NCBI RefSeq assembly: GCF_004010195.1
Contig: NC_057744.1
Span: 23,755,401-23,819,400 of the forward strand
Direction of reading: 5' to 3'
From: Chiloscyllium plagiosum
Lineage: Eukaryota
Length of the DNA: 64,000 bases
Below, piece by piece: positions 1 to 64,000 of the stretch (its first letter is position 1; each line of letters begins with the position of its first letter). The notes under the pieces are model-generated. The model did no database searches, was not told where the DNA came from, and was given only the letters and a program-made list of their open reading frames with translations. The translations under genes were made by a program, and so were the position numbers.

Positions 1-660
1 ATTTATCTGAAGATTCTCTGGGAAAGCACAGAGGAGATTGCCGAGCTTTTAGCTTTGATCTTTATGGCGTCTTTGTCTACAGGAATAGTGCTAGAATACT
101 GGAGGATAGCAAACATTGTCCCCTTGTTCAAGAAGGGGAGTAGACACATCCCTGGTAATTATAGACCAGTAAGCCTTAATTCAGTTGTGGGTAAAGTGTT
201 GGAAAGGGTTATAAGAAATAGGATTTATAATCATCTAGAAATGAATAAGTTGATTAGGGATAGTCAACATGGTTTTATGAAAAGTAAGTTGTGCCTCACA
301 AACCTTATTGAGTTCTTTGAGAAGGTGACCAGAAAGCTTGGTGAGGGTAAAGCAATTGATGTGGTGTATATGGATTTTAGTAAGGCATTTGATAAGGTTC
401 TCCACAGTAGGATATTGCACAAAATACGGAGGAATGAGATTGAGGGGGATTTAGTGGTTTGGATCAGAAATTGGCTAGCTGAAAGGAGAAGAGGATGGTG
501 GTTGATGGGAAATATTCATCCTGGAGTTCAGTTACTAATGGTGTAAGGACAAGAATGAAATAGTGTAGGTTACATGAGCTTCACATTGTTTTCACAGGTT
601 GGCACAATAGCGAGGGCCGAAGGGCCTGTACTGTGCTGTATTGGTCTATATTCTATGTTT
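1..660 (+). mobile_element. CR1 LINE ORF2 (RT) fragment joined to its 3' tail
   Basis: ORF 55..546 has CR1 motifs WRIANIVPLFKKG, PGNYRPVSL, SQHGF and DVVYMDFSKAFDKV. It jumps at ~545 to a CR1-type 3' end. Confidence 0.9.
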
Positions 661-2129
661 TAACTAGCCTATCCTTGTGAGTTGCAGTAACCACCTTGGT
701 TTCCTGCCAATTGTGTTATTGCCTGTTTAACTTGACCTTACTGGAAATAACGGAGAGGAAACTGGCCCTGAACATTTGCTCCTGTGGTCTCTAAGAATGT
801 AGTTTGCAGCTGTTGTTAACTTTCTGGTTATTTTATACAAACAACCTCCTCCCTTCATTGTTCTGGGTGTGGTAAGAATACTTCCATCGGGTTGACTCAC
901 TTTTTTGCACTTCACTGAGATGTAGGATTTATTCTTGGGTCGGCACAATATTCAGAATGAAACAGGAATTCTTCATTCAGCCCCTCAAGCTAATTCTAAC
1001 ATTCAGTTAAATCTGTATCATAATATCAATCTGCAGGTTGTTCATATTTACTGTGGTGATTCAGAGGTAGTATGACCAGGACAGACTTACCACAATTATA
1101 ATTTAAGTTTCGATATCTCTGTTGGTGATTTATGTATGAACCAGAAAACAGAACAGAACATCCATATATTCAAGATGAATGGTGTGGATTTCCATGCAAT
1201 TCTCTTGTTTATCCATCATAACTTCAGCTCAGGATCTGTACATTTGAGGAAAGAATGACATAAAATCTTTGCATGCCTCTTTTCCAGTTTCACTCTATTT
1301 CTTCCATTAAATTTCTTTTAGGATGGATTTTATGAATTCACTCAGTAAAAAATGACAACAAACAAGCTTTGACAAGAATCACAGAATCACTGTGGAAATG
1401 CATTTTCCAAGGGTGTTGAATAAAGATTCTGTTAACCAAAATGCATGCTCATTAATGGAATCTTTATAGCTTTTTGTTCTTGCAAACCTCCTTGAGAATT
1501 GTTTCCTTTCACCAAATGAAAATCATCCATGTAAACTGCAAAGAAAATGTGACTTGACACTCACCCCTGGGATACTTATTAGAAACTTTCATTTTAGCAT
1601 ACACTATGTTCCAGGCCCACAAGTGGATGATATCCCTAGCTATTGCAATAAATTGTCCTATTTACGGGTTCTTCTTCCACAATAGCACCCTATTGATTGC
1701 AGTTTCATTCTATTTTTAAGTTAATATAAACTTTAGAAGCTGTCCAAATCTCTCATTGGTCTGTGGCTCAATAATTATGTCAGGTGTCAAGAACAAAGTG
1801 CCGGTACACGAAAATGTGCCTGACATCGGAATCTCATATCCAAACAAATTTTCAGATGGTGGCATGTGAGATTTTGCTCTCCTCCCCTCGGTATCTTACA
1901 TACCACAACATTGAATCAACATTTGACATGGAGACACATAGTTTTGAGGACAGATTATCAATATCAGCATCAAAGAAGCCTGTTTAAAACATGTTTTCGA
2001 GGAGGAGGAAGAAGGGCTGGAGAAGATTAGGAAGACACTTCCAGAATTAAGATCCTAGAAAAACAAAACTCCATCTTCAATGGTGAAACAAGTCAATACT
2101 AGATAAATAAGTAGTTAAATTTGAAATTT

Positions 2130-3025
2130 AGGCAGACAGGCAGGTAATTCTGAGGAGGTCGGGAGGCTGCAGAAAGATTTAGGCAGTTTAGGAGAGTGGC
2201 CCAGGAAATGGTTGATGAAATTCAGCGTGAGCAAACGTGAGGGCTTGTACTTCAGAAAAAAGAATACAGGCATGGACTATTTTCTAAAAGGTGAGAAAAT
2301 TCATAAAGCCAAAGTACAAAGGGATCTGGGAGTGCTAGGCCAGAATTCTCTAAAAGTTGACTTGCAGGTTGAGTCCGTGGTTTGTTGTCATTTATCTCAA
2401 GAGGATTGGAATATAAAAGCAGTGATGTGCTACTGAGACGTTATAAAGCTCTAGTTAGGCCCCATTTAGAATACTGTGTCCAATTTTGGGCCCCATACCT
2501 CAGGAAGGACATACTGGCACTGGAGCGTGTCCAGCAGAGATTCACATGGATGATCACAGGAATGGTAAGCCTAACATATGATGAACGGCTGAGGATTCTG
2601 GGATTGTATTCATTAGAGGTAAGAAGGTTGAGGGGAGACCTAGTAGAAACTTACAAGGTAACGCATGGCTTAGAAAGGGTGGACATTGGGAAGTTGTTTC
2701 CGTTAGGCAGGGAACTAGGATCTGGGGCACAGCCTTAGAATTAGAGGGGGTCAATTTAGAATGGAAATGAGGAGACATTTATTCAGTCAGAGAATGGTGG
2801 GCCTGTGGAATTCACTGCCACGGAGTGCAGTGGAGGCTGGGATGTTAAATGCCTTCAAGGCAGAGATTGATAAATTCTTGATCTCGCAAGGAATTAAGGG
2901 AATACAGGGAGAATGCGGGTAAGTGGAATTGAAATGCCCATCAGCCATGATTGAATGGTGGAGTGGACTCAATGGGCTGAATGGCCTTCTTCCACTCCTT
3001 TGTGTTATGGTCTTAAGGTCTTATG
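2130..3025 (+). mobile_element. CR1 LINE 3' fragment
   Basis: YKALVRPHLEYCVQFWAPY...LERVQQRFT...RRLRGDL motifs followed by a CR1 3' UTR. Confidence 0.9.
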
Positions 3026-3039
3026 AAAAGAACCCAGAT

Positions 3040-4298
3040 GGTCTGGGGAGAATTGAAAGCCAGTCCGCCAGAGAGAGCAACTCCAGTCTCTCCACTACTC
3101 TTGACCCACTCCAATTTGATTTTTGGACCAACAGATCCACATCAGATGCCATATAACTTGCCCTTCACTTCTCCTTAGAACATCTTGACACCAAGAACAG
3201 CTACATAAGAATCCTAGTCATTGACTACAGTTCAACGTTATTATCCCCTCAAGACTGATTACTAAACTTCATGACCTTGGACTAAACCCCATTCTCTGCA
3301 ACTGGATCCTTAGTTTCCTGACCCACAGGCCACCATCAGTGAAGATTGGGGAAATATTTCATCCTCACTAACACTCAATACTGGAGTCCCCCAGGAGTGT
3401 GTACTCAACCTCCTACTGTACTCACTGTATACCCATGACTGCGTCACCAAATACCAGACTAATGCCATTTACAAGTTCGCTGATGACACCACCATAGTCA
3501 GTTGAATCTCAGATGGCGATGAAACAGACTACAGACGGGAGGTGGAAGACCTGGAAAAACGGTGCACTGAGAGCAACCTAGCTCTCAATGCCAGCAAAAC
3601 CAAGAAACTTATTAGTGACTTTCGGCGGGATGTTAATCATGCCTCCCTGCACATTAACAGCACAGAGATGAAACAAGTGAAGAGTGTCAGGTTCCTGGGA
3701 GTGGTCATCCACAACAAACTTTCTTGGACTCTTCATGTGAACGCACTGGTTACAAAGGCTCAACAATGTCTCTTCTTCCTCAGGCAGCTGAGGAAATTTG
3801 GCATGACGGCGAATACCCTTGCCAACTTTTATAGGTGTGCCATTCTGTCAGAATGTATTACTACCTGGTATGGCAACTGTACTATTCAAGTTTGGAGACG
3901 GTTACAGAGATTGGTGAACTCAGCCTGGACGATCACAAAGGCTAACGTCCCATCTATAGAACCCATCTACTAGGCCCACTGTGAAGGAAAGGCCACCAAC
4001 ATTCTCCAAGATCCATCCCACCCTGGCAATTTGTTTCTACAACCTCTACCATCAGGGAAAAGGTACAGAAGCCTGAACACATGCACCAGCTGGTTTCAAA
4101 ACAATTCCTACTGTGCTGTTGTTAGAATACTGAATGGACTGACAAACTCTTAACATTCACCTGAACCTGTGTTTTTTGTTTTTGCCGCTGTTTACCTATT
4201 ATTTACTTATCTATGCTATTTAACTCTATGATCTACCTGTTTTGCTTGCAAGACTGTGCCACAGTACACATGACAGTAAATTCAATTCAATTCAATTC
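3040..4298 (+). mobile_element. Rex1/Babar-like (L2/CR1 group) LINE 3' fragment
   Basis: LDPLQF..., KFADDTT, NLALNASKTK and KAQQCLFFLRQLRKF motifs. Ends in an (AATTC)n tail. Confidence 0.75.
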
Positions 4299-4419
4299 CC
4301 TTGAAGAACTTTAAATACAGAATATGCCTTTTGATTACAAGACATTGATGAACTGGGAGGCCGTATTGATCAGCGAGTTATGGCTAGAAGGAATTTGGTG
4401 TGAATTGGGGTATGCACTG

Positions 4420-5625
4420 AAAATAATTGAAAAGTGTAACGCTAGAAAAGAACAGCAATTCAGGCAGCATCCAAGGAGCAAGAAAGTTGACAATTCGGAC
4501 ATAAGTTCTTCATTAGGAGTTTGGAGAGGGAATGGGGATGAGAGATAAATAAGGAGTGGGGGTGCAGCTGGAGGGAAGGTAGCTGGGAAGGTGATGGGTA
4601 GATGCAGGTAGGGGCTAATTGTGACAGGTTGGTGGGGAGAGTGGAGGGGATAGATGGGAAAGAAGATGGACAGGTCAAGAGAACAGTGCCAAGTTGGAGG
4701 GTTGGATATGGGATGAGATGTGGGGAGGATAAATTTGGGAACTAGTGAAGTCAATGTTGATGCTGTGTGGTTGAAGGATTCAAAGGCGGAAGTTGAGGCT
4801 TTCTTCCTCCAGTTGGCTGGTAGCTTTGATTCAGAGGTAGAGGAGGCCCAGGACTGGCATGTAACTGGAGGAGTGAGAGGGGGAGATAGAGTGGTCAGCC
4901 ACAGAGCAGTGTATGTCCCAGAGATGCTCTCTGAAATGCTCTGCGAGTTGGCGGTCTTTCTCCCTAATGTAGAGGAGACTACATGAAGAGCAACAGACTT
5001 AGTAGATGAGATGTTTGAATGTGCAGGAAAATCTCTGCCAGATGTGAAAGGATCTTTTGGGGCCTTGGACACAGGTGAGGGGGGAGCTGTGGGCACAGGC
5101 TTTACATTTCTTGCGGCAGCAAGGGAAGGAGCCAGGAGTAGAGGGTGGATTGGTGGGGGGTGTAGACCGAACGAGGGATTTGCTGAGGGAATGTCTTTGT
5201 GGAATTTAGACAGGGGTGTGGAGGGAAATATATCTCTGGTGGTGGTGTCTATCTGTAGGTGGTGGAAATGGCAGAGGATAATATGCCATGTCCAGATATT
5301 AGTGGGCAGGAGTGATTGGGGGAGGAGCCGGGAGAGTCTACATGCTTTGTGATTTGAGGGGTGGGGTTCAAGGGCGGAGGTGCAGGAAATGGAGGAGATG
5401 TGCTCAAGGGAGCACGTGGGAGGGGAAATTGCAGTTCCTGAAATAGGAGGACATCTGGGATGTTCAGAGTGGAATTTCTCCTCCTGGGAGCAAATATGGT
5501 GGAGGCAAAAGAATTGGGAGTGAGGAATAACGTTTTGGCAGTAGGGGGGTTGTGGAAGGAGGTGTAGTCCAGGTAGCTGTGGGAGTCGGTGGGTTTGAAA
5601 TAGATGTCTATGCTGAAGAGTCATG
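4420..5625 (-). mobile_element. Penelope-like element fragment (RT C-terminus / GIY-YIG region plus terminal repeat), frameshifted
   Basis: The long - strand ORF 4335..5624 is an off-frame read of a Penelope ORF. A degenerate hammerhead-type terminal repeat sits at ~4450-4520. Confidence 0.75.
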
Positions 5626-7057
5626 CTGTATGTGAATTTGAAGTGGACAATGTAACCAATAAGATAACAGTTTTGCTCAAAGTGCTGTGATATTATAAAA
5701 TTTAGAACTTTAATAAATGTTCATGGATTGAATAAATCAACAAAAAACAATTGCACATGGAACACAGCAGTAATAATTCTGTCTGGAAGAAATGATTAAG
5801 GAAAAGGAGAAATCTTCACAGGAATTGAAAGCAATTAGCTGTGCCTAGGAGTTGAAACCACATGAACAAAACTACTTTAACGCCTGCTTGGGTAACTGGA
5901 TGGTCTATTGTCACAAAGGACAATGATTGTCCTGCAGAATTTAAGGAGTTAATCACAGAAAAGCTGTGTCTTCAAAGAGACAGTCAATGCCAAATGTAAC
6001 AAGTAACAAAGACTTGCAATTTGGATGAAAAGATTTTCAAAATATCATCAGTAATATCACATATAGACCAAAGGACAAAGATCTGACAAGAATCAAACAT
6101 CAGAACTCCCCCGTAGCAGAACTTTGAAGAACAGCACTGCAAAAGGATGAAACCATGGACAGTTCCAGAGACACCTTGGTGAAATCTGACCATGTTCCAT
6201 CATGAAGCAGATAATAGCCAACTGGGTTGTGAGGCTTAACTTGCTGACATCAGAGGTCTTGGTTTGGTTGCTACATGCAATAAAGTTTAGACCATTTTTC
6301 AGTACTTGACTGACTGTGAGCATTCTTGATAAGTGGCCCAATTAAAGGTAACTTGTGATGATTCACTCACAACAGTATCAATGAATAAACAAGAGAAAGT
6401 AAATGTGATTCAAATAGTTCACTTGAAGGTATGAAACTTGGAATAAAATAATTATCCCAAAGAAAAAGAGATTCATAATAACTATGATTATCATCAGAAG
6501 AAAATTCTGAAAATTCATTGTTTCTCTGAGGTCTGACATTTTCATCTGCATTTGTGGCATGATAAAGCACACTTCTGCACTGTTTCATTATTCCTTAGTG
6601 AATCAATCCTCCTGTATCAGGAACAGGAGTACACAACACTGTAAACAAGTTGTGATTCTCTGGATGATCTTTTCAGCCTGAAGCTGTACTCTTTACATGG
6701 GATTTTGTCACATTTACTTTCTGAAATCCCCCGTTTGATATTTCATTGCAACTTCTCACAGCAGTTTCTAATTTCATTGTGGTTTAATGATTGTATGATT
6801 TGAATTGCTGAAGAACATTTCTGTTTTCTCTCATCGGTGCTGTGTGGGCTGCTGTTCATTTCCAACATTCGTTGTCTTTTTAAAATGTTGTTGCATTGTT
6901 CATTTCATTTATGTGGCTGTTTTGTGAAATAATGGAACAATGTTACATGTATTGAATTTTAAATGCAACCTGTTTCAGACATTAACACAAGCACTGAATT
7001 AGTTTATATTCTTCTCATTACTAATGCTTTAAATAACATAGCTTGATATTGTATGTG

Positions 7058-7245
7058 GAGAATTGGTGGTGCTGGAAAAGCACAGCAGGTCAGGCAGCAT
7101 CCGAGGAGCAGGAGAGTCGATGTTTCGAGCATAAGCTCTTCATCACACTCTTGCTCCTCGGATACTGCCTGATCTGCTGTGCTTTTCCAGTGTCTAAAGT
7201 TTTGACTGTGACTCTCCAGCACCTCCAGTCCTCACTGTCTCCTCT
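7058..7245. mobile_element. Palindromic Penelope-derived short insert with 12-bp TSD
   Basis: Inverted arms gctggaaaagcacagcaggtcaggcagcatcc / ggatactgcctgatctgctgtgcttttccag. ATATTGTATGTG occurs at 7046-7057 and 7246-7257. Confidence 0.75.
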
Positions 7246-7392
7246 ATATTGTATGTGTGTGCTAATAATCAATTACTCCATAAATAATTTGGTGCAAATG
7301 TTGCTGTATCCATCATGAATGTAAAGTCAGTACTGTCACTCTTCAGTACATCAATGTCTTTCTACTTATCACTTGAAATGTAAATACTTTAC

Positions 7393-7730
7393 CGTACATC
7401 TGTATCCTTGTCCTCTTCTCTCCAATGGAGGGTAGACATTTGGTAGCTTCACCATGCAGGTATAATTGTACTGAGAATGATCAAAAGAAACATTTTCAAT
7501 CTCCAGTGATGTGAAACAGCGTCTGAAACTACCTAGATTAACATCACGAACACAGGTCAGCTTCTTAATGTGGGAGTTCTTATTTCCCAGTAGTGACTCC
7601 CCCTGGAAATTAGCATGGATCCATTCATGATTAGTTCCATTATAAATCCATGTACAGTTTATTGTGACTGATTCTCCTGTCAAGACACTGAGCAGGCGCG
7701 GCTGAGTCACCTCTCCAATGAATGGTTCAC
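7393..7730 (-). pseudogene. Gene A V-set Ig exon (paralog of the gene B V exon), probably disabled
   Basis: Acceptor attccatcag| in phase 1. Encodes EVTQP..VTINC..W..LTC..C..LEIENVS..NYTC..VYPPL..GQG. Donor |gtaaag is in phase 0, so the exon is 338 nt versus 348 nt in the paralog. Confidence 0.8.
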
Positions 7731-8308
7731 CTGATGGAATAAAGCAGTTCACCATAATCATCATCATTTGAAATGTTCTATCCATTGGATCATCTATGAA
7801 AAACATGATAATTTTACGTGTCTTCTCTCTGATTTGCGATGGTTTGTTTCCTAGTTTTCTGTGTTAAAATGGTGGGGGGGTTTTTCCTGGTCTGAATTTG
7901 TTTTTTTATGAAACCAGATTCAAAATCTTTTGGAGATCTTTGTTTCCAGTTCTCTGAAGCTGCTTCTATCAATTTGAACAATTTGCAAAGAGAGGCCACC
8001 CTTTTTCTGAAGATCTTAAAAAAGAACTTTAAATATTCTGAATCCTATCGGCATTAGGATTCACGATCAGTATCCAAAGTATCGTCTCAACTGGAATGTA
8101 ACTTTTACACAGGAGGTTTAACCCAACCACCATGATGTGGATATTTGAACAGTGTCAAAATTGTCCAAGTGACAAGGTGATGGTTCACTTGCTCTCTCTG
8201 CAATTCCACACTATATAGAAAAGCTGAAATACCCGAAAAGGGGGAATCCTATACCTCCAGGCGCCAGCGCCGAGTGAATATCCCAATGTCCTGAGCAGAG
8301 CATCTTAC

Positions 8309-8357
8309 CTCGAACTGCTGTTTGCAAAATGAAAAGCAGTTTCAGCAGCTGCTGCAT
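8309..8357 (-). CDS. Gene A leader exon (MQQLLKLLFILQTAVRG)
   Basis: ATG at 8357, hydrophobic signal-like peptide, phase-1 donor G|GTAAGA matching the V-exon acceptor phase. Confidence 0.8.
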
Positions 8358-8399
8358 CTTTCAGAGTTTCCGAACGTTCCGAAAACTGTTTCAGCTCCA

Positions 8400-8560
8400 G
8401 ACCTGAAGCAGGAAGAGTGTTGTCCTTGAGAGGGTTTCAGACATCAGTGCAGGTGCCCCGCCAGGGGAATAATTTATATTTCAGCTCGAAACCAGCAGCA
8501 ACTGCGGAATGCCATGGGTTTTAGCTGCTGTAAGGAAGGAAGTTACGTAGGAAGCAAAGA
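8400..8560 (-). promoter_or_regulatory. Putative promoter of gene A
   Basis: TATAAA on the - strand at 8473-8478. Cluster of GGAAG (ETS/PU.1-type) sites at ~8411, 8534-8543 and 8550. Confidence 0.4.
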
Positions 8561-9667
8561 AAGTTTATTTTTCCCTTTATGGGTTCTGTTAACTCTGTCG
8601 TGGTGACACATGTATTTGGAGAACATGAAAATTCAGGATTAAAGAGATAAAGAGAACTAAATTTTATTGTGCGTCAGAGAAGCTGATCCATGTTTGGGAC
8701 AATTTCTCTGTTGTCTTCGATGAAGGAATAAAACAGGACCTGTCCTGGGATGGTTTGGCAAAGGACTTGAGTCTTCTTGAAGTTGACACTTAAATCTTTT
8801 TTTTCCAGTGTGCTTCTGCAAAGATGTTAAGTGAGGCTTGTACTTTCTTGAAATGCTTTGAGGTGGTCTGGCCTGGTCCATAACAGTAATGAAGGCAATG
8901 ATTATTTAATATTGAGAAGATGTTGCTGGGTGTAGATCAAAGGAAGAACAGTATTCCATTATAAAGGGCAGTGGGGTGCTTTGCAGTCTGCCTCCCTTGA
9001 CAATGTCACGTCCTTTGATCAGGAATTGATCAGGAATTTTGTCAAGGGATCACACTGCTGCATCACTCTACCCCTGATCTCCGCATGGGAGATGACAATC
9101 TGGGTGTAGAGAGCAAATGCATGTCAAAAGTCTACCTGGGGTTAATACAAACAATATTGTAATGAGGTTATTAAGTGGCCATCAATTAACCACTGAAGGA
9201 CACCAATTGGGGGTGCAAGGGAATGTTCAACTATGAAACGTTGAGGGATAACTATAAATGTTGCAGATATTGAAAGTTCTCTCCACCTTCGTCCCATTAC
9301 TTTCCTTTTAAGGTCACATGTACCTGAGTCCTGTTGCTGCTTTGATGCTGAACACTGAATACTGTCAAGGCAATCCTTTGTTCAGACCGTGATGTTGCAG
9401 ATAGCCTCAGGATCATTAACAGTAAATAAAACAGCAGCATTCTTCTGTTCACAAACACATTTTATAACCACAGGGAACCATCAAATCCAAGTCACTTATA
9501 TTATTGTTACTTCCAAACTATTGCTTGGAGAATGAAATGCCAGATTTATCTGGTAAAGCATAATTTCTAAAGAGGTTTCCTATCTTCTCTGCATTTGAGA
9601 AGAAAGCACTGTCTGATATCATTGAATAACATCTGTTACAGCTTTCAGAGTACTTAAATAGCTAAAA

Positions 9668-10134
9668 CCATAGAGTCCGTACAGTGTGAAAACAGGCCCT
9701 TCAGCCCAACAAGTCCACACTGACCCTCCGAAGAGTAACCTACCCAGACCCATTCCCCCTATCCTATGACTAGTGCACCTAACCTACACATCCCTGAACA
9801 ACTAAGCATGGCCAATTCACCTGATCTACACATCTTTGGATTCATCAGGATTCATTCCTGATGAAGGGCTTTTGCCTGAAACGTTGGTTTTCCTGCTCCT
9901 CGGATGCTGCCTGACCTGCTGTGCTTTTCCAGCACCACTCTAATCTAGACTCTGATATCCAGCATCTGTAGTCCTTACTTTTGCCCTATACGTCTTTGGG
10001 CTGTGGGAGGAATCACACACAGATACGGGGAGAATGTGCAAACTCCTCACAGACAGGGACCTAGGGCTGGAATCAAACCCGGGTCCCTGGCATTGTGTGG
10101 AAATAGTGCTCACCACTGAGCCACCATGCCACCC
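9668..10134 (-). mobile_element. HE1-type tRNA SINE interrupted by a Penelope-derived insert (9840-9985)
   Basis: tRNA head ggtggctcagtggtgagcact on the - strand and an HE1 body. Near-duplicated ctacacatctttgg / ctatacgtctttgg flank the insert. Confidence 0.8.
9858..9885 (+). ncRNA. Minimal type I hammerhead ribozyme core (Penelope-type)
   Basis: CTGATGA-A-GGGC-TTTT-GCCT-GAAAC-GTT. Confidence 0.55.
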
Positions 10135-10879
10135 CAAATGTAATTTAAAGTTTAAGTTGTCAGTGTTTTTGAACCTTTTCCAAAGTTTGAATATGGCATT
10201 GAAGTGAAAGGCAACTTTGTTAGCAATTATTGGTCTTCAGTCATTTTACAATAGTTTGTGCTTTTTGTCAAAGTTTTGATAGCTTGGACATCTTATGGAT
10301 CAATGCTTCTGTTACCTTTAATGATAAAAAAAAGTATACTTCCCCTGTTTGTATAGCTTGGACATATCTCATATCTTATTTGCAAATGTTGATTAAAACA
10401 ATTGTTTTCATCAGTCAAAAATATTAGAGCTTCTTATAATATTTCATTTTATTACCCTTTGACTAGAATTGCTTCCACATTTTCTTCCAAATATAATAGA
10501 TGAATTTGTACCACATTGGTATTAGATATAAAAGATGTACAGTTTAATTTCAAAGATACATCTGGTCTCCCTTTTTTCTACAACTGCAATATTTATTGTG
10601 AGGCAGTTTCATAAACACAGAAGAACAAAATAGTCACCATTCCCCTGACTAATTTTATCTTTTTGTACATGACCATTCTCCTGACTAACAATAAAACTAT
10701 CATCTTAGTAGTATCTATACATAACATAAATACTAATGCTTGTCACCAATTAAGATATATTGTAGAAAATTGTGTAAGAGCAACTAATTCTCAAAAAAGT
10801 ACTTTGTCTTCAAAGGTTTTTTCTTTGCCTTCTAGTCCTCTAGAAATGAATGGCAACATTGTGTGTGCCTTGCTAACTA

Positions 10880-11810
10880 ACAACTGAGCTTGTATATTAA
10901 TTTTAAGGGAATCCTAAGTTTCTTTGTGCTTCAGATTTCCAAAGCCTTTCCACATTTAGAAAATATTCTGCACATTTATTCCTCCTACCAAAGTGCATTG
11001 TCTCACACTTCCTCACATTGTATTCTATCTGCCACTTCTTTTCCTATTCTCCTAGCCTGTCCAAGTTCTTTTTCAGCCTCCCCACTTTAAAAACACTACC
11101 TATCCCTCCAGATGTGTCATCTGTAATCTCTGCAGCAATGCCCTTAGTTCATTCTTGCATTCTGTGTAAGATGAATAGTTGTGATCCCTACACTGACCCC
11201 ATGAGTCACTGGCTGCCATCCTGAAAAGGAGCTCTTTATCTCCACTCTCTGCTTTCTGCCAGTCAGCCAATCTTCTATCCTTGCCATGACCTTGATTCTA
11301 ATACAATGGACTCTTATGTTATTTAGCAGTCTCCCATGCAGCAGTTTGTCAAAGACCTTGTGGAAGTCCAAATTGATCAGATCCACTGACTCTTCTTTGG
11401 GAGAAAGTGAGGACTGCAGATGCTGGAGATCAGAGACAAGAGTGTGGTATTGGAAAACACAACAGGTCAGGCAGCATTCGAGGAGCAGGAGAGTCGACGT
11501 TTTGAGCATTAGCCCTTCATCAGGAATGAGTGTCTCTTCTTTGTCTAACTCAAAGAATTCTAACAGGCTTGTCAGGCATGATCTTCCTTGATAAAGCCAT
11601 GCTCACTCAGCACATGAAGACTGGCCTAAAGTATCTATTCAGATCCTCCACCATTTCTTTGTTTCCCGTTCCTACTTCTTCAGCCAGATTTTACAATAAT
11701 CCAATGATCCCTTTTAGCTCTCTCTTGCTAGTTACATACCTAACAGAAATTCTTGCAATCTTCTTTCATATTATTAGTCAGCTTACTCTCATATTTCATC
11801 TTTGCAATTA
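10880..11810 (-). mobile_element. Degenerate CR1 RT fragments with a nested Penelope-derived insert (~11400-11530)
   Basis: LDFHKVFDKLLHGRLL...WLTGRKQRV in ORF 11144..11509. ctcttctttg is duplicated around the insert. Confidence 0.75.
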
Positions 11811-11823
11811 CTCTCATATTTCA

Positions 11824-11844
11824 ACACACACACACACACACACA
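11824..11844 (+). repeat. (CA)n microsatellite
   Basis: About 10 AC units. Confidence 0.9.
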
Positions 11845-12239
11845 TATGCCAAACTAGTGTCTGGAACTGAATATTTGCAGAGTCCAGGATTAGATATTTA
11901 AAAATCTGGTTAAGAACCATTGGGCTCAATTTTAAGAGTCTGTGAAGTTTTAATTTTACTGTGTTGCAAATACTGATTTGGGTTGGCTGTCGGTCTCCAT
12001 GTTGTATTAATGAAATTTGAATTTAGTCTGGTTGATGGATGAAAATTTTCAAGAGTCCAGTCGAAAGGAAAATGCACAAAAAGAATGTCATATGCATGGA
12101 TTTGAAAGAAGACAAACAGTAAGCTGCTTAACAAGTAGGAAGTGCAAAAAAATCAGAAATAAATAAGACTTTTATTCATTCATGGAATATGGATTTTGTT
12201 TTGTCAAGGCTAACATGTATTGCCCATCTCATGAAGGGC

Positions 12240-12570
12240 ATAGATAAGGTGAATAACAAAGGTGTTTTCTTTTGGGTTGGGGAATTCAAATCTAGAGGGC
12301 ATATGATGAAAGGTGAAAGATTTAGAAAGGGACCTGTAGAGCAACTTTTTCACACAGAGGGTGGTTGATATGTGGAATGAACTGCCAGAGGAAGTGATAG
12401 ATGGAGGTAGTTGTAACATTGAAAAGACATTTGGCCAGGTACATGAATAGGAAAGATTTAGAGGTATATGGACTAAACACAGGCAAATGGTATTAGGTTA
12501 GTTTAGGAAATGTTGCTGGCCACATTTACAGTTTGGATCAAATGGTCTGTTTCCATGTTGTAGACTCTAT
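12240..12570 (+). mobile_element. CR1 3' fragment
   Basis: FFTQRVVDMWNELPEEV-type end of ORF2 plus 3' UTR. Confidence 0.8.
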
Positions 12571-13782
12571 CTCAAATTAAATTTGAGAAGCTGCTGACTT
12601 TGACCCAGAGACACTGAAGGAGTGGTGATATATTTCCAAATCAGAACAGTGAGCGGCTGAAAGGGGAACTTGCTGGATCCTCTGGATGGAAATGGTCATG
12701 GATTAGGAAGGTTCTGTTTAAGAAGCTAGATTGAATTTCCTGAAGATGCTACGCACTGTTGCTGTTGAATGTCAGAGGTGATTCTGAATGTGGTGGCAAT
12801 CAAATGGCTTGCGTTGTCATGGATGCAGTCAAGATTCTTGAGCATTGTTGCAGCTTCGCTTATCCAAGCAAGTGGGGAGTATTCAATAACATTCCTAAAT
12901 TGTGGTCTTGTAGATGGTGGATTGGCTTTGGTGAGTCAGGAGGTGAGTTCCTCCTTGTAGGATTTGTAGCCACTTTCCGGTAGCCACTATTTTCATGTGT
13001 CTCGCCAAGTTCAACTTTGGTCAATGGGATCTCCATTGTGTGGAGTGGTGATGATGATGATGATGAGATTGAATGTCAAAAGCAGATGGCTAGATTCTCT
13101 CTTTTTGGAGATATTTCTTCCTACTCATCAGCTCAAGCCAGGATATTGTCTAGGTCTTGCCGCATGTATATGTGGACTTCTTCAGGGGTCATGAATGTTG
13201 CTGAACATTATGCAATCATCAGCAAACATACCCATTTCTGTGCGGATGATGCAGGGAAGGTCATTGATGGAGCAACTAATGATGCTTGGGCCTCAGATAC
13301 TATCCTCCGGAACTCCTGCAGGCTATCACAGAGCTGAAATCAACTACCATTCTTTTCTTTTGTGTCAGGTATGTCTCCAACAACAGACAAATTTCCTTCT
13401 GATTTCCATTGACTCGAGCTTTTTCTCGGGATGCATATATTGTTTTATTATCGAGGGCAGTCATTGTCACCCATCTTACCTGTTAAAGTGAAAAGATAAT
13501 AAGGTTTATTTTTGCAGAAAAATCAAGAGTTTTGTCAAATTGGTTGGCCATTGTGTATCCAAGGTGCCACTGACAAGTCAAGTCTAGTTTCCTTTGCAGA
13601 ATGTATGGATTATTTGCATTTAGATATAGAAAACAATTTTTAAATGTATAAAACTAAGAGTTTTAAAGAAAAAAAACGATAAAGTGTTCATTTGGTAAAG
13701 TGTACTTTGGTTAGCAGAAAATTTTATTCAACAAGCTTTGAAAAGGAAACTCCAAGATGATTGGGTGATTCCTCTTGATGCT

Positions 13783-13971
13783 GAAAATGTGTTGCTGGAA
13801 AAGCGCAGCAGGTCAGGCAGCATCCAAGGAGAAGAGAATTGACGTTTCGGGCACAAGCCCTTCCGTCGATTCTCCTGTTCCTTGGATGCTGCCTGACCCG
13901 CTGCGCTTTTCCAGCAACACATTTTCAGCTCTGATCTCCAGCATCTGCAGCCCTCACTTTCTCCTCGAAGA
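13783..13971. mobile_element. Palindromic Penelope-derived insert with 17-bp TSD
   Basis: Near-perfect inverted arms. TGATTCCTCTTGATGCT occurs at 13766-13782 and 13972-13988. Confidence 0.85.
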
Positions 13972-14189
13972 TGATTCCTCTTGATGCTAACTTGTATTTT
14001 TTGGGTGGGGTATTTGACAAACTCCACCTATTAGAAATTGACTGGAAGAAACAGGACAAAACTGGAAAAGCGGCATAAATATTTTTGCCCTAATTCTTTT
14101 ATAGTTTACAGGGGTTCCGTAGCTGAAGTTATGACAGACGTAGAAGAGTAACCTAAGGATATACCTTTATTCTGGAGTAAATCCATCTG

Positions 14190-14545
14190 TACTTCTCTCT
14201 GCTCAAGGAAGGCAGCCAGTATAATCAAATACCCTCCCACCCAAATTATAATCCTCTCTTCCTTCGCCTTCAGGTGGGATGAAGATACAAAAGCTTAAAC
14301 ACAGATACTTTCTTCCCTGCTGTCATTAGACTTCTGAATGGACCACTCAAATTTTATACTTCATGTTGATCTCGCTCTTTGTGCACCTTCTCTGCAACCT
14401 TAACATTGTAATGCTCACCCTGTTCTGCAATCCTGATGCAGTTTGTATCACGGGGTCTGTCTGTACTGCACACAAAACAAAACTTCTCACTGTACCAAGG
14501 TATATGTGACAATAATAAATCAAATCAAATCAAATCAAATCAATA
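14190..14545 (+). mobile_element. LINE 3' end (Rex1/L2-like) with (CAAAT)n tail
   Basis: Resembles the 3' end of the 3040-4298 element and ends tgacaataataaat(caaat)4. Confidence 0.6.
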
Positions 14546-14837
14546 AATAGGTGACCCTATTCTCAAATTCATAGACAAACTGGCAACTGAGATATCAAAA
14601 TTGACATGATAGGTTCTGTTGGTCCATTCTGCTTCATAAGGAGTGATTCTTCTGTGCACATGAACAACTTGCAGTTGGATGGAGTTACAATACAGGTCAG
14701 CTGTGATCTAATTGAATATTAGAATGGGCAAGAGGATGAATGAAGAATTCTGAATGCAGTGTCATTCTCAATGCTGTGCCAGCACCAGACAAAAGAGAAG
14801 AGCAAATGAAGTGACTTTACCTATCCGTTGGAAGTGT

Positions 14838-15147
14838 TTAGATTAGATTAGATTCCCTACAGTGTGGAAACAAGCCCTTAGGCCCAACCATCCACACCGA
14901 CCCTCCGAAGAGTAACCCACTCAGACCCATTTCCCTCTGACTAATGCACGTAACACTATGGGCAATTTAGCCTGGCCAATTCATCTGACCTGCACATCTT
15001 TGGACTATGGGAGGAAATCGTAACACCTGGAGGAAACATGGGGAGAATGTGCAAACTCCACACAGACACTCGCCCAAGGCTGGAATCAAACCTGGAACCC
15101 TGGTGCTGCAAGGCAGCAGTGCTAACCACTGAGCCACCGTGCCGCCC
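14838..15147 (-). mobile_element. HE1-type SINE
   Basis: Head ggcggcacggtggctcagtggttagcactgctgcc on the - strand, (TAATC)n tail. Confidence 0.85.
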
Positions 15148-15529
15148 CCATGGTTCTTAGCAGAATAGTGACAGGAGTACATTGCCATTTAATAGGGGCT
15201 GCAAACTGCATTCTGACAGTCTCAGAGAAGCAGTTGTTGAGGACAACGTTCCTGCCCAGGGCAGACATTTTCCGGTAAGGTCAAATCAAACTTGCAGCCT
15301 CGCAACTTCCAGGAAACAATATGGGGTTATTGCAATTCACAGAGACAGGATAATTGGAACTACTTTATTTTCAAGTAGCCAGAAAGTTTAAGGAAAATGC
15401 CACAAACTGTGTATTAATTTGATAATGTTTCACTTGCACATTTAATGTGCTGGAAGGATAAGTGAAACTAATTTGTTCTCAGTCAAATCAGTTGGACTGC
15501 TATAATATCTTATAGTCCCCATAGGGATA

Positions 15530-16847
15530 GTTCCTGAGATGAGTGGGATCTCATTGAAATGTATAAAAATCTGACAAGGCTGGTTGCAAGGGTGATGTTT
15601 CCCAAGATACAGAATGAAGGGCCTTGGGCCCAGGTTAGGCAATCGGCCATTTTGGATCGAGATGAAGAGAAATTTCTTCATTCAGAGGGTGGTAAACCTA
15701 TAAAATTCTCTTCTATTGAAAGCTGGGGAGATGAAATCACTGAGTATATTTAAGAAAGAAATAGATAGATTTCTTAAAGCTAAAGATGTCGAGAGATGTA
15801 GGGTGAGTGGGACTAAGACGTTGAGATAGAAGATCAACTCGGATTATGTCAAATGGCAGAGCATGCTCAACAGAGCCAAACAGCTACTTAGAACATAAAA
15901 ACAGAAGAGGAGCAAGCCATTCAGTCCCTCATGTCGGCCCTGCTTCTCATTAAGACCTTAGCTGATCTGCCCCAGGTTTTAACTCTTCATTCATGCCAGC
16001 TCCTCATATTATTCTACTATATTACACTCATCACTATTTCAAAAAGCGATCTACATTCTCCTGAAATATTTTCAAAGATCTAGCCTCCAGAACTCTCTGT
16101 GGGAAAGAATTCCAAATATTTACTACCCTTTTCAGTAATAAAATTTCTTTGCCTCGATCTGCTTATTCTGTAACTATGTCCTGAGGTTTAAGAATTTCCC
16201 TCAAGTGGAACCATCCTTTCAACATCTATTTCTGCTTCTATTTTCTGTATTTTGATTGTATAATCACTGAAAATAAGACAAAGTTGTCTTGGAGTTTCAG
16301 AGCCATGAGGTCATGTGGCCGCACTTGGAGTATTGCATACAGTCTGGTCATCGCACTATATGAAGGATGTGGAAGCTTTGGAAAGGATTCAGAGGAGATT
16401 TATTTGGATGATGCCTGGTATGGAGGATAGGTCTTACGAGGTAATGCTGGGGGACTTGAGGCTGTTTTTGTTAGAGAGAAGAAGGTTGAGAGGTGACTTA
16501 ATTGAAACATATAAGATAATCTGAAGGTTAGATAGGGTGGGCATTGAGATCCTTTTTCCTTGGATGGTGATGGCTAGCATGAGGGGACGGAGATTTAAAT
16601 TGAGGGGTCATAGATATAGGACAGATGTCAGGGGTAGTTTCTTTATTCAGAGAATAGTAAGGGCATGAAACATACTGCCTGCAACAGTAGTAGACTTGCC
16701 AACATTAAGAGCATTTAAATGGTCATTGGATAAACATATGGATGAAAATGGAATAATGTAGGGCAGATGGGCTTTAGATTGGTTTCACAGGTTGGCGTAA
16801 CATCGAGGGGCTATGCTGTGCTGTAAAGTTCTATGTTCTATGTTCTA
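15530..16847. mobile_element. Cluster of CR1 3' fragments in both orientations
   Basis: KDVEALERIQRRF...RRRLRGDLIETYKI in ORF 16315..16524, with CR1 3' UTRs. Confidence 0.75.
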
Positions 16848-17490
16848 AAAGTACATGGGATTTTGTAAATAGAGGCATAGAGAAACAAAACTGACAAAAT
16901 TGCAAACCTTTAGAAAACATTGGTTCAGCATCAACTGAAGTATGTTTTATGTTCTTATGTAAAGTATGGGATGTTTTAAACTAAAATGTAGGGGAATGGG
17001 AACCTATGCAGGGCGACAGAAGAGAGGGATGTCAATCCAATGGGCTGCTTTGTTCTGATTTGTGTCAAGCTTATTGAATGATCTTGGAGTTGAACTCAAG
17101 AAGTGAGCACAAGATAATCCATTTCATTCCTGACTTTTTTGCTTGCAGCTGAGGGACTAACCTTGGGGAGATGCACAGCGTGTTACCCATTGCAGAATTC
17201 CCGGAATTTCACAAGTTCATGTGGACACTGTATTTATATTGCTGAACCAGTTTCTGGTCAATAGTAACCCAGAGGAGAAAGTGAGGACTGCAGATGCTGG
17301 AGATCAGAATCGAGAGTGTGCTACTGGAATAGCACAGCAGGTCAGGCAGCATCTGAGGAGCAGGAGAATCGGTGTTTCAGGCATAAGCCCTTCATCAGGA
17401 ATCCACTTGTGCTGACTGATTATTGACTAAGGAGATGTGGGTTCAAATCCCATCGCTGCCACTTGTGCTGACTGACTATCAAGTGTATCT

Positions 17491-17572
17491 GGTAGTGTGG
17501 ATGAGCAGTCTAAGGCACTGGATTCAGGTTCCAGTCTCTAAGGAGATATGGATCAGAATCCCACTGCTGCCA
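17491..17572 (+). pseudogene. tRNA-Leu pseudogene (82 nt), preceded by partial tandem copies at 17403-17475
   Basis: ggtagtgtggatgagcagtctaaggcactggattcaggttccagtctctaaggagatatggatcagaatcccactgctgcca is colinear with the vertebrate tRNA-Leu(AAG/TAG) consensus. The T-loop is mutated (GATCAGA). Confidence 0.75.
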
Positions 17573-18627
17573 TTTGTGCTGATTGATTATTAATAGCAAC
17601 CCATAGCATGATAATGAGCAAAATCAGTGATGGTTGAAAATCATGGGGTTATAGTTAGGCTCTCTTTTGTTAGGATGTTGATTAGTATGAGAATCAAAGG
17701 TTACAGGGAAAGGGCGGGAGGTCATCATGAGGAATGTCAGATCTTACTGAATGACTGAGCAGGCTTGTCGGGAGGAATGCCTATTCCTGCTCCTCTTTCT
17801 TCCGTCTAATTTGCTGGAGGCCTGAATCAAAAATAGAAACTGCTAGAGAAACTCAGCAAGTTTGCCAGTATCTGTGGAGAATAAACAGAGTTGGCGTTTT
17901 GTGTCCCATGACCTTTCTTCAGAGAAGAAAGCCCGAAAGATTTGTCTCACCCATTGGAGGGTTAGTGCAGACTCAATGGGCCAAATGGTATCTTTCTATA
18001 CTGTAGAGATTCTGTGATTCTGAATCAGTACAGTCCATTGTTATACAAAGTAAAGCAAAGGAGTCCTCACTCCCACCATCCCACAATCTGACATGCTCAG
18101 TTCAGCTTTGGAAGCTACCTCCAATTATTTGACCATAGAAACCATGACAGGTGCTAACTTCTGAGATCCAGTTTTCAAGCCATTGTCTTCAGTAAGAGAA
18201 TGTTCGAGCAAGTGTGTAACATTAGCAGACCGATCATACTTCCATTTTGTTCAGTATCTTTTATATTGATCTGTCTTTAATCTTTGTTTCTGTATTTTAG
18301 TTGGTAACTGTATCATTTTTTAATTAATCACTTTTCAGCAATAGTTTACAATAAACAAACATCTGACCTTCTTTAATAATTAAGCATTGCATGGTTACTG
18401 GTTATTTTTAAATTACAATACTTGAAAAAGCAAAGGAGGCTCATGTAGTTATGTACATTTACAGTTCGTGAATCATTCTGAGGACACACCTGGTCTGGTA
18501 ATGACATAATACTGCATAAACTGTCAGTAAATCTCCAGTAATGTTACCCTGAACTTCAATGGACTTGATATTATTACACTTCACTGGATATGTAATTACA
18601 TTCATGATGTTTTTCCCTTTCTTTCAG

Positions 18628-18921
18628 GACTCCCTGATACTTCCAGTGTGGACGGTGCTTTGGTTACTGGATGTAGATCTAACTGACCTGCTCTGTCTGG
18701 GGGTGTACTCTGAGAATATCTACTTTACTTGGACCTGTGTTGGAGCAAAAATCAACAAAAACATATCTGCTCACCCTTTACTGTCAATTGCAACTCCATT
18801 GCCAGCAGCAAACTTGAGATCATCCCTTAAGTAATCCATCATAGCACTGTCTGTAGGTGTCTGAAAAAATGTGTGACTTTCAAACAACCAGTAAGAGATG
18901 AGACCAAATGAGATGTTGTAC
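18628..18921 (+). pseudogene. Decayed C1-set Ig pseudo-exon
   Basis: Strong acceptor tttttccctttctttcag|. LLCL-GVYSENIYFTW and SSKLEIIP*VIHHSTVCRC...VV|gtcagt align, across frameshifts and stops, to the gene B C1 exon. Confidence 0.65.
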
Positions 18922-19986
18922 GTCAGTAGTCTCTTCAACACTGTTGCTTTTATCAGGATTGGCTCACAGTTCAAAGGAAAATGCTCCTGCCCAGAAAAGC
19001 AATTCCTCTTTAGTTTGTGGTTTTTGATTTTGTAAGCTTCCTTTAATTAGCGGCACAAGAAAGTTAAGGCATGAACATGAACTCATAGTCCAGACTGAAC
19101 TTGCACATAATACTGAGAATGAGTTACTTTGCTGGGGATACCCTCCATGTTTAAACATTATCCTGTCTGCTGGTTCAAGACCATTTTGAAACTGACATTG
19201 CTCCATTTGAGAATAAGCTGTGAGATACTCAGTGTGCTGATTAATATTTGCCAAATAGTTAATTGATAAAGAAATTAATCAGTTGTTCACCTCATGATTA
19301 ATTTGAATTATCTCTTGTAGCTAAATTCACTACATTCATTCAACCAATGGTAATTCACCAAAGGCATAATTCATTATGCATTTAAGTTGAACATATGACA
19401 TTTTGAAAACACTTCCTTTTACATGTGTGTCTTGTCTGGAATCAAAATTTATCATATTGTTCCCCGATCAAACTTAATCTTTGGAAACACCTTCAAATTA
19501 TGCAACATTGCAGACTTTTTCTTCTTCTTTAAACAATCCTTAAGCATTTAAAACCAAAGCTGGGATGTACCTGACTAATAGCATCTGAGGAATTTCTTGT
19601 CAGCTTTTCAAAGTGCCTTACATGATGGACTAAGGATCTTGACCATTTAAATAAGAGCAAAATACAGCAAATGCTGGAAATCTGATATAAAAGCAGTAAG
19701 TGCTGAACACACATGGCAGATCTGGTAGCATCTGTGGAGAGAGAAACAGAGTTAATGCTTCAGGGGCAGCACAATGGCTCAGTATTTAGCACTGTTGCCT
19801 CACAATACCAGGGACCTGGGTTCTATTCCATCCTTGGACAACTGTCTGTGTGGATTTGCACTTTCTCCCCATGTCTGCATGGGTTTCCTCTGGATGCTCC
19901 GGTTTTCTCCCACAATCCAAAGATGTACAAAGTTAAAAATCACACAACACCAGGTTATAGTCCAACAGGTTTAATTGGAAGCACAC

Positions 19987-20015
19987 TAGCTTTCGGAGCG
20001 ATGCTCCTTCATCAG
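19987..20015 (-). ncRNA. Minimal hammerhead ribozyme core
   Basis: CTGATGA-A-GGAGC-ATC-GCTCC-GAAA-GCTA on the - strand. Confidence 0.6.
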
Positions 20016-20482
20016 GTGATAGTGGAGGGCTCGATCATAACACAGAATTTATAGCAAAAATTTGCAGTGTGATGTAACTGAAATTATCAATCTGATGTTT
20101 AGATTGATTCTAATCTAAAAAGTGAGATAACAGAGTTTTACATGAATTCATGCAAAGTACAACGTAATAATGATCTTAATGAGTTAATGAAACAAATACT
20201 GACGGTTTTCTGGCTATAACTGATGACCATTTACACACTTATTTAGAGAAGTGATGTTATTTAAACTGAAAATTTAAACTTCTTCAGGAAGGCTCATGCC
20301 CGAAATGTCGATTCTCCTGCTCCTTGGATGCTGCCTGACCTGATGTGCTTTTCCAGCAACACATTTTCTGCTCTGATCTCCAGCATCTGCAGTCCTCACT
20401 TTCCCCTCTGATCTTATTTAAAACAAAGTTAAAAATCACACAACACCAGGTTATAGTCCAACAGGTTTAATTGGAAGCACAC

Positions 20483-20511
20483 GAGCTTTCGGAGCGATGC
20501 TCCTTCATCAG
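20483..20511 (-). ncRNA. Minimal hammerhead ribozyme core
   Basis: CTGATGA-A-GGAGC-ATC-GCTCC-GAAA-GCTC on the - strand. Confidence 0.6.
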
Positions 20512-20538
20512 GTGATAGTGGAGGGCTCGATCGTAACA

Positions 20539-21034
20539 NNNNNNNNNNNNNNNNNNNNNNNNNNNNNNNNNNNNNNNNNNNNNNNNNNNNNNNNNNNNNN
20601 NNNNNNNNNNNNNNNNNNNNNNNNNNNNNNNNNNNNNNNNNNNNNNNNNNNNNNNNNNNNNNNNNNNNNNNNNNNNNNNNNNNNNNNNNNNNNNNNNNNN
20701 NNNNNNNNNNNNNNNNNNNNNNNNNNNNNNNNNNNNNNNNNNNNNNNNNNNNNNNNNNNNNNNNNNNNNNNNNNNNNNNNNNNNNNNNNNNNNNNNNNNN
20801 NNNNNNNNNNNNNNNNNNNNNNNNNNNNNNNNNNNNNNNNNNNNNNNNNNNNNNNNNNNNNNNNNNNNNNNNNNNNNNNNNNNNNNNNNNNNNNNNNNNN
20901 NNNNNNNNNNNNNNNNNNNNNNNNNNNNNNNNNNNNNNNNNNNNNNNNNNNNNNNNNNNNNNNNNNNNNNNNNNNNNNNNNNNNNNNNNNNNNNNNNNNN
21001 NNNNNNNNNNNNNNNNNNNNNNNNNNNNNNNNNN
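20539..21034. other. Assembly gap (496 N)
   Basis: Run of n. Confidence 1.
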
Positions 21035-21258
21035 TTCAACATATTGTCTAGCTATCATCATTGTTAACAGCTAACCTGAGAATGCAACTTTAAAAAAAAT
21101 GTTTTGTGATTTACACATGAAAGGAGTGAAACTATCACTGTATTCCAACAGATGAAAGGCTTAACAGACAATCAATTTTTCAATGTATAATTTCAGTTAC
21201 ATCACACTGCAAATTTTTGCTATAAATTATGTGTTACGATCGAGCCCTCCACTATCAC

Positions 21259-21287
21259 CTGATGAAGGAGCATCGCTCCGAAAGCTA
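21259..21287 (+). ncRNA. Minimal hammerhead ribozyme core
   Basis: CTGATGA-A-GGAGC-ATC-GCTCC-GAAA-GCTA. Confidence 0.6.
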
Positions 21288-21929
21288 GTGTGCTTCCAAT
21301 TAAACCTGTTGGACTATAACCTGGTGTTGTGTGATTTTTAACTTTGTACACCCCAGTCCAACACAGCCATCTCCAAATCAATCCAAAGATGTGCAGGTTA
21401 GGTGAATTGGCCGTGCTAAATTGCCCATTGTGTTCAGAGATGTGTGGGTTAGGTGCATTAGTTAGGGTAAATGTAGAGTAAGGGGATAGGGGAATGGCTC
21501 TGGTTGGGTTACTCTTCAGAGGGTCAGTGTGGACTTGTTGGACCAAATGGCTTGGTTCCACACTGTAGATATTCTAAGGTTCTTACATTCTGAGATAATG
21601 ACCTAGGCAACTTCTCGGTTGTTAGCTATGGCTAATAAATTCTTGCCAGGGACACCACATGCTGTGAGTTAATTTTAAAGAACTGTTATCATTTATTTGT
21701 CCTTTTGTTTGCTATCTGATCTCAGTGTGGAAGTTTAAGCAGGTCAATTAAGCTGGTGACAGAATCATTTATATGACATATTCATTTTGACTTGTGATAT
21801 GTATAAACAATATAATGTAATGGGACAAACTGGCCAGATGGCTTAAAATAGAAATCTAAACAAGCAATTAGCTATTTAGACATACAAGTTCACTTGCTGT
21901 ATCCTATACAAATCAATGATATAGACCAA

Positions 21930-22520
21930 ATTGGGGAGGCTTCTTGTCTGGCAATGGTAGTGACCCTACCTCTGGACAAGGAGACCAAAGTTCAAAACCC
22001 ACCTCTACAGATTGATCTAGAAAATCTCTGAGAGGTGGTTTCTTGTGGCCCCGTGATAGTGTCCATACTTCTGAGCAGGGACACTCTGGTTCAAGTCCCA
22101 CTTGTTCCAGTGGAGTGGAATAACATCTCTGAACTGGTTCATTGGAAAATATCAACAGCAAATTGGGGAGGGTTCTTGGGATGAAATGATAGCATCTCTA
22201 CCTCTGGATCAGGAGGTTCAACTTCACCTGCTCCAAAGTTGTATCATAAAACCCCTGAGCAGGTTGGTTAGAAAATATCTACAGCAGTTTGGAAGGCTCA
22301 TGCCCCTACCTTTGAGTCAGAAGATATCTGTTCAAGTTCCTACCTGTCCCAAAGATGTGTAATAACATCTCTGAACAGGTTAATTCACATTTCTGTGTCA
22401 AATTGGGAGGGTTTAGTGATGCAGTGGTAGCATCTCTACTTGTGAGTCAGGAGGCCATGCGTTCAAGTTCCACTTGCTTCAGACATATTCAGACCTGAAT
22501 AGGTTGGTTCGAAAATATCC
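21930..22520 (+). repeat. Tandem array of ~5 diverged ~120-bp tRNA-derived SINE-like units
   Basis: Recurring ggttcttg..tggtag..cctacctctg..ggttcaagtcccac..aacatctctgaacaggtt..gaaaatatc. Confidence 0.7.
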
Positions 22521-24255
22521 AGACTGATTAACTTGGCAACGTATCAATATTCTGCCTCTACTTTGGTTTGTTACAATATAGATACATGGTCATATTCCAT
22601 CAACATTTAAGGGTGTGATAAACAATGTAGTAATGATTAGATAATCTGCCTCTTGTGACGTTGATTGAGGGATAGATATTGGGAACCCCTGCCCTGCTTT
22701 GAAATAATGCCCTGGGACATTTGCATTTGCATGCACACCACAGGTATGGCTTTGAGTTAATATCTCAACCCATTGCCAGTGTAGGCAGAAGAGCAAGAAC
22801 TAACTCCCCACACCCATCCACCTCATATGCATTTGCCAGGAACATATTTCCTCATCCGCCCGTTTACCAGAATATCTGGGCTATTGAAACACATAAATCA
22901 GGTTTACAAAAATTGCGACATTTTTGAAGTCATGCAGCTGCCATCTGTTCAAACAACCAGATGTTGTGCAACAACACCCAGGAACTATCTGTATCTCAGT
23001 CATAGAAACTGATGTAAGTTTCAGCTGAGTGAAAATTCATTGCTCAGATTGGATGGTGAATTCAAAGGGGGTTACTACATTGTTGATCACACCCATAAAT
23101 GTTGGCAGAATATGGGTGTTTTTTACGTGATGCAGTTCACATGAACAGACTGTCTCTTGTACAATGAAAAGAAGCTAATCCTAAGCAGTCAATACAATTG
23201 CTGCTACTGGCTTGTACACTTGGTGGCAGCACAGGCAGATAGTCGAGCTCAATTTGTTCAGGATTTTGGCATCCTTCTGTCATTTCAATGCTTTTTTTGT
23301 AGCATTTATTATATTTGCCAACGTGTGATGACATGAAATCAGTCAGCAGACTTTCTGGCAAATAAACAGAAAATGCTGGAAAATCTCCACAGATGTGGCA
23401 GTGAAACGTTATATTTGCTTTCTCTCCACAGACATGTGGCAACATCTGTGGAAAGAAAGCAAAGTTAACATTTCAGATTCAGTGATTTTTCTTCATAACT
23501 GGCTATAACTCAGAAAATATTAGTATGTATGCCGGAGATGGGGTAGGGGAAGGGGAGAGGATTAAATGATATGTGGAGATGGAGCACAGAGAAAGAGAAC
23601 AATTGGGTGGTCAGAGTTCAGCCAGGGGAGAATGAATAGCTCTTAATGTGGGCTATTAACAACTGACAACAGTTTGTGTGTGGTAGCAGTCCATGGGATG
23701 ACATGGCCTGGTGTGTGAGCTTGGAGATAAAGACATGAGTGAAGGTGTACAGGCTGTATCGTTATTGAACTCGATATTGAAGAAGAAACTGAAATAATGT
23801 TCTTCCAGTTTCCACTGAGCTTCGCTGGAGCACTGCAGCAAGCCAGAGACAAGAGATGTTGGCCAGGGAACATGGTGGTGTTTGAAGTGACAGACAACTG
23901 GAAGCTCAGGGCCATTTCTGTGGAAAGGACATTTCTGCGAACCTTCTGGCATTTGTTTATGGCCAACATAAGTATATTGCATTTTAACATATGAACAATG
24001 TGTTTAATGACAAAATCCCCATTATCATACAGCTGTCCTGATAACAAGACTAATGTAGTCTGTCCATACCTGACAGGTGGTGGTGATACAGTGGCTGAGC
24101 TGTTTCCTACAGGGTATTTTAAATCATCTCACTGTTCAATTTTTGGCTTTAAAAAGGTTGCTGTATCTGGGGGTATTATCATCTGCCTCCAGTGACATGT
24201 CCCTCCATCCCACCTAGTCAAACAGTCTTTTGCTCCTGTAAGATTTTGAGAGTAA

Positions 24256-27200
24256 AGAACAAAAAACAAAGAAAATTACAGCACAGGAACAGGCCCTTCT
24301 GCCTGTGCAAATCCAAATCCTTGATCTAAACCTGTCACCTATTTTCCAAGGATCTGCATCCCTCTGCTCCCTGCTCATTCATGTATCTGTCCAGGTACAT
24401 CTTAAATGACACTCTTGTGCCCTCCTCTACCACCTCCACTGGCAATGCATTCCAGGCACTCACCACCTTCTGCATAAAGAACTTTCCATGCATATTTCCC
24501 TTAAACACTTTCCCTCGTAATCCCTAGTAATTGAGTCTCCCACTCTGGGAGAAAGCTTCTTGCTATCCACCCTGTCTATACCTCTCATGATTTTGTAGAC
24601 CTTGTTCAGGTCCCCACTCAACATCCGTCTTTCTAATTAAAATAATCCTAATCTACTCAACCTCTCCTCATAGCTAGCATTCTCCATACCAGGCAACATC
24701 CTGATGAGCCTCCTCTGAACACTTTCCAAAGCATCCACATTCTTCTGTTAATGTGGTGACCAGAACTGTATGCAGTATTCTAAATGTAGCAGAACCAAAG
24801 TCCTATACAACTGTAACATGACCTGCTAACTCTTGTACTCAATACCCCGTCTGATGAAGGAAAGCATGCCGTATGCTTTTTTGACTACTTTATTGACCTG
24901 TGTTGCTACCTTCAGGGTACAATGGACTTGAACACCCAGAGCTCTCTATAGATCAATTTTCCCCATGGCTTTTCCATTTACTGGACAGTTCACTGTTGAA
25001 TTGGATCTTCCAAAATGCATCACCTCGCATTTGTCTGGATTGAACTCCATCTGTCATTTTTCTACCCAACTCTCCCAATATATCGATATTCTTCTGTATT
25101 TTCTGACAGACCCCTTCATTATCTGCTACTCCATCAATCTTAGTGCCAAGGAACAGCACGGTGGCTCAGTGGTTAGCACTGCTGCCTCACAGCGCCAGGG
25201 ACCCGGGTTCGATTCCAGCCTTGGGCAACTGTGTGGAGTTTGCACATTCTCCCCGTGTCTGCGTGGGTTTCGTCTGGGTGCTCTGGTTTCCTCCCACAAT
25301 CCAAAGGTGTACTAGTCAGGTAAATTGGCCATGCTAAATTGCCCATAGTGCTCAGTGCATTAGTCAGGGGTAAATATAGCGTCTGGGTGGATTGCTGTTT
25401 GGAGGGTCGGTATAGACTTGCAGGGCTGAAGGGTTTGTTTCCACACTATAGGGAATCTAATCTGCAAACTTGTTAATCAGACCAGCTATACTTCCTCCAG
25501 ATCATTTATGTATATCACAAACAACATAGATCCCTGTGTAACACCATTGGCCACAGTTCTCCAGTTTGAGAAACTTCCTTCGACTATTACTCTCAGTCTC
25601 CTGTTGCCCAGCCAGTTCTCTATCAATATATCCCTAGACCCCATGTGACTTCACGTTCTCCATCAGCTTACCATGGCGGAACCTTATCATCACCTCACTG
25701 AAGTTCATGTATATGATATCTGCAGCCCTTCCCTCATCAATCAACTTTGTCACTTCCTCAAAAAATTCTATTAAGGTGGTAATAATATTCCCTGTACATA
25801 ACCATGCTGCCTATCACTGATAAACCCATTTTCTTCCAAATGTAAATAGAGCTTATCCTTCAGTATCTTCTCTAGCAGCTTCCCTACCACTGACATCAGG
25901 CTCACCAATCTATAATTACTGGGATTATCCTTGCTACCCTTCTTAAACAAGTGGACAACATGAGTAACTCTCCAGTCCTCCGGAACCTCACCCGTGTTCA
26001 AGGATTCTGAAAACATATCAGCTAAGGCCACAGCTATTTCCTCTCTCCCTTCCCTCAGTAACCTGAGATAGATCCCATTCGGACCTGGGGATTTGTCCAC
26101 CTTAATGCCTTTTAGAATAGCCACCAGCTCCCCCCCCCTCTTTATACCAACTTGATCTAGAGTAATTAATCATCTATCCCTAACCTCAACATCCGTCATG
26201 TCCCTCTCCTCAGTGAATACTGTCGTAAAGTACTCATCGAGAATCTCAACCATTTTCTTTGACTCCATACATAACTTCCCTCCTTTGTCCTTGAGTGGGC
26301 CGACCCTTTCTCGAGTTACCCTCTTGCTCCTTATATAAGAATAAAAGGCTTTGAGATTTTCCTTAACCCTGTTTGCTAAAGATATTTCATGACCCCTTTT
26401 AGCCCTCAATACAGACTGGTCCTAGTTTTCCAATATTCTTTCAAAGCTTTGTCTGTTTTCAGTTGCCTAGACCTTATGAATGCTCTTAGCTAGTCTCACA
26501 ATTTCACCTGATATCCATGGTTCCTTAATCTTGCCATTTATATCCCTTATTTTCATAGGGACATGTCTGTCCTGCACTCTAATCAACCTCTCTTTATAAG
26601 CCTCCCACATATCAAATGTGGATTTACCCTCAAACAGATGCTCCCAATCCACATTCCCCAGCTCCTGCCAAAATTTGCTATAGTTGGCCTTTCTCCAATT
26701 TAGCTCTCTTCCTTTAGGGTCACTCTCATCTTTGTCCATTAATATTCTAAAAGTTACCAGAATTGTGATCACTATTCCCAAAGTAATTCCCTACTGAAAC
26801 TTCAGTCACCTGGCCGGGCTCATTTCCCAACATCAGGTACAGTCTGACCCCTTACTGAATTGGCCTATTTACATACTGCTCTATAAAACCCTCCTGGATG
26901 CTCCTTCCAAATTATGCTCCATCTAAACCACCAACACTAAGTAAATCCCAGTCAATGTTTGGAAATTAAAACCTGCCATCACAACCACCCTTTTGTTTCT
27001 ACATCTTTCCATAACATGTCTATATATTTGCACCTTTATCTCACATTCGCTGTTGGGAGGCCTGTAGTACAGACCTAACATTGTTACCGCGCCCTTCCTA
27101 TTTCTGAGCTCTGCCCATGTTGCCTCACTGCTCAAGTCCTCCATAGTGTCCTCCTTCAGCACAGCTGTGATACCCTTTCTGTCCAGGAATGCAACTCCTC

Positions 27201-28800
27201 CACCCCTTCTACTTTCCTCTCTATCCCACCTGAAGCATCAGTATCCTGGGATATTTAGTTGCCAATCATGACCTTCCCTCACCCAAGTATCATAATAACA
27301 ATAACATCATACTACCAGTACTAATCCAAGCCCTAAGTTCATCTGCCTTACCTATTACACTTCTCCCATTAAAACAAATGCACCTCAGATCACCTATCCA
27401 TTTGCGTTCATCATCTGCTCCCGACCTACTCTTCCCTTTAATCATGCTGATTTCATTATCTCGTTCCTTACAGGCTTTAGTTACTATCTCCTTACCTTCC
27501 ACTAACCTCCTCATTTGGGTCCGATTCCCCCTGTCACATTCGTTTAAACCCTTCACTACAGTGTTAGCAAAAGCACTCCCTCGGATATTGATTCCAGTCC
27601 GGCCCAAGCGTAGACTGTCCAATTTGTAATAGTCCCACCTCCCCCAGAGCTGGTCTGAATTTCCAGAAATCTGAACCCCTCTCTCTTGCACCATCTCTCA
27701 AGCCACACATTCGTCCTGCCTATTCTTTCATTTCTACTCTGACTAGCGTGTGGTACTGGTCGCAATCCTGAGATTACTACCTCTGAGGTCCTACTTTTTA
27801 ACTTGGCTTCTAACTCCCTAAATTTTGCTTGTAGGACCTCATCCCATTTTTTACCTATATCATTGGTGCCTACATGCCCATGACAATTAGCTGTTCACCC
27901 TCCCCCTTGAGAATATTCTGCAGTCAATCCGAGACATCCCTGACCTGTGCACCTGAGAGGCAACATACCATTCAGGAGTCATGTTTTTGACCACAGAAGC
28001 ATCTATCTACTTCCCTTACAATTGAATCCCCTGTGTCTATAGCCCTTCCACTCTTTTTCCCAGCCTTCTGTACAGCAGAGCCAGACATGGTGCCATGAAC
28101 CTGGCTATTGCTGCCTTCTCCTGGTGAGCCATATAGTATCCCAAACAGCAAACCTGTTTTGGATGGAGATGAACGCAGGGGATACCTGCACTACCTTCCT
28201 GCTCTTTCTCTGCCTTTTGGTCACCCATTCCCTTTCTCCCTCAGCAATCCCAATCTGCAGTGCATCCAACTCGCTAAATGTGATATCTACAATATCCTCA
28301 GCATCGCAGATGCTCCAAACTGAGTCCATCTGCAATTCCAGCACCATCATGAGGCTTAACAAGAGCTGCAGCTGGACACACTTCTGCACATGAAGGAGTC
28401 AGGAACATCAGCTGTGTTCCTGAGCTCCCACATTGAGCAAGGGAGCATAACACAGGTCTGCAACCCCCTGCCAGTTTTACTCTTAAGTTTAACTTAGTCT
28501 AACCATAATATCAAATAGTAGATAAATGAAATTAAAAATTACCAACCACACTACCAGCAAATGATGAAAAAGAAAAAGAAAAACCTTATCAACACAACCA
28601 TAGGGTCTTTTTTTTTTAGTTAGAGGAGGCGGGCAGGTGGGAGACACTACACATGTAGTGTCTTGGGTCTATCCACTTCCCAAATATATCAGTTCACTCA
28701 CCTTCCCAGTGTGCAATTTGACCGCTCTCACTCAGTTCCTCATTCTCATCGCTCCTGCTAATGCTGCAAAATGGAGGCCACTGATTCCATGAAGTAATTA
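24256..28800 (-). mobile_element. Near full-length decayed CR1 LINE (ORF1 with esterase-like domain, APE endonuclease, RT, 3' UTR)
   Basis: In order on the - strand: ORF1 KCVQLQLL and WC..EGFRF / DSLRL; endonuclease GLYYRPPNS...MAGFNF; RT KSPGPNGIY, PEDWR, QHG; CR1 3' UTR at ~24256-24330. Confidence 0.85.
25152..25462 (+). mobile_element. HE1-type SINE nested in CR1
   Basis: Head cagcacggtggctcagtggttagcactgctgcctcacagcgccaggg, aatctaatct tail. Confidence 0.85.
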
Positions 28801-31334
28801 TTTAATTGGGAAATTTACCAGCCTGGCAGCCCCTGATCCTCACTGTCACCACTCCCACTGCTGTTGTTTATTACGAAATACAGGATTCTCCATTGCCTTG
28901 AAGAGACCTTTCAGGATTTAGCCTTATCCACCATTTGAAAAACCTACAGTTCAGTAGGTTTGAATTTGTGATTGGATTCAGTCGCAGTGAAAACTGTTTA
29001 GGCCCAGATCCTACAGTGTGTTCCGTGCTGGGTGACTCTGTAACAGGCAAACTAGCTTGCTCATGAACAGCTGCTCTTTCTGAAAAACAAAGTTATCAGT
29101 TTGTCTGGCTTAAAGGGGCCACGGTCATTTTTAATTACACTCATTAAATACGCTCTGTAAACTTCAAAGCCTTTCCGTCAGATATAAATGAATTAGTAAA
29201 GCTTTCAAACACCATTGTTCGAAGTCAGTGCAGCTTCTTTAATATCAGTTAAACAAGAACCAACAAATGTGAATTAGATTTAGGTTTCCTAATGCTAAGA
29301 TCTATTAACCATATCTTTACAATAAAACACATGTAATTACAACTAACATCTGCTCCTTAGTGTTCTTGGGATTGGTTGATATATTTATGTGAATTGCCTG
29401 CAACAGTTTACATCATTGATAAGAGTATATAATGTTATTTGTACAGCTGTAACTTGTATCTAAATGCCTATCATTTGTTGACAATGGAATGAAAACTCTA
29501 GGCCCAAAGGGATGGATATTTGTTTCTGCCTATGTGACTCGAGCCACAGAGGTAGGGTGACATTATTAAACCTCATCCTCACCCCATCGATAGTGTTCAT
29601 TTGGACTGTTTCCCAATATGGAATCAGAAACAGTCAGAATTAAGAATAAAGATTGATTACTCAAAACTTTATTTAGCCAAGTCCAAGTTGTATTATGGTC
29701 TTTAGAGGGCTGTTTGTCACGAGACCTGGTGAGTCTTCTCTTTGTATCTGACCAGACTCATCTACCCCACCCCACCCCAAAGGTCATTCTCACATCCAAT
29801 TTCAACTCCATCTTGCCACACGCATTTCCAGAATATTTTTTCCACTAAGTGGGCTTTTCTCATTCACTCATGAGATGTGGGCATTATTGGCTGATCCAAC
29901 ATTTATTGCCCATCCCTAGCTGACCTGTGGATGCTTGTGGTGAGCTGCCTTCCTGAACGGCTATAGTAAGCATGTGGTGGGTAAGCTCACAATGCCATTA
30001 TGATGGGAATTCCAGGACTTTTGATCCAGCAACAGATTGCCAGAGACCAGTCAGCCCCAGGCAAGAGAGGAATCTATGGTGTCAGCAGTCAGGGAGGAAC
30101 AGGAGCAGCAGACAAGCATGTGGAGCACAATGGCCCTTAATGCCCCATTGCAGCGAATCATCCAACCACCTGACTGCTATCATGGACAAGTTGGCAGCTG
30201 TCACACAGAGCCAGGCCCAATACCACTAGAGATTGCTGGAGATGAGCACATGTTGGTCATCAGGACGGAAGACTTGGTGACAGAGTTGGGTCAGGGTCTG
30301 TAAAACATTGACTGCAATGCAGGTGCCCCCTCCTTACAAGGAGACAGGACCTTGTAAGGAGACACCATTCCAGAGGTGGAACAAAGTCACTGGACACTTT
30401 CCACTCAGGATCACTGCAAAGGTGGCTAGGCCCTCCACCTCAACCCTGCCTGCCTCCAACCGATCATTGGAAGTTCAAGCTGAGGAGGTTCAACTTTCCT
30501 CTAAAAAGACAACCCACAGCTCATCTGGTCTGACTACACAGAAGCACCCTGGGGCTGCTCCACCAAACACTTAGGGTCAATGAGCTTAAACTTGAGCGAG
30601 CTCCCTCTGCTACCTCTACGGAACAATAAGATAAATAGGAGAGAGAGGGAAAGAAGGTGAGGTGACCATGCGTGGTCTGGTCATACACTGCCACTCCTTG
30701 AAGCCATGGTGCTCCTAACCATTGACAACTTTCCCTCCCATTTTACGTACTGCTCAGCCATGCTTCACTGTATGTCCTCCTTTTTTCAAATCCTGCTGCC
30801 CTTGTTCTGCAAAGTTATCTAGAGTGTGAAGAGAGTAACACTCTGACTCTTGATCCCATGAAAACGGCTGTACTTACATCCCCACTTTGGTGGACTGGCT
30901 CAGGGACCAATGTGACTGGACAACCCTAGGCAAGCTGTACTCAAACCCATGACTGGTGGATAGACATCTCCCAGACTCCATTAACAAGAAACACTGGAAG
31001 CACTATGGAACCAAAGGACTGACTGAGACACATTCTCTGCACTGCAGAGGCACTGACTCCATGTGTAATATAACTCCAACCAATCCCTGATCTGATATTG
31101 GAGGCTGCTCTGACTTACAATGTCTGAATCGCTTGTCTGCAGCTGTCTCCATAGACTTCATTAAGGACTATTCCCTGAGGCGTCCGATGCATGGCTGCCT
31201 GCTTAATTCACAAGCTGTGTGTTTACTGCATAAGTTGCTGGCACACCATGCTGCCAGGAGAGGCACAGCATGATGCCACACAGCAAGATGTGCGTCCCCT
31301 GCTGCTCAGCAAAGGAAGTTGCCTTAAATAAAAA

Positions 31335-31550
31335 CTGAAAGAATTGCTGATGCTCTTAACCAAAAACAAAAATAGAGTTACTCAGCAGGTCTGGCAGTAT
31401 CTGTGGAGCGAATTCAGAATTAACATTTCGGGTCAAGTGACCCTTCCTCAGAATTGATCGTAGCCAGCAAGATCTGAAACATTAGCTCTGATTTCTCTCC
31501 ACAGATGCTGTCAACCTGCTGAGCTCTTCCAGCAAGCTCTATTTTTGCTT
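31335..31550. mobile_element. Palindromic Penelope-derived element
   Basis: actcagcaggtctggcagtatctgtggag versus ctccacagatgctgtcaacctgctgag, with a CTGAGGA..GAAA core on the - strand. Confidence 0.65.
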
Positions 31551-31954
31551 AGGGCAGTTGCCTGCTGTGTGACTTTGTTAACGGACGTGACAAAGCAAGG
31601 CAATGATGCTTTACATTTAGGTGCTAGGTGAGAGAGTGTTAAGAGAATAACTATGCAGCTTTAAGCTGCAGTGTGGTCCAGTCTGTGAGATGGGTGCCTG
31701 TGCTTCTATACAAAGTATCCCCACTGCAGCCTTTCAATGCTATTTGCTGCTGCTGTGTGCAATGAACGTTTGTGTCACCAGAGCACCCTACCAGTGTATT
31801 GATGAAGTGCCAGGATGGTCGAGAGGGGTTGTTAAATGCTGCATGCCAATGTCTGCGAAGAAGGGTCTGCGCGGCTAGTGCCTGGGAATCATCCCTGGGC
31901 TGCAGTTTGCTCACAGACAACATGGAGATCATTTGGAGCAAGTGATGGGGGAAT

Positions 31955-32290
31955 GCCATGGCCGAGTGGTATTATTGCAAGACTATCAATCTAGAAACTC
32001 AACTAATGTTCTGGGGATGAAGATTTGTATCCTACCATGTCAGATAGTGGAATTTAAAATCAATTTTAAAAAGCTAAAATTAAGAAATTACTGATGACTG
32101 TGAAACCATTGCTGATTGTTGGGAGAAACCATCTAGTTCAAAAAGTCCTCTAGGGAAGGAAATCTGCCATTCTCCCCTGGTTGGGCTTACGTATGACTCC
32201 AGACCCACAGCAATGACTCTCAACTACCCTCAGGGCAATGAGAGGTGGGCAATGAATGCTGGCACAGCCCTCATCCCGTGAATGAATATT
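31955..32290 (+). mobile_element. Deu-domain SINE (SacSINE1-like)
   Basis: tRNA-like head, then gaaaccattg..gattgt..aaaccatctagttca..ctagggaaggaaatctgcc..tgactccagacccacagcaatg. Confidence 0.65.
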
Positions 32291-32409
32291 AGAAAAAGCA
32301 GCGAAATGCAGGCTCTGATTTCTTTGCTGAGTTTTCCTGACATTGAATTTGTTTGGTTATGAAGATGGGAGATTGAATGTTCAAAAAGAAAGTGGGCTGT
32401 TAGCAAGGT

Positions 32410-32622
32410 TAAAAATCACACAACACCAGGTTATAGTCCGACAGGTTTAATTGGAAGCACTAGCTTTCGGAGCGCTGCTCCTTCATCAGGTGTGACAACC
32501 ACCTGATGAAGGAGCAGCACTCCAAAAGCTAGTGCTTCCAATTAAACCTGTTGGACTATAACCTGGTGTTGTGTGATTTGTAACTTTGTACACCCCAGTC
32601 CAACACTGGCATCTCGAAAACA
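32410..32622. mobile_element. Palindromic Penelope-derived insert with TSD and an intact - strand hammerhead core (32461-32489)
   Basis: ~85-bp inverted arms. tgttagcaaggt (32398-32409) and tgtcagcaaggt (32623-32634) flank the insert. Confidence 0.8.
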
Positions 32623-33992
32623 TGTCAGCAAGGTGTTTAACAACTAATGACTGTCAATTGACAACTCACTGTTGCCTGATGAGAATCTTGCTGCTGCATG
32701 TAAAAGGCAGAGAAGATGGCGTGGATTATTCCCAACATTGAGCTAGGCCTCACCTCACTTGTCACCTGATTCTGCCACACATCTCACATTACCTTGCTTC
32801 AGTCAGTCACCTATAAGATTCTACCCAGAATCTTCCTCAGTACAGTTCCATTCTTGCTCCCGTGCTATCAGTCTTCAGTGATCTATTACTTCAGTGATGG
32901 AGGGGGAGAGACAATCCATGTGCTGCGAGCACTCAAATAAACCTAGGCCTCGAAGGAAAACAAAATAAACATAAATTGTTGTAAACACTCAGGAGGTCTG
33001 CAGCATCTGTGGAGAGAAAGCAGAATTAACATTTCGGATCCAATGACCCTTCTTTAGAACAAGAAACTTTCACACTTTCATCAATTTATTTTATTAAGAA
33101 CACTTACTATCTTAACTAATTCTACTTAATTCATGAATCTGATTAATCATATCTTATAATGTTTTGCACAACTGAAGATTCTATTATTCTAACTTACAAA
33201 CTCAGAATGTTATTGAACACACTGCATCATGGAGGAGTGCCCAATGACTCCTCAAGATGTCTACCCTCAGCAAATGCTGTGCCTCATGTAACAGCAGCTG
33301 CTATTTGCAACACAACTTTCAAATTTGCCTTGTGTTTTTCTCAAAGTTCTCCAAACAGACAAGATTGCTTTTCTGTACCAATTCTGCAACAGGAGGCCAT
33401 GCAAAATGTGCACTGAGTATATGCCAACCTCAGTGGTCTAAAACCTATAACAGGATGTTCTGTACTTTATGCTCAGTGGTACTGGGCACCAAGAGTCCTG
33501 CTTTGGACAGGAAGCCTCTTGATTTGTGCTGTTAGGATATAAATAATCTTGAGAAGAATTTGTTTGGTACTCTCTGCAGCACAGTTATGTTTGACCTCAA
33601 TAAGATATGTGGTGTTCTGGTTGGGCAATGTTTTCTTATGTTCTCTAAAAACAATGACCATTTTCTTGAATACTTCAGGCATTTGTATATTATTGTTTGA
33701 TGGAATTGTCTCAAAAAGAAGCTTACATTTTAATAGCAGTCACAAAAAGCCACCAGTAAAGAAATAACAGACTAAGGAATGTTAGGCTCAGGAGTTTGTC
33801 CACAGGAATAGATCAACTTGAGGGGTTTTAAGAGCTGCCTTCACCAAATCACAGCAGGGGTTGAAGAGTTAGAGGACCTCATGAAAGGATGACAAAAGCA
33901 TAAAGGCTTAAAGTGATGAAGGAAAGCTGGAAAGGATGAGCAGCTGATTGATATATTAGGTGTGTTGAATACATTTAGAGCAAATAGGGGAG

Positions 33993-34330
33993 TGGGGGGG
34001 GGGGGGGGGGGTTCTTGTGGTGCAGCAGTAGTGTCCCTATGTCTGAGCCAGGAGGCCTGGGTTCAATCTTATTTGTTCCAGTGGTGTATAATAGCATCTC
34101 TGAACAATTTGATGAGAAAATCTCTCTAAATAGGGGATTTGTTTGATGCAATGGTGGTGTCTCTTCCATTGTTTGTCTCATCTGCTCCAGAGGTATATAT
34201 CACTGATCAGATTAGTTAGAAAATAACAGATACAGAAACCTGTGTGAACTCTTGTGATGCACTAGTGGTGTCCCTACTCTGGACCATGCAGCCTAGGTTC
34301 AAGTCCCACTTGCTCTAGAGGTGCTATAAC
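33993..34330 (+). repeat. Poly-G run followed by ~3 tandem tRNA-derived SINE-like units
   Basis: Same unit as the 21930-22520 array. Confidence 0.65.
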
Positions 34331-34507
34331 ATCATTAGGAAAAGTCTGGATAGAGGAATACATTGATGAAATGGGGGCAGGGGTTGGTGTGAAATGCTGA
34401 GATCCACAACACAGCCCATGAGGGGGCTGTGTATCTCAAATTCAGTGTAAACTAGTGAGGCACAATCAGAAAAGGGCTCAGACAAATAGAGAATTTTGTG
34501 TGGATAA

Positions 34508-35162
34508 AGACACGAGAAGAAGGTGTTTGGTATGCTTTCCTTTATTGGTCAGAGTATTGAGTACAGGAGTTGGGAGGTCATGTTGTGGCTGTACAGGACA
34601 TTGGTTAGGCCACTGTTGGAATATTGCATGTAATTCTGATTTCCTTCCTATCGGAAAGATGTTGTGAAACTTGAAAGGGTTCAGAAAAGATTTACAAGGA
34701 TGTTGCCAGGGTTGGAGGATTTGAGCTAGAGCGAGAGGCTGAACAGGCTGGGGCTGTTTTCCCTGGAGCGTCGGAAGCTGAGGGGTGACCTTATAGAGGT
34801 TTACAAAATTATGAGGGGGATGGATAGGGTAAATAGGCAAAGTCCTTTCCCTGGGGTCGGTGAGTCCAGAACTGGAGGGCATAGGTTTAGGGTGAGAGGG
34901 GAAAGATATAAATGGGACCCAAGGGGCAACTTTTTCACGCAGAGGGTGGTACGGGTATGGAACGAGCTGCCATAGGAAGTGGTGGAGGCTGGTACAATTG
35001 CAACATTCAAAAGGCATTTGGATGGGTATATGAATAGGGAGGGTTTGGAGGGATATGGGCCGGGTGCTGGCAGGTAGGACTGGATTGGGTTGGGATGTTT
35101 GGTCGGCATGGACGGGTTGGACCGAAGGGTCTGATTCCATGTTGTACATCTCTATGACTCTA
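34508..35162 (+). mobile_element. CR1 3' fragment (relatively young)
   Basis: LYRTLVRPLLEYC..KLERVQKRFTRMLPGL..LRGDLIEVYKIM followed by a 3' UTR ending ctctatgactct. Confidence 0.9.
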
Positions 35163-37694
35163 AGCAGTATCTAATTACATCAAAAAGGACTAAGATGGGG
35201 GTTAATGAACTTGATATTTTCAACATTAAGGGATGACTAGAATTTCACCTGTGGTGAAACAGAGGGAGGGCAGCTGCAAACAACTCTAAAAGGAAGCATG
35301 TTTCAGAAAGGAATGAATGTGTGGATGGAAGTTCAGATTGAGATTCAATTGTATACACCAAAAATCTGTACACTTTGGACCCCTCTTGATGAGCTAGCTA
35401 GAAAAATTCGTGAACGCAACTCCAGTGACACAGAAGCTTTGGTGAAAGCTGAAAAAAGGACTTTTTCAGCTAACATGTGGTACTCTTGTGAATAGCCCTA
35501 ACACAGACGGAGAATGACGGCTATTTGAAGAAACATAGCTGTGTGTTTGTGATGAGTTGACTGTTGTGAGATTGCACAGCTCAATCATCATCTCCTTAAG
35601 CCATAATAGGCTGCATTGATTGCTTTGCAATGTTTTTGTGTGTCGCACAGCAGGCCTTTTTGGTCTGTGTTCCATCAAAACCAGCTTTCTGCATCTATGG
35701 ATTAAACACAAACATGAGCAGTTCTGTTGTGGTAAGCTGTACAAGATTTGTTTCATTCCGTTTTTTTAAACTCCAGCAGATCACAGTTCCAATAGGAGCA
35801 GATCAATAAATTCAGCATGGGCAGATGGAACGCTTTGTTTACTAAGATGCTGGCCATTAAAAATGGGTTTGAACTCAGAATTTAAACACAAGAGAAACTG
35901 AACTGATCAGCAGCGTGTGTGACTACCACATTTATTTTTATTGCGAAGTAGCTTATTGTCATGGGCATTAGCTAAAGGCAATGTGGAAAAGCCGTTCCCA
36001 AATATCACCGCTTTCTCTTGGTCATTAAAAATCTATCTTAGCATCTATGTCTCTCTGACAATGTTGTTGTTCATGCTTATCTGCAGGAGGATTTGGATAG
36101 CTTGGGCTGACAAGTGAAAGGTAATATTTGATTGCACAGCATTCCTACTAATGATAATCTCTACCAGTAGAAAGTACAACCAGTTCATACTGAACTCAAA
36201 CACAATTCATCTCAAAGCCCCTTACCAGCAATACCTTGGGGATCACAACTGATTATAAGTGTAATTGGAGGATCTATGCCTGTACCACAATAGCAAAAGT
36301 AGCCTTACTGTTCTGTAATACATTGCTTGCTGTAATAAGATCACCGATGTGAACATACTTAAGCCATACAGAAGGCTGAGTCCACACCTATGTGGATTAA
36401 CAGCTATAACCTTTAATAACTATGTATACAAAGGCTACCCTACAGGCTCAGGTCCTTGTCTTATAGAATCAGACCTTAAAGCCTGCTCTCCATTCAATAA
36501 AATCATGGCTGATCATCATCACTTCTCGGCTTCATTATAGTTGCAAAGTTTGAATTTGCAATGGTTATGTGGCTGGAAATATGAGAACAGTGATTAACAT
36601 TTGAAGTCATTGAATGCAGTGTTGAGTCTGAAAGGATGTAAAGTGGCAAATAAAACAATAAGATGTGGTTTCTCAAATCTTTGGTTTAATTCATTTCAAA
36701 AATACGGGCAACCAGAAATGGGGATGTCAAAGTGGGGTTAGGAGTATAGGTAATGTGCCAAATGACCAGAAGCTTGGGGTCATGCTTACAAATTGAATAA
36801 TAATATTCTGCACAGCAATTACTCAAGTTATATTGACCTGTCTAATATAGAAGACAACACATTGTGAGCAATGGTTACAGTACAGTCAACTGAAAGAAGT
36901 ACAACACCGCATCAGATGAATAGAGTTCTAGGAGCTCTGAAGAGAGTGAAAGGAGGAGGAGGGAAAAGGTGAGGGACGACGGCTCCTGTGCTTGCATGGG
37001 AGGGATTCTTGAGAAGAGAAGGGGACCATTGATGTAATAAACAGTGAACCACGTGTCACAGAGCCAAACGTTCATCTGAGTGCTAAAAGGGGAGGGCAGC
37101 AGAAAATACATTTGGTAATGTTCATGTTTGAAGGGGATGAAAGGCAGGATGACCCACTGAATACTGGTTGGAGGAGGGGAAATAAAGACAGTGGAAGGGG
37201 AGAGAAGAAAAAAGCTGATGGTAGAATGATCAATCACAATGGAAGAGAGCCCTTCCAAGGAAAAAGAAAGACAGTATATTATTTGCAAAACTTTCCACCA
37301 CCTGGGATTCCACTTGACCCATGTTTGGATCTGCTGTAGACCAATTGATAAATATTGATAACCTTCATTAGTTATCGCTTCATTGTTACTATATCACATG
37401 ACCACCAGGATGTTTAAGGGCCGGAAAAGTGGACTTTTATCTTTTCTTTTCAAGTGTTCCTTCTGTAAGTCTTCAAAAGAGGGCAACTTATTTGGTAGTA
37501 ATAACAGGCTGTTGACTGAAGAATCACTTGATCTGATTTCTAATTTGTGATGATAAAGAACAAAATAAAATATGACTTTTAAATGCTTTCTTGTAAATAA
37601 ATTATTTCCTAATAATTTACTGTTACTTCACTTTAATAGACAATTAAATAAATCCACAAACAATGGGTTTTGTGTGAAAGACATTTTTTGAATA

Positions 37695-37939
37695 TTTCCA
37701 CCACACTGCATGTTGAAAACCATCAGGAAACCAATGAAACACGTTTCCGTCTCCTCTTCACCTAACGTAGTTGATCACTGTCACCAGATCTTGCATTTCT
37801 GGAACTTCTGAAGTGAAATAAATAGCACATGAAAAAGAGGGCAATCATTCTTGATGTAGGTTAATGCATTCATAAAGTGTATTTAAATAAGAGTTTGTGA
37901 ATACAGAAATAAACTTGAACAAATTTAGGAGAACGTGGA
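37695..37939 (+). promoter_or_regulatory. Putative promoter of gene B
   Basis: ACCACA (RUNX) 37700-37705, AGGAAA (ETS) ~37725, CCAAT 37731-37735 and TATTTAAA 37880-37887, about 60 bp upstream of the ATG. Confidence 0.45.
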
Positions 37940-37997
37940 ATGGCGAATATGTTACCGCAGCTGATCGTTCTCTCTCTGGCATGGACTGGTTTGGAAG
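37940..37997 (+). CDS. Gene B exon 1: signal peptide MANMLPQLIVLSLAWTGLEG
   Basis: ATG at 37940, hydrophobic core, phase-1 donor G|GTTAGT. Confidence 0.75.
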
Positions 37998-40749
37998 GTT
38001 AGTAAGTCCTCTATTCCAATCTCTGTCACACAGCTCAAATTTAAATTGATCACAAATATTACTGATGCTGAATAAAAACTAAGATTACTGCTGGATCATG
38101 TAAAACAATACAAATATAATAGTTATATCATTGACATTTCCACATATGTTCTAAAGATGTTCACATTTATATAGAATGAATGAATGGAAATTTTGAACAA
38201 TAAATTGCATAATTATCTGACATTTATAAGTTGAATACTTTGCAGGAAATGTCCTGTGAATTGAAGTTGAGAGGGAGGTTCTGACACTAAAATCCATAGT
38301 GTCTAAAAGTAATGTGATTTGTCGCTGTATGGAATCCTTAAGAGTACAAACGGATGTCAGTTTATAACATAACTCTAACATCATGTTACAACAATTACTT
38401 AATTAGTCAACTTAGATTATATACAATAAAAATTACAAGCTACTAATAAAACTCAACTTTGTAGGAGCGGGCTGGTTGATTACAGCCTGTACTCTGACTA
38501 TAATGAACAAATATGACTATATTCTTCTTGGATTTGTAACTTGAAAACAAACTGTCTACTCTTAGGTGTGATTCTGCAATTAGGCAGCACTTACTGAGTA
38601 CACTGATAACTGCATAAAAAAACAATCTAAGATTATCAGTAGAGATTTTAACATGCCTTGTTTACACTCATTAGAATTGTCATCCATTCATACACAGTCT
38701 TCTCTTCTTTGCAAACATAGGAACTCTATAAATCATACTCTGTGAAATTCACTTCAAAATTTAGGCCACAATATTAACTTAGAAGCATATTGCAAATTGG
38801 GGCAATGTGTCTTATAAAAACAGAAATGTAAAACGATTAATAATCTAAAGCAAAGAACTACAGGTGCTGGAGATTGGAAATAAAACAGAAATTACCGGAG
38901 AAACTAAGCAGGTCTGGCAGCATTTGTGGAGAGAAAGTAGAGTAAAAATTTCAAGTCTGGCGATTCAATGGATTTAAAACTTTAACTATATTTATTTTCC
39001 ACTGGTGCTGCCAGACCTGCTGACCTCCAGCAATTTCTGCTTTTGAATATAGAAAGATGTATGGAGAGAAGTAGGCTATTCCATGCATGCTGTAAAAGAG
39101 CTTCCAGCCTAACCAACATTCAGTTCCTTGTCCATAGATATATAGGCTATGATACTTCAAGGCTCGATATCTTTTTTCTTTCTCCTGAATTTGTATGCCT
39201 TTACAATCTCGTCAGGCAGTGAGTTCCTGACTCCCTTCACTGAGTGGCTGAAAAAACAAAGTCACTTCAGTTTCTTTCTATTGCTTCTATCAAGCTATGG
39301 CCCCTGGTTGTTGATAGCTCTGCAAATGGAAATAGGCCATTTCTAACAATTCTATCTAGATCCCTCATAATGCTATACAAATAAGTTATATCCCCATTCA
39401 GCTTCCTCATTTTAAAGAAAGAAACCTTGATATCACATGTAAAATCCATATACAGGCTTGATACATTTAATGATGACTGCAGATCGTCAAATATTTTGCA
39501 GGCTGAGTTAGCTATATTCTTGATTGGCAATGAAGTAAAAGGATATAGGAGGTAGCAGAAAACTAGATTTAAAGCTACATTCATCAGGCATGAAGTTATG
39601 AAATAGTGGAGAGAGTTCGAAGGGCCAATTTTCATTTTGTTTTACATGCATAAGACATGTGTCCATACATGATTGCACATGAAAGTGGTGGTGGAAAGTT
39701 GTCTTCATGAAACATTGCTATCTTGCAATGTAAGTATGCCCTCGGTTTTCTATTTTTGCCCTTCTACACAGTAGATGTTGGGTGTTTGGGATGTGCTGTG
39801 GAAGGGACCACAGTGATTGTGCACTTACAGATTATATGCAAAGCTGTTCATTGTGCTTTAGTGGTGGAGGAAATGACGGCTGAACTATGGATGAGGCACC
39901 AATCAGTGTCTTGGTTGGCAGTGAGTTTCTTGAGTCTTACTGAAGATATACCCATCCAAGCAACTGAAGAGTATTGCATCAAACTCCTGATTTGCGTTCT
40001 GTAGATTATAGACACTGTGGAGACAGGGGCGAGTTATTTGTCACTGAATTTCTAGTCTCTAATCTGCTGTTGATATAGTATTTATTGGGCTGTTCTAGCT
40101 CAGTTTCTAGTCAATGATAATACTCAGGTCGTTGATAGTCGGTGAATCCAATTATATCAATGTCAAGTGGAGAGGGTCAGAACTTTTCTTCACAGAGATG
40201 GTCATTTCATGCACTTATGCAATGTAAATAGTATTTGCCACTTATAAGATCAAGCCTGAATGTTGCCCAGGTCTTGTTATGGACGTATGCTGTTCCAATG
40301 TCTGAGGAGTCATGAATAGTGCTAAACATTGTGCAATCATTAGTGACTCTCCATTTCTACTCCTATAAAGAAAGGATGGTCATTCATGAAGCACACAAAG
40401 ATGGTTAGGCCTAGGATTTTATCCTGAGGAGCTCTTGAAATCTTGATACTGTGATGATTGATGCCCAAGCACAAAGCCATAAATTCCATTTTCTGTGTCT
40501 GGAGCTGTCAGCTGTAGAGTTCGTTAGCTGAATAGTTTAACAATGTGACATTTAATCATATGATGTTCCATTGTTGGTGACATTTGATACTGCCCAAAAA
40601 TAAGGCAGAATGTCTGGGGAGTGTTTCGATAGGTCACTCAAGATAGTTCAAGTGTCAGTGAGCTGCATTTCAAGGTCAGTCCATTTTTGGATTTAGCTGT
40701 CAGAGAAGAGATCAGTGGGCTGAAAATGGCTTCACAAGGATCCAGTGAT

Positions 40750-40954
40750 TGGAATGATGTCAGCCAAGTGGACCTCATAGAATATAAGTTATCTGATTGG
40801 GGCTGTTAACCTGGTCTAATCAGGGAGTCCTGGCTGACAGATAAAAAACAAGAGTGTCAGGGTTTCTGCACACTTCAGGAGCCAACTCAGCGCTAGCTGG
40901 GTCAGTGTCATTTACTACGCATGTGTAAATATAGGCTGACTTGGAGATATTTCA
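40750..40954 (+). mobile_element. Probable solo LTR remnant
   Basis: TG...CA ends, internal inverted gtcagcca / tggctgac and ctgatt / aatcag, TATA-like gataaaaa. Resembles LTR-like repeats recalled from shark genomes. Confidence 0.4.
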
Positions 40955-41519
40955 AGGGGCAAAATAGAGTTGAAGAAACCCAGGTACACTGCTGCCATGA
41001 TCAGCTGACTTTTAACTTTGAATCAGACCATTGTAAGTTTGAATCTGGTTGCCTGGCAACTACTTGAAGGCCAAAGAAGTCGCAATTTTGCTTCCAGACT
41101 AAATATGAGGGTTCTTCAGAGAGCATGAAGCTAGACCTACAAATATGAAGATTTGAGATCTCTTGTGAAGATGATGAAGTTCTAGTGAGATTTGGTGATC
41201 CATAGTGTCACAAACAATGAGGTGGGTTGCTGAGAATTCAGTGAGAACTATCTTGCCCCCATTAGTTATTTGATAAGTTCAGTGAGATATTCAATTCACA
41301 GTTTATCTGGTGACCAATGTTTACCTCATGTTAATTCTCCATTGTAAGTTACGTGTAAACAACAAGTAGTTTTACTTTTCTAAATGTACAATAGCATTTA
41401 TTTTATTTATATAAAATGGTGGAATCTTGTGTCTTTATTGGCTTAAATACAGGCATCATTGCTCCCTAACTAAATCATAATCAATTTTGATGACTGACAC
41501 CCAGTCAGTAGGGCCTAGG

Positions 41520-42400
41520 TCTAAACATGAACAAAACAGCTGAATTCCAAAGGTGAGGTGAGTAACTGCCCTCGACATCAGGGCCACATTTGATAGAGTG
41601 TGGCATCAAGAAGATCTAGCAAACCTAGAGTCATTGGGATTCAGTGGACTAATCTCCATTAGTTAGAGTTGTATCTGGTACACAGGAAGTGGCTGTGGGT
41701 TGTTGGGTTCAAAATTGGCAAGTAACATTCACACCACACAAATACTAGGTAATGACCATGTTCAACAAAACTGAATCTATCCATCATCCCTTGACATTCA
41801 ATGGAATTACCATCACCAAAACACTCATTATTCACATCCTGGGAGTTAGAATTGACCAGAAACTGAATTGGACTGGACTAGCCATAAATACAATGACTAA
41901 AATAAGAGGTCAAAGACTAGGAAGCCTGTAGTGAGGAAGTCATTTTCTGACTCTCCAGAATCTGTCCACCATCAACAAGTCAGAGTGAGTTCAGCTCCAA
42001 CATCACTCAAGGAGCTTGACACCATCGAAGACAAAACGGCCCACTTGATTGGTACCTCATTCACAATAACCACTACTTCACCACTGACACTCATATAACA
42101 ATATGCACCATCTACAGGATGCACTGCAGGAATTCACGAGCACCTTACAAACCACAATCACTTCCAATCAGAGGGATAATGGCAGCAGATACAAGGGACC
42201 ACCATCACCTGTAAGATCCGCTCACCAACCTGATTTGGAAATGTATTTCTCCTTCAATGTTTCTGGTTCAAAATCCTGGATCTCCCTCCTGAACGGTCTA
42301 CCTGCGGTTCAAGAAGGCAACTCACCATCACCTTCCCAAGGACAACAAGGAATGGGCAATAAATGCTGGCCCAGCCAGAAACACCCGTATTTCATGTATG
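41520..42400 (+). mobile_element. Degenerate L2/CR1-group LINE fragment
   Basis: ALDIRATFDRVWH and WQVTFTPHK-type remnants, with a shared 3' end (gggcaataaatgctggcccagcc). Confidence 0.6.
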
Positions 42401-42466
42401 AGCTTTCTAAAATTGGTAATCTCATCTGGGAATGTAGCATAAATTTGGTGGTCTTGTCCACTATAT

Positions 42467-42763
42467 TAGATTACTTACAGTAATCTTCGGCCCAACATGT
42501 CCACACCGACCTGCAACCCACCCAGATGCATTCCCCTACAATTACCCCTTAACCTAACACTACGGGCAATTTAGCGTGGTCAATTCACCTAACCTGCATA
42601 TTTTTGGACTGTGGGAGGAAACCGGACCACCCGGAGGAAACCCACACAGACACGGGGAGAATGTGCAGATTCCACACAGTCAAGTCGCTTGAGGCGGGAA
42701 TTGAACCCGGGTCTGCTGGCGCTGTGAGGCAGCAGTGCTAACCACTGTGCCACCGTGCCGCCC
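42467..42763 (-). mobile_element. HE1-type SINE
   Basis: Head gggcggcacggtggcacagtggttagcactgctgcc on the - strand. Confidence 0.85.
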
Positions 42764-43639
42764 ATATTGATATCAATGTAATGCTTCCTTTCTAGTCATA
42801 ACAACCATCTTCCTTTGTTCTAGGTGTATTTCCAGTCACTGAAGGATTATTTACCCTGGTTCCAATTATTCCAATTTTGATTGGGCTTTTTAATGCCATA
42901 CTCAGTTAAAGCATCCCTGTATCAAGGGCAGCCACCCTGCCCTCACCTCCGAGGTTCAATTCTTTCGTTCATGTTTAGACCAAGGTTGTAATGGGGTTAG
43001 AGGCCAAATGATCTCGATGGGACGCAAAGTGTGCAGTAGTCAGCAGGCTATTGTGAAGTAATTGCCACTAGATAGCACTATCCATTTGGTTTCTGAACTA
43101 AATATGTTGGTTGAAACTGAAACCAACATGGTCATTCTAAAAGATGAGAGACTTAACAAAAAATCCAGGTCTTTTTCAATATATCATTTCAGTGGCATCA
43201 CACCACAATCACCTGATGGAGCAGCGCTCTGAAAGCTCGTGCTTCCAAATAAACCTGTTGGACTATAAGCTGGTACTGTGTGATTTTTAACATGATACTT
43301 TCCAACACTTCTTTTCACAGGGCAAGAATGTCCAGCAAGACTAAACATTATAATTTTCTTAAATAGGGGAACAGATACCTTAACATTGATCTTATAATGC
43401 CACATTGATTAGCACCAATGTATACCATAAAAAAATGTTGACAATAAAATGCAGCCACCCCCACAGTGAAAATGTCATGGGAAAGAGGAATCCACAGCAG
43501 GCATTTACACATGTTGCCCACTGCTCTCCTTCTGTCAGCACCTGACATTTATTTCTTTATTCCTTTATTCTTCTGTTTTATTCCTGTGATTTCGTATTTT
43601 TCTAATTTATTCCTAAGAATCTGTATTTAAGTGTCTGTA

Positions 43640-44490
43640 CTAGGCTAAATAGGTTGGGGATATTTTTCCTGGACCATTGGATATTGAGGGGTGACCTTAT
43701 AGAGGTTTAGAAAACTATAAGGGCATGGATAGGGTGAATAACCAAGGTCTTTTCCCTGGAGTGAGGGAGTCCAGAACTAGAGGGCATCGGTTTAATGTGA
43801 GAAGGGAAAGATTTACGAAGGACATGAAGGGCAACTTTTTCAGACAGAGGCAGGTGCCTGTGTGGAATGAGCTGCCAAAGGAAGTGGTGGAGGCTGGTAA
43901 AATTACAACATTTAAAAGGCATTTTAAAGATAGATGAATAGGAAGGGCTTGGAGGGATAGGGGCCAAATGCTGGCAAATGGGACTAGATTAATTTAATAT
44001 ATCTGGTCGACCTGGATGATTTGGACAGGTCATTTTCCATGCTGCACAGCTCTATGACTGGATGAGAAGAGAGACTGAACAATTTAGGCATATGAATTTA
44101 CAAGAATAAGAGGAGATCTATTTGACATATGAAAGATGCTAAAGATGTATCGCAAAGTAGATGCAGCAAGGATGTTTCCTTGTGGAGAACTTTAAAATGA
44201 GAGCTCACAGTTTTAGGATAAGGGGTAGCTGATTTAACACAGAAATGAAGGCAAAGTACTTCTCTCAATGGGTCGTGAATCTGTGGAATTTACTATTCCA
44301 GTTTGCGGTGGTTGTTGGGACATTGAGTAAATTTAAGCAGGAGATTGACAGATATGTAATTAGCAATGGGTTGAAGGGTTGTGGAGAGTGTGCAGGAAAG
44401 TAAAAGCGAAGATGAGATCAGCGGTGATCATATTAGATGGAGCAGAGGCTCAAACTCTTGAATTGCTCATTCCTGCTCCAAGTTCTTCCA
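43640..44490 (+). mobile_element. Two CR1 3' fragments
   Basis: SRTRGHRF..GNFFRQR..WNELPKEVVEA motifs and 3' UTRs. Confidence 0.8.
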
Positions 44491-45521
44491 ATTCTTGAGT
44501 TTCAATTAAAATAAACTTTGCACCTGGCTGGAGTTATACTGCATTTCAGGTAAACTTCAAAAGGACTATAATTACTGACTGCATCTGAATCATTTCTTTT
44601 TTTAATTTGTTGGGGAATTAGATTTTTGACCCAAACCAAAATTTTCACTTTAAGTAACACCCTCATACCACTTCTCTTTTGACATAATAGTGATAATGTA
44701 ACTGTGTGAATTGGTTTAGCTCAGCTGACAGAGCAGTGCGATTCCAACAGTGTGGATTCAGTTCCCATCACTGGTTTGAGGTTACCATGAAGGACTGTCC
44801 TACTCAACCTCTTCCCTTGCCTGAGTTCTGGTGGTCCTCAGGGTGAATCACTACAAGTTGCCTCTCCCTAATGAGAGTGCAGCCACTATGGCGACACAAC
44901 AAAATGTAACTGTGTATCAACACTGAAACAGGAGTAGGCCATTCAGTCTTTCAAAATTTTATGTCATTATACTCAATCATAGCTGAACCTCAATCTACTT
45001 CACTTATTTGCATTTTCTCCTCATAATTTGATATCTTTATTTAACCAAAGTCAATAGATAGGGATCAACAATACCTCAATCCATCATCAGTGTTCACATT
45101 TAAACAAACTCTTGCAACATCATAATTTATTAATTAACATCAAAGCAATTTACTATTGCAGATATTGGATGAAAAATGTTGCAACATACAATGTAAACCT
45201 TTAAAAGGTTTACAGGACTCAGTTTAAAGAAAATGTGGAGTTAAATCACTCAGCTAATGCAGAATCAGTAAGGTAATTTTGGTCTTGAAATTCCAAAAGA
45301 TTGGCTGCTTTAATTATGCATAAACTGCAGAGAATCAATGTAAATATTTGAGAAAATCTATTTATGTTCCTTAACTTTGGAATTCCACCAGTGTCCAATC
45401 ACCATTAAAGCAGGAGATTTAGACAATGCTTGGAATTTTATTGAAATTGTGGTCATAATGTATCCAACACTCAAATATAATTAATTACATAATAAAGTTT
45501 ATATCTTATGAACTAATTGTT

Positions 45522-45729
45522 ATGATTTGGAGATGCCGGTGTTGGACTGGGGTGTACAAAGTTAAAAATCACACAACACCAGGTTATAGTCCAACAGGTT
45601 TAATTGGAAGCACAGTAGCTTTCGGAGCAACGCTCCTTCATCAGGTGATTGTGACAAAATCACACTATCCGAAAGCTAGTGTGCTTCCAATTAAACCTGT
45701 TGGACTATAACCTGGTGTTGTGTGATTTT
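45522..45729. mobile_element. Palindromic Penelope-derived insert in gene B intron 1, with an intact antisense hammerhead core at 45616-45644
   Basis: Inverted arms. gaactaattgtt (45510-45521) and gaattaattgtt (45730-45741) flank the insert. Confidence 0.8.
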
Positions 45730-46999
45730 GAATTAATTGTTGTTCTTGTGAAATAAGCCACTATTTTGAAATCACACTGTGTGACTTTGGTCATTTTTTT
45801 AGCATTCCAATTCTGAGAAAATAATTATTTGAAGCTCCCTGGCTATTTTATGTATGTATGTATATTATTTATTTAATTAAATTGCTAATTTCTCATAAAT
45901 TTTATACGATCATAGCTGTCATTGCATTTAATATTGTTAGATATGAACTCAAGTGTCTTTTGTTAACTTTTTATCATTTTACTATCTCAATCTTGCAGTG
46001 GTCAGTTTCTTAGAATCTTTTAAAGAAATATAGTGTAGAGTGATGCGTTGAGTCTTAATGGTCACTAAAATGCTAATGCATGCACTCAGTTGAGTCAAAC
46101 TGTGACATAAAAATGGCACTGTGGGTGTATTTATACTCCATTGATTGCAGACATTCAAAAAGGCAGCAATTTGCCTTTGAGAGTAATGCTTTCCTTTTAC
46201 GTGATGTTCAAATGTTTTTAAATCAACGTTTTAAATGTCAGTTTCTCAGGCTTGTAGATTTCAGTGTGAGGTGTTTGATTCGTCAGTGGATTGACTATTA
46301 AGACAGATTATTTGGATACATTGCATATGGAACTTATTCAGTCTGGAGGTACTTTATGCATTCTGGGTTACCTCATGTGCAGGAATTGCTGCCTGTTGTT
46401 TGAGCTCATGTTACAATCAGCACGTGACAAATGACTAGAGCCACTGCAGTGCAATTGAAAATCAAAGACTGAGTACTGACTGATGTGGTCACCTCCGAAG
46501 GCAATGTGAGGTAACAACATTAGAGAATAGGAAAGGCACAGGTAGTGTCGAAGTTCCCCAAATCAGTAAACTTGAAAACTAGATTATACTTTTGGATAAG
46601 GAGATTTTGTCAGAACTTCTTGAAGAAGTGCAGCAATAATCAAAACTGGCAGATAGAAAACTGCTGAAACACCAGAAAGATTTGAAATGCAACAGTCATA
46701 GGTGAGTCAATAGTTAGGGGCAAAGCAACTGCATGCGTGAGTCCCAAATACTGTCTGTCTTGTGTCAGGCAAATAGTAAATGCTGTAACTTCCTTCATTA
46801 TGGAATCACTTCCTTTCTTGTAGCAAAATGATGAACATGTTCAGCGTGCATTGGTTGGACTGAAAGGCCTGTTTCCATGCTCTGTGAATATATGACTCGA
46901 CATGAATTATAAATGTAGATTAACAGATATTAAATATTACCCATGATTTGTCTGACTGAGTCTAATATTACTAACAATTGATATATTTTGTTCCATTAG

Positions 47000-47347
47000 G
47001 TAATCCAGTGATCAGGGAGGTGTCTCAGCCGGCTCTGGTCAGCATCCTGAGAGGAAAGCCAGCCACATTAAACTGTACATTTAATTATATTGCAAATGAC
47101 AGTAATTGGATCTATGTATCCTGGTACAAGACCTCACATGGGATGACTGAGAGATACAATTCAGAGAATAATCTGACCTGCATCCCTGACATTGCTCCAG
47201 GTATTTTTCACCACTGTGCTGCAACTCTGAAGATCGAAAACGTTTCTTTTAGAATGTCTGATTCGAATTATACATGTGTAGTGAAGGTACCAACTATCTA
47301 CCCACCAATCGAGGAAAAAGGACCAGGAACACAATTGCATGTTGTTG
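47000..47347 (+). CDS. Gene B exon 2: V-set Ig domain with J-like G strand (NKp30/CD28/NFAM1-like VJ type)
   Basis: ttccattag| ... |gtaaag, phase 1-1, 348 nt. VSQP..ATLNC..VSWYK..C-x11-C..LKIENVS..NYTC..IYPPI..GPGTQLHV. Confidence 0.92.
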
Positions 47348-49087
47348 GTAAAGTGTATATTCATTTATAAATATGTCCACATATGAAATAACTATTTTTA
47401 TAAAGTATCAAAAATTTAAAGTTAATGGAATATCATGTCCTTTGATTTCATTAATGAATTGCTGCAAGCATGAGCTGGATTTTGACTTTTAGTATCCCAG
47501 TCTTGAGGCCAAGCTGAGGTTGTGACCTTTCGCCATGACAGGGCAGGCACGTCCTTATAATTCTTGGCCAGACATTGTGCATTCTGCCAAATTGAAGCTG
47601 GTGGGATTGGCCGGTGAAGCTGGAAGGTCAACAAGATGACCTCCAGCAATCCACCTTTGAAGGTAAAGGAGAGAGACTGTGCCTCCATCATGAGATGTTT
47701 TCTTTGCACTTTTGAATCTTAACAAGCCCTGACTGTTAGGCCACCACTGTGGAAGGAGGAGCTCTAAATAGGGTGACCCGTAGCCACAGTTGTGACTAAG
47801 TAGACAGGGAGGGCCTCCAGCCTATTGCACTAGCCACCATGCCTACTATCTGGAAATCACCTTCAGGGAGTTGGCTTGCTCTGGAAATTCCATTAGGCCA
47901 CGGAAAATTGGCTTCAATTGACTTTCCATTCTCTTGAGTTAGCCTTGAGTCATTTGTGGCCTGATGGTAGGATGATATCGGCATGTAATGGTACTGAATT
48001 ATGCAGCCACCCACTGTCTCCATACTTGCTACCCCAATGGGGCGGAAATTCAGTCATGTGTAAGTGCAGTTACATGCAAGATAATTACTTAATTATGTCT
48101 GATGCAAGATTGAATCAACTAATTGAGAATTCTCACTGGGAGACTGCAAAATGTGTTTTTGGATATATATGCAATCACTTAGAAATTGACATCATTAACT
48201 GCAATAGCTCTAATTAGGCTTCTTATTTCAATATTCATATGTTGGCATACTATAATTCAACATTTCCCATTCTAATTTTTATCATCTCAATCTTTTTTAA
48301 TATTTCAAATTAACTTAAGATCTTGTCAAGAAATCCATTTTTTAGATCATTCATTCCTTGAATATGCAGTATCTTATATAAAAATTTTTCCATAAATCCC
48401 ACACAATTTCTGGATACCTATTGGTCTCTTAAAACAACAATGTAATTATGAAGCATCATGTCAATATAAAGAGGATGTTTACAGCAGACATGTTACAATA
48501 AGTGATCCATGGCATAGGAAGAGCTGAGTTCCACTTTGGAATGCAACTGAAACGTTTGGGCTTAAAGATGTGCAAGTCCAAAGATGTGCAAGTTAGGCAG
48601 ATTGGCTATGATAAGTTGCCCATAGTGTTCACGGATGTGCAGACTAGGTGGGTTAGCCATGGGAAATGCAGGGGTATAAGGATAGGGGGATAGGTCTGGA
48701 TGGGATGATGTTTAGTATGGACCTGTTGGGATGAATGGCCTGTTTTCACACTCGATAGATTCTATGGTGATTCTGAAATTCCCATTGAAAACAAAATGAG
48801 GCTTCATGCAAACCAGTACATTTTTGACAAAATCTTAAGCATGAATAACTGAAAGACAATTTGCTTCACTCATAGAAAAGAACTTTTATGTGACTGACAC
48901 TCAATGGATTAGTCAATCTCCCAAACTGAGATAAAAATTATAAGCTCTGCATAACCTCTGCATGATTAATTTATTGAAATGAAGTTGCCAAGTGCATTGC
49001 ATGTGTAGAACCTGCTTGACATTGACTTGTTATTGTCTTCTTTAGTATTTATATTCAGCATGACTTATTTTGCATTTTATGTTACAG

Positions 49088-49426
49088 TTCCACCATCTCC
49101 TCCAGCAATTTCTGTTACTCAGGAAACATTAGTAGCAGAGAAGGTATCTTCACTGTACTGCCTTGCTGGGGGATTTTATCCTCAGTCTATCTCCATTAAA
49201 TGGTTGCAAGCAATCCTAGACAATTCTCAATCTTCACCAGCAGATGCTGAAACAAGATACAGGACTCAAGAGTTCACCTTCAGCAACATGGATGGAACAT
49301 TTAACACTACTAGTCAATTGACATTTGTTCCCACTTCACAAGACCATGGATTAATCTATACTTGTCAGGTCCATCATTCAACTAGTGAAAAGCAAATAAT
49401 AAAGCAGATAAGGCTAAAGGTGAATT
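49088..49426 (+). CDS. Gene B exon 3: C1-set Ig domain
   Basis: gttacag| ... |gtaagt, phase 1-1, 339 nt. CLAGGFYPQSISIKW, NMDGTFNTTSQL and YTCQVHH (Ig/MHC signature YxCxVxH). Confidence 0.92.
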
Positions 49427-50645
49427 GTAAGTATATTACCTTAATGTGTTTTTCTGATGGGCGTAACTGTGGCATACACCTAATGTAAGCCTGAAGGGGA
49501 CTAGATGCCAAATATTTCACTGAAGCTTTACAAGACGATTATGCAATTTTAGCCTAGAGTGTACATATGATGACAGGCTGAGTTGGAATGTCCAAGATAA
49601 CGTTGTCCTTTCAACTCTGCTATATGGGTCCAAAATCCAACTCAGATGATTGAGATGAAGACATTCTGGTTGTAATCACCATAAAGAGTACAAGAATCTC
49701 AATGAACCTGGTCCTGCAGGAGGAGTGTTTTTTATTGAACTTATCATTTCATAGTGTAGAAAGAATTCAACTTTGAATCTGAATGTGGTTGGATTTGGGA
49801 AATGCCATGTGATAATTGGAATTGCAATGCCCTTGAAGTAAACTAACTTGAACAACACTGGTAGGTAGGAACACTGGAACTTCAGCTGTGATATAAGAGT
49901 AAATTGAAAAGTTCCTCTGAAGAACTTGCACAGTTCTGGTGGGCGAAATATGTGCCTTACAATTTGATAATATTTTTAAATTTGTTCATAGAAGTGATAA
50001 GTTGGATCTGTGCTTACTCCTCCCTGAAAAGAATGGTTTCAAACCAATGGATCCATGTCTAAACTGAGGAAAATAATGATAAAAAGAGAAACCAGGAGAC
50101 ATTTCTTTCACATACTCAAAAACTTAGATTAAGGGAAATTTTGAGATGATGAGGTTTATCTTCATAAAATGGTTTTAGGGCCTTTCCCTATTCACAAAAC
50201 ATCTTGACAAAGACAGACTAATTTTCTGGGAGAGAATGATGGAATACAGTTTTACACTTAAAGCTTTGCATACTTTTTATCACAACTACATACCTGGGGA
50301 GCAATGACTATGATTCTTGTGGTGGTACAAGAGGAAAGGAAGCAGAAATTCGATAGCAAGTTAACGCTTTTCTCTCTCTCAGTACTGATTTGAATGTAAT
50401 CTTGTGAGTAGTTGTCTGTTTGTCTTTTGCTTAGGAATTAATGTGAATAAGATTCCATTTAACAACCCATTCTTCCATAAGTGCTTTGTTTTTAAAGAGT
50501 TATGTGGCCTGGCAAATTACAATACAGAAAAGATTAATTTGAATGCTTTTAATTCCAGTCAGTTTTATTTATTCTCTGACATATTCTCTGAGGTTGAGTC
50601 TGCTTCTATGACTAATTATTTCTCATTTCCTTTGTTCTGATTCAG

Positions 50646-50963
50646 ATGGTCCAAAACTTGTCATATATTACAGGACTTCTGACACAGATATGTTCCATCG
50701 ACTGGACCAAGAACACATCCATGTTAAGCATCAGACATTTCTCGAACTAAACTGTACAGCGGACAGTAACCCAGTAGCCACAGTGATATGGAAAAAGATA
50801 TCCCAGGAACAAAGCTTGCAATTGGCTGCTGGAGTAAACATTTCAATACTGAAGATAGCAAGTATTGAATATTCAGACAGTGGAGCATATCTTTGTGGAG
50901 CACAAAATGATTATGGCTTTCAAGAATTTCCTGTAAATATATACCTAAAATCTGATTTGGGAA
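50646..50963 (+). CDS. Gene B exon 4: C2/I-set Ig domain
   Basis: gattcag| ... |gtaagt, phase 1-1, 318 nt. YGP..LNCTADSNPVATVIWKK..LKI..DSGAYLCGAQNDYG. Confidence 0.9.
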
Positions 50964-51121
50964 GTAAGTGCAAAAGCAAATGCTCCTCTCTTTATGAATG
51001 CTCGGTTCAGAACAAACTGAGAAATGAGTAATTAATTATAAATGGAATTCATTTTTTCCAAGGCCTATTCATTTGCCAAACTGGGATAATGTGTTCCTAT
51101 AGAATATGGCCTATAGATAAA

Positions 51122-51310
51122 ATAGTTAGAGACAGAATAACTGCAGATGCTGGAATCCAAGGTAGATAAGCAGGAGGTTGGAAGAACACAGCAAGCCAGG
51201 CAGCGTAAGGAGGTAGACAAATAGATTCCGGAGTTACACCCGAAATGTCGACTTCTCCACCTCCTGGTGCTGCCTGGCTTTCTGTATTCTTCAGCTTCCC
51301 ATTTGTCTAT
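51122..51310. mobile_element. Palindromic Penelope-derived insert with 11-bp TSD
   Basis: CTATAGATAAA occurs at 51111-51121 and 51311-51321, with inverted arms inside. Confidence 0.7.
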
Positions 51311-51699
51311 CTATAGATAAACTATGCCAGTGATCAATATGGTCATAAGCAATAAAAAATAGAATCTCAAAGACATTAGGTAAATGCATGAATTCTTCAA
51401 TGTTTAATCTTTAGTTCTTCAACATGACAAAAATATATATGGATTTGTCTTCCATTCTTAGAGATTACTAGAAATTTCATTTTCCTTCACTTGAACCATC
51501 TAACTCTAACGAGATTGCGAAATATTAATATGTACGTGACCAGGCACTCATCCAAAAAGTCTGTATTCCACAGAGAAGTTAACCACAAAGAGGAACACCA
51601 CTTTAGGTCTTAGTTTGGAAGTTTACTTGTGGAAGCTGAAGGAAGCCCAGGCCAATTGGAAACCAGGCAAATGACATTTAACTTCAGCAGAAAGTGGAG

Positions 51700-52070
51700 T
51701 AGTAGGGGAGAAGAACAGACAGAGAATGGGGCAAAGGAGGTTTAGAAGGGGGAGAGGAAGAGAAGGAAGAGGAGAGAGAAAGAGTGAGGAGAGAGGAGGA
51801 TGGAAGAGGAGGGATGGGGAGGAGAAGAGGAAGAAAAGGGAAAGTACAGGAGACAGGAAGAGAAATGGGGTGGGAGAGAAGTCTGGGGAGCAAAGGTGTT
51901 TGGAGAATATGGAATGTGGGTGGGAGAGGGAAGCGGAAGGGGATGAAGAAGGTGGAGGGAGGAAGATAGGAGGAAATGAGGGGGAGAGGAGAGAGGGAGG
52001 GAAGGGTACAGGAAGGAAGAGGGACATGGAGGGGTGAGGGTTGGGATGGAGTGAAAGGTGCTGATGAAGG
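51700..52070 (+). repeat. Polypurine (GA-rich) low-complexity tract
   Basis: About 370 bp, overwhelmingly G/A. Confidence 0.85.
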
Positions 52071-52547
52071 GGTGATCTCCTTTGGGGGTATCTTGTGCTT
52101 ACCTGAGGCACGTCTCAAAAGCCCTTTAACCTCCCGTTCCCAGTTCACTAAGACATGTAAACCTGGTAAAAACTTACTAGACACTCTGGTCCCAGTGTTG
52201 TGTGCTCCCCACTGGAACTGCCCGCAATCCCTAAGGTGGCCACTGCCAAGCCTGACGCTGCATGTCTGCTGAGCTCACATCCCTACAAAAAGCATGTCCT
52301 CCCTAAACAGGAGCAGAAATCTAATCTGAAGTGAATCAATGTTCCTCCCAGTGTTAAATGGTGCAGGGCAGCTAGTATGTCTGTTGATGGGCTTGCCCAC
52401 AACTGTTTAGTCAGGACAGGAGGTGAGACCTGTTAGACTCATCATTTCCTGTGTTGTTAGAATCAGGTCCTGATGAAAGTTCCTGACCTGAAATATCGAC
52501 GCTGCTTGACCTGCTGTACTTTCTCCAGCTCCACACTTTATTGACTT

Positions 52548-52835
52548 TGGTGGCACAGTGGTTAGCACTGCTGCCTCACAGCGCCAGAGACCCAGGTTCA
52601 ATTCCCGCCTCAGGCGACTGTGTGGAGTTTGCACATTCTCCCAGTGTCTGCATGGGTTTCCTCCGGTTTCCTCCCACAGTCCAAAGATGTGCAGGCCAGG
52701 TGAATTGGCCATGCTAAATTGCCCATAGTGTTAGGTGAAGGGGTAAATGTAGGGGTAGGATGGGTTGCGCTTCAGCGGGTCGGTGTGGATTTATTGGGCC
52801 GAAGGGCCTGTTTCCACATTAAGTAATCTAATCTA
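52548..52835 (+). mobile_element. HE1-type SINE
   Basis: Head ggtggcacagtggttagcactgctgcc, taatctaatct tail. Confidence 0.85.
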
Positions 52836-53576
52836 ACCAGGCCAAGCAGTGACCATGACACAGGGATGGCTTTTTAATGTACCTGACCAGCTTGGTATGG
52901 GGCAGTCCTCTGAAGTAACCCATTGTCACCCCTCTTCCCCCATGCCCTCTCCAGATCCCTGTCTCTCTCTTCCTCATATCCCTTCCAAGAGCCCCATGAA
53001 ATCCAGCCCTGCACATTTTATGGCATCAATTCTCTGTAAGCTGCTTGTGTTGATATCTGATATATCAGTATAATTAATCTCTGCCAATCGCAACGCATCT
53101 TCTTCCACACTCCTTAAGAGCCCCAGCCTTCTTTGTGTCCTCTAAAACAGAAGTTAAATACAAGTTAACATAGAAATGTCAAAATACTGGCAAAATAAGG
53201 GCAACAGCTTATCTTGATACCCAGACCGCACACTGGAAACATTTGAAAACCACTCAAGCACAGATGTGTTAGAAACTTTTCCATCTATTCGAGGTTAGAA
53301 TAGAATCAGATTGCTATTGAGGTTTTTGAGGCTGCCTGAAGCCATGTCATAAAAACTGAACTGAGGCATCATACAAACAACCGAGGGAACAAATTTATTT
53401 GTCATTGTGAGCTATGAAAATTAAAACAAAAATGTTTATTTGTTTGAAACTTCACTTTGTATTTTGTACCTTTTATTCCAGTAAACCTGGAATTTAATTT
53501 AATTCATAGTGATCACCAATCATTAATGCTAAAGTGGATTGGATGAAACTCAAACTGCTTTTCTTTTCCTTCACAG

Positions 53577-53660
53577 GTAGTTTTCCTGTGCGATCTGTAA
53601 CATTCCTAGTCTTTCTGGTCTCTGTCATTTCGTTACTGATCTGGGGCAGTGAATGGAAAG
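53577..53660 (+). CDS. Gene B exon 5: transmembrane exon (SSFPVRSVTFLVFLVSVISLLIWGSEWK)
   Basis: Strong acceptor ttttcttttccttcacag|, 84 nt, phase 1-1, donor G|GTAAAT. Hydrophobic segment with an Arg near its N-terminal end. Confidence 0.85.
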
Positions 53661-54489
53661 GTAAATTTATCAATTGTTGACATCAAGCACAAATGTGAGC
53701 TGACAGTTATAAAAGATACCGACTCATTTACAAAATAAAAAACAACTGTGGATGGTGGAAATCTAAAACAAAAACTGAAACTGCTGGAGAAACTCAGCAG
53801 GTCTGGCAGCAATTGTAGAGAGAAAGCAGAATTAACCTTTCGGGTTCAGTGACCCTGAGTTCTGGAAAAGGGTCACGAGACATGAAATGTTAATTCTGCT
53901 TTCTCTTCACAGACACTGCAAGAACCTGCTGGGTTTCTCCAGCAATTTCTGTTTTTGTGTTGACCCATTCACCAGTTGATATGATGCGATTTATTTTACT
54001 AGGAGACTTCCCCTTTGTTATAGGTGCTCAGTGGCTGAGGGGCAGAATATCAGGTAGGAGATACACACTGACGGTCACTTCCTAGGCCCTTGCTGTAGGC
54101 ACCCTCTGCTTTCATGTCTCTATGACCATCATTCTGTGGGTCTTGTCCCCACTTGTTTACATGTGGCCTGGGTCACTCTGTGATCCTGGAACTCTGAGGC
54201 TTATTCTTTTTTTGGGAACAGCCAAGGCCTTCCAAATGGTGCCACGAACAAAAGAACTGTGAGCCTCAGAGCTCAGTCAGGAATATTTCTACCCTCGGGA
54301 TCTAGACTCCAGGAGAAGGCCTGCAGATGGACGACCTGCACCACTTGATTGGCAAGTGGTTCAGTGGGTCTTCTCAAAAACAGAGGCCCTTACAAGTCTC
54401 TTGGTGGCTCTCTGGCTGACAGGTAGGAACTCCAATGCCGCAAAAAGATTCCATCCACTGTTCAAATACAAGCAAAGGAGCATGAAAGA

Positions 54490-55155
54490 CAGGTAACCAC
54501 GGCAGCTAACACAATGTTGGCTATTACTTCAAGAGAGTTGGAGTACAAGTTTAGGGAAATCTTTTATAAGGGGCTGGTGAGACCACATCTCGAGTTCTGT
54601 GAGGAGTATTATACTGCTTATTTAAGGTCCACATATTTAAAGAAATATATTATTTCATTGGAGGCAATTCAGTGAAGGTTCATGAGAATGATCCCTGTTA
54701 AGAAAAAATTGCCCTTTGAACAAAGATTAAATAGATTGGCACTCTATTCACTAGAATTTAGAAAAATGAGAGGTGAGCTCATTGAAACACACAGGATTCT
54801 TAACTGGCTTAACAGGGCAAATGATGAAAGGATGTTTCCCTCAGCGGGAAAGGCTAGAACCAGAGGGAAAAGTTTTGGAATATAGGGGTGCCAATTTAAG
54901 ACTGAAATGGGAAGGGATTTCTTGTCACAGAGGGTTGAGAGTCTTTGGAACTCCTTGCCATAGAGAACTGTGGAGGCAGAGTCTGTGTTTATATTTAAAG
55001 GTGAGATAGATTCTTGAATAGCCAAAGAATCAAGGGTTCTGGAGAAAGAATTGGAATATGTATGTGAAGAACTTCAGATCAGCCGTGATCCTATTGAATG
55101 GTGGAGCAGGCCTGAGGGGCCGATTGGCCTACTTCTGTTCCTTCTTATAGTCTTT
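54490..55155 (+). mobile_element. CR1 3' fragment
   Basis: RLNRLALYSLEFRKMRGELIETHRIL and a 3' UTR. Confidence 0.8.
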
Positions 55156-55346
55156 TATAGGAGCAGTCAAATACATCATGAAACAGATAAGAAATGCAGA
55201 TGAGAAAGAATTCAATGCAATAATAATCAAATAAAGCTGAAAGAAATCATTTTCTAGCAACAAAGCATATGCAGAGACTGGCAGGATGAAAAAATGCTCT
55301 AATTGCAGAGAATTCCTAATAATGTAAAATTCTTCTCATTTCACAG

Positions 55347-55371
55347 ATCGATACTGCCCTTGCAACTCTAG
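55347..55371 (+). CDS. Gene B exon 6: 25-nt cytoplasmic micro-exon (DRYCPCNS)
   Basis: ttcttctcatttcacag| ... AG|GTAAGC, phase 1-2, open in frame. Confidence 0.65.
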
Positions 55372-55564
55372 GTAAGCCACAACCTAAGCTCTTTAGTTCT
55401 TTAGTAGAAGCTTCTCTAGCATAACTGGTGAATCAACAACTGTTCAAGATAGTTTGCAGAGGGGGCAGAGGCACTATGCACACAGGAAACAAACCCTAAT
55501 CATTGCTATGTACAGGAAATTCTAAACCTCAGACAGGCACTAATTTTGTTTTGTACTCTCACAG

Positions 55565-55655
55565 TTATCAGAGTTCAACTGAACTGAAGTTTCCAAGAGT
55601 AAACAACAGGGCTCGACCCAGGAGGATGTTGCAATTATCAGGCTGGAAGCAATAA
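55565..55655 (+). CDS. Gene B putative terminal exon (SYQSSTELKFPRVNNRARPRRMLQLSGWKQ*)
   Basis: Branch-like cactaat plus a pyrimidine tract and acag|, compatible with phase 2. The TAA overlaps AATAAA at 55651-55656. Confidence 0.45.
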
Positions 55656-58450
55656 ATACCAGCTCTCTTATCTCAAAAACCATCAACATTCCCCAGCCCC
55701 AACAGTCTCCAAGTTAACCCCAGGATCCAATTTACCCCCAAAACTTCTGACCACATCCTCACTGAGTCTGCCAGGATCACTATCCCATATGAGCCCAGAA
55801 TAAACCTAAGCTCAGAATTGACCTTTCCAGGATAAAGACCTGAGTCCCCATAAGAGTTATCAACATTGCTTCCGTAATCATCCTTGTAGAAGTGAAAGCC
55901 AGGTCTGTAAGTTTGGAGAAATCAGTTGGCAATGACACACACACTTCCAGACTACATGGGGGAGCCCTGATGTCTGGGTTTCCCATGTCTTACTGAAAGT
56001 GTGGTGAAGTTGGGGCCAATTGAAGCTTTCAAAAGTCAATTTGAGGACTACCTGAAAAAAGTAACAGTTTCCAGCTTTGGGGAAAGTTAGGGGACTGCCA
56101 TGAGGGGAATTCCTTATTCAGAGGGACAACACTAACAGTATGGGCCCAATAGTTCCCTTTTGTGCTGTAAGCACTCTATGTTGTCTATAGACCAACCATT
56201 CCAGGCTGGTCAGTTACATTAAAAACCAGCCCTGTTCCTTGATCCCTGCCTGACCTGGATGCCTCATTCTAACACAAAGGAAATGCATTGGAGGCACGCA
56301 TTACCAGTATCTCTATGCAAGTTAACTACAAATCTTCAGATAAAATGCAGGCCAGGAGATGGATTGGATAAAGGATTGATTCCTGGTTGGCTCTGGAAGA
56401 AGTCAGGTGGGCTAGGAGAGAAGCTGTTGCCAGAGACGATTTGTTTTAGGTGGGATGGGTGAATTGGAACCTGACAAGGAAGATTCGTCTGAGCTAATAA
56501 CATGGAAGACACGTGGAGAATGAGGATGATCTGATTTATTATAATAGGCTCCAGAGAAATCAAAAAAATAAAATGCAATATAGTGTCATGGTCATAGTCA
56601 TGGCAGGAGAAAAAGAGGCTAGAGGGAGGGTAATGATTTGGAGTTTCTCAGAGAGATCAGGTGTATTTTTTTTCAAGAAGCAATGTAAAAGCAAAGAGGG
56701 ATGCTTGACAAGGGGGAGCTATTTATAATGTCAGTAAGGTTGGGAACCAGAAAAGAAGGACAGTTGGCAATTTAGTAAAATCGGTGTCTAGGCCTCATAG
56801 ATAAAATGGCTCAAAGGTGAGAAATGAATGAGAAACTGGATAAAGGTGAAGGATAGGCTGCGATAGCTTAGCAGGTAAAGAGACGGAGAAGTTGTTGGAG
56901 CAGCAGAATGGATAGTCTCAATCTGAGTGACAAAGTCCATGACCTCCTTATACTTGTTGAAAGTGTTATTGAATAGGGACAGAATACATAGGGTTAGAAA
57001 ATGGCTAACAGTGGAGAACAGAAGAATGAATTATATTTCATGTCAAGAGAGAGAAATGGAATTACCCAAACATGAACACAGGACAACAGAATACAGATGT
57101 CTTACCCTGCATTTATAAAATCAAAATTCTAGCTTCTTATTGGAGATTCACAATAAAAAAAGCATGTCACAAAGTGAAAGGAAAAACATTTAGTCACTGT
57201 TTCATAGATAATTATTACTTCCTCTCAAATATCCCAATACATATAACATTCATTTCATTCCCTCAGAGCCTAGGTCATTCAGCTTCATTCAGAGGCAGTC
57301 AGAAAGGGCACTGTGGTTTGAGAAGCAGGGAGCTATACTCTACCAGATCTTTGTGAGAATTTTAGTCAGTAAATTACAAGACAATAACTTGCTTGGATTG
57401 CCTTAAAGCCCTTTTATCCAGACAAGCTTATCCCTCACAGTGGCATTACCTGGTTTGTCATGATCTGGTGAAATAACTCATCATGGCTGCAGTCAACAAT
57501 AAATGGAGTGAGATGAATCAATGATACAATAGTTTTTAAGAACCAAAAGAACTGCGAACACTGGAAATCAGAAACAAAAACAGAAATTGCTGGAAAAGCA
57601 GGTCTACTCAGAACTGGACCCAAAAGGTTAACCCTGATTTCTCTTCTACCAGACCTGCTGAGCTTTTCCAGCAATTTCTGGAAATTTAGTTTTGCTATGA
57701 TGGGGGCATTTAAGAAATTTTTAGATAAGCAAATGAATGTGCAAGGAATGGAGAGGTATGGACCAAGGGCAGGCAGAAGGGATTAGTTTCATTTGGCATC
57801 ATGATCAGCACAACATCATTGACCGAAGGGCCTGTTCCTGTGCTGTAATGTCCTGTCCTACATTCTATGATTCAGAGTTGGTTGTACTCTATGGAAGAAG
57901 CTGACTTTAGAGATTAATTTGCCATACACATTTTATGTTTTATTTTAATAGGATAATCTTTGGAAACTTTACTGCTGCAGAATGAGAGAATTAATTTTAG
58001 GTGTGTTACCATTGTTTATCTCATTAGGAATTCAAAGCAATGTGAGAACCAAGGAAAATCATGCAAAGTTGACCCTGTGGAAGATGCTGATGTCCATGAG
58101 GAAATAACATCAAAGTTATGAACATCTCGGGATTTTTATTTCCAGTCTGTCAAGTTTTTTCTCTCCAAAGTGCCATCTGGTCCAGCAATTCACTCCATGC
58201 ATAGGCAAATCTAACCATGCATAGGCAAATCAGCTGCCCCACCTTTTGACAAAGCAAATGTTCTTCTCACCATAGCATCAGCTGTAGGTACTATCCCCAG
58301 TGATAAGCATTAGCTAATTGCTGTGATAGTATCTCTACCACTGAGCCATGAGGTTGGATTCAAGTCCCATGTTTTCCAGAATGTACAATGCCAATTTTAA
58401 CAGGTTGTTTAGAGAATATCTTGTCTCACCCTGTTAATTTAGTTGATATT

Positions 58451-58780
58451 TAGATTAGATTAGATTAGATTACTTACAGTGTGGAAACAGGCCCTTCGGC
58501 CCAACAAGTCCACACTGACCCGCCGAAGCGTAACCCACCCAGACCCATTCTCCTACATTTACCCCTTCACCTAACACTACGGGCAATTTAGCATGGCCAA
58601 TTCACCTAACCCCTGCACATTTTTGGATTGTGGGAGGAAACCGGAGCACCCGGAGGAAACCCACGCAGACACGGGGAGAATGTGCAAACTCCACACAGAG
58701 AGTCGCCTGAGGCGGGAATTGAACCCGGGTCTCTGGCGCTGTGAAGCAGCAGTGCTAACCACTGTGCTACCGTGCCGCCC
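58451..58780 (-). mobile_element. HE1-type SINE (near-intact)
   Basis: Full head-to-tail copy with a (TAATC)n tail. Confidence 0.9.
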
Positions 58781-59415
58781 AATTTCTTGCCACATTTTTG
58801 ACATCAATTTATTAAATTGTGTTTGAGAGAGATAATAGATGTAAGGAACCTAAAACCGGTATGACATTCACCCTGAAAAGTTTCACCACAAATATGACGT
58901 CAGACATTACTTGCAAGTAATTGGCATTATTTCGGTCTCCAAGAACGTAAAACAACAAATAGTTTGTCTGAGAATGTTAGCAGTTGTGTTTTTAATTCAT
59001 GCCTTTTTCATTTAATTCATATTCAATAATTGTTCATGACTATATGGATTGTCTCTGTTTGTAGAAACATGCAGAACTAAGATGATACAATAACTTTTCT
59101 CCTGCCCGGGTGATAAGTCTCTGCATTTCCTTTGACCCTAAAACCTATGAATGTTTAATCTAAGGCTCAGACATTTAATTAGTCTGAGGGAATCAATCTT
59201 GGGTAATTTAATCCAACTGTGGGTAAATGAGGTAATTCGTTGTCGTTACTACTTTGATTACATAAGCCATAAAGGCAGCATGGAATCATCTCGGATGCAT
59301 GAAGCTATAATACTTTCAAAGCATATTTGTTGCAACGTGTTTGAGGGAATGGGGGGGGGGGGGGGGGTGGGCAGGGTGATTCATCATGTGATGTCAATGA
59401 ATATTAATTACATCT

Positions 59416-59693
59416 AACAAGAAACAAAAAAAAACTGCCAATGCTGAAAGTCTGAAACTAAAACAGAAATTGCTGGAGAAACTCAGTAGGTCTGGCAGCA
59501 TCAGTGCAATGAAAGTATTCCATGTTTCAGGTCCAGTGAAGCTTCTTCAGAATAGCTTTCGATTGAGATCATTGGACCTGAAATGTTGAAACTGCGTTCT
59601 CTCCACAGATGCTGCCAGACCTGCTGAGTTTCTCCAGCAATTTCTGTTTTAGTTTCAGACTTTCAGCATTGGCAGTTTTTTTTGTTTCTTGTT
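59416..59693. repeat. Long near-perfect inverted repeat (Penelope-derived palindrome)
   Basis: Arms 59416-59502 and 59608-59693 differ by one substitution and one homopolymer indel. Confidence 0.85.
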
Positions 59694-60434
59694 CCTAACT
59701 ACATCCAGTTTTGGCAAATCTAGATGTAATTAAATGTGGTAAAGCCTAATAATACAATCACACTGTGGAACTTAGTCATTGCATAGACGAGGTCTTACTT
59801 TTGAAATGAGTGAAACTGATGTACTAATGGACTTAAACCTTTTTAAAAATCTTCTGCATTGCCTTTACTTGCTCCAAGTCATGCTTTATCTCAGCCGCTG
59901 ACCCATCGGAAACCACAGAATCCCAGGAGGCCACAGTACAGTTTTTGCTCAAGTTACCCTTATTCCTAGAATTGCAAAAACTTTTCATTACCAGGCATGA
60001 AATTAATCAAATTAATTGGTGGGAAAGGATGGGTCAAGGCCACAGTTAGTGATACAGATCAAACTAAACCTGAAAAGTTGACTGTAAAACCTAACTGTGA
60101 AGATGTTAAAGAATGAAACAAACACACTCATTTCATCCATTTTTCTTCTGACAAGACAACACAAATTTAAAAGAAGCTGTCAATATGCAGGCTGAATTTA
60201 TCAACAATTTTCATCAAATTGGCTTCAAAGTATCAGCATGCAGACTTCCATGCACTTCACTGGTATTTCCTAAATACTCTAAACATAGTTACTTCAAGTG
60301 CACTGAAGTTGTGAAGGGGGATTTGGAAATATAAATACATGAAAGCAGTATGCCCTCTCATCTAACCATAGGCTTGTCATGGTCTGTCATCAGGAGATCA
60401 ATTTAACAATAAAGCAACTGTCAATATTAGATGC

Positions 60435-61594
60435 TGTGACTGTGGTAATTCATAATCAACCAACTTTATTCTTGACATTACAGTCAAAACATAGACAATC
60501 ACCAGCAGAAATACCACACAGGCTATCTACTCGTAGGGAGCTGCCTATTTTTAAGAGACATAAAATGGCCGCAACTTAAAGAAAAGCTTGTTTGAACAGC
60601 TTATTTTTAAGAGACACAAGATGGCCAAAATTTAAAAAGCCTACCTCAACAAAAAAGGTGCCTTTGAGAAGGGAATTATTCCAAAGCAAAAGAAAGCATT
60701 ATCTGATTGTCAAGATTCCAAAGAATGCAAAGACAGCGATGAAGAAGATTAAAAACAATTTGCAAGATTCATAACAAAATGAAACTATAACTCAAAAGCT
60801 TTAAAAAATGGCTATAATAAGTAATTAATTCTAGTCTCATTAAGGATGTGCTCGGCCATAAATACAGTAGCTAAAGTTATCTTGCAGAAATTAGCTGTCC
60901 CTTTGAAACTATTTACATTGTTAGTAAGTTCTAGTTAAAGATTCTTTAAAAAAATCACAGAGATTTCAATACAATTATAAAACATTAAAGAGATGCCTGG
61001 TATATCTTGTCTGGTTAGCTAAAAAATGTTAACAATACAAATAATTAAAAAGTTATAATTATTATTAATATCATGAGTTTTTAATAACAGAATCAACCTT
61101 TTATACAAAAAGAGGTAATGGAATTTGATAACCAGAACAATGGACAATAGCATTCAAGGAGTCCTTAGAGATAAGCATGACCAAAAGAGGTCAGCCAGTA
61201 ACTTTAGACTGCAACATAGAAAGATCCCAAGGCCTAGAAATTACAATAATGGTTAAATACCATATAAAAAAACTCAGAACCTGGGGCTGTCCATCAGGCG
61301 TTTTACAAGGTTGGTCCCCCAGGGGTGAAGGGGAGGATACAATAAGGACATTGTGTATGATCATTGTAACACAAAATGTATAAAAATACTGCTTGTTACT
61401 GTAAAATTAGAATGTGAAATTGATTTCTGATCTGAGCTGAAGATTAAGAAATGATTGTGTTTTCACGTCGAATCCAGATTTGGGGAAGATTCTTTGGCCG
61501 CCTTGCTGCATTAACTGGTTTTTCTGAAATAAAATTCTGCTATGTGCCTCTTTCATGAGTCTTTGACTCTGGTCAGGAGAATTCCGCTCTTAAA
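60435..61594 (+). mobile_element. Possible solo LTR (ERV-like)
   Basis: Starts with TGT, has a duplicated ~35-bp motif at ~60544 and ~60600, TATAAAA at ~61379 and AATAAA at ~61528. No TSD was confirmed. Confidence 0.35.
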
Positions 61595-62139
61595 GTGAGC
61601 ATGATGTGAAAAGGTATCTTTGAATTTATATAAAGTAATATTTGGTCAATAACAACATATAACATACACAATTGTTTGATTGTTGATGGTTAAACAAAGT
61701 AAATCCAAAACTAAGAGTTAGCCAGAGTTAGAATGAGTAATAGCCCTGTGAGTGTGATAGAGCAGAGAGAAAATGGTGGCACTCACCTTTGTCTAGTGCA
61801 GAAGACCTTTGACCTCTTTTCTGAAGACCTATTCTAACCTGAGAAACAAGCACTGACCAGGGCTGCTACCTGGATCAGTGCTGGCTTGATCTGATGGTGT
61901 GGCCTTCTGTGACAGTCTGTAGCAAAAAGCATTGTCCCTTTTCTCGATCACAAAACACCTCCAGGTCCCTGTCTGCAAGTGGGTGTAGGCATTCCTTTCT
62001 GTGGCATCATGGTTTGAGGAGCATTTACTGGCTTGCTGTATCTAAAGTGATATTCAGCTGCCATACATTTGGTCCTGTCACAGAAAGTATTGACATCAAT
62101 TATATACAGTTGAGGTCGAAGCACTGACTCTTCATTCAC

Positions 62140-64000
62140 TCCACTGCTTGTAGCTTGCCAATGTACAAAAGATCCATTAATCCCTATTCAATGCTTCCTG
62201 TTGACTAACCAATCATTTATCCATGTGAATATGTTACCCCTCACACGAAGTGCTCCTATCTTGTATAGTAACCTTCATGTCAAACTTGAGGAGATGCGTT
62301 TTGGAAATCCAAGAACACCACATCTACAGATTTGCCTTTATCTACATTTTGACAAAGCCATGCTTCTTCCTCAAAAGGCTCTAATGGACTAGAAAACACC
62401 TGATTTCCCTTCAGAAAATCACATTGACCTGATCTTATAATTTTCTAAGTATCCTGTTATATAGCCTCTTTAATACTAAATTCCAACAATGTTCCCGCCA
62501 CTTTCTGTCTTCATCCTTTCTCGCATAATGTGTTATATTTGTTATTTTCCATTCTTAATCCAGAATCTAAGAAGTTTGGGGAAGATTAAAACCATGGCAC
62601 CTCCTATCTCTGCTGCCATTTATGTTAATAGGAGTGGACCATTGGATTCTGGGAATATCAGCATTTGGGCTTAATGGTTTTTACAACTCGGGTGATATTC
62701 TCTTCCACCTCTGGATTTTGAAATGTCTTTGGGATGTTTTCTAAGTCTTTAAAGTGATGGCAGATACAAGTTCAATATCTCCACCATTTTGTTGCTTTCC
62801 ATTATCAATTTCCAAGACTCATTCTTTAAACGTCCATTATCACCTTTAGTTACTTGTTTCTTGTTTAAATGCTAGCAGACAGTTGTTGTGCTTATATTAG
62901 AGCTCAATTTCCCTCATATTCTACACTCCTTCTCATTATTTTGTTTAAGTGATTCTTTGCTGGCTCTTAAAATCTACACAGATTTCTTAACTACCACTAG
63001 TTTTTGCAGGTTTATCGTGTTTCTCTCAATTTTATGCCACACTTAACGTTCTTATTTAGACATTGCTAATATATACTTCTCAATGAGTCTTTCTTTCTCA
63101 ATGGAATCAATCTTGCCTTAGTTCAAACATGAACAAAAGAGCTGAATTTCAGAGGTGAGGAAAGAGTGACTGCCCTTGGCATCAAGGCCACATTCGACTA
63201 AGTATGGCATCAAGAAGCTCTTCCAAACCCATACCCAATATCACCTGGGACAGGGTAGCAGGTACGTGGGAACACCAACACCAGCAAGTCCCTGTCCAAA
63301 ACATTCAGCATCCTGACTTGGAAACAGATCGTTGTTCCTTCAAAGTCATGGCATCAAAACCATGGAAATCTCTCCACCGACCTACAGCACATGGACTGCA
63401 GCAGTTTGAGAAGGAAGCTCATAACCAGCTTTTCAAGGGCAGCTAGGGATGGACTATAATGCCATCCCAGCCAGTGACAAGCACATCCCACATTTGAATA
63501 AAAAAAACTGAAGATGTTCGCACATGACTACACAACGTTCAACACCATTTGTGACTCCTCAAATACTGAAGCAGCCTATCTCCAAATATAGCAAGATCTC
63601 TACAATATCCAGGCCTGGGCTGAAAAGTGGCAAAAAACATTCATACCACACAAATGCCAGGCAAAGAACATCTCCAACAAGAGACAATTTAACCATTGCC
63701 CATTGCCATTCAATGCTATCACCAGTGCTGAATCCCTTTCTAACATCCTTGGGGGTTATCATTGACCAAAAACTGAACTGGACTAGTCATACAAGTACAA
63801 TGGTTACAGAATTAGGTCAGAGGCGAGGAATCTTGCAGCGAATAACACACATCCTGATTCTTGAAAGTCTGTGCACTATCAACAAGGCACAACTGATTGA
63901 ACACTTCTCACTTGCCTCAGTGTGTGCAGTTCAACAAAATTCAAAAAGCTGGACACCACCAAGACAAAGCAACCCACTTGATTGGCAACACATCCACAAA
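62140..64000. mobile_element. Degenerate CR1 (-) and L2/CR1-group (+) fragments
   Basis: ALGIKATFD*VWH, KMFAHDY.. and QAWAEKWQKTF remnants. Confidence 0.6.

What the first reader, a model, noticed from the sequence alone, without database searches (positions are those of the whole stretch)
7393..55655. Birth-and-death IgSF receptor cluster: head-to-head paralogs with a pseudo-exon between them
Seen: gene A (-) and gene B (+) point away from each other about 30 kb apart. Their V domains share about 46/110 residues by hand alignment, and a decayed C1 exon lies between them. Known: paired leukocyte receptor families (KIR/LILR, SIRP, NITR, CD300) evolve as clusters of intact, pseudogenised and oppositely signalling copies. 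Inference: this window samples such a cluster in a shark.
Basis: partly seen in the sequence, partly recalled or inferred. Interest (0 to 1): 0.7.

Follow-up and report, generated by a model that had tools for sequence, protein, structure and literature searches.

The report
Ancient shark on/off immune receptor pair
This shark DNA holds part of a small three-gene family of antibody-fold surface proteins, with relatives in rays, coelacanth, paddlefish and gar, that likely work as paired "off" and "on" immune receptors; one likely "on" gene is intact, and the other is broken and carries a near-copy of the likely "off" gene's outer domain.

Summary
Gene A (-) and gene B (+) start 29.6 kb apart, their V domains share 46 of 108 residues, and the 18.6 kb piece is a decayed C1 exon, an inverted copy from gene A. 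The reading needs correcting. The genome search finds only three genes and one fragment, within 135 kb. Gene A is itself broken three times, once by a stop at its membrane arginine. B is intact and spliced in a related species, with a membrane arginine and no tyrosine motif. The ITIM-bearing gene C starts 32 kb left of A's start, outside the window. A's leader and V region are 96-100% identical to C's, while its I exon is 31% diverged, pointing to repeated gene conversion, as in SIGLEC11/16. The same V-C1-I design, with ITIM or charged-membrane tails, occurs in sharks, rays, coelacanth, paddlefish, gar and eel relatives. Databases call them Siglecs, but 0 of 32 V domains have the Siglec arginine; the V is joined-VJ and CD28-like. 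Verdict: a small, old, likely paired receptor family with local decay, not a fast expansion. I found no paper describing it. Signalling, ligand and cell type are untested.

The parts
8309..8357 (-). Gene A leader exon, 49 of 49 bases identical to gene C's
7393..7730 (-). Gene A V exon (joined VJ type); 7-base deletion near its 3' end puts the donor out of phase, so the spliced message stops at codon 149. A's C1, I and TM exons lie 10-13 kb left of the window (places in the full report)
7293..8548 (-). Tract shared with gene C (5' flank, leader, intron 1, V exon): 0-5% mismatch, rising to 13% just after the V exon; likely gene-conversion tract
6374..6968 (-). Older intron-2 homology between A and C, 29% mismatch
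18046..19652 (+). Inverted partial copy of gene A's C1 region with both flanking introns (about 29% mismatch throughout); pseudo-exon at 18628-18921 with stops and frameshifts; no V, I or TM exon found for it
37949..37997 (+). Gene B leader exon (predicted; resembles the leader of Heptranchias P0014)
47000..47347 (+). Gene B V exon, joined VJ type with GxG motif and an extra Cys pair
49088..49426 (+). Gene B C1-set exon
   Evidence: Pfam C1-set E 5.5e-13; spliced in contigs
50646..50963 (+). Gene B I-set exon
   Evidence: Pfam I-set E 2.8e-9; GT..AG joint 49426-50646 in a contig of X1
53577..53660 (+). Gene B transmembrane exon with Arg near the outer end
55347..55371 (+). Gene B first tail exon
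58028..58121 (+). Gene B last coding exon; 45-residue tail without tyrosine motif

Best explanation
The locus is a small cluster of three V-C1-I membrane-protein genes and one fragment that likely forms a paired immune-receptor system: C is predicted to inhibit, B is predicted to activate, and A is a broken, formerly likely activating twin of C. Shown: exon structure, lesions, tail types, identity gradient, copy number as a lower bound, splicing of B in a relative. Inferred: C's three tyrosine motifs recruit SH2 phosphatases after ligand binding; the membrane Arg of B (and once of A) pairs with an ITAM adaptor of the FcR-gamma/zeta kind; repeated gene conversion between A and C kept their ligand-binding ends alike, so that a microbe or ligand engaging C would also have triggered A; A then decayed, leaving B, whose V is only 42% identical to C's and which probably sees a different or only overlapping ligand. 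The direction of conversion, the ligand and the cell type are unknown.
For: Of 29 family proteins examined, 17 have at least one ITIM-like motif, 7 have Arg/Lys in the TM window and no such motif, none has both, 5 fit neither. This matches the definition of paired receptors in PMC3533184 (passages). C's motifs recur in coelacanth P0137. B's TM exon matches sawshark P0001 and paddlefish P0139 (0 of 1000 shuffles as high each). A zeta/FcR-gamma-family TM exon with Asp exists in G000. A/C mismatch is layered: 0-2% 5' flank, leader and first half of intron 1, 4% V, 14% C1, 29-31% intron 2 and I exon. In the V tree A groups with C (100/100) and a clade of TM-Arg A-types is rejected; in the I tree A+C+Hemiscyllium C is rejected (p 0.031) and the A-type clade is not (p 0.062). 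Coelacanth P0032 (TM Arg) and P0137 (ITIM) are 96-98% identical per domain; Heptranchias pair 85% in C1. B is spliced V-C1 and C1-I in contigs of two runs from a related species.
Against: No functional test. B's Arg sits at the outer edge of a modestly hydrophobic helix (mean 2.1) and may not bind an adaptor. B and C share only 42/29/37% in V/C1/I, low for a working pair, so this shark may have lost its true activating twin. The I-domain tests are borderline (p 0.053 and 0.2; 0.031 and 0.062), and constrained searches may overstate the large V and C1 rejections. A recent duplication of C's 5' end into an old gene would give a similar picture. The gar pair comes from two annotations and may be one gene; the coelacanth pair was judged as two genes from scattered differences and separate names only. 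V-only trees neither recover nor reject one clade of shark and bony-fish members (p 0.42); synteny was not tested. Of 17 listed differences in B's exons against the relative, 12 change the residue, so no strong short-term constraint is shown. Expression of C was not tested.
Confidence: 0.7

Rival explanations
1. A rapidly expanding birth-and-death cluster like KIR/LILR, of which the window shows a few copies.
For: One whole pseudogene and one decayed fragment among four copies; an extra V with a lost Cys in the Hemiscyllium model P0009 and a short twin in skate.
Against: Only 3 V, 4 C1, 3 I exons found genome-wide and none more in 200 kb scanned with profiles; 1-3 members per species among database hits; B and C lineages are old.
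Confidence: 0.12
2. Divergent Siglecs that bind sialic acid, as the automatic names say.
For: RefSeq names; whole-protein language-model neighbours are MAG/CD22/Siglec clusters; fold search lists MAG and CD22 beside nectins; tail motifs resemble CD33-type tails (recalled).
Against: 0 of 32 V domains have Arg after the F-strand Cys position and 31 of 32 keep that Cys; V profile against frog MAG 7% probability versus 97% for a CD28-like protein; MAG/CD22-like genes cluster on another contig, C47.
Confidence: 0.07
3. Nectin-like adhesion molecules without a paired immune role; the TM Arg is incidental and the A/C likeness is selectively neutral conversion between neighbours.
For: Three-domain layout closest to nectin-3 and Necl-4 in the fold search; A is dead, so its likeness to C need not be adaptive; B differences look near neutral in a small sample.
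Against: Tail types split cleanly; near-identical ectodomains with opposite tails recur in coelacanth; joined VJ domain with GxG.
Confidence: 0.11

Closest known systems
SIGLEC11/SIGLEC16 paired receptors (PMC5701461; abstract and section 5 read)
   Same: Inhibitory and activating neighbours, a short 5' tract holding the upstream region and V exon kept 97-99% alike by conversion, activating partner often a pseudogene.
   Different: No Siglec arginine, joined VJ domain, three Ig domains; family reaches from sharks to coelacanth.
CD28 family incl. CD28H and CD28HL1-3 (PMC11599192; abstract, sections 16 and 23 read)
   Same: V domain with YxC..[IV]P..GxG loop; best named non-family V match is a paddlefish CD28-like protein; retention in sharks, chondrosteans, gar and elopomorphs resembles CD28HL2.
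   Different: CD28 members have a single V; these have V-C1-I, and TM-Arg forms. The CD28-like comparator was picked by the same profile, so that match is biased upward.
SIRP alpha/beta (V-C1-C1, layout recalled)
   Same: Joined VJ plus C1; inhibitory and adaptor-coupled members (PMC3533184 passages).
   Different: Third domain is I-set; SIRP V scores 2-19 bits on the shark V profile against 36-82 for bony-fish members.
LILRA, CD89, GPVI-type FcR-gamma-coupled receptors
   Same: Arg at the outer end of the TM helix and short tail (LILRA from PMC3533184; the motif position is recalled).
   Different: Their ectodomains are C2-type only (recalled).
UrIg/UrIg2 and other non-rearranging VJ-C1 genes (PMC12227049, PMC10751288; passages read)
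   Same: Single-exon VJ followed by C1, in sharks.
   Different: One C1 then an I domain, own signalling tails, present in bony fishes, no MHC or antigen-receptor linkage seen.

Membership tests
Paired IgSF receptors (kind) | Member with uncharged TM and ITIMs | tested here: met
   Gene C, three motifs
Paired IgSF receptors (kind) | Member with TM Arg/Lys and short tail | tested here: met
   Gene B intact; gene A broken at that codon; 7 of 29 family proteins
Paired IgSF receptors (kind) | Highly similar ectodomains, small cluster | tested here: met
   A/C V 94%, coelacanth pair 96-98%; B/C only 42%; 135 kb cluster
Paired IgSF receptors (kind) | Opposite signalling, adaptor binding, shared ligand, overlapping cells | not testable with these tools
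   Adaptor gene family present; nothing functional
Siglec | Essential F-strand Arg in the V domain | tested here: not met
   0 of 32; Arg requirement from PMC7226832 passages, its position from frog MAG P0019 and recall
Siglec | V domain without the usual F-strand Cys (recalled) | tested here: not met
   31 of 32 keep it
Siglec | Located with the MAG/CD22-like cluster | tested here: not met
   That cluster is on C47, this one on C35
Siglec | Sialic acid binding | not testable with these tools
   needs glycan array
CD28 family | Single extracellular V domain | tested here: not met
   three domains
CD28 family | V loop motif YxC..IP..GxG | tested here: met
CD28 family | B7-family ligand | not testable with these tools
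   needs binding assays
SIRP | V-C1-C1 ectodomain | tested here: not met
   third domain I-set; low V scores
SIRP | Synteny with SIRP loci | not tested
   no annotated vertebrate genomes at hand
NITR / CD300 / KIR-LILR | V-I, single V, or C2-only ectodomains (recalled) | tested here: not met
   V-C1-I with a Pfam C1-set domain
Birth-and-death cluster | Many recent copies and lineage-specific expansion | tested here: not met
   (lower bounds)
Birth-and-death cluster | Positive selection on V loops | tested here: inconclusive
   A vs C V: 6 changing, 6 silent in 108 codons; B vs relative 5 changing, 2 silent of 7 listed in V; no orthologous DNA set

The most novel reading that the evidence does not exclude
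An overlooked paired checkpoint system as old as jawed vertebrates: a CD28-like joined-VJ domain on a C1-I stalk, with ITIM and adaptor-coupled forms homogenised again and again in sharks, coelacanth and gar, lost from tetrapods and most teleosts, and reading a B7-like ligand such as the single-copy V gene 22 kb beyond gene B. It would link the CD28 family, SIRP-like VJ-C1 receptors and the antigen-receptor precursor.
Probability: 0.12. Interest if true: 0.78.

Novelty: new variant of a known kind. Interest (0 to 1): 0.5.

Why it matters
Paired receptors are usually seen as young, lineage-specific families. Here one design, with matching tail motifs, appears in sharks, rays, coelacanth, paddlefish, gar and eel relatives, hidden under automatic names such as Siglec, MAG, SIRP and CADM. 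It adds a joined-VJ plus C1 receptor to the short list used to reason about the origin of antigen receptors and co-signalling, and shows the SIGLEC11/16 pattern (5' conversion, dead activating twin) in a shark. The genes are directly testable by expression, adaptor and phosphatase assays.

Tried and rejected
Structure of B's V alone (11-row alignment): mean pLDDT 64; both fold searches gave mostly weak non-Ig sandwiches, so the model was discarded. Complex of B's V with the neighbouring B7-like V: not folded, no verdict. Conversion of B's V by A/C: not supported (p 0.43). Leader candidates for B at 39149 and 46.7 kb rejected (the first looks repeat-derived by recall; no RNA cover at the second). 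Exon 55565-55655 as B's main last exon rejected (the frame used was wrong and was redone). No V, I or TM exon for the 18.6 kb fragment, but a 496-base gap at 20539-21034 could hide one. Looking for neighbours gave only a CBS-like gene, a mesothelin-like gene and one Ig V exon. Literature: nine searches listed no paper on this family; Ohta et al. 2019 (PMC6761025) is not held and the supplements of PMC11599192 were not read, so the family may be tabulated there. Four supplement files of PMC11372145 gave no hit for the accession or for 'siglec'. Earlier-scan look-ups by sequence and place were empty.
Full report
Observation. The window lies at G000:C35:23755401-23819400. Six-frame reading and Pfam show a V exon on the minus strand at 7.4-7.7 kb and V, C1 and I exons on the plus strand at 47.0, 49.1 and 50.6 kb. 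The two V domains share 46 of 108 residues. The leaders are at 8357-8309 (-) and 37949-37997 (+), 29.6 kb apart. The 18.6 kb piece is a decayed C1 exon far above chance (230 against at most 36 in 198 random stretches). RefSeq XP_043532322.1 (P0006, a bamboo shark) uses the 58.0 kb exon too.

The cluster. With 200 kb fetched on each side, the order is C(-), A(-), fragment(+), B(+) over 135 kb. Parts left of the window, all on the minus strand of G000:C35: gene C 23678349-23731827; gene A C1 exon 23744763-23745065, I exon 23743447-23743752, TM exon 23742670-23742764. Genome-wide searches find 3 V exons, 4 close C1 exons including the fragment (a fifth row is a weak hit on C37) and 3 I exons of the family (its other 6 rows are hits of 29-36 bits elsewhere, in the range of A's broken exon); the tool calls such counts lower bounds. 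Profile scans of 200 kb add none. Gene C has 10 exons with canonical splice sites, 496 residues, an uncharged TM and three ITIM-like motifs. Gene B gives 418 residues, a TM with Arg near its outer end and a 45-residue tail without tyrosine motif. Contigs from two of three runs of a related species, guessed to be RNA, join B's V to C1 and C1 to I. Gene A has a 7-base deletion at the end of V, a 16-base deletion in I and a stop where sawshark P0013 and Heptranchias P0014 have the TM Arg; its TM exon marks it as that short-tailed type (E 2.7e-12). The fragment is a 1.6 kb inverted copy of A's C1 region; exon and introns are equally diverged (about 29%), as expected if it was never constrained (inference). 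A CBS-like gene lies about 150 kb left of the window and a mesothelin-like gene about 175 kb right of it (weak).

Conversion. Mismatch between A and C rises in steps: 0-2% over the 5' flank, leader and first half of intron 1; 4-5% over the rest of intron 1 and V; 14% in C1; 29-31% in intron 2 and the I exon; the TM exons align no better than about half. Trees agree: A's V sits with C's (100/100) and a clade of the three TM-Arg A-types is rejected, whereas for the I domain A with C is weakly rejected (p 0.031) and the A-type clade is not (p 0.062) (with the simpler model p 0.053 and 0.2). I read this as repeated conversion of different ages. A single recent duplication of C's 5' end explains the V but not the intermediate C1. 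SIGLEC11/16 show the same 5' tract (PMC5701461, section 5 read).

The family. Searches with names for 20 of the 120 profile hits looked up gave members in sharks, two batoids, coelacanth, paddlefish, sturgeon, gar, bowfin, bonefish, tarpon and conger. Of 161 proteins held, 35 have V, C1 and I in order above 40 bits, all from these groups (profiles partly built from them). Out of sample, shark-only profiles give the ten bony-fish proteins tested 36-82, 49-75 and 38-87 bits per domain, summing to 132-209, against at most 96 for 117 other proteins. No chimaera, lungfish, tetrapod or later-teleost member was found, which is weak evidence of absence. Of 29 members examined, 17 have ITIM-like tails, 7 a TM Arg or Lys without them, none both, 5 neither. 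Coelacanth P0032 and P0137 are 96-98% identical per domain with opposite tails; gar and skate also have near-identical twins, but the gar pair may be one gene and the skate twin has no charge. B-type genes form their own branch with sawshark (100/100), and B's TM matches paddlefish P0139, though that protein's ectodomain does not group with B. Orthology of shark and bony-fish members rests on layout, scores and motifs; V-only trees do not resolve it and synteny was not tested.

What it is not. The names say Siglec, and whole-protein features and fold point to MAG, CD22 and nectins (the model is of the coelacanth member, pLDDT mostly 63-96 over the Ig domains with one loop near 50). But none of 32 V domains has the Siglec Arg, 31 keep the F-strand Cys, and the MAG/CD22-like cluster is on C47. 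The V ends in GxG within one exon; its nearest solved sequences are antibody light-chain and TCR-alpha V domains and its nearest named non-member is CD28-like. CD28-family members have one V only (PMC11599192, abstract and sections 16, 23 read). SIRP has a second C1 (recalled).

Mechanism. Following the paired-receptor rule (PMC3533184, passages), C is predicted to inhibit through SH2 phosphatases and B to activate through an ITAM adaptor; a zeta/FcR-gamma-family TM exon is in G000. A would have been C's matched activating twin before it decayed. All of this signalling is inferred. Selection on V loops could not be tested properly.

Literature seen. Search listings and abstract openings. Passages only: PMC7226832, PMC3533184, PMC12227049, PMC10751288. 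Supplements searched by term: PMC11372145. Not held: PMC6761025. I found no description of this family; unread supplements and subscription papers may hold one. Earlier scan notes describe other shark paired families (unchecked), which lowers the surprise of pairing as such.

Verdict. Real, correctly seen, partly misread: a small and old family shaped by conversion and local decay. Interest 0.5; new variant of a known kind.

Noticed in passing
L025:6775-7074 (-), 22 kb right of gene B's end, outside the window: Single-copy open Ig V exon with good splice sites; weak matches to CD80 (E 0.008) and PD-L1, so possibly B7-like; no leader, C or TM exon found.
   Followed up: partly
P0009 (Hemiscyllium model): Two tandem V domains, the first lacking its F-strand Cys; may be A's leader and V spliced onto C, which would mean A is also damaged there or that a read-through form exists.
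   Followed up: partly
window 7393-7372 (-): If intron 2 of A is retained or the shifted C1 frame is read, a short secreted V-only product would result (stop at codon 149 when spliced); not tested.
   Followed up: no
P0145, P0102, P0058, P0126: Other shark and sawfish joined-VJ receptors (V-V-TM, one with tyrosine motifs; V-C1-TM) surfaced as weaker hits; separate families.
   Followed up: no
G000:C47:5.6-8.4 Mb: Cluster of MAG/CD22-like exons, many with stops; looks like a larger birth-and-death locus than this one.
   Followed up: no
window 1-543, 3506-3970, 25774-28400: Decayed LINE pieces (RVT_1 hits; a GDSL-esterase-like piece at 27559-27894); 4338-5720 looks Penelope-like by recall, no Pfam hit.
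   Followed up: partly
window 45606-45686 (-): ARAGORN tRNA-Asp call inside a repeat with several copies in the window; probably a SINE.
   Followed up: no
window 20539-21034: 496-base assembly gap among near-identical repeat copies, close to where the fragment's I exon would lie.
   Followed up: partly
window 10541-10665: 124-base match to the region just after gene A's TM exon (E 8e-13); rare repeat or further remnant.
   Followed up: no
gene C, G000:C35:23694809-23723742: A 29 kb intron separates the TM exon from the first tail exon.
   Followed up: no

What the first reader, a model, noticed from the sequence alone, without database searches (positions are those of the whole stretch)
37940..55655. 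Intact non-rearranging receptor with a germline-joined VJ domain, a true C1 domain, a C2/I domain and a TM
Seen: seven exons (58+348+339+318+84+25+91 = 1263 nt, 420 aa), all with GT-AG boundaries and matching phases. The V exon contains its own GPGT J-like strand and no RSS is evident. The second domain has C1 signatures (GFYP, NxDGTF, YTCQVHH). Known: C1 domains are largely confined to Ig/TCR/MHC/B2M/tapasin/SIRP/B7-type proteins, and germline VJ-C1 genes are discussed as relatives of the pre-RAG antigen receptor. Inference: a VJ(NKp30/CD28-like)-C1-C2 combination matches no mammalian gene I can name and may define an uncharacterised cartilaginous-fish leukocyte receptor family.
Basis: partly seen in the sequence, partly recalled or inferred. 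Interest (0 to 1): 0.85.

Follow-up and report, generated by a model that had tools for sequence, protein, structure and literature searches.

The report
Shark VJ-C1-I paired-receptor gene
This is a real, intact shark gene for a cell-surface receptor that joins an antibody-like variable domain to an antibody-like constant domain without any DNA rearrangement, and it belongs to an old, unnamed fish receptor family that databases mislabel as Siglecs.

Summary
The gene is real. The last exon is wrong. The conserved terminal exon lies at 58028-58121, so the gene ends about 2.5 kb beyond the finding. Pfam calls the three big exons V-set, C1-set (50.8 bits, above C2-set_2 at 36.3) and I-set. No RSS lies within 300 nt of the V exon.

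Exons 3 to 7 are 100% identical to the RefSeq model "siglec 10" of Chiloscyllium plagiosum, but Siglec features are not met. Relatives with V-C1-I-TM occur in sharks, rays, sturgeon, paddlefish, gar, arowana and coelacanth, under about a dozen different automatic names.

The family has two forms:
- 10 of 10 long-tail members carry an xYADI ITIM-like motif.
- 7 of 7 short-tail members, this gene included, carry an Arg at the outer edge of the membrane span.

I read it as the activating partner of an ancient SIRP-like paired-receptor family.

RNA contigs show the C1-to-I splice in 3 of 4 runs. The V-to-C1 splice was not seen. No paper naming this family turned up in my searches.

The parts
37940..37997 (+). 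Exon 1: start codon and signal peptide (19 codons plus 1 nt). The 5' UTR is not mapped.
   Evidence: The ATG has G at -3 and +4, the peptide MANMLPQLIVLSLAWTGLE is hydrophobic, and the donor is G|GTTAGT. It is inferred. The only RNA hint is contig X1 record 1, which carries 105 letters 5' of 46998 that do not lie on the laid stretch.
47000..47347 (+). Exon 2: V-set domain with its own J-like G strand (GPGTQLHV), a YPP loop and an extra Cys pair.
   Evidence: Pfam V-set, E 2.5e-6. AlphaFold model pLDDT 86.5; its fold matches Ig VL, TCR V alpha, SIRP alpha d1 and CTLA-4. C25, C60, C72, C92, G107 and G109 are invariant in 15 of 15 aligned family sequences. No RSS nearby.
49088..49426 (+). Exon 3: C1-set domain.
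   Evidence: Pfam C1-set, 50.8 bits. The best single-domain PDB sequence matches are SIRP alpha/gamma d3 and the B7-H6 IgC domain, each about 40-42 bits. Model pLDDT 79.9. 100% identical to P0038. Its donor is used in RNA contigs.
50646..50963 (+). Exon 4: I-set domain.
   Evidence: Pfam I-set, E 4.7e-9. The acceptor at 50646 is joined to 49426 in runs X5, X8 and X1. Contig X1 record 3 leaves the stretch exactly at 50963 and runs on for 138 more letters.
53577..53660 (+). Exon 5: stalk and membrane span, SFPVRSVTFLVFLVSVISLLIWGSEWK, with an Arg at the outer edge.
   Evidence: 100% identical to P0038. The Arg is kept in 7 of 7 short-tail family members.
55347..55371 (+). Exon 6: 25 nt, juxtamembrane (D)RYCPCNS.
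   Evidence: Exact match to P0038; AG and GT borders.
58028..58121 (+). Exon 7 (revised): the end of the short cytoplasmic tail, ...VEDADVHEEITSKL, plus the stop codon.
   Evidence: Exact match to the P0038 tail. The tail is homologous in sawshark P0001, catshark P0045 and stingray P0044.
55565..55655 (+). Open and in phase, but unsupported.
   Evidence: tblastn with P0001 and P0038 gives no hit here. No relative has a similar tail.
7393..7730 (-). V exon of a second family member (long-tail type), probably disabled.
   Evidence: 78% identical to P0005 over a tblastn alignment that also takes in upstream sequence; 42% identical to exon 2. It is 338 nt where phase 1-to-1 needs 345; the missing letters lie in the G-x-G part.
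18630..18920 (+). Remnant of a family second-domain exon.
   Evidence: 40% identical to P0002 residues 134-233, with 4 in-frame stops.

Best explanation
A seven-exon gene (37940-58121, + strand) encodes a type I membrane glycoprotein of about 421 residues. The order is signal peptide, VJ-type V domain, C1 domain, I-set domain, a membrane span with an Arg at its outer edge, and a 44-residue tail with no ITIM-like tyrosine motif.

It is the short-tail, presumably activating, member of an ancient family of paired receptors. The long-tail members carry xYADI and SEYxxV-type inhibitory motifs.

Shown here: the exon structure, the domain types, the family, its two forms, and the C1-to-I splice.

Inferred:
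- The V domain, through its conserved YPP-containing FG loop, binds a ligand that is also seen by the inhibitory paralogues.
- The Arg pairs with the acidic residue of an ITAM adaptor of the FcR gamma / CD3 zeta / DAP12 kind, so engagement activates the cell.

By organisation and by V-C1 sequence, the nearest named family is SIRP. Orthology to SIRP is not shown.
For: - Exons, phases and open frames.
- Domain types.
- Exons 3-6 and the revised exon 7 are 100% identical to RefSeq P0038.
- The sawshark orthologue P0001 (408 aa) has V-C1-I-TM and the same tail. It is 62% identical in V and 63% in C1.
- A whole-library HMMER search with the V exon gave 35 hits at E up to 0.001. The top six are elasmobranch family members.
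- The family is present in bony fish and coelacanth.
- Two forms: 7 of 7 short-tail members have the Arg and none has an ITIM-like motif. 10 of 10 long-tail members have xYADI and none has that Arg.
- In the C1 tree of 22 rows, the short-tail elasmobranch clade (98/97) is separate from the long-tail elasmobranch clade (100/97). In coelacanth the two forms are near-identical, and in sturgeon they group together.
- SIRP link: after family members, the next hits of P0001 in 5.8 billion proteins are SIRP alpha/beta (E 1.3e-10 and 9.7e-9). BLASTP gives 28% identity over 238 residues spanning V plus C1, with a shared GF(Y/F)PQNIS.KW motif.
- RNA: joint 49426 to 50646 in 3 of 4 runs from 2 studies.
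Against: - No contig in 4 runs shows the V-to-C1 joint. The three contigs that carry the 3-4 joint run on from intron 2 into exon 3 (they start at 48717, 48894 and 48989). In the three runs of the window's species label the V exon is covered only by unspliced contigs; the X1 contig stops 20 nt short of the V donor.
- The RefSeq model of this species starts inside the V exon and uses an internal donor at 47200, which would remove the F and G strands.
- The kind of runs X5, X6 and X8 is not on record, and they cover introns too.
- The leader exon is 9 kb upstream and unverified.
- The Arg lies at the edge of the membrane span, not mid-membrane. No adaptor, ligand or tissue was tested.
- A family profile searched against the PDB gives similar totals for chains matched across V plus C1: UrIg2 101 bits, SIRP alpha 84 bits, Ig light chains 70-79 bits. 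SIRP kinship is therefore not specific.
- By fold, the C1 model matches nectin/SYG D2 as well as it matches MHC II, UrIg2 and SIRP.
Confidence: 0.6

Rival explanations
1. It is a true Siglec (a sialic-acid-binding lectin), as RefSeq names it ('siglec 10') and names its relatives ('siglec 5/6/11/12/13', 'MAG-like', 'sialoadhesin-like').
For: Automatic names. The family profile aligns its domains 2-3 with MAG domains 2-3 (122.7 bits) and with Siglec-8 (87 bits). The exon 4 peptide hits MAG at E 1.5e-5. The tails of long-tail members resemble Siglec ITIM/ITSM-like pairs (recalled).
Against: - The V domain keeps the ordinary B-F cysteine pair (C25, C92, in Y-x-C) and a J-like G-x-G-T. Siglec V domains, as I recall, lack the F-strand Cys and carry the ligand Arg there.
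- Domain 2 scores higher as C1-set than as any C2 model.
- No Siglec or MAG chain is among the best 60 PDB sequence hits of the V or the C1 exon.
- Pipelines give the same family eight or more unrelated names.
Confidence: 0.03
2. It is a nectin/PVR/CADM-type adhesion molecule. Those proteins have V, a C1-like second domain and an I/C2 third domain.
For: The domain order is the same. Foldseek hits of the C1 model include Rst and SYG-1 D2 (ranks 1-5), nectin-2, -3 and -4 D2, and CD155 D2, at E about 1e-6. Pipelines named some relatives 'cell adhesion molecule 2-like' or 'syg-2-like'.
Against: - No nectin, PVR or CADM chain is among the best 60 PDB sequence hits of any of the three exons.
- C1-set outscores C2-set_2 by 14 bits.
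- The family splits into ITIM-bearing and Arg-TM forms, which is an immune paired-receptor trait.
- The V domain has a J-like G strand.
Confidence: 0.08
3. It is a direct relic of the pre-RAG antigen-receptor gene (the UrIg/UrIg2 or PRARP kind), closer to Ig/TCR than to SIRP.
For: It is VJ-C1 in one gene, with phase-1 V-to-C splicing as in Ig/TCR (recalled). The top full-sequence PDB hit of the C1 exon is UrIg2 (E 2.3e-14), although that score is summed over three domains of about 17-20 bits each. Ig VL and TCR V alpha fill most of the V fold hits shown. In the family profile search, UrIg2 has the highest total among chains matched across V plus C1.
Against: UrIg and UrIg2 have only C1 domains after the V domain, and UrIg2 forms Fc-like homodimers (PMC12227049, abstract and section 7). 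This family has one C1, then an I-set domain and signalling tails. Per-domain C1 scores favour SIRP d3 and B7-H6. No linkage data could be obtained.
Confidence: 0.12
4. The locus is decaying or is not used as modelled. Transcripts lack a complete V domain, through an internal promoter, a retained intron or the internal donor, so no VJ-C1 receptor is made in this species.
For: No V-to-C1 joint was seen. Intron 2 sequence is contiguous with exon 3 in three contigs. The RefSeq model has a truncated V. Two neighbouring family fragments in the window are disabled.
Against: - All seven exons are open with consensus splice sites.
- The V exon keeps every family-invariant residue. It is 62% identical to the sawshark V domain, much the same as the C1 domain (63%), so there is no sign of relaxed constraint.
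- The predicted model P0012 of Hemiscyllium ocellatum reads across the canonical V-C1 joint.
- An RNA-like contig covers the V exon with 105 upstream letters from elsewhere.
Confidence: 0.12

Closest known systems
SIRP family (SIRP alpha/beta/gamma)
   Same: - A non-rearranging VJ-type V domain followed directly by a C1 domain.
- Paired inhibitory (ITIM) and activating (basic residue in the membrane span, short tail) forms.
- SIRPs are the first hits outside the family for P0001, with 28% identity over V plus C1, and they share the motif GF(Y/F)PQNIS.KW.
- The xYADI and SEYxxV tail motifs of long-tail members recall the SIRP alpha motifs (recalled).
   Different: - The third domain is I-set, not C1.
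- The V domain has an extra Cys pair and a YPP loop that are absent from the pig SIRP sequence P0046.
- The membrane residue is Arg at the outer edge, where SIRP beta has Lys (recalled).
- Passages of two papers put SIRPs only in tetrapods or amniotes and call their origin unknown (PMC13262535, PMC9652883).
- Orthology, synteny and CD47 binding were not tested.
UrIg / UrIg2 (shark non-rearranging VJ-C1 genes)
   Same: The V domain is a single-exon VJ domain without an RSS, followed by C1. It occurs in elasmobranchs. The UrIg2 structure 9dmx is the top full-sequence PDB hit of the C1 exon.
   Different: UrIg2 has 9-11 C1 domains and forms Fc-like homodimers (PMC12227049, abstract and section 7). 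Here there is one C1, an I-set domain and ITIM or Arg-TM signalling forms. The per-domain similarity is only about 17-20 bits.
CD28/CTLA-4/PD-1 family
   Same: The V domain has a G-x-G bulge and a proline-rich FG loop (YPP, against MYPPPY, recalled). A PD-1 cluster ranks first by protein-language-model features, and CTLA-4 clusters share the most features of the rows shown. CTLA-4 is rank 20 by fold.
   Different: All nine described members have a single extracellular V domain (PMC11599192, abstract). This gene adds C1 and I-set domains. No sequence search linked them.
Siglecs / MAG
   Same: A V domain followed by Ig domains, ITIM/ITSM-like tails in long-tail members, and profile similarity of domains 2-3 to MAG. 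RefSeq also names them so.
   Different: The V domain has the ordinary disulfide pattern and a J-like strand. The second domain is C1-set.
NITR, hagfish APAR, PRARP (other VJ-type non-rearranging receptors)
   Same: A VJ-type V domain. NITR and APAR also have paired ITIM and charged-membrane forms. This is recalled, apart from the list in the PMC11599192 discussion passage.
   Different: None has V-C1-I as far as I recall. None appeared among the 35 hits of the V-exon library search, judging by the 20 I looked up. PRARP papers were not in the library, so what I say of PRARP is recalled.

Membership tests
Siglec | V-set domain with the ligand-binding Arg on the F strand and the unusual B-E intrasheet disulfide, with no F-strand Cys (recalled definition). 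| tested here: not met
   The F strand reads NYTCVV, with the canonical Cys. C25 and C92 are invariant in 15 of 15 family sequences. There is no Ig_CD22-type Pfam hit for the V exon at E up to 1.
Siglec | All domains after the V domain are C2-set. | tested here: not met
   Domain 2 is C1-set at 50.8 bits, against C2-set_2 at 36.3 bits. All ranks shown among the 30 named Atlas hits are C1-set clusters.
Siglec | Binds sialic acid. | not testable with these tools
   It needs a glycan-binding assay.
SIRP | N-terminal VJ-type V domain followed by C1. | tested here: met
   The alignment with pig SIRP runs through the J-like GPGTRL, the domain border and the B-C strands of d2.
SIRP | Three-domain ectodomain V-C1-C1. 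| tested here: not met
   The third domain is I-set. Its PDB hits are DSCAM, titin, contactin and MAG.
SIRP | Paired inhibitory ITIM form and activating form with a basic membrane residue. | tested here: met
   10 of 10 long-tail members have xYADI. 7 of 7 short-tail members have Arg. Function is not tested.
SIRP | Orthology: conserved synteny and a monophyletic tree with tetrapod SIRPs. | tested here: inconclusive
The C1 tree had no other C1 families as controls. The PDB profile gives similar totals for SIRP alpha, UrIg2 and Ig light chains.
CD28 family | A single extracellular V domain (PMC11599192, abstract). | tested here: not met
   Three Ig domains.
Rearranging antigen receptors (Ig/TCR) | V exon ends in an RSS; J is a separate segment. 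| tested here: not met
   The J-like strand lies inside the V exon, which ends in a GT donor. No heptamer/nonamer pair lies in 46700-47700.
UrIg/UrIg2 | VJ followed by C1 domains only. | tested here: not met
   One C1, then I-set. Compare PMC12227049, section 7.
Nectin/PVR | V, a C1-like second domain (Pfam C2-set_2) and an I/C2 domain, with sequence kinship to nectins. | tested here: inconclusive
   The domain order fits, and the fold matches nectin D2. No nectin chain is among the best 60 sequence hits of any of the three exons.

The most novel reading that the evidence does not exclude
The family is a third surviving lineage of non-rearranging VJ-C1 genes from the first jawed vertebrates, beside UrIg/UrIg2 and PRARP, and it is the pre-tetrapod root of the SIRP family. 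Its V domain is nearest to CD28/CTLA-4/PD-1 by learned features. It could therefore tie the co-stimulatory-receptor V domains to C1-bearing, antigen-receptor-like chains, and show that paired ITIM and Arg-TM signalling was already attached to a VJ-C1 ectodomain before the split of cartilaginous and bony fish.
Probability: 0.22. Interest if true: 0.8.

Novelty: new variant of a known kind. Interest (0 to 1): 0.6.

Why it matters
C1 domains are rare outside Ig, TCR, MHC and a few partners. Genes that join a VJ-type V domain to a C1 domain without rearrangement are the main material for reconstructing what the RAG transposon invaded.

Passages of two papers say that the origin of SIRPs is unknown (PMC9652883) and date the family to tetrapods (PMC13262535). 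A family with the SIRP-like V-C1 module and paired signalling forms, found from sharks to coelacanth, gives a concrete candidate for that origin.

It also gives shark and basal-fish immunology a new paired receptor to test. On the practical side, about a dozen inconsistent automatic names (siglec, MAG, SIRP, CADM2, ROBO3, syg-2, tapasin, NCR3 and others) hide one family.

Tried and rejected
It is in phase, but no relative has such a tail.
- True Siglec is rejected on V-domain cysteines and the C1 call.
- UrIg membership is rejected on domain content.
- Germline joining of a rearranging gene is not supported: the family is old, and there is no RSS trace.
- The search with P0070 (V-C1 only) was meant to rank outside V-C1 families fairly. 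It returned family members only, 5 hits among 114 candidates, so it was uninformative.
- The full-length family profile against the PDB was swamped by multi-I-set proteins. I did not build a V-C1-only profile.
- The C1 tree had 22 rows. P0045 was dropped for having fewer than 60 residues. P0004, P0005, P0019, P0020, P0031, P0038, P0049, P0070 and P0075 were not included. It had no Ig, TCR, MHC or B7 rows, so it cannot test SIRP affinity.
- Literature: PRARP and the Dornburg and Yoder review were not in the library.
- No paper naming a shark or fish V-C1-I family turned up. Supplements are closed. The supplementary gene lists of PMC11599192 and PMC12227049 might contain such sequences, and I could not see them.
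- Tissue of expression could not be read, because run records are coded.
- The joined seven-exon protein was never built, searched or folded.

Full report
**Observation.**
On the + strand I read every claimed exon and checked the borders by script.
- Exons 2 to 6 have AG acceptors and exons 1 to 6 have GT donors. Four of the six donors read GTAAG.
- The phases chain 0-1, 1-1, 1-1, 1-1, 1-1 and 1-2. There are no internal stops.
- Pfam scores the three large exons as V-set (E 2.5e-6), C1-set (E 2.2e-13, 50.8 bits, against 36.3 for CD80-like C2-set_2) and I-set (E 4.7e-9).
- A scan for heptamer/nonamer pairs found none within 300 nt of the V exon, and 8 in the whole window.
- The V exon carries its own G strand, GPGTQLHV, and ends in a splice donor. 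It is therefore a one-exon VJ domain.

**The 3' end is different.**
- A whole-library HMMER search with the V exon and cluster look-ups led to P0038. This is RefSeq XP_043532322.1, 'sialic acid-binding Ig-like lectin 10' of Chiloscyllium plagiosum.
- P0038 is 100% identical to exons 3, 4, 5 and 6. The window is therefore most likely from that species.
- The tail of P0038 continues in an exon at 58028-58121 (NSKQCENQGKSCKVDPVEDADVHEEITSKL, then stop), not at 55565-55655.
- The same tail is recognisable in sawshark (P0001), cloudy catshark (P0045) and red stingray (P0044).
- The coding length is thus 1266 nt. I did not build the joined protein.

**RNA.**
One exon was used to find runs. Then 46800-51500 was laid on the contigs of four runs.
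- The joint 49426 to 50646, with GT..AG ends, is present in 3 of 4 runs: X5, X8 and X1. These come from two studies and two organism labels.
- In X1, depth lies over exons 2 to 4, the 194 nt before exon 3 and the repeat stretches, so it looks like RNA. Its contig leaves the stretch exactly at the exon 4 donor and runs on for 138 letters.
- Another X1 contig covers the V exon from 46998 and has 105 further letters at its 5' end. That would fit the 58-nt leader plus a UTR. The letters were not shown, so this is only a hint.
- Against my reading: no contig shows 47347 to 49088.
- Also against it: the three contigs with the 3-4 joint start inside intron 2.
- The V exon in X5, X6 and X8 is covered by unspliced contigs. 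The kind of those three runs is not on record.
- P0038 itself starts at an internal Met and uses an internal donor at 47200, which would delete the F and G strands.
- The predicted Hemiscyllium ocellatum model P0012 and the sawshark protein P0001 do read across the canonical V-C1 border.

**The family.**
- The V exon found 35 proteins at E up to 0.001 among 1.84 billion.
- The top six, at 42-63% identity, are elasmobranch proteins of 243-494 residues.
- Pfam shows V, C1 (or a weaker C1/C2-set_2 call), then I-set in the full-length ones.
- Searches with natural full-length relatives added stingray and catshark orthologues.
- They also added members in gar, two sturgeons, eel, tarpon, arapaima and arowana.
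- Look-ups added coelacanth and paddlefish.
- In the alignment of 15 sequences, C25, Y29, C60, C72, C92, V94, G107 and G109 of the window's V exon are invariant. The family signature is therefore the ordinary B-F disulfide, an extra Cys pair and G-x-G.
- Pipelines name the members siglec-5, -6, -10, -11, -12 and -13, MAG-like, sialoadhesin-like, SIRP-alpha-like, CADM2-like, ROBO3-like, syg-2-like, HMCN2, Schwann cell myelin protein-like, tapasin-like and NCR3. The family has no name of its own.

**Two forms.**
A script located the most hydrophobic 19-mer and the tail motifs in 20 members.
- Seven short-tail proteins have an Arg in or just before the span: the window's own product P0038, P0001, P0045, P0044, paddlefish P0039, sturgeon P0080 and coelacanth P0030. 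The local motif is of the kind FPVRSV, IPVRMV, FIARLL or FAVRAV. None has an ITIM-like motif.
- Ten long-tail proteins (108-164 residues of tail) all have xYADI. Most have further I/V/S-x-Y-x-x-V/I motifs, such as SEYSVV. None has that Arg.
- Three rows fit neither form. P0004 has a short tail with neither the Arg nor a motif. P0079 has a 38-residue tail with one VVYAEV. P0076 has an Asp in the span.
- In the C1 tree (22 rows), the elasmobranch short-tail clade (window, Hemiscyllium, stingray, sawshark; 98/97) is separate from the elasmobranch long-tail clade (100/97). Both clades hold sharks and rays, so the split is old.
- In coelacanth the two forms are near-identical in C1. In sturgeon they group together. 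This is the usual picture for paired receptors.
- The elasmobranch long-tail forms have lost the GFYP and DGTF marks. The window's lineage and the bony-fish members keep them.

**What it resembles.**
- By sequence, the C1 exon's best single-domain PDB matches are SIRP alpha d3 (41.6 bits, residues 4-109), SIRP gamma d3 (40.3 bits) and B7-H6 IgC (41.5 bits). The higher-ranked UrIg2 and IgG entries sum several domains of 17-25 bits each.
- For sawshark P0001, the first hits outside the family among 5.8 billion proteins are SIRP alpha of pig (E 1.3e-10) and SIRP beta of pangolin.
- BLASTP aligns 238 residues through V, the J-like GPGTRL, the domain border and GF(Y/F)PQNIS.KW of d2, at 28% identity.
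- The V model (pLDDT 86.5) matches Ig VL, TCR V alpha, SIRP alpha d1 (rank 2 and six further ranks among those shown), CTLA-4 (rank 20) and VpreBJ, all at E about 1e-6.
- Learned features put the V exon nearest to PD-1, 'antigen receptor' and CTLA-4 clusters.
- The C1 model (pLDDT 79.9) matches Rst/SYG-1 and nectin D2, MHC II beta-2, UrIg2, IgNAR C1, B7-H6 and SIRP alpha about equally. Fold alone cannot separate C1 from C1-like.
- A profile of the whole family against the PDB gives comparable totals for the chains matched across V plus C1: UrIg2, SIRP alpha and Ig light chains. It also aligns domains 2-3 with MAG and Siglec-8. That probably explains the RefSeq names.
- I conclude that SIRP is the nearest named family in organisation and by the word-seeded search. 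Specific orthology is not shown.

**Literature.**
- UrIg and UrIg2 are the described shark non-rearranging VJ-C1 genes. UrIg2 has 9-11 C1 domains and Fc-like dimers (PMC12227049: abstract and section 7 read).
- PMC10751288 (passages read) lists NKp30, PRARP and UrIg as VJ genes of the MHC.
- The CD28 family paper extends that family to nine members, each with a single V domain, and lists CD79, NITR, SIRP, CD8, NKp30 and PRARP as joined-VJ genes (PMC11599192: abstract and one passage read).
- PMC9652883 (passages read) states that SIRPs are known from mammals, chicken and Anolis, and that their origin is unknown.
- PMC13262535 (one table passage read) dates the SIRP and Siglec families to Tetrapoda.
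- None of nine searches produced a paper on a V-C1-I family in fish. Supplements were closed and may hold relevant lists.

**Mechanism, marked by status.**
- Shown: the gene structure, domain types, family membership, the two-form pattern and one splice.
- Inferred from established knowledge of paired receptors: the short-tail form needs an ITAM adaptor that pairs with its Arg. An Arg near the outer leaflet is the arrangement I recall for FcR-gamma-coupled receptors such as Fc alpha RI, OSCAR and LILRA. The long-tail forms would recruit SHP-type phosphatases.
- Inferred: the FG loop VP.xYPPxExKGxGT is shared by both elasmobranch forms, which suggests a shared ligand.
- Unknown: the ligand, the adaptor and the cell type.

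**Verdict.**
This is a real gene with a slightly wrong 3' model. It is a member of an ancient, unnamed, SIRP-like paired-receptor family with a VJ-C1-I ectodomain. It is mislabelled in databases and is not limited to cartilaginous fish. The main gap is proof that the full V exon is spliced to C1 in this species.

Noticed in passing
window 7393-7730 (-) and 8304-8357 (-): Leader-like exon and V exon of a second family member of the long-tail type. tblastn with P0005 of C. punctatum gives 78% identity across the V exon and upstream sequence. The V exon is 338 nt where intact relatives need 345 to keep phase 1-to-1. The missing letters lie in the G-x-G-T part, so it is probably a pseudogene or an assembly slip.
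   Followed up: partly
window 18630-18920 (+): Remnant of a family second-domain exon, 40% identical to P0002, with 4 in-frame stops. It lies on the opposite strand to the V remnant.
   Followed up: partly
window 47143-47200 (+): The RefSeq model P0038 starts at an internal Met of the V exon and uses an internal donor, G|GT, at 47200/47201. That would remove the F and G strands. In run X1 (another organism label) position 47200 reads A.
   Followed up: partly
window 58028-58121 (+); P0001, P0044, P0045: The C-terminus of the short-tail orthologues ends in S/T-x-hydrophobic (SKL, TEF, SEL, SEF), like a class I PDZ ligand. A C-x-C lies next to the membrane in the window's tail (CPC) and the sawshark's (CNC). 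Function is unknown.
   Followed up: no
window 48894-49087 (+), intron 2: All three RNA-derived contigs that carry the exon 3-4 joint run on upstream into intron 2, as far as a high-copy repeat at 48527-48840. This could be a retained intron or a repeat-borne alternative start.
   Followed up: no
window 48527-48840 and 51039-51352: Very high-copy repeats in introns 2 and 4, with summed contig depth in the tens of thousands or more in X5, X6 and X8.
   Followed up: no
window 55-546, 2382-2738, 3542-3973 (+); 25771-26124 (-): ORFs that look like reverse transcriptase of LINE elements, judged by eye. Much of the window outside the gene is repeats. An N run lies at 20539-21034.
   Followed up: no
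P0030 and P0068 (Latimeria); P0077/P0078 and P0080 (Acipenser): The Arg-TM short-tail and ITIM long-tail forms have nearly identical ectodomains within coelacanth and within sturgeon. This is a sign of recent duplication or gene conversion between paired receptors.
   Followed up: partly
P0076 (Megalops atlanticus): A short-tail family member with an Asp, not an Arg, inside its membrane span.
   Followed up: no
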